From a virus (taxonomy: Duplodnaviria; Caudoviricetes): a stretch of DNA of 64,000 nt. Where the stretch lies: positions 49,640 to 113,639 of the IMG/VR virus record IMGVR_UViG_3300018492_000150. One strand, 5' to 3'. Numbering within the stretch: the stretch's first letter is position 1; every line of letters begins with the position of its first letter. This document shows positions 1 to 64,000 of the stretch, piece after piece. The translations under genes were made by a program, and so were the position numbers. A model generated the notes under the pieces. The model saw only the letters and a program-made list of their open reading frames with translations. It was not told the DNA's origin and ran no database searches.

Positions 1-331
1 TTGCAGATCTAAGGATATTGTTAGTTTCCTGATATTTCTTTTCATATGGCTCGTTTGTTTCCATAAAAGATAATTCACGTTTACTTTTATCATCACCCAC
101 GTCAAAATTTTCTGCAACTTGCGTCATATGAGAAGGACTAGAAAACAATGATATCCCTGATCCAGCATCATTCTTTCTAGGTCTTCCTCTTTTTTTCTTT
201 CCAGTAGAAGTAGTTTCTTCTACATCTGATGCCATAATAGGGACATCTATAGATTTAGTAAAATCTATAATAATAGAACCATCAGTAGGTTGTTCTATTT
301 TTGTTTCTATTTCTCTAGTAAATGGTTTCAT
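1..331 (-). CDS. Partial protein with AT-hook motif (runs off the window start)
   Basis: Not in ORF track. ATG at 331 after GGAGG RBS; translates MKPFTREIETK...GKKKRGRPRKND... with no stop before base 1. Confidence 0.75.
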   Translation of the reverse strand, partial: MKPFTREIETKIEQPTDGSIIIDFTKSIDVPIMASDVEETTSTGKKKRGRPRKNDAGSGISLFSSPSHMTQVAENFDVGDDKSKRELSFMETNEPYEKKYQETNNILRSA

Positions 332-460
332 TACTAATACCTCCAATTCTTATAAATCATTAATTTGATGTGTAAACCATATAATTGTAATTTTACAAGC
401 AGAATTACATATAAATAATACATAATTGCACCAGAACTGGGCAAGATAGGAGAGGTTATT

Positions 461-2422
461 ATGGCGCTTTTAACAAGACATCCGAATGGATCTGATTTAA
501 CAATTTTAAATACTTCGTATCATTATCCAAGAAGAGATGAAGATACAGGTAAATATAATAAAGATTTTATTACAGTTGTGTATAAAGATAATATAACAGG
601 AACAAAACATCATGAGATTATCTATGAACCGAATTATAGATTTTATCAAGCTAACGATGATGTGAATATAGAACATAATATGTTTTATATTAGTAAAGAT
701 AAAGTTCATCCTATGGAATGTAAGTTTTCTGAATTACAGAAAACAATAGCAGAAGTAACTGGAAATTTAGATTTCTTCTATGAGAATATTAAAACTGGAA
801 ATAGAAGAGCTAATAGAGCTTTAAATACGATACCTAGTATTTTTAGTAGTGATGTAAATATTGAAGATCATTATAGAGCTAGATTTGCTCAAGATTATGT
901 AAATGAAGTTCATCCAGTAACTAAAGGATATTTCGATATCGAGGTTGATACTAAAAGAATGAGAGGAGATTTCCCTCAAATGGGAGAATGCCCTGTCAAT
1001 GCAGTATCATATATAGATGATAAAACTAATACAGTTAATGTGTTCTTATTAAGAGATATCGAAGGAGATAATCCTTTGATAGAAGAATTTGAAACATCAA
1101 ATTTTAGTAATCAACAATCTGCCCAACAGTTATTTCAAGAACTTCAACAGTTCATAATTGATAATGTTGGAGGTCCAGAGAAAGCAAAGAAATTTGGAGT
1201 TGATAATTTAAACTTTCAGTTCATGTTTTTTGATGATGAAGTTAAATTATTATATACATTATTCCAAGTTATAAATTCAAATTCTCCAGATTTCATGTTA
1301 GCATGGAATATGGCATTCGATATTCCTTATATAATAGAAAGATGTTATACTTTAGGTATAGATCCGGCAATGGTATTATCTGCAATGGATTATGTTGAAA
1401 AGTATGCTACCTATTATATAGATGAACAGCATAGGAATGAATATGAATTAAGAGGAGATTATTATGATATCGCTGCAGATACAGTATATCTTGATCAGTT
1501 AGTTCAGTTTGCTTCTAGACGAAAAGGTCAAGCAGCATTCCCAAACTTCAAGCTTGATACGGCTGCGGATATTATCACTAAAGGAGCAGTAAGAAAGTTA
1601 GACTATAGTCATATTACCACAAATCTTACAGAGTTGCCTTATAAAGACTACAAGACATTTGTTTTTTATAATATCATGGATACAATTGCTCAGAAATGTA
1701 TCGAAGTAACTGTTGAAGATGTAGATTATATCTATGCGGTTAGTGTAGATAATGATACACGATACTGTAAAGGTCACAGACAAACAGTATATCTTACTAA
1801 TAGAACTAGAAAGTTCTTTTATAGTAAAGGATATATTTTAGGAAATAACTGTAATAGCGGAGAATCATCTCACTATGCAGGCGCATTAGTAGGAGATCCA
1901 ACTCATAATAGCGATTACGCTAAATTAAAAGATGGAGATCAGACATATAATATTGTAGATAATAGTGATGACTTTGACTTTAAAGCTCTATATCCGAGTG
2001 TTGATAGAGAAAATAACTTAGCACCTGATACTATTATCGGAAAGATTCTTATAGATGAACCTGTTCATAATTTAGAGAATCCGTATCATGATGAAGATTA
2101 TGATAGAGGAGGACAATTTATTGAAGATCTTGTAACTGGAAATAATCTTGAATTTGGTAAGAGATGGTTAGGATTAGCTGACGTGAATGAAATGCTCAAA
2201 GATATTGATGAATACTTTGAAGTTCATAATCCGTTTAGACCTGTTAATGTATTTACTGAATCTGGAAATATCAAACCATTTATCTTTATGCCTAATATTA
2301 AAGACGGAGAAATGACAAGACCGTTTATAGTATTGGAAGAAGACGAAATGGTACGTCCATTTGTACGACATAACGGAGATAAAGATGAAATGGTGAAAAG
2401 TGTACTTGATAGTATATTATAA
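461..2422 (+). CDS. Family B DNA polymerase, N-terminal subunit (3'-5' exonuclease plus motif A)
   Basis: ExoI YFDIEVD, ExoII AWNMAFDIPY, ExoIII YNIMD, motif A DFDFKALYPS; lacks motifs B and C. Confidence 0.92.
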   Translation: MALLTRHPNGSDLTILNTSYHYPRRDEDTGKYNKDFITVVYKDNITGTKHHEIIYEPNYRFYQANDDVNIEHNMFYISKDKVHPMECKFSELQKTIAEVTGNLDFFYENIKTGNRRANRALNTIPSIFSSDVNIEDHYRARFAQDYVNEVHPVTKGYFDIEVDTKRMRGDFPQMGECPVNAVSYIDDKTNTVNVFLLRDIEGDNPLIEEFETSNFSNQQSAQQLFQELQQFIIDNVGGPEKAKKFGVDNLNFQFMFFDDEVKLLYTLFQVINSNSPDFMLAWNMAFDIPYIIERCYTLGIDPAMVLSAMDYVEKYATYYIDEQHRNEYELRGDYYDIAADTVYLDQLVQFASRRKGQAAFPNFKLDTAADIITKGAVRKLDYSHITTNLTELPYKDYKTFVFYNIMDTIAQKCIEVTVEDVDYIYAVSVDNDTRYCKGHRQTVYLTNRTRKFFYSKGYILGNNCNSGESSHYAGALVGDPTHNSDYAKLKDGDQTYNIVDNSDDFDFKALYPSVDRENNLAPDTIIGKILIDEPVHNLENPYHDEDYDRGGQFIEDLVTGNNLEFGKRWLGLADVNEMLKDIDEYFEVHNPFRPVNVFTESGNIKPFIFMPNIKDGEMTRPFIVLEEDEMVRPFVRHNGDKDEMVKSVLDSIL

Positions 2423-2427
2423 ATATG

Positions 2428-2455
2428 ATGAGACTAATCATATGATTAGTCTCAT
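2428..2455. terminator. 28-bp perfect palindrome, probable terminator
   Basis: ATGAGACTAATCAT-ATGATTAGTCTCAT just after the polymerase stop. Confidence 0.6.
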
Positions 2456-2479
2456 ACTTTTAATTAGGAGGACTGAATA

Positions 2480-2632
2480 ATGTACGATGAAGAAAATGCA
2501 AAAGAAGGCAGAGAGCATATGTCTTGTTATGGTAAATTCTATGGAGAAGAAGGAACAGAAACATGTTCTGATGGTGTAAGTGGATTATGTTCTTATTGCA
2601 ACGAATGTCAACAAGACGATCTGCACTATTGA
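2480..2632 (+). CDS. 50-aa Cys-rich microprotein
   Basis: AGGAGG RBS; MYDEENAKEGREHMSCYGKF...CSDGVSGLCSYCNECQQDDLHY. Confidence 0.65.
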   Translation: MYDEENAKEGREHMSCYGKFYGEEGTETCSDGVSGLCSYCNECQQDDLHY

Positions 2633-2646
2633 TAAGGAGATAGGAT

Positions 2647-2790
2647 ATGAAAAATAAACCGATATTAACGAAGATAATAATACTTGCCGTATTTATATTA
2701 TATTTGCTTATATTCAGCGGTATAGTACCAATATACATAAATCTGATATTAGGTGGTATTGTTGGATATATTTTAGGGAGGATGGGTTAA
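2647..2790 (+). CDS. 47-aa membrane microprotein
   Basis: AAGGAG RBS; MKNKPILTKIIILAVFILYLLIFSG...; stop overlaps next ATG (TAATG). Confidence 0.65.
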   Translation: MKNKPILTKIIILAVFILYLLIFSGIVPIYINLILGGIVGYILGRMG

Positions 2791-3398
2791 TGTATGATAT
2801 TGATGCTACGATGAAGATAGCAAAGAGCATGAAGAGACCTATAGTGCATGTAGGTAATAATTATATGCTCGGTACTGATTTAGAATTTTGTACTTTAAGT
2901 ATAATAGAAACCAATTCGATTATACCAAGACCATTTACAACTACAATAAATGGTTGGTTAAATAAAATGGCTAAAGATAAGTATGCTCAAGATCATCCAG
3001 AGATATTCTTTACTGAATATTCTCGCTTAGATGATAATCTATATATAAATATATGGGAAGAAGACACTTATACAAGAAAAATATTTGAATTATTTGGTAA
3101 AGTAAATAATTACTTATATGGAAGAGTTCCTATTTATTCAGGAAGTAATTTTGAGAAAGATGAAAATTTTATCAGAAACGTAAGTAAACTTAAAGTATCA
3201 GATGGACTGAAAACTTATACTATTGATAACACTTACTTGATTACAAGTTTCAATAAAGTGCATTGTATTAATGCATCTGATAAAGTATCATTGAATATCT
3301 ATGATATCGATACTGAATCTTATTTATATGAATTTATTATAGATAAGAAAAAATATATCGTAAAAGAATACATCAGATATAGAAAGATGAGCATTTAA
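2790..3398 (+). CDS. Hypothetical protein, possible sliding-clamp fold
   Basis: 202 aa, GGAGG RBS; clamp resemblance is by residue pattern only. Confidence 0.5.
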   Translation: MYDIDATMKIAKSMKRPIVHVGNNYMLGTDLEFCTLSIIETNSIIPRPFTTTINGWLNKMAKDKYAQDHPEIFFTEYSRLDDNLYINIWEEDTYTRKIFELFGKVNNYLYGRVPIYSGSNFEKDENFIRNVSKLKVSDGLKTYTIDNTYLITSFNKVHCINASDKVSLNIYDIDTESYLYEFIIDKKKYIVKEYIRYRKMSI

Positions 3399-3436
3399 CC
3401 ATGCTCATCTTTATTTTTTGTCTTATTTATACCCAA

Positions 3437-3448
3437 AACATAAGAATA
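3437..3448 (+). promoter_or_regulatory. AR9-like late promoter AACA-N6-TA (portal)
   Basis: AACAtaagaaTAAT; same motif recurs upstream of at least 11 other units. Confidence 0.7.
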
Positions 3449-3477
3449 ATTCGTATTAAGCAAAGGAGGTTATTACT

Positions 3478-5775
3478 TTGGCTAAGAAAGATGAGAATAA
3501 AAATCAGATATCAAAGAATATAATGTCAAAGTTATGGTCTCTACGAAAGCAAATGGCTGGTGTATATAGAGATACTTATAGCACTGACATTACGAGTAGA
3601 GATGAACTTGATAGAATTGGTACTGATATTGAAGATAATATAAGTAAAATCTTATCGAGAAATAATACCAAAGATGTTTCTAATATATCTCAGTTGTATT
3701 CAGTAGCTAATCTCAAAACTAATTTGAGTGATAAGAAATACACTGAAGGTATTTTAAGTTATTTCGAAGATAGTGCAGTAACTGACCAGTTACTTAATTC
3801 TTATCTCGATAATAAATGGGTAGTTGAATTAGACAGAGAAATAGATGTAGTTTGTAAATATATGCCTAAAATGGTAGAGGCATTAGACGCTATTAAAGAT
3901 TCTGTACTTACTGCAGATAATTTTGATAAAGAATACCTTACATTCCAAAGTCCCAATATAGGATCAGAAGATAATTCTGCATTTATAGAGGAAATTGAGA
4001 GTATTAAAAAGACTTATCAATTATATGATAGAGTAGAAAGGTGGTACGATAATACTTCTAAATATGGAGAACAGTTTGTATATAAAGTCCCATATAAGAA
4101 AGCATTATCTGTATTATTAAATAGACGAAAGAATACTAGATTTACTGGGGTGATGCCAGCATTATCTGGTATTGGTGTTAGAGAATCTTCTTTAATTCAT
4201 GAAGGAGGATTTCCTGTCTCTATGAACAATAATAGAGAACTTTTCGAATCCTATCAAAATGCTGCTCCGATAATAAAAGAAAATGGTATTCAAAATATTA
4301 AACTTGAGATAGTAAAAGACTCTTTATTGATCAGTGCTATAGAAGATAAATCTCATATAGAAGAAATGACAAATATGATGGAGCAGGTATCTTTTATGTC
4401 AGAAGCTTCTTCTACAGATAGAGTAATCGATAATGAGATTTTTGATGTTCCTAAGAATATGAAAAAAGATACCACTTCTCAAGAAGGAATTATTGGAGAT
4501 GGTAGGGTAGAACCAGATCAATTAAAAGTTCCAGGTTTATTATTAAAAGAACTTAAGCATGAAAATATTATCATGCTTTATATGGACGATATTTGCCTGG
4601 GATATTATTATCTTGAGTTTATGGATAAAGATGGAGTGTCTATATATCAAGATAACTTATTCCAAAGAAAATCAGTAAGTTCAGTAGGATATAGTGCAGG
4701 TGTTAAATTAGCAGATGAACAGAATCAGCAGAAAGCTACTGATGACTTGCTTAGGTATTTATCATCTGCGATTGTTGCAAACTTAGATGATAAGTTTATC
4801 AATAACAATCCTTATTTGAAGAAAGAGATTTACTCTGTTCTCAAATATAACGATATGTTTAACGGTGGCGGTATAGATAGAGTTAGAGTTACTTATCTTG
4901 CTCCTAATGATGTAGAACATATCATGTTTAAAGAAGATCCAGATACCCATAGAGGTATTTCTGATATCGTTCCTGGATTAATTCCTGCTAAAATGTGGTG
5001 TTGCTTATACATTGCAAACACTATAGGAATGCTTACTAGAGGGCAGGATAAAAGAGTATATTATGTAAAACAAAATGTTGAACAGAATATTGCTCAAACA
5101 TTATTGAATGTAATTAACCAGATTAAGAAACAAAATATGAATATTATGCAAATAGAGAATATGAATAGTATTCTTGGGATCACTGGTAAATTTAATGACT
5201 ATATAATTCCAGTAGGTCCTAGTGGAGACCCTCCGATTCAAATGGAAGTCATGCAGGGTCAAGAGATAGATCCTCAGACTGAGTTTATGGACAAGTTAGA
5301 AGAGACTGCTATTAACGCTACAGGTATTCCAATAGAATTAGTAACAGCTAGATTATCTTTAGACTTTGCCACTCAGCTTACTATGAGTAATAGTAAATTC
5401 TTGAGATTTGTATTTAAAAGGCAATCTAAATTTGAAACTCATATTGGAAATATTATGACAGATATATACAATACTGAGTATGAAAAGAATAATAATGCTA
5501 TTACGATAAAATGTGTATTACCAGCGCCACTTATGCTGAATATCAATAATCTTAATCAGATCATTGACCTTATATCTCAACAGGCTGATACATTAGCGAC
5601 AATAGAATATCCAGATACTAATGATGAAGATAATGAATCTAAGAAAGCATTCTTCAAGAAAGAATACGTTCATTATAAGTTAGGATCATATATCAAACAG
5701 AATGAGATAGATATGATTAAAGCTAAAGCTGAATTTGAATTTAATAAAAACAAACCTGTAGAAGATAATCAATAA
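3478..5775 (+). CDS. Portal protein
   Basis: TTG start, AAAGGAGG RBS; LTRGQDKRVYYV resembles T4 gp20 ITRAPDRRVWYV; also KYGEQF and ATGIP portal-like motifs. Confidence 0.8.
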   Translation: MAKKDENKNQISKNIMSKLWSLRKQMAGVYRDTYSTDITSRDELDRIGTDIEDNISKILSRNNTKDVSNISQLYSVANLKTNLSDKKYTEGILSYFEDSAVTDQLLNSYLDNKWVVELDREIDVVCKYMPKMVEALDAIKDSVLTADNFDKEYLTFQSPNIGSEDNSAFIEEIESIKKTYQLYDRVERWYDNTSKYGEQFVYKVPYKKALSVLLNRRKNTRFTGVMPALSGIGVRESSLIHEGGFPVSMNNNRELFESYQNAAPIIKENGIQNIKLEIVKDSLLISAIEDKSHIEEMTNMMEQVSFMSEASSTDRVIDNEIFDVPKNMKKDTTSQEGIIGDGRVEPDQLKVPGLLLKELKHENIIMLYMDDICLGYYYLEFMDKDGVSIYQDNLFQRKSVSSVGYSAGVKLADEQNQQKATDDLLRYLSSAIVANLDDKFINNNPYLKKEIYSVLKYNDMFNGGGIDRVRVTYLAPNDVEHIMFKEDPDTHRGISDIVPGLIPAKMWCCLYIANTIGMLTRGQDKRVYYVKQNVEQNIAQTLLNVINQIKKQNMNIMQIENMNSILGITGKFNDYIIPVGPSGDPPIQMEVMQGQEIDPQTEFMDKLEETAINATGIPIELVTARLSLDFATQLTMSNSKFLRFVFKRQSKFETHIGNIMTDIYNTEYEKNNNAITIKCVLPAPLMLNINNLNQIIDLISQQADTLATIEYPDTNDEDNESKKAFFKKEYVHYKLGSYIKQNEIDMIKAKAEFEFNKNKPVEDNQ

Positions 5776-5779
5776 AAAG

Positions 5780-5809
5780 AATCCCAGTACCAATTAAGGT
5801 ACTGGGATT
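5780..5809. terminator. Bidirectional terminator between portal and tail tube
   Basis: AATCCCAGTACC-loop-GGTACTGGGATT flanked by A and T tracts; near-identical copy at 43203-43232. Confidence 0.8.
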
Positions 5810-5819
5810 TTTATTGTTG

Positions 5820-6749
5820 TTAGATATTTTCATCTCCAACTTTTTCAACGTAATTAGCAAGATCAGATTTGCTATTTGCTGCTGTATAGCTAAATCCTTC
5901 AATACTAGCCTGGTCTCCACCAACAGGTTGACCGCCGTCGTATTCAAGATGAACAACTTTAGCTTTGTCAATCTGACCAATGTTACCAAGATCAACACCT
6001 GTAGAGTTAACTCCAGCTGTAGTAGCAACAGCATTCTTAACTGCATTGGACTCGTTGATAAATGCAAGAACCTGAAGAGCTCTCATATCAACTTCTGGAC
6101 CATCAATTACGAAGCACTGCCATGTAAGTTCAACATCTTTCTTTTCGATAGAACCTTTTTCTGTCTCATAGATAGATGTAGGTACCTTTGTAGGCCAAGC
6201 GTTACATAACAGATAAGATTTCTCAAGCTGAAGCATAGTATTGTCTGTAACAAGGTACAGCAAGTTAAATACTTCATTCTCGAATCCACCTGCCATCTTA
6301 CCATATTTAATAAGACCATGGTATGTTTTAGCCTGAGTACGAGGATCCTTAATACCTTCAAGATAATATCTCAAGAAGTTAGTAATAAGAGATCCAGATT
6401 TTTCTGTAAATGACATAGATACTTCAGTAGCAGACTGTTTGTTTACTTTACCTACTACATTCATTGTAGATATACCATCAGTAACTTCCAGTGGATCTAC
6501 TGTAATATCTTCGATACCGCTAAGACCTTTGAATTCGAATTCAAGAATATAGCAGAATGCATCGAGCATCTTAGCTACATCATCATCGACTTTAGCGATC
6601 TCTTCAAGATAAGCCGGTTTACTGATTACGCACAGATGTGAATAACCAGATTCATATAAGTTAAACTGAGCTGCATTAGAGAAGTCAGTAACACCTCTCA
6701 TCATCGCATATTCAGCAACAGATAATGCTTTCTTTGTATACATTTTCAT
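5820..6749 (-). CDS. Tail tube protein
   Basis: Directly downstream of sheath; LCNAWPTKVP...DVELTW motif resembles gp19-like tubes. Confidence 0.75.
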   Translation of the reverse strand: MKMYTKKALSVAEYAMMRGVTDFSNAAQFNLYESGYSHLCVISKPAYLEEIAKVDDDVAKMLDAFCYILEFEFKGLSGIEDITVDPLEVTDGISTMNVVGKVNKQSATEVSMSFTEKSGSLITNFLRYYLEGIKDPRTQAKTYHGLIKYGKMAGGFENEVFNLLYLVTDNTMLQLEKSYLLCNAWPTKVPTSIYETEKGSIEKKDVELTWQCFVIDGPEVDMRALQVLAFINESNAVKNAVATTAGVNSTGVDLGNIGQIDKAKVVHLEYDGGQPVGGDQASIEGFSYTAANSKSDLANYVEKVGDENI

Positions 6750-6767
6750 ATCTTATTCACCTCCCTT

Positions 6768-8660
6768 TTAATACATTGGTTTGTAGCTAGTATCACTATT
6801 AGCCACAGTAGCCTGCTCTGTTCCAAGAGTGTAGATATTAAGAATCTCGCTCTGAACGAAGTCTTTATGTTTAACTTTAAGGGATGCTTCGAAGATCTTA
6901 TTAGCCTTCATAATATCATCCTGTACATATACGAATTCGAGAGACTCGAACCATCCTGTATATTTATTGATGATACGATTTACTGCTTTCTTGTAAGATT
7001 GCAGATCATCTGTAGAAATGAAGCTGTATCTGAACTTCGGACAGTTATCACGTACGTCTTTAACGATAGCCTGAATAGCAATAACGTTATTAGCAAATGA
7101 TAATTGTGTAAGCTCTGCCTGACTTGTAAACTCTGTTTCCATTGTAAGGACATTGTTAAGAACAGAAGCATAGTTCAGTCTAATATCATCCAAAGCAATT
7201 TTCTGGTTTGTAACCGGAGTGATCTTTGGAGTGAAGTTTACTGTACCTTCGATTGCTTCTGGGAATGTCCAGCCATACAGAATACCACAGTAAGGCGTAT
7301 TTCTCTTTGTATTGAGATGATCAATAATACATCTTGAGATACCGTAACTAATTGTTACGTTGATACGACGTTTTGTGAATGGGTTGAGAATCTGATAAGA
7401 TTGTCCATACCATCCTGTAAACTTATCTCTAGGCATATCAATCATTTTCATCTGAGCATTTTCGAAAGTATTTACATCCAGACCAAGGTCTCCGAAGAAA
7501 TAGAAATCTTTACGGAATTTAGCAAGGTCGTAAATAGCTTTCTTAACTGCATATGGGTAGTTTGCATCGATACATGCATCTGGTTTATACATATCCAGAT
7601 TAAAGATATCACTGTCAAATGTACCATTGTAGAACTCAACAAGTTCTTGTTCATATTCATCAGTGTCGATCGGCTTATCACCGAAAGCACCATTAGTTCC
7701 AGATTCAAGGCCAAATCCCATTGTGATACCAAGGTTCTGGCTTGTTTCATCAAGAGCGTAGCCCTGTACAGGTGCTCCTTTGCTGTCTTTTCCGAACAGA
7801 ACATCGATTTTATATAATTCATCTACAGAAATACCTGAGATTTCGGAAACTCTAGCATAGAATGCGTCTACGCATTCTTCCAAAGCTTCTGCTCTACATT
7901 GAAGCATTTCTGTTGATGCCATACCTATATCCATAGATTTTTCCAGATAAATAACACCTGGAGTTAATGCAAAGTAAACGGATTCAGCATCTAAATCTTC
8001 AGATCCGAGATATTTGAATCTATAGATCATGAAGTTCTGATTTTTACTGATACCATACTGAGGATCAATTCCAAAACGTTTTGTAGAAACACCACGACCA
8101 TTATCTACGATAACAGCAAGTGGATAAGTGAAGATATTCTCATCTTCATTTTCAACAAAAGATTTTCTTGCCTCTTCGGCAATTTCAGCCTGAGTTTTCT
8201 TTCCTGTAACAGTAACAAGTTCGAATTTTGTTTTAGCAATGTTGATCATTACTTTTTCATTGCTCTCGCCAGGATCTGTTGTCTCTTCATGAGTAACAGA
8301 ATCGATATATAATGGTTTACCGTCTTTGTCAGTTTTCTGAACTCTGTCAGTAGAAACCTTAGCGACGATAACGATATTTGCAAGAGTTGCATCTTTAGCA
8401 ACTACACGTTTGATCATTAATTCGCCACCATTGTTGATGATATTGGCAGCCTGGATTGCAGCCTGTCCATATTTTTCAAAATCGATAAAATAGCCGAATA
8501 ACTTGTAGAAGTTTTGTCCGACTACACGAGTAATTTTTTCAGGTCCTCTATCGAATGCAGCCGCCGTTAACAGTAACGGGTTCGGTGTCTTTTCAACAGT
8601 AGGTTGTGATTTGATACCAGATTGATCAATCCAGTTATTTATTGTTCCTGGATACTGCAT
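6768..8660 (-). CDS. Contractile tail sheath protein
   Basis: 630 aa, N-terminal YPG, C-terminal sheath-like domain, adjacent tube, late promoter at 8708-8719. Confidence 0.85.
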   Translation of the reverse strand: MQYPGTINNWIDQSGIKSQPTVEKTPNPLLLTAAAFDRGPEKITRVVGQNFYKLFGYFIDFEKYGQAAIQAANIINNGGELMIKRVVAKDATLANIVIVAKVSTDRVQKTDKDGKPLYIDSVTHEETTDPGESNEKVMINIAKTKFELVTVTGKKTQAEIAEEARKSFVENEDENIFTYPLAVIVDNGRGVSTKRFGIDPQYGISKNQNFMIYRFKYLGSEDLDAESVYFALTPGVIYLEKSMDIGMASTEMLQCRAEALEECVDAFYARVSEISGISVDELYKIDVLFGKDSKGAPVQGYALDETSQNLGITMGFGLESGTNGAFGDKPIDTDEYEQELVEFYNGTFDSDIFNLDMYKPDACIDANYPYAVKKAIYDLAKFRKDFYFFGDLGLDVNTFENAQMKMIDMPRDKFTGWYGQSYQILNPFTKRRINVTISYGISRCIIDHLNTKRNTPYCGILYGWTFPEAIEGTVNFTPKITPVTNQKIALDDIRLNYASVLNNVLTMETEFTSQAELTQLSFANNVIAIQAIVKDVRDNCPKFRYSFISTDDLQSYKKAVNRIINKYTGWFESLEFVYVQDDIMKANKIFEASLKVKHKDFVQSEILNIYTLGTEQATVANSDTSYKPMY

Positions 8661-8750
8661 ATCTTTTCCTCCTTTATATTCTATTATACATTTTATACTA
8701 ATGTAATTACTGATATGTTTATAATAGGCAATATGTATGGACTATAAAAA

Positions 8751-9491
8751 TTAGCCCGTAAGAACCCTTTCTAGAGGCGTAGAATCGTTGTTTTTATTCA
8801 TTACAGCTCCTACTACAGCCTTATCAAAGTTCTCACTTGTAAGCGATGTGAATGGACTTACTAATTTAGGAACAGTCTTTACGGATATAGGATTATACGA
8901 ACATAAATCGTTATCTAAAGATTTGCCTAATCTAAATGGTTTATTGATATCTTTTGGATCTCTACATAATTCTGAAACTAGCAATCCAAACAATGATGCT
9001 GGTAATTTATATGACGAACCATTGATTGCAATTGAATCTAAAAAGTATTTATATAATTCAGTATACGGTATAGTTTTTGGTATATTACCAGTATCTACAA
9101 ATAACCTAAAGAAATCCTCTACATTAGTTATATCCTGGGGAACTTTGGTAGATACTATAATTTGGTCTTCTCCATTATTTTCATAATGAAAGATACTATA
9201 ATCTGATACAAAATTATCAGTAATAGCAAAGTTTTTTACTTTTTCTATTCTTCCAGGTTTAGTTATAAATCTAGATGGAAAATAAAAGTTTTTAATCTTC
9301 TTTCCTGTTTCAATTTTATCAGATTTATTATTTATACTATAATTACAGATACCAATCAATTCAACAAAGTTACCTTCAATAACTGCAACTTTTCTATCGA
9401 AATAGACTTCTGGTACAAATAGTAAGAATTCTCCTTCTCCACTATAATACACAGATTCTTCTTTAACTTTTAAAAATCCAGGTATTGGCAT
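8751..9491 (-). CDS. Probable RNA polymerase beta' extreme C-terminal fragment (possibly virion RNAP)
   Basis: LFGLLVSELCRD and SPFTSLTSENFDKAVVGA...PLERVLTG align by eye with beta' HIEVIVRQM and SFISAASFQETTRVL...LKENVIVG; late promoter at 9518-9529. Confidence 0.5.
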   Translation of the reverse strand: MPIPGFLKVKEESVYYSGEGEFLLFVPEVYFDRKVAVIEGNFVELIGICNYSINNKSDKIETGKKIKNFYFPSRFITKPGRIEKVKNFAITDNFVSDYSIFHYENNGEDQIIVSTKVPQDITNVEDFFRLFVDTGNIPKTIPYTELYKYFLDSIAINGSSYKLPASLFGLLVSELCRDPKDINKPFRLGKSLDNDLCSYNPISVKTVPKLVSPFTSLTSENFDKAVVGAVMNKNNDSTPLERVLTG

Positions 9492-9557
9492 TTTGTGTCC
9501 TCCTTTCTTTTAGTCTTTATAGAAGTGTTCTAGACAAAAAGATATACCAGCGTAGAT

Positions 9558-9983
9558 CTACGCTGGTATATATGCATTTAGATATATATTTGCTACATAG
9601 GCACTCCAATCGCCTGTAGTTGTTAGCATTATTTCTTTAGTATCTTTTCGCAAAAATATGCTTGCCATTTGATTATTATTATCTGACCATTGTATTGGAT
9701 AACTTGCCCAACTCGATAAAATACATGATGATTCTGTGTCTATAGTATAGTCAACAGCCCTGGATGCTATTTCTGGATTTGCATCTAATATATTTTTAAA
9801 CCCTATACGATACGTTTGTGTGGCATCAGAATTGGATAAAGTATACGTAATAATTGTTTCATATACTTCTAAATCTGAACTTGATTTAAAACCAATTCTT
9901 CTTATCATATTTTTTCTAGTAAATTTATAAGGAGCATATTTAGATCCTACAGTATTAAAATCTAAAATATCACTATATGCCAT
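9558..9983 (-). CDS. Small hypothetical protein, palindrome-headed unit A2
   Basis: Likely start ATG 9983 after GGGAGG; the track's MLGRY start lies inside the palindrome. Confidence 0.7.
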   Translation of the reverse strand: MAYSDILDFNTVGSKYAPYKFTRKNMIRRIGFKSSSDLEVYETIITYTLSNSDATQTYRIGFKNILDANPEIASRAVDYTIDTESSCILSSWASYPIQWSDNNNQMASIFLRKDTKEIMLTTTGDWSAYVANIYLNAYIPA

Positions 9984-9996
9984 TCTTATATACCTC

Positions 9997-10027
9997 CCTA
10001 ACATTCATGAAATTCATGAATGTTAGG
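9997..10027. repeat. 31-bp perfect palindrome, copy 1
   Basis: CCTAACATTCATGAA-A-TTCATGAATGTTAGG. Confidence 0.95.
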
Positions 10028-10346
10028 TAAGATTATTGTCTTGTGATATTATTTTTTTATACATCCAGCCATCGGTCTTAGTTTTTATCAATCTATGCAT
10101 AGCTCCCCAACTGAAATAATGCAGAACTAAACAATCTACATAATTTGTATATTTTTTATATCCAAAAACTTCATAACTTGATCCTTTACTTGCAACGAAA
10201 TGTAAAGAAAACACGCCATCGTAAATATCAGAATCTATTATTTTCTGTATAGATGATATAGCTTGAGAATCATCTACATTTACTTCTCTAGATATTCGTT
10301 GTATCCAAGATACATCCTTCATTATCACTTTATCAATATTACTCAT
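10023..10346 (-). CDS. Small hypothetical protein, palindrome-headed unit A1 (possible fibre knob-like beta domain)
   Basis: Start 10346 after GGGAGG; TAA stop lies inside palindrome copy 1. Confidence 0.7.
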   Translation of the reverse strand: MSNIDKVIMKDVSWIQRISREVNVDDSQAISSIQKIIDSDIYDGVFSLHFVASKGSSYEVFGYKKYTNYVDCLVLHYFSWGAMHRLIKTKTDGWMYKKIISQDNNLT

Positions 10347-10356
10347 ATTATACCTC

Positions 10357-10387
10357 CCTAACATTCGAAATAATTTCGAATGTTAGG
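10357..10387. repeat. 31-bp perfect palindrome, copy 2 (variant centre)
   Basis: CCTAACATTCGAAAT-A-ATTTCGAATGTTAGG. Confidence 0.95.
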
Positions 10388-10406
10388 AAGATAAAAAAGA
10401 AATAAA

Positions 10407-10435
10407 ACTCCCAGTAGGATTTTCCTACTGGGAGT
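10407..10435 (-). terminator. Terminator after tail fibre gene
   Basis: ACTCCCAGTAGGA-TTT-TCCTACTGGGAGT with flanking A and T tracts. Confidence 0.8.
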
Positions 10436-10444
10436 ATTTTTTTA

Positions 10445-13400
10445 CTATAATGCTTTCTTTTTATGCATATATAATGTAAGAGTTGTAGACGAATTTATAA
10501 TTGTATCAATATTACCAAGAACTTCCCAAGTTCCTCCGCATGTAGATGAGAAGAATGTCGCACTTGAACTTGTAGTCCATAATACTGTTCCGACAGGGAA
10601 ATCTACTTTCTTAGCACTATTAGCAGGACCTCCTGCAGAAGAAGAACCTGCATAATTGTGGGTATGGCTTGTCGGAGCATACCCAGAATGAGAGTGAGAT
10701 TTTGCCGCGGCACCTATAGCTGCAGGAGTAATGTTAACCTCTTTAGCAGCAGAACCATCATAAGTTGCTGCTGTAGTACCATTTGTCTTAACTGTCAAAG
10801 CATATGGATTCTTAAGCGATGTAGGTAATCCAGTAATTTGACTTGCTGGATGTGTATGGCTAGAAGCTGCATAATTGTGGGTGTGTGAAGCAGCAGCAGC
10901 ACCAATTTCTGACGGAGTTGGTTTATTTACTGAGCTATATATTTCACTCCAACTATTGAAAGATGTGCCATTATGAAATCTATAATATATAATATTATCA
11001 CTTCCATGAAGTTTTTGTGCAATATTACCACCAGCTATTCTATACACTTCTAGACCAAAGTGTTCTACCGATGATGGTTTATTTTTTACAGTATTACCAC
11101 CAGCAGCAAAATAATTTCCTGGAGTAAGCAAACTGTTCAAATCTTCTGAAGTTAATTGCTTAGAGTAACTATTTGGGATTTCTATATTCTTAGTTCCGTC
11201 GAATGAAATTCCATTAATAGTTCTAGCTGTTGCTAATTTTATTGCACTATTCGCAGACCCTCCTGCTGATCCAGACCCTGCATAGTTATGAGTATGGCTT
11301 GTTGGAGCATATCCAGAGTGAGAGTGGGATGCTGCAGCAGCACCTATAGCTGCAGGAGTAATATTTACTGTCTTCGCAGACCCTCCGTTAAAAGTAAATT
11401 TATTAGTATCTTCAGTTGTACCGCCATTAAATTGCATGGTAAGTGCATATGGACTTACCTGTGCTGTTGGAATATTTACTGTTACTGCCCCCGAACCATC
11501 ATATGTAGCTGTAGCAGCTCCAGTAAACTTAAGAGCATATGGGTTAGACAGCTTAGTAGGAATCCCTGTAATTTGACTTGCTGGATGAGTGTGACTAGCC
11601 GCAGCTTTACCGTTTAATTGTGTTTGAACTGCACTTGTAACACCTTTCATATAGTTCAATTCAGTTGCTGAAGCAGTTACTCCTAATGCTGATAATGTTA
11701 ATGATATAGGCTGCCAAGTCCCATCTCCTCTAAGATACTTGTTATTTTCTCCAACTCCTGGAGTTGGAACAAAACCAGTACCTCCTGCAGCTGAAGTAGT
11801 TGCTCCTTTAAATGTACTATGTCCATGACTAGCAGCTGCAGCTCCTACAGATGATGCCGTAATATTAACTTCTTTAGATACAGAACCGTCATATACTGCA
11901 GCTGATGTTCCATTTGTCTTAACTGTCAAAGCATATGGATTCTTAAGCGATGTTGGAAGTCCTGTAATTTGACTTGCTGCATGAGTATGGCTAGCAGCTG
12001 CAGCTCCTATTAACGCAGGTGTTATATTAACATTCTTAGCTACTGATCCGTTAAAAGTAAATTTATTAGTATCTTCAGTTGTACCGCCATTAAATTGCAT
12101 GGTAAGTGCATATGGACTTGCCTGTGCTGTTGGAATATTTACAGTAACAGCTCCAGACCCATCATATGTAGCTGTAGCAGCTCCAGTAAACTTAAGAGCT
12201 TGAGGATTAGGTAATTTAGTAGGTAATCCAGTAATTTGACTTGCTGGATGTGTATGGCTAGAAGGCGCTGCTCCTATTTCTGCAGCTGTAGGTTTGGCAG
12301 CTGCACTATATACTTTCTGCCAAGCCCCAAATGAAGCATTATCACGAACTCGATAATATATGATATTATTATTTCCATGTAATTTTTGTGCAATAGGCCC
12401 ACTAGCTATTCTATACACTTCTAGACCAAAGTAGTCTACCGATGATGGTTTATTTTTTACAGTATTACCGCCAGCACCAAAATAATTTCCAGGTGTAAGC
12501 AATTCATTAAGATCTTCTGAAGTTAATTGCTTAGAGTAATTATTTGGAATGTCTATATTCTTAGTACCATCAAATGAAATTCCATTAATAGTTCTAGCTG
12601 TAGCTAATTTTACTGCACTATTGGCTGATCCTCCAGCTGATCCTGAGCCAGCATAATTATGAGTATGGCTTGATGATGCTTTACCATTTAATTGTGTTTG
12701 AACTGCACTTGTAACACCTTTCATATAATTTAGTTCAGTTGCTGAAGCAGTTACTCCTAATGCTGATAATGAAAGTGGAACTACTTGCCATGTCCCATCC
12801 CCTCTTAAGAATTTACTTTGTTCTCCTATTGCAGGTGCAGGAACAAATCCAGTACCACCAGCTGCTGAAGCAGATGCCCCTTTAAATACACTATGGCTAT
12901 GACCAGATGTAGCAGCTCCAATTGAAGATGGTGTTATATTAACTTCTTTAGCAGCAGATCCATCATAAGTTGCTGCAGTTGCACCATTAGTTTTAATACT
13001 AAGGGAATATGGATTTTTTAATGATGTAGGCAATCCAGTAATTTGAGATGATGGATGTGTATGAGATGAAGCTGCAGCTCCAATTGAAGCTGGTGTTATA
13101 TTAACTTCTTTAGCAGCAGAACCGTCAAATGTAAATTTATTGGTACCTTCAGTAACGCCACCATTAAGTTGTAATGTGAGCTGTGAATTTGTTTTTGAGG
13201 TCGTAGGAATATTTACAGTAACAGCTCCAGACCCATCATATGTAGCTGTAGCAGCTCCAGTAAACTTAAGAGCTTGAGGATTAGGTAATTTAGTAGGTAA
13301 TCCAGTAATATCAGAAGCAGCAATTTTTTGCCAAGATTCTGATCCTGCAGTAGCACCTGCTTTTAAGAATTTACCAGAATTGGTTGTTCCTGTAGCAGGA

Positions 13401-13657
13401 ACATGATGGTTACCATCTCCAGTAGGATGCTTATAAGGAGCTCCTGTTGTGAGAGGATCCCATTTAGAACCAGTATATACATAACTTGTACTGTTTTCTT
13501 TTACAAATACTCTTAAACCTGCGGTAGCGGCTTTAAGAGTAACGAGTCTATCTCTTTCGGCAATTGTTTCTACTTGTTGCCGCACATCTAATAACGCTTC
13601 AGCTTGAAGCTTAAAAGGTGATGCAACAACAATGCCTTTTTTATCTTCGAATGCCAT
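10445..13657 (-). CDS. Tail fibre protein with internal repeats
   Basis: Repeated HTH/HSH motifs (SHTHPASQITGL), KLATARTINGISFDG and YDGS repeats, two knob-like domains, C-terminal FPVGTV...GGTW; start 13657 after AGGAGG. Confidence 0.9.
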   Translation of the reverse strand: MAFEDKKGIVVASPFKLQAEALLDVRQQVETIAERDRLVTLKAATAGLRVFVKENSTSYVYTGSKWDPLTTGAPYKHPTGDGNHHVPATGTTNSGKFLKAGATAGSESWQKIAASDITGLPTKLPNPQALKFTGAATATYDGSGAVTVNIPTTSKTNSQLTLQLNGGVTEGTNKFTFDGSAAKEVNITPASIGAAASSHTHPSSQITGLPTSLKNPYSLSIKTNGATAATYDGSAAKEVNITPSSIGAATSGHSHSVFKGASASAAGGTGFVPAPAIGEQSKFLRGDGTWQVVPLSLSALGVTASATELNYMKGVTSAVQTQLNGKASSSHTHNYAGSGSAGGSANSAVKLATARTINGISFDGTKNIDIPNNYSKQLTSEDLNELLTPGNYFGAGGNTVKNKPSSVDYFGLEVYRIASGPIAQKLHGNNNIIYYRVRDNASFGAWQKVYSAAAKPTAAEIGAAPSSHTHPASQITGLPTKLPNPQALKFTGAATATYDGSGAVTVNIPTAQASPYALTMQFNGGTTEDTNKFTFNGSVAKNVNITPALIGAAAASHTHAASQITGLPTSLKNPYALTVKTNGTSAAVYDGSVSKEVNITASSVGAAAASHGHSTFKGATTSAAGGTGFVPTPGVGENNKYLRGDGTWQPISLTLSALGVTASATELNYMKGVTSAVQTQLNGKAAASHTHPASQITGIPTKLSNPYALKFTGAATATYDGSGAVTVNIPTAQVSPYALTMQFNGGTTEDTNKFTFNGGSAKTVNITPAAIGAAAASHSHSGYAPTSHTHNYAGSGSAGGSANSAIKLATARTINGISFDGTKNIEIPNSYSKQLTSEDLNSLLTPGNYFAAGGNTVKNKPSSVEHFGLEVYRIAGGNIAQKLHGSDNIIYYRFHNGTSFNSWSEIYSSVNKPTPSEIGAAAASHTHNYAASSHTHPASQITGLPTSLKNPYALTVKTNGTTAATYDGSAAKEVNITPAAIGAAAKSHSHSGYAPTSHTHNYAGSSSAGGPANSAKKVDFPVGTVLWTTSSSATFFSSTCGGTWEVLGNIDTIINSSTTLTLYMHKKKAL
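12132..13309. repeat. 104-bp identical direct repeat within tail fibre (12132-12235 and 13206-13309)
   Basis: Direct comparison of the two stretches; many further near-identical modules in the gene. Confidence 0.85.
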
Positions 13658-13668
13658 TTTTTCGCCTC

Positions 13669-14649
13669 CTACCATTGAAATTTATTATTAAAATTGGTTA
13701 CTGTAGACTTATCACTAACGTAAACATAATAATCTACAGTAGAGCCATCTAGACATTGAATTGGTACGGTATATATTGTAAATGTGCTAGTTACATTGAA
13801 ATTGTTCTGGTCGTAAATAGCACTTAAAGTACCGTATGATTTTGGATAAGCAAAAACAAAACGTTGGTTATTTGCAGTAAATGAATAGGTCTTAGTTCCT
13901 TTACTTTCAATATGTTTTGTCAAAGCTTTAATTTCTTCTTGTGTTGGAATTGTATCTGTTGATAAACTTCCATGATATATAGGATGAACAAAGGTAAATG
14001 TACCTGTGTTTTTTGATACAACTGCTCCTGTGTCATCATATACTTTAGCAGTAAAATATTTATTGGTTCTAACTGCTATATTCAAAACAAAATCAAAAGT
14101 TCCACCTTTAGAAACTCCATCTGTTTTAGTAGCAATAATATTAGAACCTTCTACAATATCAATCTTTGTAAGATTATTTGATTTAATTGTAGCATTAACT
14201 CTTATCTTAGTCACAGATACCAATGTACCCATCTCATAAGTTCCTCCATTTCCAGGAGTTAAAACTTGAGCAGATACAGTTGGAGAGACGTATGGATATA
14301 ATATCATATCAAACATTTCTTGAAGAGTTTTATTATTAAATGTAGTACCAATAGGTATACCACCATGCTCTACATAAGTAGGTATATTTTTATTATACCG
14401 TGAACCTAAAGACCAGTTATTTTTCTCTTCTTCAGTAACAAACTGATGGTCTTTATCAGTTATAATTTCTCTTGCGGTATGTGTATGATTTTTATCAGCT
14501 TTACCGTTGATAGCATCTTCTACATTTGTACCGTCATCCATTATAACAGTCTTAGCCTTAGTTCTATAATATAAAGGCGTATCATCTTGAGGTTCACCAG
14601 TAGAAGGGTCTTCTCCGGGATTATCAATCCTTTCTAATTCTTCTGACAT
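13669..14649 (-). CDS. Tail or baseplate-associated structural protein
   Basis: GKADKNHTH motif, beta-rich; overlaps the RBS of the fibre gene. Confidence 0.6.
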   Translation of the reverse strand: MSEELERIDNPGEDPSTGEPQDDTPLYYRTKAKTVIMDDGTNVEDAINGKADKNHTHTAREIITDKDHQFVTEEEKNNWSLGSRYNKNIPTYVEHGGIPIGTTFNNKTLQEMFDMILYPYVSPTVSAQVLTPGNGGTYEMGTLVSVTKIRVNATIKSNNLTKIDIVEGSNIIATKTDGVSKGGTFDFVLNIAVRTNKYFTAKVYDDTGAVVSKNTGTFTFVHPIYHGSLSTDTIPTQEEIKALTKHIESKGTKTYSFTANNQRFVFAYPKSYGTLSAIYDQNNFNVTSTFTIYTVPIQCLDGSTVDYYVYVSDKSTVTNFNNKFQW

Positions 14650-14662
14650 GTATGTCACCTCC

Positions 14663-15544
14663 TTATTCTATTCTTATCCATGTATAGTAATCAACGACAC
14701 GTTTGCCGTCTTTATCCATACTAGCTCCAGTACCAGCAAATTTCCAAGTACCAGGAAACCATTTATTTGGATTAAATTCTCTATCATGAGATTCATATAT
14801 AGTTCCAACTGGATGAATGTATCTAGCAACCATAGGATCGCCTTTATACGGTTCATCAAAGTTTGGTGGAAATTCATGAATATGATGATAATAGTCAATG
14901 TATAACATGATTTGATCATACATTTTATCTGTATATTCATGATTTTCTTTGTTTATATCATCTATTTTTTGGTCTAATCTGTCTATTTCATTTTTTACAT
15001 AAGTCTTGAAATTAGCAAGATATGTTTGTAAATCTGAAATATCGCTCTTATTAGTTTCATTATCTTTTTCTAATACAGTAATTCGCTTTTCATGATCTTT
15101 TGAAATTTTCTCTTCTTCCGTAATTCGCTTTTCATGATCAGCTACTATATTTTGAAGTTCTGATACATCAGAATCTAAACCATCTAGACGTTTAAATATT
15201 TCTATAATGTCATTTTGAGCGTCAACAAGATCTTCTTGTATTCGTCCAACTTGTTGTTTTGTTCGTTCATGATCTTCAAACAAGTTATTTAATCTTGCTT
15301 CCAACTCTTCATCTTTATTGATCACATCTTTAAGGTGATCTTCTATATATTTTCGTATCTCAGCAAACTCTTTCTCCATTTGATCTATAATAGCTTGAAG
15401 TTTTTCGTCTGAACTAAAAAATAATTGTAATTGCTCTACTGTTATTTGTTTGGTGTCAGATGTATCTTCAATAACCATTATGTCGGTAGGATTGATCTCA
15501 GAGTATTGCTTTTTTGGAAGTTCTTTGATCTTAATAGTAGGCAA
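14663..15544 (-). CDS. Coiled-coil baseplate or fibre protein with gp10-like C-terminus
   Basis: TTG start 15544 after AAAGGAGG; long heptad region; HPVGTIYES...NPNKWFPGTW; late promoter at 15571-15582. Confidence 0.65.
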   Translation of the reverse strand: MPTIKIKELPKKQYSEINPTDIMVIEDTSDTKQITVEQLQLFFSSDEKLQAIIDQMEKEFAEIRKYIEDHLKDVINKDEELEARLNNLFEDHERTKQQVGRIQEDLVDAQNDIIEIFKRLDGLDSDVSELQNIVADHEKRITEEEKISKDHEKRITVLEKDNETNKSDISDLQTYLANFKTYVKNEIDRLDQKIDDINKENHEYTDKMYDQIMLYIDYYHHIHEFPPNFDEPYKGDPMVARYIHPVGTIYESHDREFNPNKWFPGTWKFAGTGASMDKDGKRVVDYYTWIRIE

Positions 15545-15629
15545 ACAAGTCTCCTCCTTTCCTATTAATTTAATATGATGTTTTTCGATACAGTCTATTA
15601 TCAAAAAAATATAGAGGATAGCCAAACGG

Positions 15630-16607
15630 CTATCCTCTATTGATTTTTCTTTGTATTTGAACTTTCTGATGTTCTATAACTTCATGATATAATGTTTGTG
15701 GAGGTAAATCTCCATGAGGTGCATATATAAACCAAGTTCCATCATTCTTCTCATGATCCTTTACAGTAAACCAGTCATCCCAGAATACTTTTAATCCACT
15801 TTCATATATAGAGAAGTTATAAATAGCGTCATATTTTTGTATATCTATAACCTGATTTATAGGTACACTTACAATTTCAGCTTCCATATTATCGCTGACA
15901 TCAAGAACCAGATGGATGTTTCGTTCTAATAATTTAGAAGTATCAGATCTTTCACATTCAACCTCTTCCATCACAGTTCCAAATGGACTTGTAACAGGTC
16001 TAAGTTTCTTTCCATTTTCTGATATAGGAGCATCTGTTTTAGCTACAGTTAATAATCTTCCTCTATAAATGTGATATTTCCAACCATCATAAGTTGCTAT
16101 AGACATCATATGTCCAGATATAACTTCTTTGACAATTAATTTAGTACGTATCTTCTTATCTTTAAAATAAGGTTTTACATACGAAATATCAAAAGCCCTT
16201 TTCTCGACAGCTTGTAATACCAATCCTGTATATGAACTAACACTTTTATCTATAAAGCGCTCTCTGTCATCTGGTGTATAGCTAATCATAGGGTTTTTGA
16301 TGTGTTTGAGTTGCTCTAATTCTTCAGGTATAAACTGAAAATCTTTTCCATCCTCATCAATAGTAGGATATTCTGGTTCAGGTGGATCCGGAGGAAATTT
16401 AATATCTAAATTCTCTTCAGATGGATTTCTAAACCTATCATCTGGGTATATAGGGTGAGGATAATATACATCACTTATAAAATCATTTCCGGGTTTATGA
16501 TTTATAGGTGGAGCGCCATGGATATATAGTCCATGGCGTTTTAATATTATCTCTGCTGCTTTCGAATAATCAAAGCCAGGTATTGAGTCTATATGATGAT
16601 CTGCCAT
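15630..16607 (-). CDS. Hypothetical protein with Pro-rich N-terminus
   Basis: 325-aa ORF with AAAGGAG RBS. Confidence 0.7.
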   Translation of the reverse strand: MADHHIDSIPGFDYSKAAEIILKRHGLYIHGAPPINHKPGNDFISDVYYPHPIYPDDRFRNPSEENLDIKFPPDPPEPEYPTIDEDGKDFQFIPEELEQLKHIKNPMISYTPDDRERFIDKSVSSYTGLVLQAVEKRAFDISYVKPYFKDKKIRTKLIVKEVISGHMMSIATYDGWKYHIYRGRLLTVAKTDAPISENGKKLRPVTSPFGTVMEEVECERSDTSKLLERNIHLVLDVSDNMEAEIVSVPINQVIDIQKYDAIYNFSIYESGLKVFWDDWFTVKDHEKNDGTWFIYAPHGDLPPQTLYHEVIEHQKVQIQRKINRG

Positions 16608-16627
16608 TAATAATCACTCCTTTGAGT

Positions 16628-17899
16628 TTATTTACCAGCACGTCTGTTGTTAATTTCTTCCAAAAACATGTTGATATTATTAATGAGTTGATCATGAAAT
16701 TCTACATCTTTCTCATTATTCTTATCATAATAATCCAATGTAAGAATATTCTGAATAAAATAATACATGAATGTGTGATCTACTATATTATTCGGATCCA
16801 TATTCTTCATCTGAGTGTATAAGATAAATACACAGATGAATTCGTTGATTACTATCATATCAAACTTCTTAGCAGCATGTCTATCAAGAGCTCTTTCTAT
16901 AAGCTGCACATCCTGAATAATATTCTGACTTTTCTGGTATTTTACATTAAACTCCATGCAAGTTCTTTTAAACTTCTCAAGCATAATCTTTTTAACTTTA
17001 ATCTTATGCTTAGCGTAAAGTTCACGCATCTCTTTAAATGTATAAGATTCAATAAATGCATCTCTAATAGCAGTGCATTTCTCTGCTTTATCTTTTTCCC
17101 CTTTAGCTGCAAATTCTTCTGCAATTTTAGGAAGTTTATCCATGAAATAAGATTTAATATCACTCCAATATTTATCTTCTTTCATTTCTTTAACACCCTT
17201 ATCCATTGCTTTTCTGATATTCCTCTGATAATCATATGTAGCAATATTCATAACTTCGGAAGAAACAATTTCCTGTAATAAAGTAGATGCCATATAATTT
17301 CTTCCTTCTTTTACAAAGTTACCCATCTTAGAACTCATTTCTGCACCGATAGAAGAATTGATCTGGGTCTTAATAATCTCTGGCATAGCCGTATAATAAG
17401 AGAATTTCTCTCCTTTTTTAAATCTTTCTGCTGCAGTTCTGATCATCTCAAAATCTTTAATAGACAGTGTAGTATTTGCAAACATTGCGTTAGTGATATC
17501 TTTGACAGTCTCATCTTTGATTTCAACCTTTTCGATATCAATATCATCAACTTCAATAGAATCATCCTCAAGCATTTCTTCGAAACTCTGAAGTTCATCT
17601 TCATCCTGCTCATATTCTTCTGCCATTACCGGTCTTCCTGTCACAGGATTAATAATAACAGATGCTATTGCTTCTTGCCCTTTGTGATCCTCGGCTGCTA
17701 ATTTTTTAGCTTCTTCCATCATCTTTGCAGACGGAAAGTCTTTTGCGCTATCTTCAATAATATCATTAAGCTGCTCAATTTGATCATCTGTAAGATCTAA
17801 ACCTGCATCTTCTTTTTTTACTTCACCTTGTAATTTACCATCTTTAGCTAATTCATCTACCGCTTTAATCATTTTGTCATATTGTTCATTTACGTTCAT
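16628..17899 (-). CDS. Hypothetical acidic helical protein
   Basis: 423-aa ORF with AAAGGAG RBS. Confidence 0.75.
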   Translation of the reverse strand: MNVNEQYDKMIKAVDELAKDGKLQGEVKKEDAGLDLTDDQIEQLNDIIEDSAKDFPSAKMMEEAKKLAAEDHKGQEAIASVIINPVTGRPVMAEEYEQDEDELQSFEEMLEDDSIEVDDIDIEKVEIKDETVKDITNAMFANTTLSIKDFEMIRTAAERFKKGEKFSYYTAMPEIIKTQINSSIGAEMSSKMGNFVKEGRNYMASTLLQEIVSSEVMNIATYDYQRNIRKAMDKGVKEMKEDKYWSDIKSYFMDKLPKIAEEFAAKGEKDKAEKCTAIRDAFIESYTFKEMRELYAKHKIKVKKIMLEKFKRTCMEFNVKYQKSQNIIQDVQLIERALDRHAAKKFDMIVINEFICVFILYTQMKNMDPNNIVDHTFMYYFIQNILTLDYYDKNNEKDVEFHDQLINNINMFLEEINNRRAGK

Positions 17900-17918
17900 A
17901 ATTATTCTCCTTTTATAT

Positions 17919-18497
17919 TTATTTATAATAAATCTCTACAAAATATTGATATACAAATCTCACTAATGAGCTGATTCTACAATCATCACCGAATCCATAT
18001 TTATCGACAATATCTTTAATAGTAGACTTGTATGTCTTATCTACACCATATTTCATAGATGATATAATATCCTGATGATCTATAGCAAGCTGTAAATCCT
18101 CTATAGAATCTTTTGAATTTGAAAGCAATTTCAGATATTCTTCATACTGAGGATTGTAATATAGTTTATCTATACAAGCAAGCATTAATAAATCCTCATT
18201 TAAAGATTCAAATGAAGTTGTATCATGAATAGCTCCTTTGTAAAGATTTCTAGGTCTACGTCTATCCCCCTCGTCTTCAATAGATATAGAATATTTAAAA
18301 CTGCAATATCCGACAGGATATAATTCCTGACCACAATAAGATTGGATAAAGTATTTATTTAATAATACAGCCAAAACCACGAAAGGCTCCTCTGCTACAT
18401 ATCCGATATTTTTTACAGTCTTATGAATACCATCTACATTTTCTACTAAGTTTATAGATGTAAGTCTTTGAATTCCGTTAGTTGATTCAATAACCAT
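17919..18497 (-). CDS. Hypothetical protein
   Basis: 192-aa ORF, AGGAGG RBS, operon context. Confidence 0.7.
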   Translation of the reverse strand: MVIESTNGIQRLTSINLVENVDGIHKTVKNIGYVAEEPFVVLAVLLNKYFIQSYCGQELYPVGYCSFKYSISIEDEGDRRRPRNLYKGAIHDTTSFESLNEDLLMLACIDKLYYNPQYEEYLKLLSNSKDSIEDLQLAIDHQDIISSMKYGVDKTYKSTIKDIVDKYGFGDDCRISSLVRFVYQYFVEIYYK

Positions 18498-18509
18498 AAT
18501 ACAACCTCC

Positions 18510-19265
18510 TTATACAAGATCTGTAAATTCAACACTAGCTAAACCTTGCAATGCAAATTTAACTTGCGTTGTCAGTTCGGCGTAGTGTTGATTAAAATAA
18601 TTTACTATTTGTCGCTTAAAGAAATCTCCATTATCTAATAATATAGACTGAAGATACTTAGCAACTTGTCTATTTGGAATATATGCAAGATCGATATATG
18701 TATCAAACGGAACATCGTATGCACATATATTTTGCAGAACAAATTCTAAATTAGCATGAATAATAGCTAATTTAGAGTTACCGTTTTTATATAATTTCTT
18801 GCTGTATGACGAGGCATCTTTTTTCTTTGATGCTAATTCTAAAGTTTCATAAATCATATTCTTTTCTCGGTTAATATAATTTACAAAGAAATTAGTAATA
18901 TAAATATTGAATCTTGCTACTAAGAAATCATAGATCCACGTAGCAGCTGAATAGATATCATCATTTTCATTACCAATATATGTAAGGTTATGAGCCTTAC
19001 ATACCATATCGATTACTTGACGATAAATATCACATCTTTGAGAATTGATCTCTGAACTGAATTCAGGAATACCTGATAACGATACTTTATAATTTTGCTC
19101 AATAACTTCTACAATATTAGTCATTGACATTGAATAGTTTCTATATTTATTATTCAATGCATCTTCTACTAGATCTTCTATCATTTCTGGTGTAAATCTG
19201 CATACTATACTAGCAGCTTCATTAGCAGATATGATAGAAAAATCTGAATTTTGTGATAAATTCAT
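18510..19265 (-). CDS. Hypothetical protein
   Basis: 251-aa ORF, AGGAG RBS. Confidence 0.7.
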   Translation of the reverse strand: MNLSQNSDFSIISANEAASIVCRFTPEMIEDLVEDALNNKYRNYSMSMTNIVEVIEQNYKVSLSGIPEFSSEINSQRCDIYRQVIDMVCKAHNLTYIGNENDDIYSAATWIYDFLVARFNIYITNFFVNYINREKNMIYETLELASKKKDASSYSKKLYKNGNSKLAIIHANLEFVLQNICAYDVPFDTYIDLAYIPNRQVAKYLQSILLDNGDFFKRQIVNYFNQHYAELTTQVKFALQGLASVEFTDLV

Positions 19266-19359
19266 TTTATCTTCCTCCTATACTAATAAATTAATAAGTT
19301 GTTTTACCTAAACTTAAAAAGTATATCCAAGAGTATAGTAACTCTTGGATATATCTTGT

Positions 19360-20121
19360 TTACCTTATATTTGTTATAGAATCAAAATCTTCTTGAAGTT
19401 GTGATTTTTTAGGAGCATCTACATAATATGAATCAAAAACACTATTCGGTATAGTATATATACCAGAACTTTCACCATCATCATGAAGATGATTATGCTC
19501 GTACCAAGCTTTCCTAGTTCTAGGATCATTTCTAAGCATTTCATCAGCTCTTCGATTATCTTCATTTTGTTGGTGATTCCACTCTTCATATGATATGGAT
19601 TCACAAGAATCAAAGAATTGTTTCTGCTCTGCAGCAAATTCAGATTCGTCCACTACCATATCTCTAGCTATATTAGTAGTATCCTCTCCAAGTCCCATCT
19701 CTACAGTAATGTCTTCATCTGTAGATATAGTTCCTTTTTGAAGACCAAATCTTTCCATAAGATCTTTACCTTCATACCAAATATATAATGCTAGTAAGTA
19801 TGAGAATATCTGGTCATCGTGAGCATTAGAAGCGTGCTCAATTCTACCATTTTTCTTAACCTCTAACGTACAAAGTTCATTATATATTATAGGTGATATG
19901 AATTTAGCTTTATGATTATCCATTCTATCTCTAAGAATTCCCATCAGTAATTCTCGAGATGCTTTTGTTTCATCAAAACCGTACACTTTAACTTTTTTAG
20001 TTATCTTCTGTATAGACATACCTTGAGCTCTTTCTTCTAACGTACGGTCTTTTATTTCATAATACAGATTACGCTTAATTTTAGTTTTAATGAGCTGTGA
20101 TAATACACTAGCTCCGAAACC
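19360..20121 (-). CDS. Terminase large subunit, exon 2
   Basis: Resumes GFGASVL in frame after NIERN; has nuclease HDDQIFS motif. Confidence 0.85.
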   Translation of the reverse strand, partial: GFGASVLSQLIKTKIKRNLYYEIKDRTLEERAQGMSIQKITKKVKVYGFDETKASRELLMGILRDRMDNHKAKFISPIIYNELCTLEVKKNGRIEHASNAHDDQIFSYLLALYIWYEGKDLMERFGLQKGTISTDEDITVEMGLGEDTTNIARDMVVDESEFAAEQKQFFDSCESISYEEWNHQQNEDNRRADEMLRNDPRTRKAWYEHNHLHDDGESSGIYTIPNSVFDSYYVDAPKKSQLQEDFDSITNIR

Positions 20122-20545
20122 CGAATATTTCAATCTAGTCGCAACTTAGATTGCATGGCCATTTCCATGTCACTTCCATTACAGAACGTGCGTAGATCAT
20201 GTGTCATTCCTAAAAAATAATTTAGGACCAGGATTTTTCTTCCTCCATTAGCTTGAGGTTCTACTCCCTCGTCAAGGGATGATCGTTGAACGTATATCTC
20301 ACCTTCTTTATATTATATATAGTATATATGAGATATTTCGCTGCTACACGTAGGCTTGTTGATAAGAACTTAGGATTTAACCTTATTCTCATCCAGACAA
20401 CTTTTTTCTGCTTTCGCAACCATCACGCTCATCCTTACGGATCACGTTGTGGTGTGTCTGGTTCTTGACCTATAAGTCGTAGCAATTAACTCTGTTGAAA
20501 CTTAACAATTACTCGTTAAGCTGCGATTTGCTGAATAGCTTCGCC
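20122..20545 (-). ncRNA. ORF-less group I intron in terminase (5' boundary 20545 or 20542)
   Basis: Minus strand has TTAATTGCT, ACAACGTGA...GAGCGTGATGGTTGCGAAAGCAGAAAA, GCAGC and GTTCAACGA blocks shared with the other introns; ends in G. Confidence 0.85.
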
Positions 20546-21967
20546 ATTACGCTCTATATTAACTATAGCATTCGGTATATACTTAGTTACCAATTCATAT
20601 ATAACTTTAGCTAAATCTGTTGTAGAAATATAGTTGCAGTTTAGACATGCAACTGTTTCTGTTGTTCTGGAGTCTACTACAGTTATAGCAGAAGCATCCT
20701 TACTATAACCTCCAGAAACGTCGACTCCTACTAATGGTGGCCAGTTTACACTTTCAGCCATCATAGGTTTATATATATCGAGGAAGTAGTAATTTCCCAA
20801 TGCAACTTGAGTTACAGGTTCTTTAATAAGAGATTGTACAGTATCCAAATCTTGTTTTGTAAATGGAGAGTTATCTGAACTATTAGACCATTCAAGTAAA
20901 ACTTCTCGTCTAATTGCAGGCCAGTTCTTCTTCATATCAATACAGATTTGTCTAAAGTATTCTTCTCCAGATCCAAGCTGCTTATAAGTAAATCTTATAT
21001 AGAAGAAACTACTATCAGTATTAGTATTCTTCAATTCTTGGAGTTTTTCTAAGCTCCAATCGTAATATTGCTCATTAAATGGTATAGCTGCATTTTTAGT
21101 TTCAAATGCATCCATTCCTTCATCGGTAGTCATATCACCAGGAGTTGTAGTGATAAGAATACCATAAGGAGCACCATTTCGTTTAGCATTCTTAGATGCT
21201 GTTGAGAATGCAGGTGTTGCTGCAGAATAGATGATAGAGTTATGCAAAATAAACGCATACTCATCATACCAGTGTATAGGCATAGTACAACCACGACCGA
21301 TACTGTTAGCATTAGCTTTGTTCCTAGCACCTGGTTTAGTAGAAATTTTATTTGAGTTAAATGGGTTCTTGATAGATTCTACGTTTTCTGATAACTTCAT
21401 AGGTTTACCATCTTTACCTGGAACTTCATCAAATCTTAGATATCTAGGTAACGCAGATCGTATCTCTTTAATTCTAGCCAAGTTCAATTTAGAGTCATCA
21501 TGTTTCTTGTTCATAAACATCATTTCTGAGTTGGTAGTACCAAATAAGTATACCCATAAATACCAGCATAATGCCGATACAGTTTTACCATGCTGACGAG
21601 GTAACTCTAAAAACATATTCCAGTTTAATATGAAACCGAAGTTTAATGCAAGATTACCTCTATGAAGTTTATATCTTACACCCCCACCTACTGTATTACC
21701 TTGGTCAGGGATAAGAATTACTTCTCTAATAAAATACCAAAAGTTAATCATACACTCTCTTAATATTTTAGCTTTCATAACTTCATTAAGAGTAGGATCT
21801 CGAGGATTAACTCCCGCTAAATCTCTATCATATAATATAAGAAAGAATTTATTATTCTTTATTCCTTTAGCTTTCAAAAAATAATGCATTTCAAGGAATG
21901 ATTTATTACTGGTCTCCATCTGATAGTATACAGATACTGGACCTGATTGTTGTTGCTGAACAACCAT
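20546..21967 (-). CDS. Terminase large subunit, exon 1
   Basis: Walker A LPRQHGKT, Walker B HWYDE, ITTTP, RNase H-like GVDVSGG. Confidence 0.9.
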
Positions 21968-22063
21968 ATTGAGTTCACCTCCAATCAATTACTTATATGT
22001 ACTAGAATGGAGGGTTTATATCAAAAAATAAAAGAGGAAGGTACTTAAACCTTCCTCTTTTAC

Positions 22064-22363
22064 TTATTCTGTAAATATGCTATCAATCACCTTACTTCTA
22101 GGAATAGCATGTTTCCTATATAAATAGAATGATAATTTTGACGCTATGAAATTTGACACTGCAATCACTATTATAGATATTAATAAATATAATATAATTG
22201 TAGATACTGGCGTGAATTCAATATCTGCTGCAGCGGATATAAGACACATTATTATTCCAGCTCCTGTCATGAATTGTGCAAATTTCGCAATCATATAATA
22301 TACTACAATTTTAATATCGTTAAATCTTTTTCTTCTCTGTTTTTCTGTCATTACTTTTCTCAT
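22064..22363 (-). CDS. Small membrane protein
   Basis: Two hydrophobic segments; AAGGAG RBS. Confidence 0.65.
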   Translation of the reverse strand: MRKVMTEKQRRKRFNDIKIVVYYMIAKFAQFMTGAGIIMCLISAAADIEFTPVSTIILYLLISIIVIAVSNFIASKLSFYLYRKHAIPRSKVIDSIFTE

Positions 22364-22480
22364 CTGTATTTTTCTCCTTATTAGTTAAAAATTATTACAT
22401 TACAGTAATGCTTTTTAAGCATTACCTTCTAACAAGATTGGCGGTCTTACAATCGCAACCTCTCTTTCTTGCAGAGCAGT

Positions 22481-23350
22481 TTAATGCTGCTCTGCATAAT
22501 TTTTGATAAATTCATACGCTGTTGAAAGGTATAACTTAATAACTTTCAACACTGCTTTTGCATGATCAACATCTTTGTCTTTGATGTAATCATATACAAA
22601 ACTTACTGTTTTTCGATCTGTGTCATCAACATACTCAGATTTATTCATAGCGTCTAATGCTTCTACTAATGTCTTGGAAAATAAGTCATTGCTTGTTCCG
22701 ATCAAGTCATTAATGCAAGATACAACTAAATAATATGATGATCTCATATCATCAGAATAATCTGGCACCACTGCATCGGCATTTGATGCTGATAAATCAC
22801 AAAGAGCTTTAATAAATTTTTTCTGATTATCTTCATCAATAAAAGTTAAAGCCTCACACTGCACCATCATGGCTCCCAGTTCTACATCTGTAGCTACATC
22901 CTGCACAACTCTTTTTAATTCTGTCTCGGTTACATAATTTTCGTTATTTGTATTTGTCATTTCTTTTTCCTCTTCTTTCTCATTTTTATTATTGTACATT
23001 TCATTCATCTGTTCCATAAGAGTACCCATAGTTCTAATGAAAGATTTAATTTCTTTAAATTCTTCGTCGCATTTTAATAACTCAACGTACCCAAAGAACT
23101 GTGAGAAAATATCGTAATCTTTATTACTACATCTTCTCAATAAATTTCGTTCTACGATATCCATAGTACCATAGAATTCTTCCTGATTTTCAATTTCGCT
23201 AAGATTCTTCATTAATATAATAGCATCTTCAAATCCATTTCCAAGAGTGATTCTTTCACTCTCTAAAACTCTTTTTGAGAAACGTCTAAGTGTTTCCTCA
23301 TCACTGTTTCTTGAAATCCATACTCTTTCGATAATTTCCATTGCTCTCAT
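22481..23350 (-). CDS. Hypothetical early protein
   Basis: 289-aa ORF preceded by ATATTAT-N5-TGA at 23441-23455. Confidence 0.7.
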   Translation of the reverse strand: MRAMEIIERVWISRNSDEETLRRFSKRVLESERITLGNGFEDAIILMKNLSEIENQEEFYGTMDIVERNLLRRCSNKDYDIFSQFFGYVELLKCDEEFKEIKSFIRTMGTLMEQMNEMYNNKNEKEEEKEMTNTNNENYVTETELKRVVQDVATDVELGAMMVQCEALTFIDEDNQKKFIKALCDLSASNADAVVPDYSDDMRSSYYLVVSCINDLIGTSNDLFSKTLVEALDAMNKSEYVDDTDRKTVSFVYDYIKDKDVDHAKAVLKVIKLYLSTAYEFIKNYAEQH

Positions 23351-23524
23351 AATAATCCTCGTCTTTCTCCTATTTACGCATAGGTGCTTTGATATATTTT
23401 CTTTGAATTATGTAATATAGTAGATATTATTATACTATATTCACTATAATAATATGCTATTGAAATAGAGGACTTTTACAAAAAAGAAAACGGAGTATGG
23501 TTAACCATACTCCGTGTTTTATTA

Positions 23525-25678
23525 TTAATCTTCATCATCAGACATTACTGGAGGCTCTGTAAATACAAATGGTCTGATTGGACCTTCTACTTCCTTATCA
23601 TCTACAAGGTTAGATTCTACTGGTTCCATACTCATATACATCTGCGGTTTAGTCATATAGAATAAATCCATTACAGACGGATCGCTCTTCATAAACGATA
23701 ATGGGTAGAATAATAACTTATTGATATCTTTGTACATAAGAGATATAGTGATACTCTTATTATCTTTCAAAGCCTCGTTTAGAGTTATCATTCTATAAGT
23801 AGCATTTCGATACTGCCATTCAGGTTCAATCAAATTACTCTCATATGATTTACACTGATGAGATAAGATAATCTCAAGATGAATAGCATCAATATTCAAT
23901 CCGCCTTCGATGATAGTATCAACAAGAGCCTGAGTGATAGCATCTTTAGTAACAAGACGTCTTACCTCTGCATTCTTATTAAGGATATTTTTAATCTTCT
24001 CTAATGTACGGCCAAGTTCATTATTTACTACTTCAATATGGAAAAGATTTTTATCTTTCAAAGAATCCAAATCCAAGATATATAATCCATCACTATCAGG
24101 AGTCTTCTTATTGATAATAGAATTTAGTTCAGGACTAAGATATAAACTATCCTCGTCAGATGTACTTATATAATACTCATTACCTTTAGGATCAATGATA
24201 GTACATCCGGTAACGTACGTATTGAATGCTAATGCTGGATCAATATCATCTTCCAACTCTTCATCATCTTCCATTGGGTCAAGTATAATCTTAAACTTCT
24301 TATAAGAAGTATCATCTTTGAGTTTGATCATACTATAGTTTATCTCAAAGAATGTATAGAAATTTTCGTTCCACATAAGCTTCTTAATATTTGTTTCAAG
24401 AAGATGCTTTGCTGACAACAATCTCTGTGTTAATAATGATGATAATAACTCAGCAGCAATCTTTCCGATATTGATATCGTTATTTGTATGAGATAAACCT
24501 CCGTAGCATCTATAACAAATACCATGCCCTCTAGATCTGGATGCACATGTAATTGGACTTCTGAACAATAATGTTTTTCCTACAAGATCAATATTATCTT
24601 TAATAGGCTCTAAAGACATTTGATATTCAACTCCATCTGGCGTAAATCTATACCAACGTCCTTTATACATAGACAAAGTCTTTGCATCTTTGATTGTAAC
24701 TTGAACAAAGTGTTTAGAATCACATACATGATGAGGATCTGGATGTAATCGATCATCCATATTATTCAATCCAAGAATACGAGCAAATGCTCCAGATGTA
24801 CCAACGTTTTGATGAGATAATACCTGAGCAATTCTGGCTTTATCTGCATCAATAGCATACAGTGCTGGATCTGATATGCCCCTGTTAGCATAGTTACCAT
24901 TAATCATTAATGGATATACACCGCCATTGCCATCAGGTACAGTACCAATATTAAACTGGAATTCACGATACTGTTTAATATTGATTCCTTCTTTAGCTTT
25001 GAAGTACGGAATAGCCCAGTGTTTTCCTGAATCGAGAATATGCTGAACCCCTCGTTTAGTGATTTTCATTCCAGTATCTTTTACATCTTCGATAGGAATA
25101 TTAGATAAATCACAGTGGATACAATCATAAAAATCTTTATTGTTCAGCATAAGTTCAATAGTATCCTCATTGTTTGATGTATTGTACAAGAACAATGAGA
25201 ATTTATCGATAAACTGAAACTTATACATTACATCATCAATCATATTATTGATCTGCATATTAGTATAATTCTGTCTATTGAGTTTTAGGAATGTACTGTT
25301 GATATAATCAGCAATACTATCCTGAGTGATATCTTCATAATACCAAAGATATCTAGAATCGATTGGGTGATTACTTGATACAGGTAACCCCCAGAATAAT
25401 AAGTTAAACCAATAGTCAAATACTGACAGTTTAACTGTTTCTCCATCTGTGAATGTAACTAATATAACAGATGTTTGGATTTGATCTGTTTCTATCCCAT
25501 CTTTAAACAGATCAAGTAACTGATAGAAATGTAAATTCAATATATCCATATCAGTAAATATTGAAGTATTGATACGCTGAACACCTGTGTTTATTAGTTC
25601 AGTATAACAACTGTATTGCGGCAGTGGGACTAGACGTTCCACTGCCATCTTTTCGTTAAAAGATACTCTTTGATTCAT
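23525..25678 (-). CDS. Multisubunit RNA polymerase beta' C-terminal subunit (non-virion RNAP type, phiKZ gp74/AR9 gp154-like)
   Basis: Zn motif RSPITC...GICYRCYG, trigger-loop region NIGKIAAE...TQRLLSAKH, IHLEIIL; early-type promoter at 25705-25719. Confidence 0.88.
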   Translation of the reverse strand: MNQRVSFNEKMAVERLVPLPQYSCYTELINTGVQRINTSIFTDMDILNLHFYQLLDLFKDGIETDQIQTSVILVTFTDGETVKLSVFDYWFNLLFWGLPVSSNHPIDSRYLWYYEDITQDSIADYINSTFLKLNRQNYTNMQINNMIDDVMYKFQFIDKFSLFLYNTSNNEDTIELMLNNKDFYDCIHCDLSNIPIEDVKDTGMKITKRGVQHILDSGKHWAIPYFKAKEGINIKQYREFQFNIGTVPDGNGGVYPLMINGNYANRGISDPALYAIDADKARIAQVLSHQNVGTSGAFARILGLNNMDDRLHPDPHHVCDSKHFVQVTIKDAKTLSMYKGRWYRFTPDGVEYQMSLEPIKDNIDLVGKTLLFRSPITCASRSRGHGICYRCYGGLSHTNNDINIGKIAAELLSSLLTQRLLSAKHLLETNIKKLMWNENFYTFFEINYSMIKLKDDTSYKKFKIILDPMEDDEELEDDIDPALAFNTYVTGCTIIDPKGNEYYISTSDEDSLYLSPELNSIINKKTPDSDGLYILDLDSLKDKNLFHIEVVNNELGRTLEKIKNILNKNAEVRRLVTKDAITQALVDTIIEGGLNIDAIHLEIILSHQCKSYESNLIEPEWQYRNATYRMITLNEALKDNKSITISLMYKDINKLLFYPLSFMKSDPSVMDLFYMTKPQMYMSMEPVESNLVDDKEVEGPIRPFVFTEPPVMSDDED

Positions 25679-25704
25679 TTGGCATGAACCTCCTTTAAGT
25701 TTGA

Positions 25705-25719
25705 TCAATATAATAATAT
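25705..25719 (-). promoter_or_regulatory. Early-type promoter ATATTAT-N5-YGA
   Basis: Eight intergenic copies: 23441(-), 25705(-), 30415(-), 33390, 43286, 44083, 47471, 61332. Confidence 0.65.
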
Positions 25720-25801
25720 ATTTTTATTATTCTGTTTTGGTATGATTAGAAAAAGATACGCACGTTACCCATTACAGGTAACGTGCACAGCTGCTTTGTT
25801 T

Positions 25802-26266
25802 TTAACCTAATCTTTCATTTCCACCGAATCTCATAAAGTTCTTTGGTAAAGCTGATTTCTTACCATGAAGATATTCAGCCTGAGCCTGTTTAGCAACCTT
25901 CTGTCCTTTATTACCATATTTTTTCATGATCTTTGCAACAAGATCACGTTTCTGCATTCTGTTTTTAACAAGCTTATCATATAGCGGATCTTTGTTTTCT
26001 TTCGCAAGTAACAGAGCACCCATTTTTGTACGTCTTGTAAGATCATCCTGTTTGTTAAGTCTAACAAGAGTTTTCTTAGACATTTTACCTTCCTGAACGA
26101 GCTGTTCACCAACACCGCCAGCTTCACAGAACTCTTTAATCTTATCCTGAGGCAGATGTGCAATTTCATCTGCGATCATAACCTGCTCAAGTAATGTAGG
26201 ATCGTTAAACTCTTCTTTGATTAAATCATTGGAGTTAGATCCAGGTACGATTGAATCGAATAACAT
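25802..26266 (-). CDS. Hypothetical late protein with basic C-terminus
   Basis: 154 aa, AAGGAGG RBS, late promoter at 26315-26326. Confidence 0.7.
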   Translation of the reverse strand: MLFDSIVPGSNSNDLIKEEFNDPTLLEQVMIADEIAHLPQDKIKEFCEAGGVGEQLVQEGKMSKKTLVRLNKQDDLTRRTKMGALLLAKENKDPLYDKLVKNRMQKRDLVAKIMKKYGNKGQKVAKQAQAEYLHGKKSALPKNFMRFGGNERLG

Positions 26267-26416
26267 GTTATTGTCCTCCTTTTATATAATTGATCTTATA
26301 ATTTTCTAAGATATTACTTACATGTTATTCGTAGTAAAACCATACTTTTAAAAAATAATAATGTCTAGAACTTATTAATAAAAGAACGTAATTGTACGTA
26401 AAATGGAGGAATTAGA

Positions 26417-26802
26417 ATGGTTGAGTACAAAATGTATGAAGATGAAATGGTTAGAGTTATACAGAGATTAAAACCTCAAATGGTAAGAGAAGATATAAGA
26501 AAAGCAGTTCAATATTCAATAAATAAAAGATATAAAGAGAATAAATGTATAGTTGATAATAACTATACGAAAACTCATACTGATAGTACATTATTAGAGA
26601 TGGCACAATGGATAAATTCAAGAGAGCCTATATGCACTGCATATGGAGTTATGTTTAAAAAACATGGAGCAGAACCCCATCCATTAATTGAATTAATTAG
26701 ATCCTTTATGGAAGGTAGAGACATAGATAAAGCTAAAATGTTCGAATATCTTGAAGCTCATGATTATATAAATGCTGCTAAATATAATCTAAAACAATTG
26801 CT
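26417..26802 (+). CDS. Family B DNA polymerase, C-terminal subunit, exon 1
   Basis: YGVMF...YNLKQL precedes motif B; joins exon 2 to give QLLDKRDANSIYG. Confidence 0.88.
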
Positions 26803-28068
26803 TAAATAGTTAGGCAGGTTACATGGTGACATGTAGCAAAAAGCATTCCGTGAATTGCTGGGAAGGTGTAAAGCCTCAGGGACCACAACGTGACTGGTAA
26901 CAGTGAGCGTGATGGTTGTCGAAAGACAGAAAAAACTCCTGAGGATGGCATATGCTGAGAAAAAGCCATATATTTATGGTGCTAAGTGCCTGCTCGTGAA
27001 ATTACCAATCAGCAGCTTTATTTAAAAAATATTATATAAACTTTTTAGTAGTACGTTAATGAAAGGAGCTGTGTATATGTATTCAAAAATAAAACCTTTT
27101 GTAATTATGGATAGCATACAATATATAGAAAATGAGAAGTGGTTACCAGTATTTGATCCTGAATATAGTATTAAACCGTATTATATAATTAGCAACTACG
27201 GTAGGATTTTCAGTACATCTAGGGGGCAAGGAAAATTAATGTCTCCAGTTATGAATGAAGATGGATATCTTAGAATACAACTTAGTTTAAATAATGGAAC
27301 TAAAAGATATTTTCAACTACACAGACTTGTATTATATACTTTTAATTATATACCAGGTTGCGAGAAACTCCAAGTTAATCATAAAGATACAATTAAAACT
27401 CATAATTGGGTATATAATCTAGAATGGGTTACTTGTAGAGAGAATATTTTACATGCTATTGCTTCAGGAGTATTTGCACAATTAGGAGAATCAAATGCTA
27501 ATTGTAATACAACTGATGATCAAGTTCATAAAGTATGTCAAATGTGGATAGAAGGTTATTCTATAAACGATATAGCAGAGTCAGTAAATATATCTACTTC
27601 AAATGTAAGTAATATAGTATCCGGTTCTAGCAGAAAATATATAACCAGTGAATATAATTTGCAAAAAAGACAAGAAAATAGATTAACAGAAAATGAAGTT
27701 CATGCAGTATGCAAATTTATTCAAGATAACAAATACAATTATAAACTGATGAAAGATCTAGACCAGGCAGCAGCTATATCTATAGGAAAAACTGATAAAA
27801 ATACAATAACGGCAATTTCTCATGTTCGGAATAGAGATACGTATACAAAAATTTCAAATAATTATAGTTTTTAAATAGAGTTCAACGACTATCCCATATG
27901 GATCTTGAAATAGATCAACAGGAGTAGGGCCAAGCGGTGGGTGAAAATCCCTTAAATCGAAGTGCGGAACATCTCATAATTAGAGATGAAGATATAGTCT
28001 AGTCTTTAGAGAAACACTAAAGAAACGAAAGTTTACTTGAGAGTAGCGACCTCAGGTTAATATAAACG
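26803..28068 (+). mobile_element. Group I intron with HNH homing endonuclease, inserted in DNA polymerase motif B
   Basis: P1 UUGCU|UAA-AUAG-UUAGGCAG has U-G at the splice site; GAATTGCTGGGAA, AATCAGCAG, GTTCAACGACTA, AAGATATAGTCT; terminal G at 28068 restores frame. Confidence 0.92.
27077..27874 (+). CDS. NUMOD4-HNH homing endonuclease with HTH tail
   Basis: EKWLPV..YIISNYGRI; HRLV..VNHKD..HNWVYNLEWVT..EN; start 27077 after GAAAGGAG. Confidence 0.9.
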   Translation: MYSKIKPFVIMDSIQYIENEKWLPVFDPEYSIKPYYIISNYGRIFSTSRGQGKLMSPVMNEDGYLRIQLSLNNGTKRYFQLHRLVLYTFNYIPGCEKLQVNHKDTIKTHNWVYNLEWVTCRENILHAIASGVFAQLGESNANCNTTDDQVHKVCQMWIEGYSINDIAESVNISTSNVSNIVSGSSRKYITSEYNLQKRQENRLTENEVHAVCKFIQDNKYNYKLMKDLDQAAAISIGKTDKNTITAISHVRNRDTYTKISNNYSF

Positions 28069-29782
28069 TGACAAACGAGATGCAAACAGTATTTATGGGT
28101 GTCTTGGTAATGCAGCTTGTGTGTTGTATAATTTATATGTAGCTGCATCAATTACAGCTCAAGGAAGATCAGTTATATCAACGGCAACAATGTTCTTTGA
28201 AAGTTTTATGGCAAACAATGTAAAATTTGGTTCATTGGAAGATGTATTACATTTCATTGATTGTGTATGCTCAGAGAAAAACACAAGAGTATTTAATGAT
28301 GCGAATGTATTAGATTTTAATGTATCAGCAGATATGTGTTTTGCTAAAATTATGAGAACTTGCGGAGATTGGAGAAAAGGTAGAATTAAATGGGTTCCAT
28401 CATATGAAGACGCAAAGCTTATTTATTCTACAATAAGCTCATTAAATCAAGAAGATTTGAATAGATTATTTTATAAGAATAATCTATATGCATTTCTTGA
28501 AAATAGATCAATCATGAATGGTATTAAATATATTCTCAAATCATTAAAAGAACCATATTTATCTCCAAATAAAGTTCCAGATGAGATTAAAGTAGAATTA
28601 GATACTTTGCAGGATTTATTTAGAGAATATGTATATTATCCTCATATGTATATTGATAGGATTGATAGATGCAATAATATGATCAAAGATGTATGTGTTA
28701 TTTCAGATACAGATAGTACGATTGTAAGTTTCGATGCATTTTATCATTTCGTATTAGATAGATTAATTGGAGAAGATATTTATATATCTACATTAGAAGC
28801 TGATCTTGAGAAAGATAAATATATACAAGTTACACCTAAGAAAGAATTAAGATATGACTTTATAAACGATGAAATTGTAGAAAGAGACTCTATGATTAGA
28901 CCGTTTGTTATATCTAGACAGAATAATCTTAGATTTAGTATTATCAATATCATTGCATATATTAGTGGTAATTTGTGTAATGAATATGTGGAATTATATA
29001 CTAAGTGCAACCATTCTTACAAAGAAGGTAAAAAATGCTTATTATATTTAAAGAATGAGTTCTTGTTTAGTAGAGCATTATTGACAAATAATAAAAAGAA
29101 TTATGCTACAAATCAAGAACTTAAAGAAGGAGTTGTTCTTGAACAGAATATAGACAGAGCTTTAGATATTAAAGGTCTTCCTATAAATAAATCCACATTA
29201 AACGAATCTGCGAAAGAAGCATTACAGAAGATTTTGTATGAAGACGTATTAACTGCAGATAGAATTAATCAAACTAGAATTATAGAGAAGATTGCTATAT
29301 TGGAAAAACAGATAGAAGAATCTCTTAGAAATGGAGAAAAGAAATTCTACAAACCATTAGCTATTAAAGCCATGTCTAGCTACGAAGACCCAATGAGAAT
29401 TCAAGGCATTAAAGCATCTATTGTATGGAATAAAGTAAGAGGAGATCAATTAGAAGCAATTGATTTAGATGCAAGAAATACAATAGGTGTGGTTAAAGTA
29501 AATATCAATCCGTCAAATATAAGTGCAATAGAACATACTTATCCAGAGGTATATAATAGATTTGTACAATTATTTATGGATAATACTTTCTTTAGAAGTG
29601 GTAAAAAAGAAATAACTACATTAGCTATACCTGTAAATGTGGATACTCCACAATGGGTGAGAGAGTTTATTGACTATAGAACAATTATAAATGATAGTAT
29701 AACAAACTTCCCATTTGAATCTGTAGGTATAACAAGATTAGGTTCAGGAGATATTAATTACAGTACAATAATGAAAATATAA
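28069..29782 (+). CDS. Family B DNA polymerase, C-terminal subunit, exon 2 (spliced product 699 aa)
   Basis: KRDANSIYG (motif B), SITAQGR, ISDTDS (motif C), KKNY, IKGL. Confidence 0.92.
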
Positions 29783-29826
29783 AAAATAAAAGCAGAGTAC
29801 TGAAAAGTACTCTGCTCTTTTTATTC

Positions 29827-30369
29827 TTATACAGATCCTATCGAAAACACTTCATCGATAGAATAGATCCAAGAAGAAGAATTTGCATCCTCTGAAGTAT
29901 CAATAGTGAATGTGCTTCCATCCTCATTAATTTCACATATTCGTCCAATTTGAGATGCCATATCGCGATCGGTTACTTTAACAATATCATCTAATACATA
30001 TTCATATCCATTGTGAACTATAGCCACATATTCATCTACTTTAATGCTATCTATTAATAATTTATAATCTGACATCTCAGGAATATCATCAACATAATCA
30101 AAGCAACACTCTAATATATAGTTAAAAGAATGTTGGATTAATTTGCTATGATATTTAGTAGATGCATCTAATACAAACACTGGTTTAGATTTATCACTAA
30201 TATCTATGTCTACTATTGGAAGTTTTCTAATTATTTCTACATTGTTTTTATCCATCCAACGAATTGGAATGTTTACTCCGATGCCAAACATAAACATCGG
30301 TCTTATACCAGGACAAGCTCTTTTATCAATAAAAATCCTAATAGTACATCTTTTTTCAATTTTAGCCAT
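29827..30369 (-). CDS. Hypothetical early protein
   Basis: AAGGAGG RBS; early-type motif at 30415-30429. Confidence 0.7.
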   Translation of the reverse strand: MAKIEKRCTIRIFIDKRACPGIRPMFMFGIGVNIPIRWMDKNNVEIIRKLPIVDIDISDKSKPVFVLDASTKYHSKLIQHSFNYILECCFDYVDDIPEMSDYKLLIDSIKVDEYVAIVHNGYEYVLDDIVKVTDRDMASQIGRICEINEDGSTFTIDTSEDANSSSWIYSIDEVFSIGSV

Positions 30370-30518
30370 AATAGACTTCCTCCTTAACGTGAATATTTAA
30401 TATATTTTTTTGTATCACTATTATAATATATTACCAAAATTCTTAAAATATACAAATATATTGCGTATAATATAATCAGCGGAAACATTATGATAATTTA
30501 AGTAAGGAGGAAGATATA

Positions 30519-31028
30519 ATGGCAGAAATATATATCAGAGCTGATAAGAAAACAAGAGTTGTAACTTTTGTACATAGAAGACCATTTGATCCTGTACATG
30601 GACTTGGTGAAACAAGAGAAAATTTAGCAAAGACAGGATTCTTTGTGGATGAATATCCAGAACCAGAAACAACTATCGGTAAAAGAGCTATAGCTTATTA
30701 TGATCATGAACGTAAGAAAGTGTATTATGAATATGAAGTGGTTCCTTTTACTGAAAAGAAAAGAATAGATATGGTGGAAGATGCATTAAATGATTTGCTT
30801 TTCTCAAATACATTTGCTGCGCCAGCAATGGCCTTGTTTTCAGTTTCAGAAGAAGAGGATGGTGAAGAACCGATGATGAATGGTCTTGCTAAATATTTGG
30901 CAACTCAAATATATCAGACGAAGCTTGATAAAGAAAAGACTATTAATTCCTATCCAGAATTGGCAAAAGAGATTGAAAAAATTCTCGATGAATATGAGAC
31001 TATTCCTATTGTACAGTCAGAAGAATAA
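30519..31028 (+). CDS. SPbeta YorD-like, tail-assembly-like protein
   Basis: PFDPVHGLG..L..TG..V..YPEPE..GK..YYD pattern; late promoter at 30484-30495. Confidence 0.55.
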   Translation: MAEIYIRADKKTRVVTFVHRRPFDPVHGLGETRENLAKTGFFVDEYPEPETTIGKRAIAYYDHERKKVYYEYEVVPFTEKKRIDMVEDALNDLLFSNTFAAPAMALFSVSEEEDGEEPMMNGLAKYLATQIYQTKLDKEKTINSYPELAKEIEKILDEYETIPIVQSEE

Positions 31029-31044
31029 AAAAGAAGCTAGTGCA

Positions 31045-31620
31045 TTAATGCACTAGCTCTTCTATTTTTCTTATTTTTAACGTTCTCTCATCATCGTATT
31101 TACTGATAACAGACGAAGAATTATCAATCATTAATCCTGTTGAAGTAAAATGAAATTCCATTCCTCCAATTATACAAGTACTGACATGGCTATTAATATT
31201 CCGCATATCTTGTATCTGGCCATTTCCGTAAAATATAACATGACCTTTATTATCTATAATTTTATATGTCACATAATCATTGATTTTTAAATCGATAGTA
31301 ATATTAGCATTACTGTCATAATCAGATGTACGAAGAATATAATTTTTATCAATAGTATAATGGTACTCTCCGGGCATTATACCAAACAGTGCAAGGAATT
31401 CATCTAAAATTACCCACTCCGATATTAGCATTAAATCTTCTCCCCTATGAGATATCATAAGTTCTAAAATATTGTTATCATTCAATAAAATCATTTCTAG
31501 TTTTATAGGGCCATGTTTTGTCTTATAATAAGTGCTTTCATTTAAAGTGATATTTTTTCTGAAGATAAGTTTCTTATAACTTACATTCACTGTTATTGTA
31601 TCTATTACATTTAAAGTCAT
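31045..31620 (-). CDS. Hypothetical protein
   Basis: 191-aa ORF with GAGG RBS. Confidence 0.6.
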   Translation of the reverse strand: MTLNVIDTITVNVSYKKLIFRKNITLNESTYYKTKHGPIKLEMILLNDNNILELMISHRGEDLMLISEWVILDEFLALFGIMPGEYHYTIDKNYILRTSDYDSNANITIDLKINDYVTYKIIDNKGHVIFYGNGQIQDMRNINSHVSTCIIGGMEFHFTSTGLMIDNSSSVISKYDDERTLKIRKIEELVH

Positions 31621-31723
31621 ATATTTACATCCTCTCTTTCCTATATCTTATTATATAATAGTGTCAAGTTTTATAATTTCCAAAACATATAAGTAATTGA
31701 TCAGAAAGAAGGTAAAACGTCAA

Positions 31724-33289
31724 ATGGAGAAAATAATTGTAAAGAACACATGTGTGCAGATCAATGATTATAACTTCGGAGACAGCCCGAAGTTAGAACG
31801 TTTTTTTGCTATATATGAACCTGTAACTCATAGCTACAGATATACAGGAATATTTTATGATAACGAAAAAAGAATACTATACATACCTAGAGGAGTAGAT
31901 GTATGGTATGTAGAACAGCTGTTAGATTGCAATGCATATGTTATGAAAAATGCATATAATAAATACGATACTTATAATGATATAGGTGTAAAATATCTTC
32001 CTAGAGATGAAGATCAAAAACAAGCCTTGAGATTTATGGTAGGTAGCGGAGAATATTTAGAAACACAATCTAAATCGCAGCTATCTGTAAATCTTAATAC
32101 AGGAAAAGGCAAGACATATGTATCTATCGGAACTATGTCGATATTAGGAATAAAGTCTATGATTATAACTTATTCAAAATCAGTATTAGATCAATGGAGG
32201 CGATCTATCGTTCAGTATACTAATATTTCTGATAAAGAAATATTTAGTATAGATGGCTCTGGTTCAGTATTTAGATTGCTTACTAAATCTGATGAAGAGA
32301 TAAAAAATATAAAAGTATTTCTTGTTACCCATGGAACTTTAAAGAGTTATGGAGATTCTTATGGATGGGATAAAGTAACAGAGTTATTTGAATATATCAG
32401 AGTAGGGTTAAAGTTCTATGATGAAGCCCATACTAACTTTGATAATATGTGCATGATAGACTTCTATACTAATGTATACAAGACTTATTATCTCACTGCT
32501 ACACCAGCAAGATCAAATGAAGACGAGAATAGGATATATCAAACAGCATTTAAAAATATACTCGCAATCGATTTATTCCATGAAGATACAGACCCTCATA
32601 CTCATTATATCGCTATGAGATATAATAGTAGACCTGAGCCACAAACTATATCATTCTGTAAGAATAAATATGGTTTAGACAGAAACAAATATACAAATTA
32701 CATTGTCACGAATGATAATTTTAAGATGATGTGCTGCGTAGTACTAGATTTTATATTTAAAAAGGTTATAAAGTCATCACAGGATAAAATACTTATCTAC
32801 ATTGGTACAAATCAAGCAATTCAAGAAGTATATCAATGGATCTTAGAAAAATTCCCATTTTTATATGGAAATATCGGTATATTTACATCTATAGTTTCAG
32901 ATGAAGACAAAGCATATTCATTAACAAGACAAGTTATACTTACCACTACAAAATCAGCAGGAGCTGCTATAGATATTAAAGGATTGAAATGTACTTTGGT
33001 ATTAGCAGAACCATTTAAATCTGAAGTATTAGCAAGACAGACTTTGGGTAGAACTAGAGCTAACGATACTTATTACATCGAGGTGGTTGATAAAGGATTT
33101 AAATACTGCAATAAGTATTTCTTGGATAAAAGAAAAATATTCAATATCTATGCTTTAGATTGCAAGTTGGTAGACATATCAGACCAAGAGTTAAATGATA
33201 TGTATAACAATAATGTAATGGTTAGACAGATGATCAAACCATTTACAATCAAAAAAGAAAGGATTCGACCTTTTACTTTTGAACATTAG
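31724..33289 (+). CDS. SF2 DNA helicase (UvsW-like)
   Basis: TGKGKT, DEAH, TAT, QTLGR motifs. Confidence 0.9.
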   Translation: MEKIIVKNTCVQINDYNFGDSPKLERFFAIYEPVTHSYRYTGIFYDNEKRILYIPRGVDVWYVEQLLDCNAYVMKNAYNKYDTYNDIGVKYLPRDEDQKQALRFMVGSGEYLETQSKSQLSVNLNTGKGKTYVSIGTMSILGIKSMIITYSKSVLDQWRRSIVQYTNISDKEIFSIDGSGSVFRLLTKSDEEIKNIKVFLVTHGTLKSYGDSYGWDKVTELFEYIRVGLKFYDEAHTNFDNMCMIDFYTNVYKTYYLTATPARSNEDENRIYQTAFKNILAIDLFHEDTDPHTHYIAMRYNSRPEPQTISFCKNKYGLDRNKYTNYIVTNDNFKMMCCVVLDFIFKKVIKSSQDKILIYIGTNQAIQEVYQWILEKFPFLYGNIGIFTSIVSDEDKAYSLTRQVILTTTKSAGAAIDIKGLKCTLVLAEPFKSEVLARQTLGRTRANDTYYIEVVDKGFKYCNKYFLDKRKIFNIYALDCKLVDISDQELNDMYNNNVMVRQMIKPFTIKKERIRPFTFEH

Positions 33290-33438
33290 AATTTGATTAT
33301 TGCTTGTGTGATTCGTATGACTTTTCTCATGTACTAAAGAATTCCCTATAGAGAGTAAAATCTCTATAGGGAACTTACTGTTTGATTATATATTATAAAA
33401 ATGATATAAAAATAAAAACTTTTAAGGAGGAATTTGTT

Positions 33439-33813
33439 ATGAATGCTTTTACAAATCCAGAAACAATTAAACGTGCTCAGGAATTAGTAGATGCTATGAA
33501 AACTGGTCAACAGTTAATTCAGCAGCTTACTGGACCTGAACAACAAACTCAACAACCAATACAGCAACCTGTATGGTATAATCATTTCACTTGTACTTAT
33601 GGAGAAATTATTGTACCACAAAATATTGTACTGCCAGAGATGACAATCAATTCGATAAGAGTATTATTAGACGCATATGCCCATATATTAAATTGCAGGT
33701 TAGAGTTATATCTTAACGGATATACTGATGAGAATAATATGAGGTTCTTGTCTAGTCAATTTGGTATTGTATTTATCATTGATAACGGGAAAATCAGTAT
33801 AATAAGAAACTAA
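33439..33813 (+). CDS. Hypothetical early protein with Gln-rich linker
   Basis: AAGGAGG RBS before ATG 33439; early motif at 33390. Confidence 0.7.
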   Translation: MNAFTNPETIKRAQELVDAMKTGQQLIQQLTGPEQQTQQPIQQPVWYNHFTCTYGEIIVPQNIVLPEMTINSIRVLLDAYAHILNCRLELYLNGYTDENNMRFLSSQFGIVFIIDNGKISIIRN

Positions 33814-33864
33814 TGTTAGCTTAACCTTAAAGTAAAAATATTATTAAGCTCAGGAGGAGGTCTA

Positions 33865-34605
33865 ATGAGACCTATAAATTATATTGATTACGATAAATTA
33901 TCGGACGATGTATTATATCTTGGGTCTAATCTTTTCTTGAGAATGAATGTATCTTTGTCAAATAAAGGTGATCAAGATCAACGATATCATTTCCATAAAG
34001 AATATAGATATGATTCCAAATATACATCTAGCGGTAAACTTTTAAGCATAAAAAGATCATTTAGCTATTATTTATCATTAGATAAAACAGATACAAAAAT
34101 GAATATTATGATCCGACCACAGGATATGATATTATTCAAGATGAACTTAGAACAAGTATCAAAATGGTTCAGCGATAATACATTTGGCACTAAAGGACGT
34201 GAAGTGATTCTAAGAAATAGAAAAGAATCTATAGTATTACCTGGATTAGCACAACAGAGATATATTCAATTTGATCCTGTTGTAGTTGTTTGGGAAAATA
34301 CTGGAGATCAAACACCTGGAGTACGGGTCACATTAGGTGACCCGTCTGTTTATGCTGATATAAGTGTAGATAAGCTATTTGCACTGCTTTATACTATAAG
34401 TGATTTTAATATGTATCAATCTGCACAATTATTAGTAAATTATTTAGGAAGACCTAATTTTGGAATGAACTTGTATGAGATAGAAGACAATGTATATCTC
34501 AAAGAGCAAGAAGGAAAAATAGAAAATGCAAAAGCCAACAGAACAATTCCAAATCAAAAGAAATCATTTTTTGATAGTATGGATTTAATGGCAAAAGGAG
34601 ATTGA
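33865..34605 (+). CDS. Hypothetical protein
   Basis: 246 aa, AGGAGG RBS. Confidence 0.75.
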   Translation: MRPINYIDYDKLSDDVLYLGSNLFLRMNVSLSNKGDQDQRYHFHKEYRYDSKYTSSGKLLSIKRSFSYYLSLDKTDTKMNIMIRPQDMILFKMNLEQVSKWFSDNTFGTKGREVILRNRKESIVLPGLAQQRYIQFDPVVVVWENTGDQTPGVRVTLGDPSVYADISVDKLFALLYTISDFNMYQSAQLLVNYLGRPNFGMNLYEIEDNVYLKEQEGKIENAKANRTIPNQKKSFFDSMDLMAKGD

Positions 34606-34796
34606 TTATGATTACAAAAAGAATGAAACATTGTGTATGCCCAGAGTGCGAAAAACAGTTAATAAGATTAGAACCTTTTGAAAAGGGAATTTATAATTAT
34701 TGGTGCGATTCTTGTAATATCGATATTGCAATTACCGATAATGATGCCATTGAAAAAGAGGAGGCCGATGATAATGACGAAAATGATTCACATTAA
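34602..34796 (+). CDS. Zinc-ribbon microprotein
   Basis: CPEC...CDSC with acidic tail. Confidence 0.65.
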   Translation: MIMITKRMKHCVCPECEKQLIRLEPFEKGIYNYWCDSCNIDIAITDNDAIEKEEADDNDENDSH

Positions 34797-35238
34797 TTTT
34801 CTTCACCAGTACGGTGACGAATTTCAAACAAACATTGGGCCTTGTAAAATTAAGCGAGAATGGCTAGATGTAATGAAAACTGATATGTATAGACATAAAG
34901 TTTTTCTTGAAATGCATACATGGTATCCAAAAATCAGAAAAGATATTTGGCAAAGACAGATTGAATCTGGAGAAATATTAAATGATGTTATAAATTACAG
35001 TAATCCAGGCCACTATGTAGCTCCAATTATCTATACTGATAATACTGGAATCAATGTATTATTAGACGATAAAAATAAATGTATTAAACATGATTTGTTT
35101 GTAGATTTATTACAAAATAACAATAAACTGTTTGCTACATTTCTTTTAAAGAGTAATGATGATAGAACTGAAGTTATAGGCATAGATAGAATTTGCTTAT
35201 GCTTAGGTATGATTGACAATAAAATACTATTTGTATAA
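34774..35238 (+). CDS. Hypothetical protein
   Basis: GAGGAGG RBS at about 34758; start 34768 or 34774. Confidence 0.65.
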   Translation: MTKMIHINFLHQYGDEFQTNIGPCKIKREWLDVMKTDMYRHKVFLEMHTWYPKIRKDIWQRQIESGEILNDVINYSNPGHYVAPIIYTDNTGINVLLDDKNKCIKHDLFVDLLQNNNKLFATFLLKSNDDRTEVIGIDRICLCLGMIDNKILFV

Positions 35239-35259
35239 AGAAAGGAGGTTTGATAACAT

Positions 35260-35679
35260 ATGTCGGTTATAGAAATACCATGGGTATTGAAAGAAAATGA
35301 GATTATATCAGAAAAAGCTCCTAATCTAAGATGGACCAAAGATTTTATGAAAGATATGTTTACAACAAATCCTAATCATATAATTTGTCCATATCCATTA
35401 AAAAGAGATATAGAAGCTTTATCTGTAACAGAGTTAATGCAAGTCGATCCATTTCACCAATATGGTGTAATTACATATATGGACATAGATACTATATATC
35501 TAGATTTGGACGATGAATTCGAATATGAATTGATAAATATTAATAACAAGGGCATATTAGCAGCTACTAGCATTTATGCGTTAAACCGATCATTGGTAGA
35601 TGATGAATATCTTGTAAAAAGAATAAATACGTTTTTAGTAATTACCGATGGTGAACGTAAGATAAAGAAGTATATATAA
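35260..35679 (+). CDS. Hypothetical protein
   Basis: AAAGGAGG RBS. Confidence 0.7.
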   Translation: MSVIEIPWVLKENEIISEKAPNLRWTKDFMKDMFTTNPNHIICPYPLKRDIEALSVTELMQVDPFHQYGVITYMDIDTIYLDLDDEFEYELININNKGILAATSIYALNRSLVDDEYLVKRINTFLVITDGERKIKKYI

Positions 35680-35694
35680 GGAGAAAAGTAAGAA

Positions 35695-36240
35695 ATGAAA
35701 AAAGATTTACTCGATGAAATTATTACTAGAATAACAAAAATTTTTAGAAAATGTTATAATAAATTAATGGAAATATTTGGAGTTAAACCTAGTCCTTTGT
35801 ATAACACGACTGTTATTTTAGTAGATAAAACATTTGTCGATACTGATTTTAAAATGGATGTATTGAAACTATTTGTAAGAAAGAAAACAAACCAAGATTG
35901 CATATATGATTTATCTAAATACAAATATATTCACTCATTGAATAAGATTAGAAATTCATATATCGAGGATTCATTATTTCCTCAAAACTTCTATGAAGAT
36001 GTATTGAAAAACAAACACAAATATGCCGTATGCGTATTTGATACATCTTGGATAGGAGATGAAAATTTTGATGATATGGTATATGAATTAGATCTTGATG
36101 ATAACAATGTTTTTATTAACGACGATAATAAGAAAATAGATGATAAATCTATAATGTACCTGGATAGTATTTCAGGGCTATTTGGTACAAGAATCATAGA
36201 CTACGATAACTTTTTTAAAGAATTAGAGCAAATATTGTAA
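35695..36240 (+). CDS. Hypothetical protein
   Basis: AAGGAG RBS. Confidence 0.7.
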   Translation: MKKDLLDEIITRITKIFRKCYNKLMEIFGVKPSPLYNTTVILVDKTFVDTDFKMDVLKLFVRKKTNQDCIYDLSKYKYIHSLNKIRNSYIEDSLFPQNFYEDVLKNKHKYAVCVFDTSWIGDENFDDMVYELDLDDNNVFINDDNKKIDDKSIMYLDSISGLFGTRIIDYDNFFKELEQIL

Positions 36241-36284
36241 AAGAAAATGCCAGATGAGGATAATCCTCATCTGGTTTATTTTTT

Positions 36285-37034
36285 CTAAATGCACAACATA
36301 AGCGGCTGATTTTTATTAGCAGCTGATACATAACTTTCTTTAATATAATTCATTATTTCTTCTCGTTTCTGGTATTGTTCTTGAAGATCTTCTATTCTGA
36401 TATTTACATTAGCAAATACAGTTTGAAGATCTTGGAATAATTTCAATTTATTATATAAGAATCCAGCTACATCAGCCATAGCTAATGATTCGAAAGTATC
36501 CATCTGCGTTGGACTTATGGTTGTGAGATTCGCATTGTGTTCTATGAGTACGAATACATCAAAGTCGTTCATGCATATCTCAGCTCCATAAGTAGATTCT
36601 AATCTGAATCTGTTAGGAGGTTCGAAATTAGGATATATACCATTATTGAATAATGAATTTATATTAGCCTGATTAATCAAACCAAACATATCTCCAATAT
36701 CATATCCAGCAGACATATAATCATACATTCCATATGGTCCGCCAAATACATCATTGTTGAATGTTCCCCAGTCTATATTCTTTACTCCCAATATATTTAC
36801 ATCTCCAAATACTTCCTCATCCAGAAGATACCAGCCATTTTTCTTTTTTGTATCTGGCGTAATATGATATCTAAATTCATATGGAAAATACCTTGACCAT
36901 GTAACTAATGTATCAGGAACAATAACCTTTTCAGCCCATACTTCTTTTTTCAATTGATCTGGAAGATTAAGCATATCTGTACCTAATCTATTCTCAATCT
37001 TATTTAGAAGTCTTGTCATATTATTAGCGAACAT
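36285..37034 (-). CDS. Probable head-completion or neck protein
   Basis: 249 aa, follows prohead protease; N-terminal I.NRLG pattern reminiscent of T4 gp13. Confidence 0.45.
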   Translation of the reverse strand: MFANNMTRLLNKIENRLGTDMLNLPDQLKKEVWAEKVIVPDTLVTWSRYFPYEFRYHITPDTKKKNGWYLLDEEVFGDVNILGVKNIDWGTFNNDVFGGPYGMYDYMSAGYDIGDMFGLINQANINSLFNNGIYPNFEPPNRFRLESTYGAEICMNDFDVFVLIEHNANLTTISPTQMDTFESLAMADVAGFLYNKLKLFQDLQTVFANVNIRIEDLQEQYQKREEIMNYIKESYVSAANKNQPLMLCI

Positions 37035-37045
37035 TGTATCACCTC

Positions 37046-37879
37046 CTAATAGTAAGTAGACTCACCGATACATGCTCCAATAATTTCATTATGGATATAA
37101 TTCTCAAGATTAACAATAAATACACCGCCAGCTCTATCCGTAAGCTGAACTTGAGATTTATTGTTAATGAGTTTGATATCATCATACAACAGATCGAAAG
37201 ATTCTCTAATCTGTTTGATATTACAAGACTCTTCTTTAATATAATCAATAACTGATTGATTAGTGATAGGGATAAGAGTTCCTCTATCATTTTCTTCAAG
37301 AAGAAGATTACTTCCCTCACTTACAACTCCATGAGTATAAGCTTTATTATGAGAAGGATAAATTACTCTATCATAAGTGATAAGTTTAACTCCCTTTACT
37401 TCTGCTCCTCTATTAGTATTCTTGATAGTACCAAGAGCTCTCATAGAGAAAGATGGAGATAATCCATACATGAGTTCTTTATTGAATTCTTCTCCCAATG
37501 CATTATAAGTGCCGAAGAAGTTACCCATAACAAGATCACCATCTGTCCAAAACTTAGTAAAGATAACAGAACAATTGTTTGGATCAATAGTCTGCTGTCT
37601 AACTAAATCTTTAGATAATGGATGGCCATTCTCACCTCTCATATTGCCTGTTCTAAGTAACTCTAATTGTCTTGGAGCTACTAATTCTGGAAATAAATCT
37701 CTTGAATCGTAGAATCTACCATTTCTGTTTTTCATATTAGCTTCCTGAAGACATCCTTCAGCTAATACTCTACCATCGCCACGTTTTTCAATAATTTTTG
37801 CTGGCATAATATCTTCTGACGTAGTAGCTGTCTCTATAATTACGTACCCAATTGTATCAGGCGCCATAGTCTTTATCAT
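37046..37879 (-). CDS. Prohead core protease (T4 gp21-like)
   Basis: EANMKNRNGRFY, GENGHP, SFSMRALG, TYDRVIYPS; late promoter at 37903-37914. Confidence 0.9.
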   Translation of the reverse strand: MIKTMAPDTIGYVIIETATTSEDIMPAKIIEKRGDGRVLAEGCLQEANMKNRNGRFYDSRDLFPELVAPRQLELLRTGNMRGENGHPLSKDLVRQQTIDPNNCSVIFTKFWTDGDLVMGNFFGTYNALGEEFNKELMYGLSPSFSMRALGTIKNTNRGAEVKGVKLITYDRVIYPSHNKAYTHGVVSEGSNLLLEENDRGTLIPITNQSVIDYIKEESCNIKQIRESFDLLYDDIKLINNKSQVQLTDRAGGVFIVNLENYIHNEIIGACIGESTYY

Positions 37880-37996
37880 GACAATTCCTCCTTTTATATT
37901 ATTATACTGATGTTGCAGTGAGCACAAGTTAACCAATCTCCATTAATTTACAGCTTCAACAGTATATTAAATTAATAAAGAGGAGGTCGAATACTG

Positions 37997-40474
37997 ATGA
38001 TGTCTCAAGGAACTTATGTTTCGTCTTTAGTCAAAGAACGTATTTCTAGGCTAAAGACAGATTCGCCTGTTTTAAGGTATAATGAGAAAGTAACTGTAGA
38101 ATCAGCAATTCCATTAATTAAACCTTTGTCTGTAACAAAGGTTTCTCAAAATGATTTTGATTTTTGTATGAGAGTTTTAGAACAAGTTACTCCTAAATCA
38201 GAATCAAAAGCGTCGGATATAGCCAGATTTATTTCTACTGAAATTATGTTAGGTGTTGAACCTACCGTAGATATAGATATGGCTAAATATAATATTAATG
38301 ATAGAGATAGAGAGATTATCTCATCAGGAATCAACGAGGCTGCAATAGCAGAAAGAATTATCAAAAATCATGATATGCTATGCAAACGATTTAATGTAGA
38401 TAAAATCGTTAAAGAAAATATGTATAATTCTGATAAGATAGTATCAGAATTATGTGAACTGATTGATACTTATAATGTACCAGACCATTATAAGTATAAT
38501 GTAGCTTTAGAAAATATCATCTACAGTATGGTTAAAAACGGAGTAGATGTAGATGATACTAAAGTTGTATCTTCTATTACAGAGTATTTTATGTACCGTG
38601 ATATGAATATATCTGATGAAAAATATAAAAACTACCAGGAAGTTCTTGCTAATAATTACATTAGTAGAAGTCTCGGAAAAGATCCATTAATAGAAGCTGT
38701 ATTGCATAATCCCTCTACAACTTATAGAGATTTAACTGAGTCTTTATTAGGATCATCTTCTGATTTATTTATTACAGAATATTTCTTGGACAAAGCTTTA
38801 GAAATCCATACAGAAGCAGATGCCGCGGATTATATGGAAGAAGTAGAAGCTTATATTAGAAGAGATATCCCTCAACAAGATAAAGTCGCTCTGTATAAGA
38901 GTATTGATAATATCCCGAGATACAGCGGAGTATCTAAAGATTTTATTAATATTAAAAAATCAAATATTTTTGATAAAGAAAAATTTGATAGTTTATGCAC
39001 TTTAGATGGTATTGTTAGTGATACTGAGGCTATTAATGAAAAGAATAAATATAATATCTTTGATAAAGAATCTTTTAAAACAATCACTTTCGAAGCAGAT
39101 ACTTCTGATATTGAAGGACTGATCGCCAAATATAAAGCAGATCAAGATAAATCTCCGTCAAAGATTAAAAATTTCTTTATTAAATTACATACCAAATCTC
39201 CAGAAGTTATTATAGATGATCTTCCTGATGTAATGGCTTTTGCTAGGGCAGGTATATTATTAGCTGTAGCAACTATTACTCCTATCGGTCCTATTGTAGC
39301 TGGAGTATTAGGTTTAGTAAGTTGGTTGATCTCAAAGAAGATTAACGATAAAGAAGCTAATAGACTATTATCATATATTAGAAGTGAGAAGAAAAAAGTT
39401 CAAGACAAAATAGATAAATCTTCAAATGAAAAGAAAGCAAAACAACTTGAAGAATATCTTGATTGTTTGAAGAAATGTGAAGATAAAGTAGAGTCATATT
39501 TAGACTCTATTGAAGATGCAGATCATTCAGATCCTGATAACGACGATGATGATTTAGATTTTGACATGGATTTTGAAAATGCATTTATAAACGTAGCTCA
39601 AGCTGCCATGGTATCTGAATCTATTATTAATACCAATATGAATGGAATTAATTGGATACCTTTTATAACTAAAGGAGCTAAAGCTAATATATTATATGAA
39701 ATCAGTGATTTGATTTTAAAATCATCGATCCCATTAGATGAATATATGGCTGAATTGAGAAAAGCAAAACAAACTGTAATATCAGAATCATATACTGTAT
39801 ACGATAAACGTATCACAAATACTGCTATAGATGCAGAGATGTGCAGATTGAGTAATATAAAAGAAAACTCTTATTATATAAAAAATATATTTGAAGAAGA
39901 TATTGCAAACCAAGCATTGCTTGAAATGTCTTATCAAGTTATACAAGAGAAATTCAATCTCAATACAGTTAAACTTGCTTTGCAGAACGCTAAGGCTAAG
40001 CTCAAAGAGTTGAATACAAAGCAGAAATCTTTATGGCAATCTGTAGATGCTCAGGGAAGTGGACTTATTAAGTCCATAGAAAAAGCTTTGACATCAGATA
40101 GAAGAGAAGCTATTATTAAAGGATCTATAATACCATCATTTTCTAAATGCATTAAAGGATCTATTGCATTGGCTGGAACTGGTATTATATTCGGACCTAC
40201 AGGTGCTTTGATAGCAGCTATAGGAGGATTAGCTACATCTAAAGTATTGAATGATAGGGAAAGAAAATTATTGTTCGATGAAATAGATACGGAACTTAAA
40301 GTTGTTGAAAAACAAATTGAAATTGCTCAGAATGATGGGGATATGAATCAGTATAGATTCTTATTAAACTATCAGAAAAAACTCACTAGAGAATACCAGA
40401 GAATCAAATATGGATTTAAAGTTCAAGGAAGAGATATTCCTAAAGCTTCTATTCCAGGAAAAGGAGGTCACTAA
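37997..40474 (+). CDS. Large virion or inner-head protein
   Basis: 825 aa in head cluster; late promoter at 37958-37969; several hydrophobic-x-E sites. Confidence 0.55.
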   Translation: MMSQGTYVSSLVKERISRLKTDSPVLRYNEKVTVESAIPLIKPLSVTKVSQNDFDFCMRVLEQVTPKSESKASDIARFISTEIMLGVEPTVDIDMAKYNINDRDREIISSGINEAAIAERIIKNHDMLCKRFNVDKIVKENMYNSDKIVSELCELIDTYNVPDHYKYNVALENIIYSMVKNGVDVDDTKVVSSITEYFMYRDMNISDEKYKNYQEVLANNYISRSLGKDPLIEAVLHNPSTTYRDLTESLLGSSSDLFITEYFLDKALEIHTEADAADYMEEVEAYIRRDIPQQDKVALYKSIDNIPRYSGVSKDFINIKKSNIFDKEKFDSLCTLDGIVSDTEAINEKNKYNIFDKESFKTITFEADTSDIEGLIAKYKADQDKSPSKIKNFFIKLHTKSPEVIIDDLPDVMAFARAGILLAVATITPIGPIVAGVLGLVSWLISKKINDKEANRLLSYIRSEKKKVQDKIDKSSNEKKAKQLEEYLDCLKKCEDKVESYLDSIEDADHSDPDNDDDDLDFDMDFENAFINVAQAAMVSESIINTNMNGINWIPFITKGAKANILYEISDLILKSSIPLDEYMAELRKAKQTVISESYTVYDKRITNTAIDAEMCRLSNIKENSYYIKNIFEEDIANQALLEMSYQVIQEKFNLNTVKLALQNAKAKLKELNTKQKSLWQSVDAQGSGLIKSIEKALTSDRREAIIKGSIIPSFSKCIKGSIALAGTGIIFGPTGALIAAIGGLATSKVLNDRERKLLFDEIDTELKVVEKQIEIAQNDGDMNQYRFLLNYQKKLTREYQRIKYGFKVQGRDIPKASIPGKGGH

Positions 40475-41320
40475 ATGAGTTTATTTGATGATATTGTAAG
40501 TTCATTCTATCTTACAGAAGACAACACTGGAGATGATGACGAACAAAATACAGAAAACCAAAATCAGAATCAAGAAGGAAATGAACCTGCTCCTGCAGCT
40601 GAAGATAATCAGGATGGTGAGGGTGATAGTACCGGTGGAGAAGAAGGTGAAGGCGCTGATAATGGTGATGAATATCAGATGAATGATCCTGAAGCAGATG
40701 ATGCCGGGGGAGAAGAAGGCACTGACGACAATCAAGAAGAAGGCGGAGAGGATAATCAAAACCAAGGAGAAGAAGATGAATATCAGATGAATGATCCTGA
40801 AGCAGATGATACTGAAGAAGGAAACGGCCAAGGGGCTGAGGGAGAAGAAGGTAATGATGGAAATGAAGATGAATATCAGATGAATGATCCTGAAGCAGAT
40901 GATACTGAAGAAGGCGGCGAAGATACTGATGATACTGCTGGTAGCGAACCAACTGATGATCCATCATCTAAATTAAAAGATATAGAAAAATCTATCTTTG
41001 ACCAGTTAACTTCCGAGCAGCAAGCTGCTAAAACTAAAGAACTTAAGAGTCTCTATACTGATACTTACAATAAATGTCAAACGATTGTAGATATGGTTAG
41101 CACAGCAGAGAAAGAACCTTCTCAAGCTAAAGTATACGACTATATCATTAACAATCTAGTAGATCTTCAGAAATATATTAGAGATTATCTTGATGATATT
41201 TTTGATAGTAAGACATATATAGAAAATATGACTGAACTTCAGAAGTATCTTGCTATATTAGATACAATTAATAATGTATTTGAAGAGATAAAGAAAGGAT
41301 CCGAAACACAGGCAAAATAG
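40475..41320 (+). CDS. Highly acidic protein, possible head scaffold
   Basis: D/E/G-rich; three DEYQMNDPEADD repeats; directly upstream of capsid gene. Confidence 0.6.
   Translation: MSLFDDIVSSFYLTEDNTGDDDEQNTENQNQNQEGNEPAPAAEDNQDGEGDSTGGEEGEGADNGDEYQMNDPEADDAGGEEGTDDNQEEGGEDNQNQGEEDEYQMNDPEADDTEEGNGQGAEGEEGNDGNEDEYQMNDPEADDTEEGGEDTDDTAGSEPTDDPSSKLKDIEKSIFDQLTSEQQAAKTKELKSLYTDTYNKCQTIVDMVSTAEKEPSQAKVYDYIINNLVDLQKYIRDYLDDIFDSKTYIENMTELQKYLAILDTINNVFEEIKKGSETQAK
40667..40903 (+). repeat. Three 36-bp identical intragenic repeats
   Basis: GATGAATATCAGATGAATGATCCTGAAGCAGATGAT at 40667, 40775 and 40868. Confidence 0.9.
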
Positions 41321-41414
41321 TATCTGTGTAAAATTGGATATAATAACAATATAGTAAATATTTAATGTAAATTAAATAAGAAAAAATTGATGAGTAAGAA
41401 AGGAGACTAATACT

Positions 41415-43181
41415 ATGATTATTGGTGAAGCGCCGAGACGTAATATGTCCGACAGTTTTAAAAACGACCCAATGCATAGTTTCGTTGAGTCCTATGTTAA
41501 TCTTACACAGGGCATCTTAAACGAAAATGCAACTGATATATATACAGACCCAGCAAGAGCATTTATGGCAAATGGAAGTAACGAAGCTCTTAAAAACTTC
41601 TTCGTAGAAAATTCTTACGATCCACAGGGTATGACTCCAGATGAAATCGAAGACCATGTTGCTACTATGGAACAACAGTATGACAATGACCGTTCAGGTC
41701 TTCTTGAGCAGACAATGATGAGCTCTATGAATCCAATGATCGGCATCACAATTCCGATGCACAAATGGATTCTTATGAATATGGTATTTGACAAAGGTGC
41801 TATTCCGAAGTTTGTTGCTCGTTCACCGAAGTTTACAATTTCTATGGAATATCGTATCTTGGTTGACACAGAAGGAAATGAACTGGATATGTTCCGTGAT
41901 CAGAACCTTATGACAGACGCTATCGAAAAGACAGCTCCAGAGGTTGAGTTTGAACTTCCAACACTTCCATTCACAGATGACAATGAAGTTGTACACACCT
42001 ACCTTAACGGTCTTGCAGGCGCAGATCATCTGTCTATTGAGACAAGAATCTCAGCTTTTAAAATCCAAAACCAGTATTTTGAAATTGGCGATATTCTTCC
42101 AGATGAGAAGACTGGATATATTGAGCCAAATGGTAAAGTAGCTACAGAAGCAGGTAATCATGATGTTTGGGTTAGATGTAATTATGCATTTGCACCTACA
42201 TATGGTGAAGTTGAACGTGCTCTTATGGCGAACGTTTCTTATGAGTATAAAGTAAATGAAGGCGGAGTTAAGATCAAGAAAATTACAGACTTCGTTTCTG
42301 GTACAATGCAGAACGACAGACTTAACATTCAGGTTCTTAAAGGAAACCTTAAAGGTATTCGTATCACTTCAAGATTGGATACATCCAGTGCACGTCTTAC
42401 AACATGTAGCGTAAGATGGAAAGAGAAAACAGATATTGTTGAAATTCCAAATGCTATTCCGATAGACGTAACAGTATCTCCAGAAGAAACAAAAGATATC
42501 GCAGCTCTTTACAATGTAAATCAGGTAACTAAGATCATGAGCATGATCAAAACAGTTCTTGGAAATACAAAAGACGATCAGATCAGAAGAAAACTTGATC
42601 AGTCTTATAAGACAATGGATGTACGTTCTAAAACATACAGCCAGTTCGATTACGCTCCTCGTGAAGGATATCACGGAGATCATGTTGAGTGGAGAAGAAA
42701 TACATTCTTCGATTTCTTCGATTCTCAGATGACAAAACTGTATCAGGTATTAAACGATCCGAACATGACAGTTTCTGTATTCGGTGATCCAGATCTTGTA
42801 AGAAAGATTACACCGACAGATTATAGCTACCAGACACCGTCTAACATCGGACCAGTGCAGCTTGACTTCACAAAGACAGTTGTTACTTCTGATTCTAGAG
42901 TATACAACTTCATCGGTTCTGATAAACTTCGTGGATCAACAGAATTTATCGTAGTTCTGTGTCCAAGAGGAACAGATAGAATTATCTACAGAATCTATGA
43001 TTACCAGATGTATATCAGCAATGAAATTAGAAACGCTGATAATCCGGCATTACCGAACATCCATGCATTCGAGCGTTGGAAATTCGTAGAATATCAGCCA
43101 GTTCAGGGACGTATCAATATCTTACATCCTACAGGATTGACAGATCACTACGACTTTGTTCAGGTTAAACAAGTTCAGTAA
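41415..43181 (+). CDS. Major capsid protein
   Basis: 588 aa in head cluster; high-expression codon usage (TTC, AAC, CGT); own late promoter at 41345-41356 and strong terminator. Confidence 0.75.
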   Translation: MIIGEAPRRNMSDSFKNDPMHSFVESYVNLTQGILNENATDIYTDPARAFMANGSNEALKNFFVENSYDPQGMTPDEIEDHVATMEQQYDNDRSGLLEQTMMSSMNPMIGITIPMHKWILMNMVFDKGAIPKFVARSPKFTISMEYRILVDTEGNELDMFRDQNLMTDAIEKTAPEVEFELPTLPFTDDNEVVHTYLNGLAGADHLSIETRISAFKIQNQYFEIGDILPDEKTGYIEPNGKVATEAGNHDVWVRCNYAFAPTYGEVERALMANVSYEYKVNEGGVKIKKITDFVSGTMQNDRLNIQVLKGNLKGIRITSRLDTSSARLTTCSVRWKEKTDIVEIPNAIPIDVTVSPEETKDIAALYNVNQVTKIMSMIKTVLGNTKDDQIRRKLDQSYKTMDVRSKTYSQFDYAPREGYHGDHVEWRRNTFFDFFDSQMTKLYQVLNDPNMTVSVFGDPDLVRKITPTDYSYQTPSNIGPVQLDFTKTVVTSDSRVYNFIGSDKLRGSTEFIVVLCPRGTDRIIYRIYDYQMYISNEIRNADNPALPNIHAFERWKFVEYQPVQGRINILHPTGLTDHYDFVQVKQVQ

Positions 43182-43202
43182 TTAAAAGATGACGCAGCAG
43201 AG

Positions 43203-43232
43203 AATCCCAGTACCACTAATGGTACTGGGATT
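43203..43232 (+). terminator. Terminator after capsid gene
   Basis: AATCCCAGTACCA-CTAA-TGGTACTGGGATT plus T tract. Confidence 0.85.
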
Positions 43233-43325
43233 TCTATTTTTGTCTGATTATTTTTATCCTATTCTCATAAATACTTTATAATAATATATTATAATAGCGA
43301 TAAAAATATATAAGGAGGAATAAAT

Positions 43326-44015
43326 ATGAATGCAATTGTGGCTATTGATGATAAGAATGGAATTGGAAAAGAAGGACAGCTTTTAATAAAATTAAAAGCT
43401 GATATGAAATGGTTTAAAAATATTACTACTAACAAAGTAGTTATTATGGGAAGAAAAACTATGGAAAGTATAGGAAAACCACTACCTAATAGATTAAATA
43501 TTGTACTTACTAGAAATTATACATTAAATAAACCTGGATATATTTTTCTTCATTCTATCGAAGATCTCATGATGTTTCTGAGACTCAAACGTATCTCTAC
43601 AAAGGATTGTTTTGTAATTGGCGGACAGCAAATTTATAAAGCTCTAGAAAGACAGATAACGTATGTATACGTTACAAGAATTCATAAAACATTTGAATCA
43701 GACGCAAAATTTCCTATACCATTTAAAGCTATGAAACTACTATGTTCATCTCGTATTAGAGGAGAAAATGGAATTAATTATGAATTTCAGGTATATAGAA
43801 ATTGTGGATTGTTCTTAGATTTTTTACAACATATATTAGAAAGACCATTAAGAACTGATGAGATTGAATTATCTAAAAGAATACTAACTTCTGATACAAA
43901 TTTGAAATTGGTATTGGTAGAAGGGACAGCAGAACAATTAGGAATAGATACATCTAAAGGATTAAGAAGAAAATTCAGTTATGAAACTATAAAAGAATTC
44001 TCAGAAGACAAATAA
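43326..44015 (+). CDS. folA: Dihydrofolate reductase with C-terminal extension
   Basis: AIVA..NGIGKEG.L, DMKWFK, VIMGRKT, PLPNRLNIVL, VIGG.QIY. Confidence 0.93.
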   Translation: MNAIVAIDDKNGIGKEGQLLIKLKADMKWFKNITTNKVVIMGRKTMESIGKPLPNRLNIVLTRNYTLNKPGYIFLHSIEDLMMFLRLKRISTKDCFVIGGQQIYKALERQITYVYVTRIHKTFESDAKFPIPFKAMKLLCSSRIRGENGINYEFQVYRNCGLFLDFLQHILERPLRTDEIELSKRILTSDTNLKLVLVEGTAEQLGIDTSKGLRRKFSYETIKEFSEDK

Positions 44016-44156
44016 AAGAGAGGATAGGATTAAATCCTATCCTCTATATATTTTTTTGGAATTATTTCAAATTTTCAATTACATATTATCATCATGAAAA
44101 GGATACAGAGTCACACCTCTGTATCCTTATATCCCCAATTGAAAGGAGATGATTTC

Positions 44157-44330
44157 ATGAAAAACCTTCTTATGGAACATACGTTCCATGATTGCATGGT
44201 CGGAGATATACTCCAGCCTGTACCCGTGATCGTAACACAGGATAATGGCGATGGTACTTATCAAGGTTATCTTGACCTAGATAAGATGTCAGCTAAACAA
44301 CGTATCGTAGCAGATATGTTTAGCCATTAA
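44157..44330 (+). CDS. 57-aa microprotein, paralogue 1
   Basis: GAAAGGAG RBS; PVIVTQDNGDGTYQGYLDLDK shared with 47547-47714. Confidence 0.8.
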   Translation: MKNLLMEHTFHDCMVGDILQPVPVIVTQDNGDGTYQGYLDLDKMSAKQRIVADMFSH

Positions 44331-44454
44331 CCATAACAATAGAGAGTTATCGTCCCACCTCTCTATTATTTTTTTGTTACCTAATATATTATTTTACCAA
44401 TACTTAATATCTTCACATACAAGTAATTTATTAGTATGAAAGGAGCTAAATACA

Positions 44455-45702
44455 ATGAATCAAAATTTAGAAGGATTATACAAATGTATACTTGAATTAG
44501 GTTCAACATCTGATTTTGAAAATATAACACCTTTGAATGATTTGACCAATGCAATGAGAAGAGAACTGAACAGATTGTTTCCTGATTTTAAGTGTGGAGA
44601 AGTGATTATCAATAAAAATACAGATAAACAGTTTTTTGGTATTATAGTAGTTCCGGATTATAAATTTGGATCTTGCTCTGATTTTGCTCAAAGAGTTCTT
44701 CAGGGATATAAAGGAACTTATGTACATAATGCAGTTAGAGAATTCGAACCTTTTAAAGAATGTGCATATACATTAGAAATAGATATGCAGTTAATTAGAA
44801 GATTTGATCTTAAACCAGGTGAAGTAATTGCTCTTGTATTGAGAGAAATATGTGTTATGAATTCTCCGAAACCATATTCCGATTTAAGAAACATCATTGA
44901 CAGATTCGTTGCTCTAAATAATATAGAGCTTGACGTATATGAAATTCTAACAAGACCTGAATTATTTTCTACAGTATGCGATGTAACTATGCATAACATA
45001 ACAAGTATATTCGAAGGAAATAATCTTGAATTATATAGGAATGATGTCCCTGATGTATTGAGAACATTTGAAGATAATATTCCGGATTATTATTTATCTG
45101 CAACAGAGAAGCTTTATTCTGTAGCTACTCCTGAGAGTATAGATACTGCTACTGTATTAATGGATTGGTATCTTAGAATATATGATAAATTAGATCAAAG
45201 CAGGGAAATAGAATATCTTCTTAGAGATAGTATAGAAATAGAATCAAGTATTATTATTAAACGCATGCTCGCATATTGCTATAAGAGTATGTCAACAGTT
45301 TCTCCAAGAGACGAGAAATACTATCAAGATGTAGTTCAAGAGTCTTCAAGAAGAAAAGGTCTTATTTATCAAATGAAACGTAATGGATTGAAATCTATTG
45401 AAGAGGACTTATTTGAATATAATATGAGATTGCGAAATGTGGAGACCCAGGACGATGCTATTTTGTTAATGAGACAGATTAACAGCAGAATGAGTATTCT
45501 TGAAGATTATCTTATGGGAGAAAAAGATCTTGATGATAAAGAAAGAGAAAGATGGGAGACTTGTTACAAGAAATATCTTGATCTTAGAGAGTCTTTATCT
45601 AAAAAGACAGTATATAATAAGAAGATGTACGGTTTATTCGTAGACTATAATGCGTTGCAGAATATGTCTCAGAGCGGAAATCTTATGAATACTTATTACT
45701 AA
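44455..45702 (+). CDS. Hypothetical protein, probably virion
   Basis: 415 aa, GAAAGGAG RBS; helical C-terminal domain after VVQES. Confidence 0.6.
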   Translation: MNQNLEGLYKCILELGSTSDFENITPLNDLTNAMRRELNRLFPDFKCGEVIINKNTDKQFFGIIVVPDYKFGSCSDFAQRVLQGYKGTYVHNAVREFEPFKECAYTLEIDMQLIRRFDLKPGEVIALVLREICVMNSPKPYSDLRNIIDRFVALNNIELDVYEILTRPELFSTVCDVTMHNITSIFEGNNLELYRNDVPDVLRTFEDNIPDYYLSATEKLYSVATPESIDTATVLMDWYLRIYDKLDQSREIEYLLRDSIEIESSIIIKRMLAYCYKSMSTVSPRDEKYYQDVVQESSRRKGLIYQMKRNGLKSIEEDLFEYNMRLRNVETQDDAILLMRQINSRMSILEDYLMGEKDLDDKERERWETCYKKYLDLRESLSKKTVYNKKMYGLFVDYNALQNMSQSGNLMNTYY

Positions 45703-45759
45703 AAATATCAGAGATAGCGGATATTCTCCGCTATCTCTTTTCTTTTTATATATTTCTTA

Positions 45760-45790
45760 CCTAACATTCATGAAATTCATGAATGTTAGG
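45760..45790. repeat. 31-bp perfect palindrome, copy 3
   Basis: CCTAACATTCATGAA-A-TTCATGAATGTTAGG. Confidence 0.95.
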
Positions 45791-45803
45791 GAGGTATATA
45801 CGG

Positions 45804-46253
45804 ATGAGCTCTACTGATAAAATTATGTTCGATTTTTCATCTAAGTTTAATATTAAACTTAAATCAAATATACAACTGAATTCTGGAAAAAATTATTATT
45901 GGATAAATACATATTACTTTAATATAGAGGCATATGGAGATACCTCAGGAACTTACATAGGAGGTAATGTAAGTGATGCTATGATGGTAAATGGAATGTG
46001 TTTTGTTCAGTTTAATCTTACGGGTAATTATATAAACTATAAAAATAGCTGGTTAGAATTTGTTTCTGGAGAGGGATATGGGTCGAAAATATATTCAACA
46101 TATTTGTCAGATTCTGAAAAACATAGTGGAGGAAATCCATTAAATATATATCAAGGAATTAGACAAATGATGTTAGTTATAGATACTACTCAAGCTTGCA
46201 CATTATTTCCAAATAATTTACTTTTCCATATATGGAGAATAAATTGTAGATAG
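45804..46253 (+). CDS. Small hypothetical protein, palindrome-headed unit B1
   Basis: ATG 45804 after GGGAGG; rich in aromatic residues, Asn and Gly. Confidence 0.7.
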   Translation: MSSTDKIMFDFSSKFNIKLKSNIQLNSGKNYYWINTYYFNIEAYGDTSGTYIGGNVSDAMMVNGMCFVQFNLTGNYINYKNSWLEFVSGEGYGSKIYSTYLSDSEKHSGGNPLNIYQGIRQMMLVIDTTQACTLFPNNLLFHIWRINCR

Positions 46254-46285
46254 ATTGGATATAATTCCAATCTATCTATTTCTTA

Positions 46286-46316
46286 CTTAACATTCATGAA
46301 TTTCATGAATGTTAAG
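46286..46316. repeat. 31-bp perfect palindrome, copy 4 (compensatory change)
   Basis: CTTAACATTCATGAA-T-TTCATGAATGTTAAG. Confidence 0.95.
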
Positions 46317-46332
46317 GTAGGTGATATATAAG

Positions 46333-46791
46333 ATGAATATAATAAAATTTAAGCCATATTATAAAGCTGTATTTTCAGGATATTTACACGTAGGATCTAG
46401 TTCTAGCGGAAGTACTATTCCAATCACAAATTTAACATGTGAAGTTGATGGAAAAAATATTTATGATTGTTACGAAAACGCTCCGTTTAACCCTACGTAT
46501 TATACCGGTATTCAATGTTTAGGCCCTACAATGATACGATTTATAATTGGTGATAATAGTATAAATAAAGATTTAAGTTATCTTGCTATAGGATCTTTTA
46601 GAGACGCTAATATTAATAACAGAAAAGCTTTAATTAATCCGGACTTTACTGATCCTGAAAATGAAATGGATATATCTCCTTTACCATTATATGAAAGCCC
46701 TTGGTTAAATTCAGTAACTCTAGTTTCAAATATAGGACAATCTGATATGAACTTTACTAAATATATTTTAGAAGCGTGGGTTTTTGTATAA
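46333..46791 (+). CDS. Small hypothetical protein, palindrome-headed unit B2
   Basis: ATG 46333 after AGGTG. Confidence 0.7.
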   Translation: MNIIKFKPYYKAVFSGYLHVGSSSSGSTIPITNLTCEVDGKNIYDCYENAPFNPTYYTGIQCLGPTMIRFIIGDNSINKDLSYLAIGSFRDANINNRKALINPDFTDPENEMDISPLPLYESPWLNSVTLVSNIGQSDMNFTKYILEAWVFV

Positions 46792-46808
46792 AAATAGGGT
46801 TAGTCATT

Positions 46809-47351
46809 CTAGACTAACCCTAATGCTTTTTGATGATGAATGTTTAGATAATTTACCGCATATTCAAATGGAACAAATCTTCCATACTTAGTCATATATG
46901 TATCCCGAACTGACTTATCTATATATCCATAATACCATGATTTAAAATCTGCTATATATACTTCATTGTATGTGCCGTCCCAATGCATTTTGCAATTGGT
47001 ATATTTCTTTTTGAAGAACTTAAAATAACTATATTTGGTGTAAGTAATTTTACCTAATAGTATTCTAGCTTCTTCTTTAGCTTCTACATATACCTGATAT
47101 TTATGCGATCTATTTCTCTCTATAGATCCTCCAGGTATCCTATATTGCCCGTTTCCTATATTCATATATATTTCATTTTTCTTATTGAATATAAATACTT
47201 CTACACGTCCTCTGAATAATTTATCTGGATATTGATCAAAAGTAAGAATACTATTCCAATTTCCATTTATATCATAATATCCTTTATTTTTAATAATATC
47301 CTCTGTTGTTAAAGAACTATCTTTAGGAGTTCTTTTTTGCTGTTCAGACAA
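46809..47351 (-). CDS. Nudix-family hydrolase (degenerate box)
   Basis: IPGGSIE......VEAKEEA; TTG start after AAGGAGG. Confidence 0.7.
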   Translation of the reverse strand: MSEQQKRTPKDSSLTTEDIIKNKGYYDINGNWNSILTFDQYPDKLFRGRVEVFIFNKKNEIYMNIGNGQYRIPGGSIERNRSHKYQVYVEAKEEARILLGKITYTKYSYFKFFKKKYTNCKMHWDGTYNEVYIADFKSWYYGYIDKSVRDTYMTKYGRFVPFEYAVNYLNIHHQKALGLV

Positions 47352-47546
47352 TGATGTCACCTCCTTTTTTGATAATTAAAATGATTAATATTATGTGAAA
47401 GTAAGAATATAATACAAAATACAGGTTAGCTATAATAAGCTAACCTGTTAACTTTCGTTATTTTAATTATATATTATAAAAATGAATAGAGAGTAAGAGC
47501 CACCACTCTTACTCTCTATATCCCCTAAAGAAAGGAGATGAATCAT

Positions 47547-47714
47547 ATGTACAATAAACTGAAAGCAGAACATACATTCTGCGACCCTAAACCTTGGGAT
47601 AGTTGGGTCCCAAGTAGACCTGTGATAGTAACACAGGATAATGGTGATGGTACTTATCGAGGCCGCTTAGACCTCGATAAGATATCACTTGTACAGAAAA
47701 TTGCGTCTTTGTAG
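47547..47714 (+). CDS. 55-aa microprotein, paralogue 2
   Basis: Not in ORF track. MYNKLKAEHTFCD...PVIVTQDNGDGTYRGRLDLDKISLVQKIASL; GAAAGGAG RBS. Confidence 0.8.
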   Translation: MYNKLKAEHTFCDPKPWDSWVPSRPVIVTQDNGDGTYRGRLDLDKISLVQKIASL

Positions 47715-47804
47715 TTTTCTGTAAGAGAAGAAGTGTTGGCTAATGCTTCTTCTCTAATTTATTGTTATGCGAGAAATTTTTTACAACAAAGGAGTTTTTA
47801 ACAA

Positions 47805-48089
47805 ATGAGAAGAGAATGGAATTTATCGGAACACAGAAGAAATGAACGAGATATGAAATGGAATGGGTTTACATTGAAAGGTGATTCGTGGTACGGATTT
47901 GACTGGTACAATAATCCTATTGTAATTACAAAGAAAACAATGGATGGGATGGTATTGATATTCATGGCTGACGGACACCAGTGGCATGACAAATGGATAG
48001 ATATTGGAAATCCATGTATTCCGTTATATATTCAGCAACAGCTGTATGTATATGATCATTTCAAAGACAAAGGAAGAGAGTATAGATAA
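47805..48089 (+). CDS. Trp-rich hypothetical protein
   Basis: AAAGGAG RBS, 94 aa. Confidence 0.65.
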   Translation: MRREWNLSEHRRNERDMKWNGFTLKGDSWYGFDWYNNPIVITKKTMDGMVLIFMADGHQWHDKWIDIGNPCIPLYIQQQLYVYDHFKDKGREYR

Positions 48090-48139
48090 TATACTCAAAA
48101 TAAAGATAGGTAATGGAGATATTCTCCATTACCTTCTTA

Positions 48140-50161
48140 CTACTGATTTATTTTTTCTATATAAAAACAACTATCGTCTATATTTAAACAATATCCTTTA
48201 TTTATATCATTAAATATTTTAGAGCAATAATTAAATACTGCACTCCTACATTTTGGAAATAATATTTGATCATTATTTTTAGCTTTATTCAAATTCCACC
48301 CAATTATAGCAAAAGAATTGTCTTTTGCATATGGAAGCATTATATCTTCATACATATACGCACAATCTTTACATGCTACTATTTCTTTAGTTAATAACTT
48401 TTTCGCATATTCAGCTTTAGATAACAATTCATTATTTTCTTCTGCAGACTCTTTTATATTATTCTTTGCTTTTGGTACTGGTACAGATGGAGCTGACCCA
48501 GAATAATTTCCTGCTTTAGTTTGACTTGTTTTCTTTTTTGTACTTTTCACTTTCAATTGCATAGCAGGATTCTTATAATATTTCGTGCTCTCATCTTCCA
48601 TATCAATGTCTTGTGTGGAGGACTCCTGAAATAATACACCTTTATAGTTAAATCTATATAGAACGTCATGTTTTAATAATAGATACATTGCAAATATCTC
48701 TCCAGGAACAGCTACAAGTATAACAGATATCCTTCTCCAATCATCTTGTATATTTATATGATATAAATTAGCTCTGACTCGTTTTAGAGGAGGGCAGTTA
48801 TCGTTAATAAGTTTTGAATATTTTTCTTGTGTAATATTAAGTGTAGTATAAAACCTGAAAGGATATGGACGATTTGTATCTTGTATTTTGAATTTGTAAT
48901 ACTTTCTTGCAGCATTTATCGCTGCATCTTTAACTGCAAGATATTCATCTCTATCATTAGTAGGAAATCCCACTTCAGGTATCTTATAGTAATACCCTTT
49001 ATATAATTTCTTATATTCGTTATATAAATAAGATTCATTTCCTGTTGTAATATAATCTACGTATGCAGATTGAGAATCTTCATAAATAATATCAGAAGGA
49101 CTATACTTTCCTTTCTTTATATCATTACAATGTCTATCTGTGACTTTATAATCATAATTAAAGAAATCAAATCCCCTATTTACAAGAGAAATATTTTGCA
49201 ATTGAGTAATATCACTGGGTTTCCATAGAGACGGAACCTTAGATAGCTCTTGAGCTTTAGATATAATCTCCATAACAAATCTAGAACAAAACCATTTCTC
49301 ATGATCTTCTGATTCTTTTCCAAACCAAATATCAAATAATCCTTTAAAATCATATTTTAAAGTATCTTTATGGTTTGTAAAATAAGATAGTCTATTTTTC
49401 ATAGACTTATATGCGTTATCCGTAACATACATTACATATACATTATATTTAGAATTAAATTTTGTAAAGAATTTATCTTTAGGATCATTTATAGTAAATC
49501 CTATACCTTTTTCTCCTTTTCCTTTAGTTCCAAATGAATATAACGGATCTAATTTAGAATTAAAAGAAATACAAGCATGTGAGAATTCATCGCCTGTAAC
49601 TTTTTTAATAGCGTTCGCTAAAGGAGTTCCGCTATGCATTAATACTATATATACAGGATTCTTTTGAGATTTGGAGAAAATAGCTTCTTCATTTATAGTA
49701 ACGGATTCATCTATATCATCTACTTTATGTATACTCATAAAATACATTTTTTCTGTTTCTTTGTATGTTTTAAATCCATAAGATTTATATAGTTTATATG
49801 CTATCTGATTTGATTTGTTTACAGATAAATGAGTTACTCCCAAATCATTTACGGCAACTTTTAAAATCTGCTTAGATAATCCATGACCTTTATATTTCCC
49901 AAATATTTCAAATGATATTATCCATTTATAATCATCATCTTTTTCTTCTACATTAATAAGACCTACTATATCTTGATCATCTAACCATACATATCCTTTC
50001 GTATCTTTAGTTATCCTTACATGAGATAATTGACTATATTGGGATTTATAAATTTGCAAAATTGCATCTGTTAATTTAATTTTTTGAAAATGAGATAAAT
50101 ACATATCTCTTTTTGAACTGTAGTCATCTATAACTTTAGATGAAATTGATTCGAATATCAT
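48140..50161 (-). CDS. Multidomain protein: GNAT acetyltransferase plus permuted NlpC/P60 (YiiX-like) domain
   Basis: YKGHGLSKQIL..N..A..LY..YGF (GNAT); FSHACISF...WFCSRFV (His before Cys, permuted papain-like). Confidence 0.75.
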   Translation of the reverse strand: MIFESISSKVIDDYSSKRDMYLSHFQKIKLTDAILQIYKSQYSQLSHVRITKDTKGYVWLDDQDIVGLINVEEKDDDYKWIISFEIFGKYKGHGLSKQILKVAVNDLGVTHLSVNKSNQIAYKLYKSYGFKTYKETEKMYFMSIHKVDDIDESVTINEEAIFSKSQKNPVYIVLMHSGTPLANAIKKVTGDEFSHACISFNSKLDPLYSFGTKGKGEKGIGFTINDPKDKFFTKFNSKYNVYVMYVTDNAYKSMKNRLSYFTNHKDTLKYDFKGLFDIWFGKESEDHEKWFCSRFVMEIISKAQELSKVPSLWKPSDITQLQNISLVNRGFDFFNYDYKVTDRHCNDIKKGKYSPSDIIYEDSQSAYVDYITTGNESYLYNEYKKLYKGYYYKIPEVGFPTNDRDEYLAVKDAAINAARKYYKFKIQDTNRPYPFRFYTTLNITQEKYSKLINDNCPPLKRVRANLYHINIQDDWRRISVILVAVPGEIFAMYLLLKHDVLYRFNYKGVLFQESSTQDIDMEDESTKYYKNPAMQLKVKSTKKKTSQTKAGNYSGSAPSVPVPKAKNNIKESAEENNELLSKAEYAKKLLTKEIVACKDCAYMYEDIMLPYAKDNSFAIIGWNLNKAKNNDQILFPKCRSAVFNYCSKIFNDINKGYCLNIDDSCFYIEKINQ

Positions 50162-50240
50162 ACCATTAACACCTCTTTCCAAATAATTAATAAGATGTGC
50201 TGAAAAGAAAAAGCTACGGAATATTCCGTAGCTTTTTTAA

Positions 50241-50552
50241 TTAACTAAAATAATCATATTCTGGTATTATCGCAAAATTATAGCCTTAGCAATTAAATCC
50301 CTCATATTGAAGATCTTGCATCTATATGAGATGAAGATGTCACTGTAAATGATAATGTTATTCTAGTAGGAGCAATAAAATGAAATTTTAATAATTTATT
50401 CTTAACTCTTTCTTTAATTTTACTATTAAGAAAAGTACCATTTTCTGCTAATAATGAATTTTGGCAAAAAAAGACAATTGCCCAGATAAACTTGAAGACG
50501 CATATATAATATCATTGTCTCCTTCTATATGTGTCATAAATATATTTGCCAT
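50241..50552 (-). pseudogene. Possible disrupted small gene
   Basis: GAAAGGAG RBS and ATG at 50552; stops after 34 codons just past a T7 run; coding-like frames continue with shifts. Confidence 0.3.
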
Positions 50553-50679
50553 ACTTAAAACACTCCTTTCTATATATGAATTATTATTACGTGATTTATC
50601 TTTGTAACTTACTTATAATAGGAATTAACCTATTATGAATCATGATTCAAAATAATATTCGTAAAAGGAGGGAATCTTT

Positions 50680-51930
50680 ATGAGTATGAATGGTATCGAT
50701 ATTAGTAGCCATCAAAAAGGAATTAATATAAGTGCAGTTCCTTGTGATTTTGTTATTATTAAGGCTACACAAGGAACAAGTTATATTAACCCAGATTGTG
50801 ATAGAGCTTATCAGCAGGCTAAAGCTGCAGGTAAATGCCTTGGTGTTTATCATTACGCTAGCGGAGGAGGAGCTGTTGCTGAAGCAGACTTCTTCTTAAA
50901 AAATATTAAAAATTATATCGGAGAGGCTATTCTTGTTCTTGATTGGGAATCCTATCAGAACAGTGTTTATAATCAGGGACCTGCATATTGTAAACAGTTC
51001 TTAGATAGAGTTTATGAAAAAACTGGAGTAAGAGCGTTAGTATATACCAGCAAATCTGTATGCAATGCATATAATTGGGGAGCTATTGCCCCTAATCATG
51101 GATTATGGGTAGCTCAATATGCAAATAATAATCCTACAGGATATCAGTCAAGTCCTTGGACAGATAATAAAGGATATGGTGCGTGGTCTGGTCCTGCTAT
51201 TTTTCAATATAGTTCAACAGGTAGATTATCCGGTTATAATGGAAATCTTGATATTAATATTGCGTATATGGATAGAGAAGCTTGGAATAAGTATGCAGGT
51301 AAAGGGAATGCTACTCAGCCTCCTGTCACGCCTACACCTCCTACACCTACAACACCATCTGGTTCTATTATGGAACTTGCTACAGGAGTATTACAAGGAA
51401 AGTATGGAGATGGGGCTGATAGAGAAGCTGCATTAGGAACTAAATTCCAAGATGTACAGAATGAAGTTAACCATCGTCTCCAGGCATCAGTAGATACACT
51501 TGTTGCTGAAGTTAAACAAGGACGTTATGGTAATGGGGCTGATAGAGAAGCTGCATTAGGACCAAGATATAAAGAGGTCCAGGACAAGATCAATGCATCT
51601 TCCGGAGGAGGATCATCAACTACTTATGTGGTTAAATCTGGAGACACATTGTCAGGAATTGCTAGGAAATTTGGTACAACATACCAGCATTTAGCTAGTA
51701 TTAACGGACTTAGTGATCCTAATAAGATCTATCCAGGTCAAACATTAAAAATCAGCGGAGGTGGATCAGCACCAGCTGCTCCAACAAAACAGTATTATAC
51801 AATTAAATCAGGTGACAGTCTTTCTGCAATTGCATCTAGATATGGTACTTCTGTATCTCAGTTATGCGCATGGAATGGAATTAGTAATCCGAATGTAATT
51901 TATGCTGGTAATACAATTAGAGTAAAATAA
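50680..51930 (+). CDS. Endolysin: GH25 muramidase, two Cpl-7-like repeats, two LysM
   Basis: GIDISSHQ, KATQG, LDWE; GKYGDGADR..ALG repeats; YVVKSGDTLS LysM motifs. Confidence 0.93.
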   Translation: MSMNGIDISSHQKGINISAVPCDFVIIKATQGTSYINPDCDRAYQQAKAAGKCLGVYHYASGGGAVAEADFFLKNIKNYIGEAILVLDWESYQNSVYNQGPAYCKQFLDRVYEKTGVRALVYTSKSVCNAYNWGAIAPNHGLWVAQYANNNPTGYQSSPWTDNKGYGAWSGPAIFQYSSTGRLSGYNGNLDINIAYMDREAWNKYAGKGNATQPPVTPTPPTPTTPSGSIMELATGVLQGKYGDGADREAALGTKFQDVQNEVNHRLQASVDTLVAEVKQGRYGNGADREAALGPRYKEVQDKINASSGGGSSTTYVVKSGDTLSGIARKFGTTYQHLASINGLSDPNKIYPGQTLKISGGGSAPAAPTKQYYTIKSGDSLSAIASRYGTSVSQLCAWNGISNPNVIYAGNTIRVK

Positions 51931-51962
51931 TAAAAAAGGAGTTAGGGATTTCTCCCTAACTC

Positions 51963-52406
51963 CTAATCTTTTTTTAATGATTTTTCATTTTCGTCTACAG
52001 TAGGTTTATTATTTTTACCATCTTTATGTTTGTTTTCTTCTTCGTCCAAAACATCGGACACTGCTTCTGCTACAGGGTTAGCTAAACTTTTGAGTAGTCT
52101 CTTAGTTACTTTACCCATAAACTTACTGTCTGCGACAAGTGATACAATTTTTGTGCTCCACATACCAACTATTAGACAAATAAGTACATATGCACTAAAT
52201 GCAATGTCAATGTAATCTCTAACAGCACACATTAGAACGGTAGAAAACATAGATGATGCAACAGTTTTACCTATACTTACTTTTCTTTTTGAACTGATAT
52301 CATTTATAATATTTTTTATAACTACACCTACACTACAAAGTACAAGTGTAACCGCAAATCTATTATAAATATAATCCAAAAGCAGGGTAAATGTTAACTG
52401 ATCCAA
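51963..52406 (-). CDS. Membrane protein, holin-like
   Basis: About three hydrophobic segments, charged C-tail, next to endolysin. Confidence 0.55.
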   Translation of the reverse strand: MDQLTFTLLLDYIYNRFAVTLVLCSVGVVIKNIINDISSKRKVSIGKTVASSMFSTVLMCAVRDYIDIAFSAYVLICLIVGMWSTKIVSLVADSKFMGKVTKRLLKSLANPVAEAVSDVLDEEENKHKDGKNNKPTVDENEKSLKKD

Positions 52407-52429
52407 TGCTCTCCCTCCTAACTTTGGAT

Positions 52430-53461
52430 TTATGTATTTTTATTTTTCGACTCACTGTTATAGATATTTTCATACTCTTTTGTAATTAAAATATTATACA
52501 ACGAAAAGAAGTATACTATAATAAATACTATAAGAGTGCAGATTATAATTCCCATGATATATAAGGAATCTAAAATTCTGTCATATCTAGCATTAATTAT
52601 TCCAATATAATCATCATCACCAAATTCTGGACTATTGAACGTTATTTGGTCATATATATTGAAAGTTTGAATTACAATAAACTTATGGTTTTCTTGAGGA
52701 ACACCATTCTCAATATCTTTCTGCCCAAATATATCTCCTGAATCAGTTATATATACTGGAACTAAGAATTGATAATTTCGAAGACCTTGAACTCCTTCTT
52801 TAATATAGATTTGCTCTAAATTATGATAATTCATTTCAGGAATTTTTTCATGGTCTCCTTTAATATAATTATACGGTTCCATCGCAATTATCTTATCAGT
52901 ATGAGTTCTGATTTTTCTAACGGCACTTGTAAATAATTCCTTATTATACGTAGTATTCGTATATTGCGATAAAGTAGGAGAAGAAGGATTTTCTATAACT
53001 GCACCTTCTTCCCTAGATTCTGGATCTACAAATAGATCTTCTACGATAGTGTCATATCCTTCTAAAATAATAATAGAATTTCTATTATTATTTACATCTC
53101 CGATATACACACCATCAATATTTTTTCTAAATATTTCACTTAATTTCTTTCTGGCTTCTTTATCCCCACTATCAAGTTTATATTGAAGATCTTGAAGATC
53201 AAAATTAGCTCTAATATCATTTTCGATGTTTGTGGCAACACCTGACGTTTGCTTCTCTGCATCTTCCATATAGTTTAATATACTCATCCATACAGTAGCA
53301 AAATCTCTTTTCTTTACATCTTCTACAGCTGCTGCTCTAGAATTCTTAATACTTAGTATAGCATTATCACATACCGTTAGAATAATTATAAATGATGCTA
53401 ATGTAAGTATTATAATAGAAATCAATCTATTAATTTTACTTTTCTTTATTTTTTTAAGCAT
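52430..53461 (-). CDS. Two-TM membrane protein with large extracytoplasmic domain
   Basis: Hydrophobic helices near both termini flanking about 270 hydrophilic residues. Confidence 0.65.
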   Translation of the reverse strand: MLKKIKKSKINRLISIIILTLASFIIILTVCDNAILSIKNSRAAAVEDVKKRDFATVWMSILNYMEDAEKQTSGVATNIENDIRANFDLQDLQYKLDSGDKEARKKLSEIFRKNIDGVYIGDVNNNRNSIIILEGYDTIVEDLFVDPESREEGAVIENPSSPTLSQYTNTTYNKELFTSAVRKIRTHTDKIIAMEPYNYIKGDHEKIPEMNYHNLEQIYIKEGVQGLRNYQFLVPVYITDSGDIFGQKDIENGVPQENHKFIVIQTFNIYDQITFNSPEFGDDDYIGIINARYDRILDSLYIMGIIICTLIVFIIVYFFSLYNILITKEYENIYNSESKNKNT

Positions 53462-53613
53462 ACTATTTCTCCTTTCTAATAGTTTAAAAAGAATAAGTTA
53501 AGGTATGTGGATTTATTATTCTTTTACTATGGATGTTTTGCTTAAAAGTACGATGAGGGTATAAATCTATTATCAAAACTATATATTAAATCAATAGAAA
53601 GGAGAAAACTGAT

Positions 53614-53937
53614 ATGACGGAAATCATTGAAAGTGTAGTTCAACAAATACTCGACCTTTCATTAGCACAAGTGAATATTCCACTTATAATAGTGCTGATG
53701 TTTATTGGTTATGCATTAAAACACTATGTCAAGAAACTTGACAATGCAACTATTCCGATTTGGTTGGGAGTTATCGGTATTGTATTATCTGTATTGATGC
53801 AAGTACCGTTTAACCCTCAAGAAAAGTTGCTTACCGTTCTGGTGCAGGGTATCGTGTGTGCCGTTCTTGCTACTATCCTGTTTGATAAGTTTAAGGATAT
53901 TCAGCAAGGTATTAAACGATCCCGATCACGACCGTGA
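53614..53937 (+). CDS. Holin
   Basis: Three TMs; IGYALKH..LDN..IP..L..IGI pattern of Firmicute phage holins. Confidence 0.7.
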   Translation: MTEIIESVVQQILDLSLAQVNIPLIIVLMFIGYALKHYVKKLDNATIPIWLGVIGIVLSVLMQVPFNPQEKLLTVLVQGIVCAVLATILFDKFKDIQQGIKRSRSRP

Positions 53938-54147
53938 GTTGAAGGTCAGACCGCTGAAGATACAGAAAATAAATAATGAATAAACCAAAAAAGTCGAATT
54001 TTGCCATTTTGACATGATTAAAAAATATATGTTTTGCAACACTATAGTAAAGTATGTATCCCAAAAAGTTTGATCAACACTATATATCATATCTCTACTA
54101 TCTAACAAGATAGTAGAGATAAATTTTATGAAAGGAGAAAATATAAT

Positions 54148-54717
54148 ATGTCATTAATATATTTAGCTATGTCTTGTGATCCTAATATATCAGAAGACCA
54201 AAGAAAACAAGAAAAAGCATATAAAAAATATGTAGATGAGCATAGATCTAACGTGAAGAAAGCTTGGGAAAATATTAAAAATAATAAAAAAATCATGGAC
54301 TATGTAAAACAAGAAACTGGAAGTATTGAATTTTTCAGAATGCAATTAGATAGTCAAGTGCAATGTCATGACATGTCTAAATATGATTTGGAAGAATGGG
54401 AAGCTTATCGTATAAATCATTTTCCTGTTGATGATCAAGAGAAAGAAGATAATAGAGCTGATTATGATAAAGCTTGGATTCATCATTACACAGTAAACTT
54501 ACATCATCCGGATTGGTGGAGTATTAATAAAAAACAAGATAGTATGCCATTTGCTTTTGTTGCAGAGATGTGCTGCGACTGGATAGCAATGAGTATGAAA
54601 TATGGAGGAGATGCATATCATTGGTATCTTGAAAATAAGAAAGAAAAAGATCTTGGAGTTAAACAAGATGAGTGGACAAGAACAATACTTAAAATGTATT
54701 ATAATATAACCGAATAA
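54148..54717 (+). CDS. HD-like protein (DUF5662-type)
   Basis: H...HDMSKY...HHY..N.HHPDWW...EMCCDW. Confidence 0.7.
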   Translation: MSLIYLAMSCDPNISEDQRKQEKAYKKYVDEHRSNVKKAWENIKNNKKIMDYVKQETGSIEFFRMQLDSQVQCHDMSKYDLEEWEAYRINHFPVDDQEKEDNRADYDKAWIHHYTVNLHHPDWWSINKKQDSMPFAFVAEMCCDWIAMSMKYGGDAYHWYLENKKEKDLGVKQDEWTRTILKMYYNITE

Positions 54718-54757
54718 AATTGAGTAAGCATCATAACGATGCTTACTCCTCTTTCTT

Positions 54758-55540
54758 TTATTTTTTAAGATCTTTTGCATTTACAAATCCAATGACAGTA
54801 TTTGGTTCTTTTCCAGCAAACTCAGGTTTCAAGCACAATGCATATCGTCCATTCACTTCTTTACCATCAAATAAATAATATTCTCCACTGATAGTTCTTC
54901 CAGGTCTCGTATCATGTAATTTATAATACATATTAAGGTTATTTGCAACTACCTTAGAACCAGCAATAAGAAGTGTAGATACAATATTCTCTGATTCTTT
55001 AGACTTAGCAACTCCATCAACGATTGTTCCTCTTGAATTGTAGATAACTGAACCTGCTACTTTTATTTTTTCGTTTTTAGCATCCTCCAGATTTGTTGTT
55101 TTGTTGATCTCTTTTCCATCTGGAGTTTTTACTGTATACATATCAACAGCAGGTTTACATTTATCTTCAGGAAGATCTACAACATTACCATATTTCTCTC
55201 TAATAAATTCTCTATCAAATCTATTAAGATTAAACGTCTTATATAAATTATGGTAAATCTGTTCAAATTTTTCATCTACTGTTTTGTGTTCAATAAAATA
55301 CAAAATACATTCATCGATAGAATTAAAAACTAAAGTTTTTCCTGTAGATGGATCTACAAACCCAAATACATTATTTTTATCCTTGATATCTGAATCTTTT
55401 GATATTTTATTCTGATATCGGTATATAGCGAATGCTATAGCTCTTGAAGCAAAATCCGGAGCAAGTTCATTTTTGCTAAACTTATCCATAATATTTTCAA
55501 CAGGTTGCTTCATTATATGAATAATCTCTGAAATTTTCAT
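54758..55540 (-). CDS. Hypothetical protein
   Basis: 260-aa ORF with GAAAGGA RBS. Confidence 0.65.
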   Translation of the reverse strand: MKISEIIHIMKQPVENIMDKFSKNELAPDFASRAIAFAIYRYQNKISKDSDIKDKNNVFGFVDPSTGKTLVFNSIDECILYFIEHKTVDEKFEQIYHNLYKTFNLNRFDREFIREKYGNVVDLPEDKCKPAVDMYTVKTPDGKEINKTTNLEDAKNEKIKVAGSVIYNSRGTIVDGVAKSKESENIVSTLLIAGSKVVANNLNMYYKLHDTRPGRTISGEYYLFDGKEVNGRYALCLKPEFAGKEPNTVIGFVNAKDLKK

Positions 55541-55698
55541 AATATTTCCATCCTTTCTTTCTATTTATATCTACAATGACATATTATTAAAATGTAATCT
55601 AATGTAGGTATTAATAGGAAAGGAGGTCAATTTACTTTAATATCTTCATATACATTATAGTAAAATAATTGAAAACAGTATAAGGAGGAAACTTAACT

Positions 55699-56511
55699 AT
55701 GGCATTAGGTGACTACAATAACGGAGATAATAATAAGAAGAAATATTATGAACCAATTGTGTACAGCCCGTTCGGGACTTCTAATACTGATGGAGTGGAT
55801 CCATCAGCAATTTCTTATCAATTTTACAACGGAATGTTTAAAATTAGCATTTCTCCGATGAAAGCAGGGGCTAGACCTGATGATATCCAGAAATGGGATC
55901 ATGAAAATGCAGTAACAATTTGGCTCACTCATGCAAAAGCAAGAATTCTTGCAGAGGAAATAAGAAATGTGCTTGCTCATCCAGATGAAGTAAACAATGG
56001 GGGAGTGTATACAGGAAAAGGAGAATCTCAAGGATTTATTAGTTTCAGTAACGGTAAAGAACTTGGAGCTTCTGGACCATGTCTTATCATTAGAAGACTC
56101 AATGAAACTGGAATCACTTCATCATACGCTTATCAGTTTAAAGACAGAAGCTATGCTGCAGTGAGAAACTTTGATCAGAACAATATTACAGAGTATGATC
56201 ATATCAATTATCCAAATCTAGAAATTGATGAGCTGCTTACATTACTTGATGATTACAGCTCTTCAATCGGAGGAGCTATGGCATATTCAGTAATGAATGC
56301 TCAGAAATATGATACAAACCGTTCCAATACTAAGATGAATCTCATCATGGAAAAACTTGGTATTGATACATCCGCAGAATACAGCGGAGGAACAAGAAAC
56401 AGCGGCAAATCATTCTTCAGTTCAAACCAGGGAAGAGATGCTGGTAACAATATTCCATCCGGTGGAATGAGAAGTACAACATTAGATGAACTTGGTAGCG
56501 AGATGGACTAA
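55699..56511 (+). CDS. Probable single-stranded DNA-binding protein
   Basis: 270 aa with Gly/Ser/Asn-rich linker and acidic C-terminus (LDELGSEMD). Confidence 0.5.
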   Translation: MALGDYNNGDNNKKKYYEPIVYSPFGTSNTDGVDPSAISYQFYNGMFKISISPMKAGARPDDIQKWDHENAVTIWLTHAKARILAEEIRNVLAHPDEVNNGGVYTGKGESQGFISFSNGKELGASGPCLIIRRLNETGITSSYAYQFKDRSYAAVRNFDQNNITEYDHINYPNLEIDELLTLLDDYSSSIGGAMAYSVMNAQKYDTNRSNTKMNLIMEKLGIDTSAEYSGGTRNSGKSFFSSNQGRDAGNNIPSGGMRSTTLDELGSEMD

Positions 56512-56572
56512 GACTATTATTGGGATAAGTATAATACTTATCCCAATTTATTTTTTAAGGAGGTGGAAATAG

Positions 56573-57238
56573 ATGTATATAACTGACGTACTGGTTCCTT
56601 TCGATATACTTGTAGATACTGATATGGGATTGCTAAAATTATTGGAATTTGATTATGATAATGATTTATATTTTTTGCAAGGTATACTTCATACATCTGA
56701 ACTCAATCAACAGTACACCATGGTTACGAGAAATAAAGTAAATCCATTAAGCGCTATACTTCAATATGAAGATGATGATCTTGCAGAAAATTTGTATTCC
56801 CAGTTTATGGAAAAAGAATATAACCAGATTCTTAAATTATCTTGTAATACTGCAGTGAGAGATCTCTCGGAGTTACTTATTACTACTATAGATCAAGTTG
56901 TTAGAATAACAATTCTGTGTAGGTCTGAGCAAGATTTAGAAGAAGTTGAAGAAAGACATATCAAATCATTTAGAACAATAGTGGAGAAAGATTTAAATAA
57001 AATAGATCTATCAGACTATCAAGTTCTATTTGTAAAGAATATTTATGACCTAGATAAATATAGAAATGTAACAGGTCTAAATATATATGTGCCAAATTAT
57101 GGATTTAATATTACAATAGATCCAGAAATGTCACAACCATTATTGCCAGAAGATATATTGAAAAAATACGGAAAAGAAAATGAGTTTGAAATTTTTTCAA
57201 TATATACTTTTGATCCTAGAAAGATTCCTCTGGGGTAA
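56573..57238 (+). CDS. Hypothetical protein
   Basis: AAGGAGG RBS, 221 aa. Confidence 0.7.
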   Translation: MYITDVLVPFDILVDTDMGLLKLLEFDYDNDLYFLQGILHTSELNQQYTMVTRNKVNPLSAILQYEDDDLAENLYSQFMEKEYNQILKLSCNTAVRDLSELLITTIDQVVRITILCRSEQDLEEVEERHIKSFRTIVEKDLNKIDLSDYQVLFVKNIYDLDKYRNVTGLNIYVPNYGFNITIDPEMSQPLLPEDILKKYGKENEFEIFSIYTFDPRKIPLG

Positions 57239-57335
57239 CAAAAAATACATTACACAAAAAGGAGAAAATATTAATATGAAAACTTTATCAAGAACGAATT
57301 AGGTATAGATACAAAATGGTAGGGAGGAAATAATT

Positions 57336-57803
57336 ATGATTAGCGATATCATCTTTAATTCTCATAAAGCATTTATGCTTGATAATAATATGGGAGTTAG
57401 AGGAAATATAAGTTTTGGAAATTATTCTGGAGAATCTTATATAAATAGATTATTCTCTGGAATGATTATTGAGCATTCTGTATTTCAGTTTTCTGATTTC
57501 TCATTATCGTCATTTAAAGACACTGAGATAAAAGACTGTGATTTTAGTGGAGCAAATTTCAGCAAATGTGATTTAAACACTTGTAAGTTCGAGAATTGTA
57601 TATTCGATATGTGTAATTTTAACTCAGCAGATCTTACAAACGCAGTATTCTCTAATTGCACAGTAACTAGATGCTGTTTTGATTATGCTAGAATGGCATG
57701 GGTTCAAATGGATCTTCCTATCGATCCATACAGTACATTTAAAGATGCTGATCTTAGTACTACTTTAGAGTATTATGTGCAGCACAGAGGTTCAATAGTA
57801 TAA
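57336..57803 (+). CDS. Pentapeptide repeat protein
   Basis: Tandem SDFSL/SSFKD/CDFSG/ANFSK/CDLNT/CKFEN/ADLTN/AVFSN units. Confidence 0.88.
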   Translation: MISDIIFNSHKAFMLDNNMGVRGNISFGNYSGESYINRLFSGMIIEHSVFQFSDFSLSSFKDTEIKDCDFSGANFSKCDLNTCKFENCIFDMCNFNSADLTNAVFSNCTVTRCCFDYARMAWVQMDLPIDPYSTFKDADLSTTLEYYVQHRGSIV

Positions 57804-57857
57804 AAATACTATTAGCACACTACAATAAGTTATATAATATATAGGAGGAAATTTATT

Positions 57858-59627
57858 ATGACGAATAATAATGGAACAATTTTATCAAACTTAGTAGAAA
57901 CTGATGCTCTTAGAAGAGTTCAGTTATCAGTACTTGAAAAAACAAGTTCAGTTATCAGTAAAACAGCAGGGCCGTTCGGATCTTATTCTATGATTATGCA
58001 TCCGGATAGACTTACAGAATACAGTAAAGATGGTCATAAAGTTTTATCTAACTTTAAATTCTTTAAGCCTCTGGAAAAGGCAGTTCACGATGAATTGCTT
58101 GGAATTACAGAGCATGTAATTAAAAAGGTAGGTGATGGTACTACTACAGCAGTACAGTTATCATATCTTATCTACAAAGAATTATGTGAAAGAACAGAGA
58201 GATGGGAAAAAGCAGGATTCCCTCCATATGCAATTATTTCTGAATTTCAGAAAGTAGTAGGTAAAATTACTGAGAAGATCAGAAGCGGCAGAAGAGAATT
58301 AACTCTCGACGATATCAAACAAATCTGCCTCATCTCTACAAATGGAAATGAAATGGTATCTGAAGATATTGCTTATATCTATAAGAAGTTCGGTAAAGAT
58401 ACATTTATCCAGATTGGAACTTCAAATACAGAAAGTTCCATCTTAAAAACATATGATGGTATTATCCTTAATAAAGGATTCTCTTCTCCGTCATTTATCA
58501 ACACAAGTGAAAATACAGTTAAGATTCCTCAGGCAAATATCTATTACTTCCCTGATCCAGTAGATACACCGGAAATGATTCAGCTGTTTATGCAGATATT
58601 TACAGAGAATATTTATATGCCATACCAGGAAGGTACTGGTAAATACAAACCTACAGTTATCTTAGCTCCATCTTTATCTCAAGATATTTCATCTGCATTG
58701 ATGGATATGGAAAAAATCTTTTATGCATTTGATAAAGCTGGTCAGAAAGAAAACAAACCACCATTCTGTATCATTACAGGTATCAATGATCGTGTAGACA
58801 ATATTGGTGATATTATTACTTTATGCGGCTGCCCGTTTATCAAGAAATATATCAATCCTGATACAAGATTACAGGATATCGAAAACGGAGTTGCTCCATC
58901 AGTAGAAACAGTAACTAACTTTGCAGGGTATGCAGATGAAGTTACTATTGATATTGATAAAATGACTATCGTAAATCCGAAAGAGATGTTTGATAAAGAT
59001 GCAGAAATTGCAGAAGATGGATCAAGGCCATTCTCTGCTACATATAACTCTTTAATCTCTTTCTTAGAAAAACAGATTGAGATTGAGTCTCAGGATAAAA
59101 ACAATCTCAATGCAATCATTGAACTTAAACGCAGGTTGCATTCTCTTACAGCAAACTTTGTAGAGTACAATGTAGGTGGTATCTCTGCAGCAGATAGAGA
59201 TAATGTACGTGACCTTGTCGAAGATGCTGTTCTTAACTGTAGATCAGCTGCTGTAAATGGAGTGGGTCAAGGTGCAGGCATTGAAGGGCTCTGTGCATCT
59301 AAAGAACTTATTCCTGAAGAGGCAAATAGTCTTTTTGGGGAAATTACAGTAATTATCTACAACGCATACAAGACGCTTGTAACTAATCTTTACAAGTCAG
59401 GATTAACTGCAGATGAGGCTGAAGATAAAGTAACTCAGTCAGTAGAAAAGCATAAGGCTTATAACTTAAGAGAGAAATCTTTCAATGGAAATGAAGTATT
59501 ATGTTCTATTGAAACTGATATCTCAGTTCTTGAAGGTATCTCAAGAATCATCACAATTATGTATACATCTAATCAGGCATTTCTTGTAGATCCAATGCAG
59601 AATGCATACATTGAAACAAACGACTAA
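57858..59627 (+). CDS. Phage GroEL-like chaperonin
   Basis: TAGPFG, SKDG, VGDGTTTA, VEDAV, GVGQGAG. Confidence 0.9.
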   Translation: MTNNNGTILSNLVETDALRRVQLSVLEKTSSVISKTAGPFGSYSMIMHPDRLTEYSKDGHKVLSNFKFFKPLEKAVHDELLGITEHVIKKVGDGTTTAVQLSYLIYKELCERTERWEKAGFPPYAIISEFQKVVGKITEKIRSGRRELTLDDIKQICLISTNGNEMVSEDIAYIYKKFGKDTFIQIGTSNTESSILKTYDGIILNKGFSSPSFINTSENTVKIPQANIYYFPDPVDTPEMIQLFMQIFTENIYMPYQEGTGKYKPTVILAPSLSQDISSALMDMEKIFYAFDKAGQKENKPPFCIITGINDRVDNIGDIITLCGCPFIKKYINPDTRLQDIENGVAPSVETVTNFAGYADEVTIDIDKMTIVNPKEMFDKDAEIAEDGSRPFSATYNSLISFLEKQIEIESQDKNNLNAIIELKRRLHSLTANFVEYNVGGISAADRDNVRDLVEDAVLNCRSAAVNGVGQGAGIEGLCASKELIPEEANSLFGEITVIIYNAYKTLVTNLYKSGLTADEAEDKVTQSVEKHKAYNLREKSFNGNEVLCSIETDISVLEGISRIITIMYTSNQAFLVDPMQNAYIETND

Positions 59628-59637
59628 ACATAATTGT

Positions 59638-59844
59638 AATGCTGAAATATAGTCCAAGTTAGTCTATAGGAGTAAGACCATAGTCTTTTCCAAACACATT
59701 ATTCCACAACTCCCACCCAATGGAAATGTTTATGTGATAACAGAGATTAGATTATGGGCTGAAATAGATTATAGGTGTCTGTATAAAGTATTAAATATAA
59801 AATAGGGTATAAGGTGTAGACGTTCACCTTATACCCCCATTTTT
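59638..59844 (+). ncRNA. Candidate structured non-coding RNA
   Basis: Late promoter at 59627-59638, nested complementary segments, terminator at 59805-59844, no ORF with an RBS. Confidence 0.4.
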
Positions 59845-59898
59845 ACTAAAATCTAAACATTTAAGTAATTTTATAAATATAGAAAGGAGCTATTAATC

Positions 59899-60318
59899 AT
59901 GGCTAATTTATTTCCAAAAAGATGTAAAGTATATCCAAGAAATAACATGCAGTATATTTCTGGAATTCTTGAAAAACAGAAAAGAATAGAGTTGCCAGCG
60001 GAGTTGCCATTATCAGAGCATGAACTTAGACGTTGTTTAAGTTTTGCTAACTGCTTCGAGATGGTAGGCGGAAAACATGTTCTTCTTACATTAGATAACT
60101 TCAACAAAGATAACAAAGATGGTAAAGATGTTACTGCTACTTTGCCTGGAGGAGAAGTATCTAAACCAAGAGATGAAGAAGAACTAGTAGCTACCGTGTC
60201 TAACGCAGAAGACATAGAAGAGGAACCTAAACAGGCAACTGCTCAGGCACAGAAACCTCAGACCAATCAGCAGAAACAAAATAATCAGAAGGCTGATCAA
60301 AAACAGCAGCAGAAATAA
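59899..60318 (+). CDS. Hypothetical late protein with Gln-rich tail
   Basis: GAAAGGAG RBS; late promoter at 59856-59867. Confidence 0.7.
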   Translation: MANLFPKRCKVYPRNNMQYISGILEKQKRIELPAELPLSEHELRRCLSFANCFEMVGGKHVLLTLDNFNKDNKDGKDVTATLPGGEVSKPRDEEELVATVSNAEDIEEEPKQATAQAQKPQTNQQKQNNQKADQKQQQK

Positions 60319-60379
60319 ATATTTAGATAGTGGTGAATAAACACCACTATCTATTATTTTTTTATAGGAGAGTGATATT

Positions 60380-61162
60380 ATGAAAATGACATTCGATGAA
60401 TATATACAGAATCCTATGGGTAAAGAAAATGCAGTTATATCTAATAGGACAATGTATAGAAATCTATATACAGAAAAATTAGATAAGATACTGGTAAGAG
60501 AGGCAGGTAAAGTGGACTATGAAGCTTATCATGTAGGAAAGAAATATATCTGCTATTTAAAGATTCCTAGCGAAGTAGTTCCTAATTTCTATTACGACGT
60601 ATTGGTAGAATTCTCTGCTCCGAAAGATAAAGCTACAGCTTTAGGTGCTAATCTAAAAGATTATACAGTGAGATTTTATTCCAACGATCCTTCATTTGTA
60701 TATACATTCGCTCACGCATTTATAAAGAATGATATGTTTATTAAAGACTTTGAGAATAAGATGTCAAAAAAATCTGTAAAGAATAGAGCAGTAGAAAAGA
60801 ACCCTCATAATCAGGTTGGTTATGTAAAGAGTTTATATTTTGCATATCTCATTATGTCTAGGAGAGGGTTATTTTCTAAGACAAGATATGTAGATAAATA
60901 TAGTAAATCTAAGCTAGATAGAGAAATTATGCATGCAGATAAGAAAATAGAAGCTAGAGAAGAAGAAGCTAAAAAGATATATGCTAATAAAAGAAAAGAA
61001 CGAGAGAAAGTTAAAAAGATAACTTCTCCTACTAATACACAAAATCCAGACATTCCAATACAACCTAGATCCAATCCAATGAAGATAGGTAAAGTTGGTA
61101 CCATTGGAAAGAATAAAGGTATAGGAAAAATAGGCGGAGTCAAGACTATAAAGAAACGATAA
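60380..61162 (+). CDS. Hypothetical basic protein
   Basis: 260 aa with Lys/Gly-rich tail. Confidence 0.7.
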   Translation: MKMTFDEYIQNPMGKENAVISNRTMYRNLYTEKLDKILVREAGKVDYEAYHVGKKYICYLKIPSEVVPNFYYDVLVEFSAPKDKATALGANLKDYTVRFYSNDPSFVYTFAHAFIKNDMFIKDFENKMSKKSVKNRAVEKNPHNQVGYVKSLYFAYLIMSRRGLFSKTRYVDKYSKSKLDREIMHADKKIEAREEEAKKIYANKRKEREKVKKITSPTNTQNPDIPIQPRSNPMKIGKVGTIGKNKGIGKIGGVKTIKKR

Positions 61163-61376
61163 AATATAGCTACGGTAGTAATATACCGTAGCTATTAATT
61201 TTTTATATCACTCGTCACACTATATTAATGTATATCGGGGATATTCCTGATATAAAAGTTCGAGGAGGTGGTATATAGTGGACTTGGTACATACTTTTTT
61301 CTTATCACTATTTAATAGCACTTAGAATGATATATTATAAAAGTGATACTATAGTGACAAGGAGGATATATACTTA

Positions 61377-62243
61377 ATGAATCACATGATTAGACCTTTT
61401 ACAATAGAAGGTCAACAACAACCAAGAGACAGATCTACTTGGTTCGTCCCAGTAGATCAATGGGAACCGTCTGATCCTATGGATCAGATCTTTAAACCAT
61501 GTAAGGGGGCAGTATGGTTACCGGTGACACAATTCTTTGGTATTAATGATCCTACCAAAGACAATCTTAACTTATTCGTTCTCTCTACCAAACGATGTTA
61601 CAACGGTGATATCATGAGAGAGCACATCTCGAAATATCTTAATTATTTCGAAAAGTATTATGACCAGGATTTAGAATTAGCAATGGCTGTTTCTAAGATC
61701 AAATGTAATATTGATCTTATTCCTGGTTATACTAAAGAGCAGTTTAAATATGATATCGAAAGACTGATACTGTCTGATTCTATCTGTATGAAAGCAGTAT
61801 TGATGAACAACGATAACTATGCTCTGCATCTTGATGAGAAGAAATATAAGAATGAGAAGAATCCTTCTCTTATATATTCTGATCGTCATGCAAAAATCAT
61901 TTTATGGATGTCCTTGTTGATGAATATGGTAATTCCATTAGCAACTCATTTTATTTATATCAACAAGATTCCAAATGCAAATGAGTTCTTATTATGGATA
62001 TTCAACTCTATCTTAAATCTGACAGATGTGGATATCTATAATAAATTCTATGAAACAAGCTCTTCTAATGTAAATCGTTCCAGCAAGAAGCATGAACGTT
62101 TATGGAACAGACAGGATATCAGAGGCAAAGATCCTGTTACACATTCATTAGAGAGTGTACAGAATATTATTCTTAATATCATGCCGAAGTACAGTTATGA
62201 GAAAAACATTATCTCATTTAACTATACTTCAATCAATAAGAAT
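61377..62243 (+). CDS. Probable sigma-like fifth subunit of non-virion RNAP (AR9 gp226/phiKZ gp68-like), exon 1
   Basis: Early motif at 61332; near the chaperonin as gp226 and gp228 are in AR9; Y....AK.....S.LM....P...F pattern; interrupted after YTSINKN. Confidence 0.55.
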
Positions 62244-63817
62244 GGAAAGAAAGTAGCGTAACTTTCTATACGTTCCCTTATAGAAGTGATTCTGTGAGGA
62301 AAAACTACTTTAATTGCTGGGAAGGGCTAGTGCTTATAGAGCTACAACGTGACCTGTGAAGGTGAGCGTGATATGCGGTCGAAAGACAGAAAGAATCTAT
62401 AAGACTGTATAAGGTGAAATAAAAGCTTATATTGATCTGAAAACAATATAGGTCCTAAGTACAATAAACAATGTTCAATCAGCAACCAAGCCTAATTAGA
62501 TAAAAATAAATTACAAAGGAGGACATAATTAATTATGAGAATTTTTAATTATACTAACAGATCACCTGTTTATAATAAACCGTTTATCCAAGAACAATGG
62601 AAACGGATAGACAGTTCAGTTATACCATTTGCAGATGGTCCAAATTGGATAAGTAATTTAGGTAATATATACAATGAAGATTTTGGTTGTATAATAGACC
62701 CTATAGTTGTACAAAGAACTCATGTTAATAGAATCGATGTGTTCGTAGATTATTATTATAATGATGGAACTGTATTCGAGATGAGACGAGCGTCTTTAGC
62801 TAGAACAGTATTACTAGCTTTTGCTCCCATTCCAAATGCAGATAAATTTGATGTAAATCATAATGATAGTGATTCTACTAATAATAAAATATATAATCTT
62901 TCTTGGTGTACTCATAAAGAAAATATACGGTTTGCATATTTGAATGGCAGAATGACTAGACATGATAAGGATGGTAATCTTATCGTTAAATCATTATTAC
63001 GACAAGAAACTATTGATAAAATATGCGAATTATTATTAGAAGGGAAGAATTATATAGAAATAGCTGAAGAAACAAATACTTCGTATAATATAGTATATAG
63101 CATTCATCACGGTAGAACTTATAAAGAAGAATGTGAAAATTATGATTTGGGAAGTGTACCTCAGCCTATTATACGTGAATCTCTTTCAGATACTCAACTA
63201 TCTGAAATATGTGAAATGCTAATCCATCAAATACCTCATCAAGAAATAGCCGATAAAATAGGTTGTTCAAAACAAACGATAAGTTCTATTAAAAATGGAG
63301 TTCTGTATCCAGAATTATATGAAAAATATAATTTAGGGAAATATAAAATACGAGATACAACTAGACTAACCAAAGATCAAAAGAAACAAATGAAAGTTTT
63401 TGTAGATGATAATAAAAATAATTATGCATCTAAAAATGATTTGTTTAGGGATGCGTTGAGATTTGTTGGATTCGATGCTCCCGATAAACTGCCTCAAGAT
63501 CTAAGACAATTTGTATACTACAATACAATATATAAAAAATCTAACTAGGAAGGTTCAACGACTATCGAAATCTATATATCCATAAGAGCTACTCTTATAT
63601 TATTTTATAAGAGTAGCAGGGTTGAAAATAAGGTATAGAAATATACACGAAGAGAGTAGAGTAGAGCCAAAGCGATTGTGGTGGAGAGATCCTTAAATCG
63701 AAATGAGTAGCATTCTCTAAAATATTTAGAGATGATGATATAGTCTCGGCATCTAGGTAAAACCCTAGAGAAGTTCATAAGAGAACTGCATAGAGTAGCG
63801 ATCTATGTGAAGACCCG
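62244..63817 (+). mobile_element. Group I intron with HNH homing endonuclease
   Basis: P1 GAAU pairs with GUUC; TTAATTGCTGGGAA, AATCAGCA, GTTCAACGACTA, GATATAGTCT; P9 hairpin then terminal G at 63817. Confidence 0.88.
62535..63548 (+). CDS. NUMOD4-HNH homing endonuclease with HTH repeats
   Basis: EQWKRI..WISNLG; VNHND..STNNKIYNLSWCTHKEN; HTH-like IAEET and IADKIGCS. Confidence 0.88.
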   Translation: MRIFNYTNRSPVYNKPFIQEQWKRIDSSVIPFADGPNWISNLGNIYNEDFGCIIDPIVVQRTHVNRIDVFVDYYYNDGTVFEMRRASLARTVLLAFAPIPNADKFDVNHNDSDSTNNKIYNLSWCTHKENIRFAYLNGRMTRHDKDGNLIVKSLLRQETIDKICELLLEGKNYIEIAEETNTSYNIVYSIHHGRTYKEECENYDLGSVPQPIIRESLSDTQLSEICEMLIHQIPHQEIADKIGCSKQTISSIKNGVLYPELYEKYNLGKYKIRDTTRLTKDQKKQMKVFVDDNKNNYASKNDLFRDALRFVGFDAPDKLPQDLRQFVYYNTIYKKSN

Positions 63818-63845
63818 ATATATTTTCAGATAACTGGCATAGAAT
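63818..63845 (+). CDS. 28-nt micro-exon (exon 2) of the 61377 gene
   Basis: In frame after the intron, reads IYFQITGIE; followed by a second P1 (GAAU with GUUC). Confidence 0.65.
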
Positions 63846-63977
63846 TTTCAGTAGTTCCTATATACTGGTAACAGTGTGTAGCAAACTCCTTTAAGATAGC
63901 TGGGAAAATGCCAATACTCAAAGAGCTACAACGTGACCTGCAAAGGTGAGCGTGATATGCGGTCGAAAGACAGAAAG
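63846..63977 (+). mobile_element. 5' part of a fourth group I intron (truncated)
   Basis: GCTGGGAA, then GAGCTACAACGTGACCTG..AAGGTGAGCGTGATATGCGGTCGAAAGACAGAAAGA nearly identical to 62339-62394. Confidence 0.8.
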
Positions 63978-64000
63978 AGATCGGAAGAGCACACGTCTGA
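63978..64000 (+). other. Illumina TruSeq adapter remnant (assembly artefact)
   Basis: AGATCGGAAGAGCACACGTCTGA. Confidence 0.97.

Follow-up and report, generated by a model that had tools for sequence, protein, structure and literature searches.

A short peptide, [RK]PF[TVI], recurs on DNA-handling proteins of a large gut phage and changes in concert between related lineages

In bacteriophage T4, gp43, gp33 and gp55 share a tail that binds the clamp gp45, and bacterial proteins reach the beta clamp through the pentapeptide QL[SD]LF. The phage peptide described here, [RK]PF[TVI], is like these tails in being a short hydrophobic terminal peptide on a polymerase, on DNA enzymes and on transcription proteins, where one hub would couple replication and late transcription. 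It is unlike them in having no glutamine and a proline before the phenylalanine, in occurring in as many as five copies, at N-termini and within internal loops as well, and on homing endonucleases and core RNA polymerase (RNAP) subunits, in being wholly replaced between related lineages, and in that our searches found no clamp or clamp loader. The phage tag also resembles the PIP box of eukaryotes and archaea (Qxx[ILM]xx[FY][FY]) and other hub-binding motifs: it is 5-7 residues long, lies in non-conserved extensions, is multivalent, stands as a conserved island between diverged flanks and has arisen independently in unrelated proteins. However, the PIP box has another sequence pattern and is conserved kingdom-wide, whereas the phage tag is swapped in concert from lineage to lineage. 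The C-terminal tip of bacterial SSB (DDDIPF) is also a Pro-Phe peptide, one that organises genome-maintenance proteins around a DNA-bound protein, but its polarity is reversed: the SSB peptide sits on the hub and the phage peptide on many clients, RNAP subunits among them, and the phenylalanine of the phage tag is not the C-terminal residue. Finally, the chimallivirus nucleus (ChmA shell, Imp1/PicA) takes in replication, recombination and non-virion RNAP cargo and keeps virion and metabolic proteins out, a division much like that seen here; the present phage, however, is AR9-like, no chimallin was found with phiKZ gp54 as query, and chimallivirus cargo is read by Imp1/PicA through surface patches, not terminal linear signals (PMC13282480).

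The DNA analysed here (the window, 64,000 nucleotides) is a section of a 113,639-bp virus record (G000) from a large uncultured gut phage. A six-frame scan of the window gives 16 matches to [RK]PF[TVI], and the 12 inside called ORFs are exactly the copies listed by a first-pass annotation made from the letters alone. Over the whole record, 17 of the 114 called proteins share 25 matches where 1.2 would be expected, an enrichment of about 20-fold over residue shuffles that is stronger than first reported; the maximum in 2000 shuffles of the proteome was 6, and control motifs with permuted residue order stay at background (0-4 matches). Two relatives show the same excess (18 against 2.6 expected in G001, 30 against 1.8 in G002). 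An unbiased k-mer scan of the proteome places PFT, RPF and KPF first among over-represented 3-mers, with IKPF and KPFT leading the 4-mers, and the fuller consensus covers seven residues, [ML]-[IVT]-[KR]-P-F-[TVI]-[IRYF], often in 2-5 copies per protein spaced 10-15 residues apart. The mostly terminal placement noticed in the window holds record-wide, with 19 of the 25 matches at most 30 residues from the N-terminus or 60 from the C-terminus (p ~2e-7), zones that make up only 30% of all residues, although some N-terminal positions may be off under the simple longest-ORF rule by which ORFs were called. The tag sites are flexible N- or C-terminal extensions, with a few in inserted loops. Codon use differs among copies (Pro CCA/CCT/CCG, Phe TTT/TTC), and the pattern ARRCCNTTY in the DNA is seen 28 times on the sense strand in frame 0 and only 0 and 2 times in the two remaining sense frames, with none in intergenic DNA. 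Because the signal is frame-specific, the motif is selected at the protein level, as the first-pass annotation had proposed.

The bearers in replication are both family-B polymerase subunits, the SF2 and DnaB-like helicases, the NAD ligase and GyrB; the others are the non-virion RNAP subunits, a PD-(D/E)XK nuclease, homing HNH endonucleases, an AT-hook protein and small proteins of unknown function. The strict motif is absent from the capsid (41415-43181), sheath (6768-8660), terminase (20516-21988), protease (37046-37936) and chaperonin (57858-59627, Pfam Cpn60_TCP1), all of them structural or metabolic proteins noted earlier as motif-free. Against a docking role speaks that several DNA-handling proteins, namely GyrA, a helicase of PIF1 type and an SMC/Rad50-like protein, also lack the strict motif, and that a RecA-like protein has a sole near-match, IIRPFK, which is internal; we assume that some untagged DNA-handling proteins could ride on a tagged partner. 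Homing endonucleases do carry the motif, as had been suggested: four of the five HNH proteins in G000 and G002 are tagged, and one HNH protein of G005 has QRLFYP, a tag of the G005 type. Two of the tagged RNAP subunits are orthologues of the AR9 non-virion RNAP subunits g154 and g089, and a third is most likely the g105 orthologue, the match sitting where g105 should be. The paralogue of virion-RNAP type is without a tag at either terminus.

Within the window, the AT-hook protein (KKKRGRPRKN; 335 aa; window 2-346, record 48978-49985, minus strand, its ORF extending past the window start) has the KPFT tag at its N-terminus, MEVLVMKPFTRE (317-328, minus strand); its orthologue in G001 begins MNKPFTIS, that in G005 begins MAELIRLMTPI and that in G007 carries MAISF. 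The exonuclease/N subunit of the family-B DNA polymerase (461-2422, plus strand; 653 aa; Pfam DNA_pol_B_exo1) ends in a tail with three tags, IKPFI (2273-2284), TRPFI (2318-2329) and VRPFV (2354-2365). The G001 tail likewise has three copies (KPFV, RPFG, KPFY), and G005 has three of its own type at the matching place (KLFHKF, KLFHKI, ILFHKI). The catalytic subunit of this divergent polymerase is interrupted by an intervening sequence that encodes an HNH/NUMOD4 homing endonuclease (27059-27874, plus strand; Pfam NUMOD4 and HNH_3), tagged with IKPFV (27092-27103) before the NUMOD4 domain; the near-identical strain G002 is missing this insert and has an unbroken polymerase ORF of 699 aa. The second part of the catalytic subunit (28121-29782, plus strand; Pfam divDNApol) carries an internal tag, MIRPFVI (28898-28909), replaced at the same site by MTRPFVM in G001, LIRGMVYE in L042 and VKAFGS in L036, each of which agrees with the helicase-tail variant of its own genome.

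That helicase, an SF2 (ResIII) protein of 530 aa (31697-33289, plus strand; Pfam ResIII), ends in two tags, IKPFT (33236-33247) and IRPFT (33266-33277), and its AR9 orthologue g156 (477 aa) is without the tail. The tail reads VRQMIKPFTIKKERIRPFTFEH in G000 and SIKNPKVRPFITKDTVLIRPFTIGHKS in G001, conserved islands amid diverged flanks. Among 120 helicase homologues the strict motif is present in 45 and the remainder have other duplicated peptides at that place; tails with an internally repeated 4-mer number 81 of 120, against 24-29 of 120 in controls. The non-virion RNAP beta-prime C-terminal subunit (23525-25708, minus strand; 727 aa; PHROG RNAP match; orthologue of AR9 g154, which is annotated 'non-virion RNAP subunit') has IRPFV (23564-23575, minus strand) 16 residues before its C-terminus. 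The alignment with AR9 breaks off at residue 681, which makes the tail a clade-specific addition, and the corresponding place reads VKPFTI in G001, KPLFYKIE in G005, CPIYYL in G006 and DAIYFV in G007. A 294-aa protein (61377-62261, plus strand), earlier called sigma-like, has weak homology to phiR1-37 g245 (RefSeq: 'RNA polymerase'), and is a putative promoter-specificity subunit; its N-terminal tag is MNHMIRPFTIEG (61392-61403), and its orthologues begin MSNIKPFTIHGE in G001 and have KLNAIYFLDE at residue 11 in G007. A second HNH endonuclease (62535-63548, plus strand; 337 aa; Pfam HNH_3 and HTH matches) has NKPFI (62577-62588), and its G002 copy begins MKPFIYANRSPVYNKPFIQ and therefore has two tags. 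The one probable chance match in the window is the internal PRPFT (2928-2939) in a 202-aa product without a family match (2790-3398, plus strand), where aligned orthologues have SNDFATT in G001 and DEEYLGT in G005. The first-pass annotation had counted this copy as a shared tag and put the product forward as the starting partner for the peptide; that role has no special support, and the product's own motif copy is unconserved.

The central new result is this covariation, in which the peptide changes in concert across many proteins by lineage. In related complete genomes [RK]LF.K, CPIYY or AIYF replaces the KPF-type peptide at orthologous sites; a Zn-ribbon protein, for example, has MNKPFVYERADTCP in G001 and MKRLFHKIREDTCP in G005. 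Each variant is enriched solely in its own lineage (11 against 0.8, 9 against 0.7 and 11 against 0.7), with other genomes near background, an enrichment that is partly circular in that the G005-G007 expressions were drawn up after viewing the helicase tails and neighbouring proteins of those genomes. The helicase tail is more like the beta-prime tail of its own genome than those of other genomes, the observed mean being matched in 0 of 20000 permutations. Phages with helicases 50-70% identical show KPFT, RLFNK, CPIYY, AIYF, GMVY and PLMTKI, and proteins that have diverged by 30-50% still retain the motif, with flanks unrelated from protein to protein. The tails are restricted to one clade, being absent from the outgroups G010, G011 and G013 and from phage AR9.

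On this pattern we lean towards reading the peptide as a short linear motif that serves for docking, as an address, and that would be recognised by a single receptor, probably encoded by the phage and co-evolving with the tags. The general docking idea of the first-pass annotation is strongly supported, since the motif is conserved at orthologous sites although its flanks have diverged, and since it changes in concert by lineage; the two mechanisms it offered, clamp coupling and a DNA compartment, are less likely in our view. A single phage-encoded receptor is most likely because the tags change in concert and are absent from the next-outer relatives, although the receptor may instead be a host protein that differs between hosts. 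The 10-15-residue spacing of the 2-5 copies suggests that the partner, bound with avidity, is oligomeric or coats DNA. The best current candidates, put forward weakly, are two uncharacterised genes flanking the non-virion RNAP beta-N gene, for an acidic tandem HU/IHF-like protein of 204 aa (record 40079-40753) and a basic protein of 87 aa (record 43596-43859). Among near-complete genomes, all 17 that bear the tails have both families and none of the 12 without tails has a convincing member, and the two genes always lie 3-4.5 kb apart, a phyletic match that counts as a single evolutionary event since the tagged genomes form one clade, and that would hold for any clade-specific gene.

An alternative, which we regard as unlikely, is that a processivity clamp, be it the beta clamp of the host or a phage clamp escaping detection, receives the tags in its hydrophobic cleft, so that one clamp would serve polymerase, ligase and nucleases and, like T4 gp45, activate late transcription via the tagged RNAP subunits. 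The cargo (polymerase, ligase, helicases, nucleases, RNAP factors) does resemble clamp clients, the T4 tails are a precedent, 2-3 copies per tail would suit a dimeric or trimeric ring, and the terminal hydrophobic-x-[P/L]-F pattern, for example LIRLF in G005, may bear a loose likeness to the bacterial pentapeptide. But the defining glutamine of that pentapeptide is found in 0 of 25 copies, and the pocket of the host clamp is highly conserved across bacteria, which is hard to square with tags so different among related phages. Moreover, the Pfam models for both terminal domains (N and C) of DnaN, for PCNA_N, for DNA_PPF of T4 type and for the clamp-loader domain DNA_pol3_delta2 gave nothing at or above cut-off in G000, G001, G005, G006 and G007, the four relatives being near-complete (99-100% by CheckV) and bacterial and archaeal controls positive. 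The classical clamp is also described as absent from group-1 (phiKZ/AR9-type) jumbo phages (Iyer et al. 2021, PMC7824862).

Equally improbable in our judgement is that the tag is a linear, NLS-like password into a selective, non-chimallin compartment around phage DNA, which selfish homing endonucleases would have acquired to reach the DNA. Such a signal would fit a multi-copy tag at either terminus on every kind of DNA-access protein, including mobile HNH endonucleases and the PD-(D/E)XK nuclease; complexes with one tagged partner (GyrB, not GyrA) recall piggy-back import, the virion-RNAP-type paralogue without a terminal tag would arrive with the DNA, and fast lineage-specific change would fit a password under conflict. 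Against this, phiKZ gp54 retrieved no chimallin homologue in five relatives, a weak test with a single sequence as query; this analysis brought up no candidate for a shell, pore or importer, the all-alpha 294-aa protein being similar to helical repeat proteins at noise level only (best Z 6.1). The phage belongs to the AR9/PBS1-like branch, whose AR9-like members are described as without chimallin and with no known compartment, and the nucleus import that is known does not work through linear termini (PMC13282480).

We consider it very unlikely that the tag is a degron or chaperone-binding element for a protease, unfoldase, DnaK or chaperonin, of host or phage, serving timed turnover or assisted folding of replication and transcription proteins. 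Unfoldases and DnaK typically recognise terminal peptides of hydrophobic-basic character, and the phage has its own chaperonin gene, but this gene occurs in tag-less outgroup genomes too, a degron in 2-5 copies on the most essential enzymes is hard to explain, and so is concerted change per lineage if the reader is conserved host machinery. That the tag has no function and arose as a side effect of composition, of a repeated DNA element or of common descent of tails, for which an AT-rich genome with skewed codon use and the one chance-like copy among 12 might speak, is effectively refuted by the enrichment over shuffles with permuted motifs at background, the enrichment of lineage-specific variants, the confinement to one reading frame with varying codons, and a motif kept in diverged proteins and changed in concert among unrelated flanks.

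If the peptide is indeed a docking motif read by a co-evolving receptor, tags on flexible extensions would mark the proteins that work on phage DNA, and the receptor would bring the enzymes of replication, late transcription and DNA processing together at the phage genome.

A six-frame scan of the window returned 16 matches to [RK]PF[TVI], of which 12 lie within called ORFs, and all 12 copies listed in the first-pass annotation were recovered there in place. In the whole record (G000; 113,639 bp, estimated completeness 46% in IMG/VR), a simple non-overlapping longest-ORF call gave 114 proteins with 34,129 residues, which hold 25 matches in 17 proteins where composition predicts 1.2; 2000 per-protein shuffles gave a mean of 1.2 and a maximum of 6. 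Permuting the order of the residue classes (23 alternatives) yields 0-4 matches, except for two orders that overlap the extended motif. By an unbiased scan, PFT, RPF and KPF are the most over-represented 3-mers of the record and IKPF and KPFT the top 4-mers. Nineteen of the 25 copies stand no more than 30 residues from an N-terminus or 60 from a C-terminus, zones that make up 30% of residues. The Pro and Phe codons differ among copies. The DNA pattern ARRCCNTTY has 28 instances in the coding frame, 0 and 2 in the remaining sense frames, 13 in antisense and none in intergenic DNA. Because this signal is confined to the coding frame, with no intergenic copies, it reveals selective constraint on the peptide, and chance or a DNA-level repeat is for practical purposes excluded as its source. 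The 56 non-redundant copies define a seven-residue motif, [ML]-[IVT]-[KR]-P-F-[TVI]-[IRYF], in which the initiator Met fills the first hydrophobic position of N-terminal tags.

The tag is found on DNA- and RNA-handling proteins and on small unknown ones. In the window its bearers are the PolB exonuclease/N subunit (polN; three copies), the divergent PolB catalytic subunit (26417-29782; one internal copy), the SF2 helicase (two copies), a beta-prime-type RNAP subunit, two HNH endonucleases, an AT-hook protein (KKKRGRPRKN) and a 294-aa protein (61377-62261) weakly similar to a phiR1-37 gene annotated 'RNA polymerase'. Upstream of the window, the record adds a third HNH, the C-terminal part of a DnaB-like helicase, GyrB, an NAD ligase whose N-terminal insertion is tagged twice, an Rpb2-type beta subunit whose tail holds five copies (four strict, one relaxed), and small proteins of unknown function; in relatives, the bearers include a PD-(D/E)XK nuclease and a small protein with a zinc ribbon. 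The AR9 orthologues of the tagged RNAP subunits, g154 and g089, carry the annotation non-virion RNAP (nvRNAP). A 578-aa beta-N subunit, probably the orthologue of AR9 g105 judging from a match at AR9 83.6-84.8 kb where the locus tag was not read, has the near-match RIVPFII at its C-terminal end, and the virion-RNAP-type paralogue (phrog_2962) is without a terminal tag. As the first-pass annotation had observed for structural and metabolic proteins, strict copies are absent from the major capsid protein, sheath, terminase, prohead protease, chaperonin and virion proteins. Tagging of the DNA-handling proteins is incomplete: there is no tag on GyrA, a PIF1-like helicase or an SMC/Rad50-like protein, and the sole near-match of the RecA-like protein, IIRPFK, is internal. 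The PRPFT of the 2790-3398 product, which had been counted as a tag, is not kept in orthologues, and we therefore regard it as chance. The idea that homing endonucleases also carry the tag fared better, since four of five do so in the lineage of G000 and its near-identical strain G002, and an HNH of the complete relative G005 has QRLFYP, of that genome's own type. This suggests that the tag concerns access to phage DNA, beyond membership of the replisome.

Three of these loci also differ in gene structure. The PolB catalytic gene is split by an insert of about 1.3 kb holding an HNH ORF (27059-27874); in G002, a 98%-identical strain, the insert is absent and the gene is a single 699-aa ORF, a presence/absence polymorphism that looks typical of a mobile intron. 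The large terminase of another relative, G001 (7545-9430; locus L012), consists of two ORFs of 249 and 221 aa, both matching the window's single 490-aa terminase (20516-21988), which suggests an intron or intein-like interruption. In the complete relative G007 (22896-24470; locus L145), the tagged 294-aa protein and a neighbouring 198-aa protein form one fused ORF, and outgroups are likewise fused (about 512-560 aa), so the gene appears to have been split in the window's lineage.

The tag is conserved among close relatives and replaced, as a set, in others. G001 (247 kb, 99% complete, proteins about 65-71% identical) has 18 copies where 2.6 are expected and G002 (160 kb) has 30 where 1.8 are expected. 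Tag positions are common to orthologues and flanks differ, as in the helicase tail (G000 ...VRQMIKPFTIKKERIRPFTFEH, G001 ...SIKNPKVRPFITKDTVLIRPFTIGHKS). Among the best 120 helicase homologues (53-93% identity, from uncultured jumbo phages on contigs up to 281 kb), 45 have the strict motif, mostly in two copies; the remaining tails carry at the same place RKPVWF/PKPITF, PI[QTK]F[FY]D, [KRN]AF[SGE][FY], KRLFEYV, LVRGVTY, PLMT[KP]I or RPMFY, each duplicated. An internally repeated 4-mer is found in 81 of the 120 tails against 24-29 of 120 in controls. In 21-kb loci around the helicase, orthologous sites in neighbouring genes match the variant of their own genome. Locus L042 pairs [PR]GM[VI]Y, present three times in the helicase, with LIRGMVYE at residue 402 of the polymerase, a site that reads MIRPFVI (residue 406) in the intron-free strain; L036 has [NK]AF[TNG] three times in the helicase, VKAFGS in the polymerase and EKAFSQ in the beta-prime tail; and L039 has SPIYYL in the helicase, CPIYYF in the DnaB-like protein, CPIYYL in beta-prime and MDNCPIEF at the start of a 246-aa protein.

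Orthologues mapped in three complete relatives (G005, G006 and G007) follow the same rule. Three KPF-type copies in the polN tail of G000 and G001 have their counterpart in three copies of KLFHK in G005; the zinc-ribbon protein begins with MNKPFVYERADTCP in G001 and MKRLFHKIREDTCP in G005; and the beta-prime tail has KPFTI, PLFYKIE, CPIYYL or AIYFV, depending on the lineage. Observed counts over the mean of 60 residue shuffles, in the order G000, G001, G002, G005, G006, G007, G010, G011 and G013 (the last three being outgroups), are 25/1.2, 18/2.4, 30/1.7, 4/2.1, 1/2.1, 3/2.1, 3/2.4, 5/3.0 and 0/2.5 for the KPF type [RK]PF[TVI]; 1/0.3, 2/0.9, 2/0.5, 11/0.8, 0/0.7, 3/0.9, 4/1.8, 3/1.1 and 2/1.4 for the G005 type [RK]LF.K; 0/0.3, 0/0.8, 0/0.6, 0/0.8, 9/0.7, 0/0.9, 1/1.1, 0/0.7 and 1/1.1 for the G006 type [CSE]PI[YEF][YFL]; and 0/0.5, 1/0.7, 0/0.4, 1/0.6, 0/0.6, 11/0.7, 0/0.6, 1/0.6 and 0/0.7 for the G007 type [NQDPT]AI[YES]F, the last three patterns having been written after inspection of the tails, so that their counts are partly circular, a circularity that does not extend to matches at other places in those genomes or to the permutation test. 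In this shuffle comparison of nine genomes, enrichment of all four types is restricted to their own lineage. The k-mer statistics of G005 are swamped by a ...NLTGSPVCGN... repeat in a few proteins (PVCG 57 times in four proteins). Over 36 non-redundant loci, the best 6-mer BLOSUM score between helicase and beta-prime tails averages 17.7 within a genome and 14.8 between genomes, and the observed mean was reached in 0 of 20000 permutations; this score was used instead of 5-mer identity, which proved too blunt (22% vs 8%).

Outside this group the tails are missing. Helicases of at most 36% identity stop short of the tail, and in the three complete outer-group genomes (G010, G011, G013) the helicase, polN, beta, beta-prime, DnaB-like protein and ligase have no common tail peptide, the ligase also being without the insertion. 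The AR9 orthologues are shorter by 50-100 residues, and their alignments end ahead of the tags (residues 681-685 of 727 and 754). Because outgroup and AR9 orthologues are without tails, the tag system is derived, and belongs to a single large clade of AR9-like jumbo phages of the gut. A megablast search of isolated phages returned no close relative; AR9, PBS1 and vB_BpuM-BpSp, at about 27% identity, are the nearest phages with a name. For an all-helical protein, also of 294 aa (record 32569-33453), sequences that are identical or 99% identical were each recorded on over 100 contigs (up to 330 kb long), which indicates that the phage is very common in public metagenomes.

The tag thus behaves as a short linear motif (SLiM), with a seven-residue core that is over-represented and under frame-specific selection, a place outside conserved folded domains, where AR9 alignments and outgroup helicases have already ended, and orthologues that keep the motif while flanks diverge. 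Since it changes in concert on at least 15 proteins, the comparison points to a single co-evolving reader, and to a phage protein over a conserved host pocket. The reading that we favour, at somewhat better than even chance, is that the tag is a multivalent SLiM on extensions, read by a phage-encoded hub. Such a hub would bind several tags at once on putatively flexible extensions, and would collect replication, non-virion transcription and DNA-processing enzymes on the phage genome. As in the T4-like arrangement, where one terminal peptide serves polymerase and late-transcription proteins, the same peptide is found on both PolB subunits, nvRNAP beta and beta-prime, and the tagged 294-aa protein.

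A considerably less probable idea is that the tag is a lineage-specific 'password' for access to the phage genome, either by import into a non-chimallin DNA compartment or by docking on a chromatin-like coat, for which a tandem HU-like protein and an 87-aa basic protein, both limited to tagged genomes, would be candidates. Selfish nucleases and host defences that learn the tag would press each lineage to coin its password anew. If true, a bacterial virus would for the first time be seen to use a linear targeting signal and sorting code; we found no description in the literature searched of a linear motif or targeting peptide of this kind in jumbo phages.

The first-pass annotation had read the tag as a docking or address peptide, for a clamp or for a DNA compartment. 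The docking part fits the pattern, and neither clamp, loader nor chimallin was found in the relatives searched. Bacterial beta-clamp-binding peptides have the consensus Q-L-[SD]-L-F (or QLxLxL), from which the tag departs, with Q at the first position in none of the 56 non-redundant copies and P always at position 4. A phage DnaN was not found with Pfam PF00712 and PF02768, and PF02916, PF00705 and PF13177 gave no match over the cut-off in four near-complete genomes (CheckV 99-100%), a search that a very divergent clamp could escape. This agrees with the absence of a classical clamp from group-1 jumbo phages (Iyer et al. 2021, PMC7824862), and a host or cryptic clamp as the reader seems unlikely to us. 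We think it similarly doubtful that the tag is an import signal for an unrecognised compartment: a phiKZ gp54 (chimallin) query had 0 matches in G001, G002, G005, G006 and G007 (a single-sequence search with no positive control), and, according to a 2026 review (PMC13282480), AR9-like phages are without chimallin and linear signals at protein termini play no part in chimallivirus import. Both readings are special cases of a docking hub, from which computation does not separate them. A degron or chaperone tag is very improbable.

Leads to the receptor were sought by comparing 80 core proteins of the tagged clade, most of which PHROGs and Pfam leave without a name, with the outgroups. Three uncharacterised products of the replication/transcription block drew attention: one of 204 aa (record 40079-40753; L004:4079-4753), the basic 87-aa protein (record 43596-43859) and the all-helical 294-aa protein. 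The 204-aa model is confident (pLDDT 90.5) and looks like a tandem HU/IHF-like module, two in one chain; against single-chain IHF (VIA) it gives Z 7.0 and rmsd 3.8 over 124 residues, and its top structural matches (Z 8.2-9.8) are a Mycoplasma ATPase subunit and inner proteins of microtubules. With a pI of 4.3 the G001 orthologue is acidic, and acidic HU-like proteins in a single chain are unusual. Beyond this phage clade, the protein has look-alikes only among uncharacterised gut phage proteins ('Myoviridae sp.' entries). Among 29 near-complete genomes, the HU-like and 87-aa families each occur in 17 of 17 tail-bearing and convincingly in 0 of 12 tail-less genomes, their genes always 3-4.5 kb apart and flanking the nvRNAP beta-N gene. 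This phyletic match with the tag is suggestive only, because the tagged genomes form a single clade. The all-helical 294-aa protein is a less exclusive lead: its family is found in 15 of 17 tail-bearing and 3 of 12 tail-less genomes, and its model (pLDDT 87) has no significant fold match, likeness to HEAT/ARM/karyopherin-type repeats being at noise level (Foldseek E >0.06; VIA best Z 6.1). A 217-aa neighbour, perhaps an HTH protein, was rejected for its relatives in outgroups. A 221-aa core protein (window 56573-57238) was dropped for a D-x-D-type motif that, by eye, is like that of HAD nucleotidases; it has no Pfam or PHROG match, and its start is conserved as F-D-x-[IV]-[IV]-D-T-D-x-G-L. AR9 g151, a 5'(3')-deoxyribonucleotidase, adjoins the AR9 polymerase.

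To our knowledge, AR9- and phiKZ-type jumbo phages have no recognisable sliding clamp, primase or classical SSB, which raises the question of what holds their split polymerases, helicases and non-virion RNAP together on phage DNA. A proteome-wide tag that changes in concert offers an experimental handle on it, as a 20-residue peptide could serve as bait for the organising hub, with the natural lineage variants as ready-made specificity controls. The list of tagged proteins also predicts which small unknown proteins act on DNA, in a phage family abundant in metagenomes of the human gut. That homing endonucleases are tagged suggests that the code must be learned by selfish elements, and a motif replaced in concert on at least 15 proteins would be a rare, clean instance of a peptide code and its reader co-evolving as a whole system.

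Follow-up and report, generated by a model that had tools for sequence, protein, structure and literature searches.

The closest described counterparts of the element presented here are the PeSLs (promoter-early stem-loops), regulatory cassettes that are mobile in T4-type phages (Arbiol et al., 2010, PMC2839356; Comeau et al., 2014, PMC4122927). PeSLs are repeated intergenic motifs of about 50–60 nt in which promoter and stem-loop are combined with a Shine-Dalgarno sequence and a start codon; they front ORFans in the most plastic regions and contain the breakpoints of indels and replacements between 95%-identical phages, without the involvement of a site-specific recombinase. The element which we refer to as the head shares the length, the stem-loop, the Shine-Dalgarno sequence and start codon, the place before ORFans in variable regions and the breakpoints, and no site-specific recombinase was found in about 80% of the phage genome; a promoter is predicted in it from an AACA grammar. 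It differs in that the PeSL promoter is an early, host sigma-70 one, whereas here a late AACA promoter of the phage's own non-virion RNA polymerase (RNAP) is predicted; in that its stem-loop is not a GC-rich terminator but a perfect 31-bp palindrome carrying the predicted promoter core twice, face to face; in that its core is identical in 41 of 42 copies; and in that the lineage is AR9-like, with Firmicutes-type signals.

In Bacillus phage AR9, late promoters follow the pattern AACA-N6-TA/G, in which positions −11 to −8 are indispensable and −1 is less important, substitutions there having a small effect (PMC5312081, PMC5449584). The promoter is read on the template strand, gp226 being the promoter-recognition subunit of the non-virion RNAP (PMC5312081, PMC5449584, PMC9209446). 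The head resembles AR9 late promoters in having AACA at the right distance from a predicted purine start and a leader of typical length; yet it carries A instead of T at −1 and its core is duplicated as an inverted repeat, and no such palindromic promoter occurs in AR9. As for the morons of lambdoid phages, which are independent units inserted between conserved genes, they likewise consist of one accessory gene each, equipped with a promoter-like head and a terminator, and are present or absent between near-identical genomes. However, morons have no common head sequence and are usually expressed from the prophage, in contrast to the one head that fronts 18 families in a lytic-type jumbo phage. 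On sequence grounds, we regard it as reasonably probable that the element is a palindromic late-promoter/ribosome-binding head that also drives cassette shuffling via homologous recombination.

Source Phage and Its Polymerase Genes

The window, i.e., the whole stretch of 64,000 nucleotides that was analyzed, is part of a 113.6-kb contig (G000) of an uncultured human-gut jumbo phage. Judged from its sequence, this phage is a distant relative of AR9; its tail sheath and about 60 further proteins match AR9/PBS1, with order conserved. It encodes a cognate polymerase for AR9-type late promoters, with homologs of the beta-C (32% over 660 aa, E 2e-68) and beta'-N (E 2e-27) subunits of the AR9 non-virion RNAP together with a gp226-like specificity subunit:

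61377..62261, + strand: gp226 homolog (N-terminal two thirds), 25% identity over 239 aa, E 2e-9, in synteny with GroEL and BI022_gp226 homologs

The searches for recombinase and transposase families covered five contigs, G000–G004, of 443 kb in total and about 200 kb unique sequence, i.e., about 80% of a roughly 245-kb genome.

Palindromes in the Window and the Genes Behind Them

The first-pass annotation of this DNA reported four 31-bp palindromes, and each of them is indeed a perfect 15-1-15 inverted repeat:

9997..10027, − strand: palindrome copy 1, CCTAACATTCATGAA-W-TTCATGAATGTTAGG; head about 9981–10036; predicted start site near 10013
10357..10387, − strand: palindrome copy 2, inner variant TTCGAA-ATWAT-TTCGAA; head about 10344–10396
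45760..45790, + strand: palindrome copy 3; head about 45745–45806; predicted start site 45774
46286..46316, + strand: palindrome copy 4, CTTAAC...GTTAAG subtype with GTAGGTGATAT as ribosome-binding flank; predicted start site 46300

The full pattern, with up to three mismatches allowed, matched 3 times in the window vs. 0.00 in 100 shuffles, and the outer pattern AACATTC-N11-GAATGTT 4 times vs. an expected 0.03. No further copies were found in the whole 113.6-kb contig. As was described before, the center of copy 2 differs yet stays self-complementary (TTCGAA-ATAAT-TTCGAA), and copy 4 carries a paired C>T/G>A change. The reported directional context is likewise real: each copy is followed, at a distance of 13–19 nt, by an ATG that has GGGAGG or GGTAGGTGA in front of it. 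The genes behind the copies are encoded on the − strand at the first locus and on the + strand at the second; they are listed here with the neighboring features:

9558..9983, − strand: 141-aa ORFan (fam79), with a low-confidence beta-sandwich model
10023..10346, − strand: 107-aa gene (fam24), predicted fold like C-terminal domains of phage receptor-binding/tail-fiber proteins (AF2 pLDDT 77)
10407..10435, unstranded: bidirectional terminator hairpin between the tail-fiber gene and copy 2
10445..13675, − strand: tail-fiber gene of about 1070 aa, matching PHROG tail-fiber families and Pfam PTR
45710..45738, unstranded: bidirectional terminator hairpin upstream of copy 3
45804..46253, + strand: 149-aa ORFan (fam96), N-terminus MSSTDKIMF; relatives 86–99% identical; missing in L101
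46246..46279, unstranded: terminator-like hairpin upstream of copy 4
46333..46791, + strand: 152-aa ORFan (fam164), in relatives replaced by unrelated or very distant 152–160 aa genes
46795..46822, unstranded: bidirectional terminator closing the second cassette; right-hand boundary of the replaced segment

Two further details of the annotation were reproduced: the stop codon of the 107-aa gene is the TAA within CCTAAC, inside the arm of copy 1, and terminator-like hairpins precede three of the four copies, copy 1 being the one without.

The four genes were described as mutually dissimilar, and neither BLAST nor profile comparison reveals any similarity between them; however, they are not wholly unrelated, as the N-terminal signature M-x-x-x-D-x-I-x-F is common to many head-led proteins. 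The 141-aa protein has one homolog among 5.8 billion proteins and is just 51% identical to its G003 ortholog, the backbone being 97% identical. The top seven VIA matches of the 107-aa model are all C-terminal domains of phage receptor-binding, tail-fiber or tailspike proteins (Z 6.0–8.0), and its orthologs are 51–57% identical. In the 152-aa gene the homology break runs from 3 nt past the ATG through the stop codon. The C-terminal part of the tail fiber encoded next to the first locus is hypervariable among relatives, with 74–78% nucleotide identity or unalignable, vs. 95–97% for the backbone.

The Head Across Related Contigs

We found that the palindrome forms the core of a longer, conserved and directional element, the head, which measures about 55 nt and is composed of TTTCTTACC, AACATTC-N11-GAATGTT and GGGAGGTATAT-N3-5-ATG, with a hairpin or T-rich stretch upstream of TTTCTTACC and a strong Shine-Dalgarno sequence before the ATG. 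Related contigs, which belong to a clade of uncultured human-gut jumbo phages with kinship to AR9, contain 42 heads. These front 18 unrelated gene families and occupy at least seven dispersed sites on both strands. The 25-nt core is the same in all heads except one, though the downstream orthologs fall to 37–57% identity. The inner variant of copy 2 stands at the matching position behind the tail fiber in G001 and G003, and relatives carry the CTTAAC...GTTAAG subtype again at sites B, D and G. Most head-led genes are 100–160 aa ORFans, many of the genes are tail-associated, and 16 of the 18 families have no Pfam or PHROG match. Two genes encode virion proteins, a Gp10-like baseplate protein (Gp10_C, 55 bits) and a pectate-lyase-like one; the earlier suggestion of receptor-binding modules thus holds insofar as some head-led genes encode proteins of the tail or receptor-binding type.

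In turn, the symmetry noted for the four copies is not always kept in the relatives, among which one head is chimeric (L105, between subtypes), one is mutated, one is a 22-bp short form and one a half-site. The L112 head has GACA in its sense arm and an intact gene, and in L106 an orthologous gene retains the left arm alone, AACATTCATGAA.

A strictly conserved sequence, beyond what mere pairing would demand, is what would be expected of an operator bound by a dimeric phage-encoded repressor or activator, which would define an accessory-gene regulon and possibly overlap the late promoter. The invariant half-sites AACATTC and GAATGTT at a constant spacing of 11 nt, with a center in two variants, form a classic two-half-site layout. 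Yet an operator does not require a self-complementary spacer, and both spacer variants are perfect palindromes; the center base is biased on the sense strand (T in 35 heads, A in 7), which indicates a directional function, and no candidate regulator was identified. We consider an operator unlikely, although worth keeping in mind, and it is compatible with the promoter/shuffling model rather than exclusive of it.

The pairing itself could alternatively act in RNA, i.e., as a stem-loop in the 5'-UTR that stabilizes the mRNA, as an RNase III site between cistrons or as a mask of the ribosome-binding site in read-through transcripts. In each of the four copies of the window the 14–15-bp stem reaches into the Shine-Dalgarno sequence, with −22 to −26.5 kcal/mol and z −5 to −8.5, perfect pairing is kept in all variants of the window, and a bicistronic read-through RNA is expected at copy 1, since no terminator lies upstream of it. 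However, nothing promoter-like was seen upstream of the palindrome that would transcribe both arms, and the ribosome-binding site pairs no better next to the natural left flank than next to a shuffled one (0.70 vs. 0.70, p 0.85), a pairing that disappears where the head has a hairpin of its own upstream. No variant differing by G-U pairs only was seen; the C>T change is compensated by G>A even though U-G would pair, which points to symmetry at the DNA level. Rfam 15 gave no family above the gathering threshold and generic sub-threshold hairpin matches only. Altogether we find an RNA role distinctly improbable.

Gene Exchange at the Heads

That the element marks swappable genes, as proposed from the single sequence, is borne out by the relatives, in which gene content, number and orientation vary at fixed loci between near-identical phages. 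While the backbones are 95–99% identical, a given head-led gene may occur in one relative and be missing from another, or be found inverted, replaced or deleted, with breakpoints at the heads. Backbone proteins show 98–99% identity vs. 51%, 56% and 91% for three of the window genes, the fourth being absent, and three of these four genes belong to the 18 most divergent or missing ones. Behind the tail fiber we observed three architectures (G000/G003, G001 and L110), and site B holds four alleles or a single cassette. Two sites occupied in relatives are empty in the window:

29782..29827, unstranded: cassette site D, empty here, where two convergent genes are separated by a bidirectional terminator; head-led genes in G004, G001 and L107
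43181..43326, unstranded: empty cassette site C, from the 588-aa gene to the DHFR gene; in G001 and L113 a head and a 132-aa gene on the opposite strand

At site D, the gene of G004 is oriented opposite to that of G001. In comparison with G002, L097 carries a 1.66-kb deletion with a 41-bp overlap at a head, and L100 joins the reverse complement of G000 80–81 kb to G000 96.4 kb across a head, the junction expected of recombination between inverted heads. These events are read from assembled metagenome contigs, in which chimeras may arise at a repeated 55-nt sequence, but several independent samples agree.

Because identical heads are scattered in both orientations and their core is the same on both strands, homologous recombination between them can, as the comparison of genomes shows, reshuffle the genes behind, which are deleted, inserted, replaced or inverted. 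The locus next to the tail fiber and the other loci thereby become hot spots of gene exchange, apparently without a dedicated site-specific recombinase.

The same breakpoints at the element, along with cassette content that varies at fixed loci, were the basis on which an integron-like attC or another site-specific recombination site, with cassettes moved by an unseen recombinase, had to be weighed. Imperfectly similar inverted core sites (RYYYAAC/GTTRRR), which the ends of the palindrome resemble, flank exchangeable single-gene units in integrons, and the contigs searched span only about 80% of the genome. Yet attC sites are 57–141 bp long and imperfect, with R''/L''/L'/R' boxes and extrahelical bases, lie at the cassette 3' end and require IntI and attI, their cassettes being usually promoterless, whereas the present element is 31 bp long, perfect, devoid of extrahelical bases and fused to a ribosome-binding site at gene 5' ends. 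Rather than promoterless cassettes in one array and one orientation downstream of attI/Pc, we found dispersed cassettes in both orientations, without attI, Pc promoter or platform, most of their heads being preceded by a terminator. Phage_integrase (PF00589, E ≤ 0.01), Resolvase and Y1_Tnp (PF01797) had no match in G000–G004, while the control genomes were all positive; the tyrosine recombinase that the first-pass annotation proposed to look for is therefore missing from the part of the genome that was searched, about 200 of roughly 245 kb, and the integron analogy is not borne out. One crossover falls inside the 41-bp overlap and one head is chimeric between subtypes, signatures that look like homologous exchange between repeated heads. 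A site-specific system seems very unlikely to us.

The presence/absence polymorphism of the cassettes, and the TTAC that precedes the hairpin, would also suit a hairpin that ends a MITE-like or non-autonomous IS200/IS605-type mobile element with a passenger gene. TTAC is the target motif of IS608. Nevertheless, the Y1 transposase is among the families missing from G000–G004, no second conserved end hairpin exists, the 3' boundaries being unrelated terminators, and the fact that ribosome-binding site and start codon are so tightly fused to the hairpin favors a role in expression. We hold such an origin to be extremely improbable.

The Head as a Proposed Late Promoter

The element probably supplies a promoter, as had been supposed, and the AACA of its arms, already pointed out, is the key feature, matching the essential −11 to −8 positions of AR9-type late promoters. 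Counted over 220 non-redundant upstream regions from these phages, AACA-N6-TA has 38 sense and 9 antisense occurrences, while spacings of N5 and N7 do not exceed background (7/6 and 9/8, respectively), and the AR9 early motif TATATTAT-N6-G has 27 sense and 7 antisense occurrences. The AACA-N6-TA grammar is enriched upstream of the phage's structural genes, and AACATTC is a frequent beginning of ordinary late promoters in these phages.

Both arms of the palindrome start with AACA, which stands at −11 to −8 of the predicted start. Instead of T at −1 and A/G at +1, AA is found at these two positions in heads of the main type and AT in those with the inner variant; among about 97 ordinary sense AACA sites, AA is found in 2 and TA in 42. 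The predicted leader has a median length of 31 nt for the heads vs. 29 nt for the 42 ordinary late promoters, and the leader counted from the palindrome center is unstructured (−0.7 kcal/mol). No other AACA or early motif was found between the upstream terminator and the ATG.

We therefore propose, by analogy with AR9, that the gene-proximal arm, AACA-TTCATG-AA, is a late-promoter variant for the phage's own non-virion multisubunit RNAP. With AACA at −11 to −8 and the start 7 nt on, transcription would begin from the palindrome center, giving an unstructured leader of about 30 nt which would leave the strong ribosome-binding site free, so that late transcription of each cassette would be independent and insulated. 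Antisense firing of the mirror arm, directly into the adjacent terminator, is conceivable, but the upstream hairpins are mostly ordinary bidirectional terminators and hence lend it little support. The virion proteins behind two of the heads and the left arm kept alone in L106 speak for the promoter, whereas the A at −1, the GACA in the sense arm of L112 before an intact gene and the absence of the element from AR9 itself speak against it.

One arm suffices for a promoter, and hence the promoter model leaves the perfect self-complementarity of both arms and the inner variant unexplained. It is conceivable, although we judge it quite unlikely, that the symmetry is itself functional. The head would then be a bidirectional or hairpin-assisted promoter for a multisubunit phage RNAP that reads the template strand, a cruciform or hairpin aiding its opening as in phage N4, and a dedicated mechanism by which gut jumbo phages exchange receptor-binding and other modules of the virion surface would use this structure as its favored point of crossover or strand switching, with M-x-x-x-D-x-I-x-F as a common virion docking signal for the captured modules. 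The N4 virion RNAP promoters are similar in having an inverted repeat at the promoter and a phage-encoded polymerase, and enzymes of the AR9 type are also able to initiate on single-stranded DNA. In contrast, N4 hairpins are extruded, have a 5–7-bp stem and a 3-nt loop and serve a single-subunit polymerase, while here the stem measures 15 bp and the polymerase is multisubunit.

Implications for AR9-Like Phages of the Gut

If the promoter/shuffling model is true, the AR9 promoter grammar and, by implication, template-strand reading would extend to uncultured human-gut jumbo phages. Regulatory motifs that drive modular shuffling, known from the PeSLs of T4-type phages, would also have a second, independent example in the head, which achieves this via a late promoter and a palindrome usable in both orientations. 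The head would tag at least 18 families of hypervariable genes, some of which are related to tail or baseplate, and thereby make the head-led families prime candidates for host-range determinants. Such genes could then be found in metagenomes by a simple sequence tag, the head, which would also serve as a compact candidate late expression signal for the engineering of AR9-like phages.

A repeated palindromic head in the window and its relatives

We found four palindromes in the window, all of them perfect 15-1-15 inverted repeats, at the positions and with the symmetry claimed for them in the first-pass annotation, including the different but self-complementary centre of the second copy and the paired substitution of the fourth:

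9997-10027, minus strand: copy 1, perfect 15-1-15 inverted repeat
10357-10387, minus strand: copy 2, perfect 15-1-15 inverted repeat, with the centre TTCGAA-ATAAT-TTCGAA replacing TTCATGAA-A-TTCATGAA
45760-45790, plus strand: copy 3, perfect 15-1-15 inverted repeat
46286-46316, plus strand: copy 4, perfect 15-1-15 inverted repeat, with paired C>T and G>A

The genes at locus 1 (copies 1 and 2, behind the tail fibre) lie on the minus strand and those at locus 2 (copies 3 and 4) on the plus strand. Read in gene sense, all four copies share the context TTTCTTAC[C/T]-palindrome-[G/A]G-GAGGTATAT (or GTAGGTGATAT)-N3-5-ATG, and the directional arrangement ahead of a ribosome-binding site and start codon was thus seen at every copy; we refer to this unit as the head and to the gene behind it as head-led. 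The further details reported for these loci were also borne out: the TAA stop of the 107-aa gene (10023-10346) sits inside the arm of copy 1, terminator-like hairpins precede three of the four copies, and the 141-, 107-, 149- and 152-aa products show no similarity to one another. The pattern AACATTC-N11-GAATGTT occurs four times in the window against 0.03 expected, and for the full palindrome with up to three mismatches the shuffle expectation is 0.00. The annotated element is genuine and very far from random.

These phages, like AR9, a Bacillus jumbo phage with its own non-virion RNA polymerase, have many other perfect palindromes, each of which is a unique terminator; the present element forms the only repeated family. 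As a rule, a terminator here or in AR9 is a perfect palindrome of unique sequence with a 0-3-nt loop (in the window, e.g., 9542-9571, 23490-23515, 36250-36274 and 50208-50237), flanked by A-runs and T-runs that make it bidirectional.

The proposed scan of relatives for the palindrome, carried out as an exact-pattern search of viral and metagenome contigs, was productive. It yielded four related viral contigs (G001-G004) and 21 more loci, for a total of 42 heads, and the downstream content differed at fixed sites. An identical 25-nt core is shared by 41/42 heads, and the flanking sequence is conserved in a directional manner. Three subtypes are found repeatedly in different genomes: CCTAAC...GTTAGG with GAGGTATAT, CTTAAC...GTTAAG with GTAGGTGATAT, and an inner variant, TTCGAA-ATWAT-TTCGAA. 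The head of locus L105 is a chimera that combines CTTAAC in the left arm with GTTAGG in the right. On the sense strand the centre base is T in 35/42 heads and flips to A between near-identical genomes; this bias implies that the element is not functionally symmetric. Natural variants also occur, namely a 22-bp perfect palindrome lacking one TTCATGAA unit (L102:10811-10832), an asymmetric copy with TGACA... and ...TTATGG (L112, about 1940-1975) and the left arm AACATTCATGAA alone ahead of an orthologous gene (L106, minus strand, about 10300-10330).

The element was found neither in 50,697 isolate phage records nor in AR9, and a looser scan of viral contigs returned only unrelated terminator hairpins with CTAACATTC arms in common. 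Other palindromes with AACA...TGTT ends were isolated cases in G003 and formed no class. Rfam contained no family at threshold for the element, and no prior description of the palindrome sequence was found in the literature. A second conserved head, consisting of an early-promoter-like ATATTAT, a hairpin, TATATCCCC and GAAAGGAGATGA, is shared by two paralogous genes of 55-57 aa on either side of the site B region (44040-44335 and 47430-47720; overall nucleotide identity 78%).

Phage background and RNA polymerase genes

The related contigs originate from human-gut metagenomes, with samples such as ORTS01, NFZD01 and OGQJ01. The window covers bases 49640-113639 of a 113,639-bp IMG/VR contig; GC content is ~31%, and the CheckV completeness estimate of 46% for the contig corresponds to a genome of ~245 kb. 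The tail sheath and ~60 other proteins match those of AR9 and PBS1 at 20-45% identity and in conserved order. Homologues of the non-virion RNA polymerase subunits include beta-C (32% over 660 aa, E 2e-68; Pfam RNA_pol_Rpb2_6, E 2.5e-14), beta'-N (E 2e-27 against AR9; Pfam RNA_pol_Rpb1_2) and the promoter-recognition subunit gp226 (61377-62261; 25% over 239 aa, E 2e-9), the last being syntenic with the GroEL and BI022_gp226 homologues. The gp226 homologue has only 294 aa, as compared with 464 aa in AR9, and matches residues 19-246. The ORF that follows (62535-63548, 337 aa) matches residues 268-358 no better than chance (E 0.47), and the specificity subunit may thus be truncated, divided in two or interrupted. 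An HNH-endonuclease-like ORF (27077-27874) matches the AR9 HNH gene located inside the beta' gene and is probably a mobile homing-endonuclease gene, since it shares only 29% identity with its G001 counterpart. The dihydrofolate reductase gene (43326-44015) encodes 229 aa, of which ~70 form a C-terminal extension as compared with the 159-position profile; its place in the thymidylate pathway is noteworthy in a phage related to AR9 and PBS1, which have uracil-DNA.

Promoter grammar and a predicted promoter in the heads

AR9 early promoters read AAATATATATTAT-N6-G and late ones AACA-N6-TA/G; in the latter, the AACA element (-11 to -8) is indispensable, +1 is important and -1 contributes little, and the enzyme reads the template strand and is able to start on single-stranded DNA (PMC5312081, PMC5449584). 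Among 220 non-redundant upstream regions of the phages studied here, we counted AACA-N6-TA 38 times in sense and 9 times in antisense, and TATATTAT-N6-G 27 times in sense against 7 in antisense. Spacings of N5 (7/6 sense/antisense) and N7 (9/8) did not rise above background. The sense enrichment of both motifs indicates that this uncultured gut phage uses the two-polymerase promoter grammar of AR9. In the window the late motif precedes, e.g., the tail-sheath gene and a virion-protein gene (8751-9491). Many window genes have an ordinary late promoter (AACA-N6-TA, often AAACAtnnaagTAAT) 21-59 nt ahead of them (e.g., in 8661-8750, 9492-9557, 18905-18998, 31621-31723 and 59780-59898), and early-type promoters (TATATTAT-N6-G) are found ahead of others, such as the dihydrofolate reductase gene (about 43270-43300) and the gene at 33439.

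AACA opens each palindrome arm, and the gene-ward reading is AACA-TTCATG-A-A, the spacing of which would place the transcription start at the palindrome centre, with predicted start sites at 10013, about 10373, 45774 and 46300 for copies 1-4. The predicted leader has a median of 31 nt in heads versus 29 nt for 42 ordinary late promoters, and is unstructured according to folding prediction. AACATTC is a frequent beginning of ordinary late promoters, no other promoter-like motif was detected between the upstream terminator and the ATG, and the L106 gene led by a left arm alone was counted as fitting, as was the sense-strand T bias of the centre base. Against this reading, the -1 base is A in heads, whereas ordinary AACA sites have AA in 2 cases versus TA in 42; moreover, the inner variant gives AT and the sense arm of L112 is GACA. 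A one-armed promoter also leaves the perfect self-complementarity of both variants unexplained. We consider the suggestion that the element supplies a promoter to be the best-supported account of its function, and a late promoter with a central start to be slightly more probable than not.

As for other regulatory readings, matches to the host sigma-70 consensus were at or below shuffle expectation and numbered zero at heads, and a host promoter was rejected. Symmetry might instead reflect masking of the ribosome-binding site in read-through RNA, such that only internally initiated mRNA is translated, and all four window copies do fold in this way. Across 36 distinct heads, however, Shine-Dalgarno pairing was 0.70, the same as with shuffled left flanks (0.70, p 0.85), and was low where the left flank makes its own hairpin; since pairing equals that of shuffled flanks, masking is not supported as a selected feature and was not adopted. 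A dedicated antisense terminator was likewise discarded, the upstream hairpins being mostly ordinary bidirectional ones (23 with an antisense and 21 with a sense T-run). About seven have a T-run on the antisense side alone, and a few of these lie at sites without a gene reading towards the head; this would be compatible with antisense firing from the mirror arm but is weak evidence for it.

Probable gene exchange at the heads

The backbones of the window genome (G000) and of G001, G003 and G004 share 95-98% nucleotide identity and 98-99% median protein identity. The four window head-led genes, taken in order, are 51%, 56-57% and 91% identical in relatives and absent; three of them are among the 18 most divergent or missing of ~105 genes (hypergeometric p ~0.015). 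Gene content differs between genomes at these fixed sites:

Site A, behind the tail fibre: 107-aa and 141-aa genes in G000 and G003; 583-aa pectate-lyase-like and 104-aa genes in G001; a single 104-aa gene in L110
Site B, window 45.7-46.8 kb: second gene from the family of the 152-aa protein (fam164), from the unrelated fam177, or either form of a 158-160-aa family
Site C, window 43181-43326: empty in the window; head and 132-aa gene on the opposite strand in G001 and L113
Site D, window 29782-29827: empty in the window; filled in G004, G001 and L107

At site A the head subtype in front of one gene family changes from genome to genome, in L101 both site B genes are replaced by a single cassette, and at site D a gene shared by G004 and G001 is inverted in one relative to the other. 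The replacement between G000 and G001 extends from 3 nt past the ATG to the stop codon. Between L097 and G002, two genes are lost through a 1.66-kb deletion whose alignment blocks overlap by 41 bp exactly at a head. In L100, the reverse complement of G000 80.1-81.2 kb is joined across a head to G000 96.4 kb onward; recombination between the heads of sites D and B, which lie in inverted orientation ~17 kb apart, would be expected to leave this junction. Compared with G000 79.4-99.8 kb (window 29.8-50.2 kb), L100:1-5675 shows a ~17-kb inversion with both ends at these head-bearing sites. Because the core has the same sequence whichever strand is read, heads can pair with one another in direct or inverted orientation, which explains inversions as well as deletions. 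Breakpoints in these alignments coincide with heads, and shuffling quite likely occurs there.

The tail-fibre gene (C-terminal two thirds, 10445 to about 13270) varies together with the cassettes behind it. Among relatives it is the most divergent large gene, at 74-78% nucleotide identity or unalignable, and encodes only 610 aa in G003.

The ends of the palindrome had been likened to integron attC sites. This reading did not survive: the element departs from attC in length, imperfection, extrahelical bases, 3' position and the single oriented array behind attI and Pc, and the suggested search for a tyrosine recombinase, extended to serine recombinases (resolvases) and Y1 transposases, yielded none in five contigs (~200 kb of unique sequence, or some 80% of the genome), with all control genomes positive. 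The element is very probably not an attC site. The broader idea of a cassette system holds in that gene content and orientation vary at fixed sites with breakpoints at heads, the mechanism most likely being homologous exchange rather than an integron.

Head-led proteins

Proteins downstream of the 42 heads fall into 18 BLAST-distinct families, most being ORFans of 99-160 aa. A 248-aa member is of the Gp10_C baseplate type (55 bits), and the 583-aa protein has an N-terminal pectate-lyase/rhamnogalacturonase motif at E 1.9e-5, which falls short of the curated cut-off. The four window proteins matched no Pfam or PHROG family, and no named relatives of the small head-led proteins were recovered from Pfam, PHROGs, the ESM Atlas, a 5.8-billion-protein search or a 1.8-billion-representative HMM search. 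A single hidden superfamily was rejected, as hhalign gave weak links only (fam164-F11 51%, F4-F7 46%) and none among the four window proteins.

The proposed comparison with fibre-tip structures gave suggestive matches for one protein. For the 107-aa protein, modelled with AF2 (pLDDT 77), the nearest structures (Z 6.0-8.0) were C-terminal domains from receptor-binding proteins, tail fibres and tailspikes of phages, including the phi812 baseplate, phage K gp144, AS12 gp42, the Mu fibre and the R2 pyocin fibre; the matches are consistent and suggestive of such a fold, Z alone not being decisive in this range. Foldseek against the PDB gave no match below E 0.2 for this model, and that of the 141-aa protein was too weak (pLDDT 60, best Z 5.9).

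An N-terminal signature, M-[AGS]-x-x-D-x-[ILV]-x-[FV], is present in 19/42 head-led proteins from at least 8 families, as compared with 1/470 other ORFs. Its carriers include the window proteins of 9558-9983, 10023-10346 and 45804-46253, as well as proteins of L096-L116 and G001-G004. It may represent a docking or targeting peptide, or a conserved head that reaches into the first codons.

Relation to the PeSL cassettes of T4-type phages

The closest analogue of the head is the promoter-early stem-loop (PeSL) found in T4-type phages. A PeSL combines promoter, stem-loop, Shine-Dalgarno and start codon in a repeated unit ahead of ORFans in hyperplastic regions, and inter-PeSL recombination makes 95%-identical phages differ by insertions, deletions and replacements (PMC2839356). 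In contrast to PeSLs, which carry early promoters of the sigma-70 type, the heads would carry late promoters of the phage polymerase; they are, moreover, palindromes in which two copies of the promoter core face each other, their sequence hardly varies, and they occur in a different phage lineage. We regard it as fairly probable that a late-promoter head combined with homologous exchange between heads accounts for the element as a whole.
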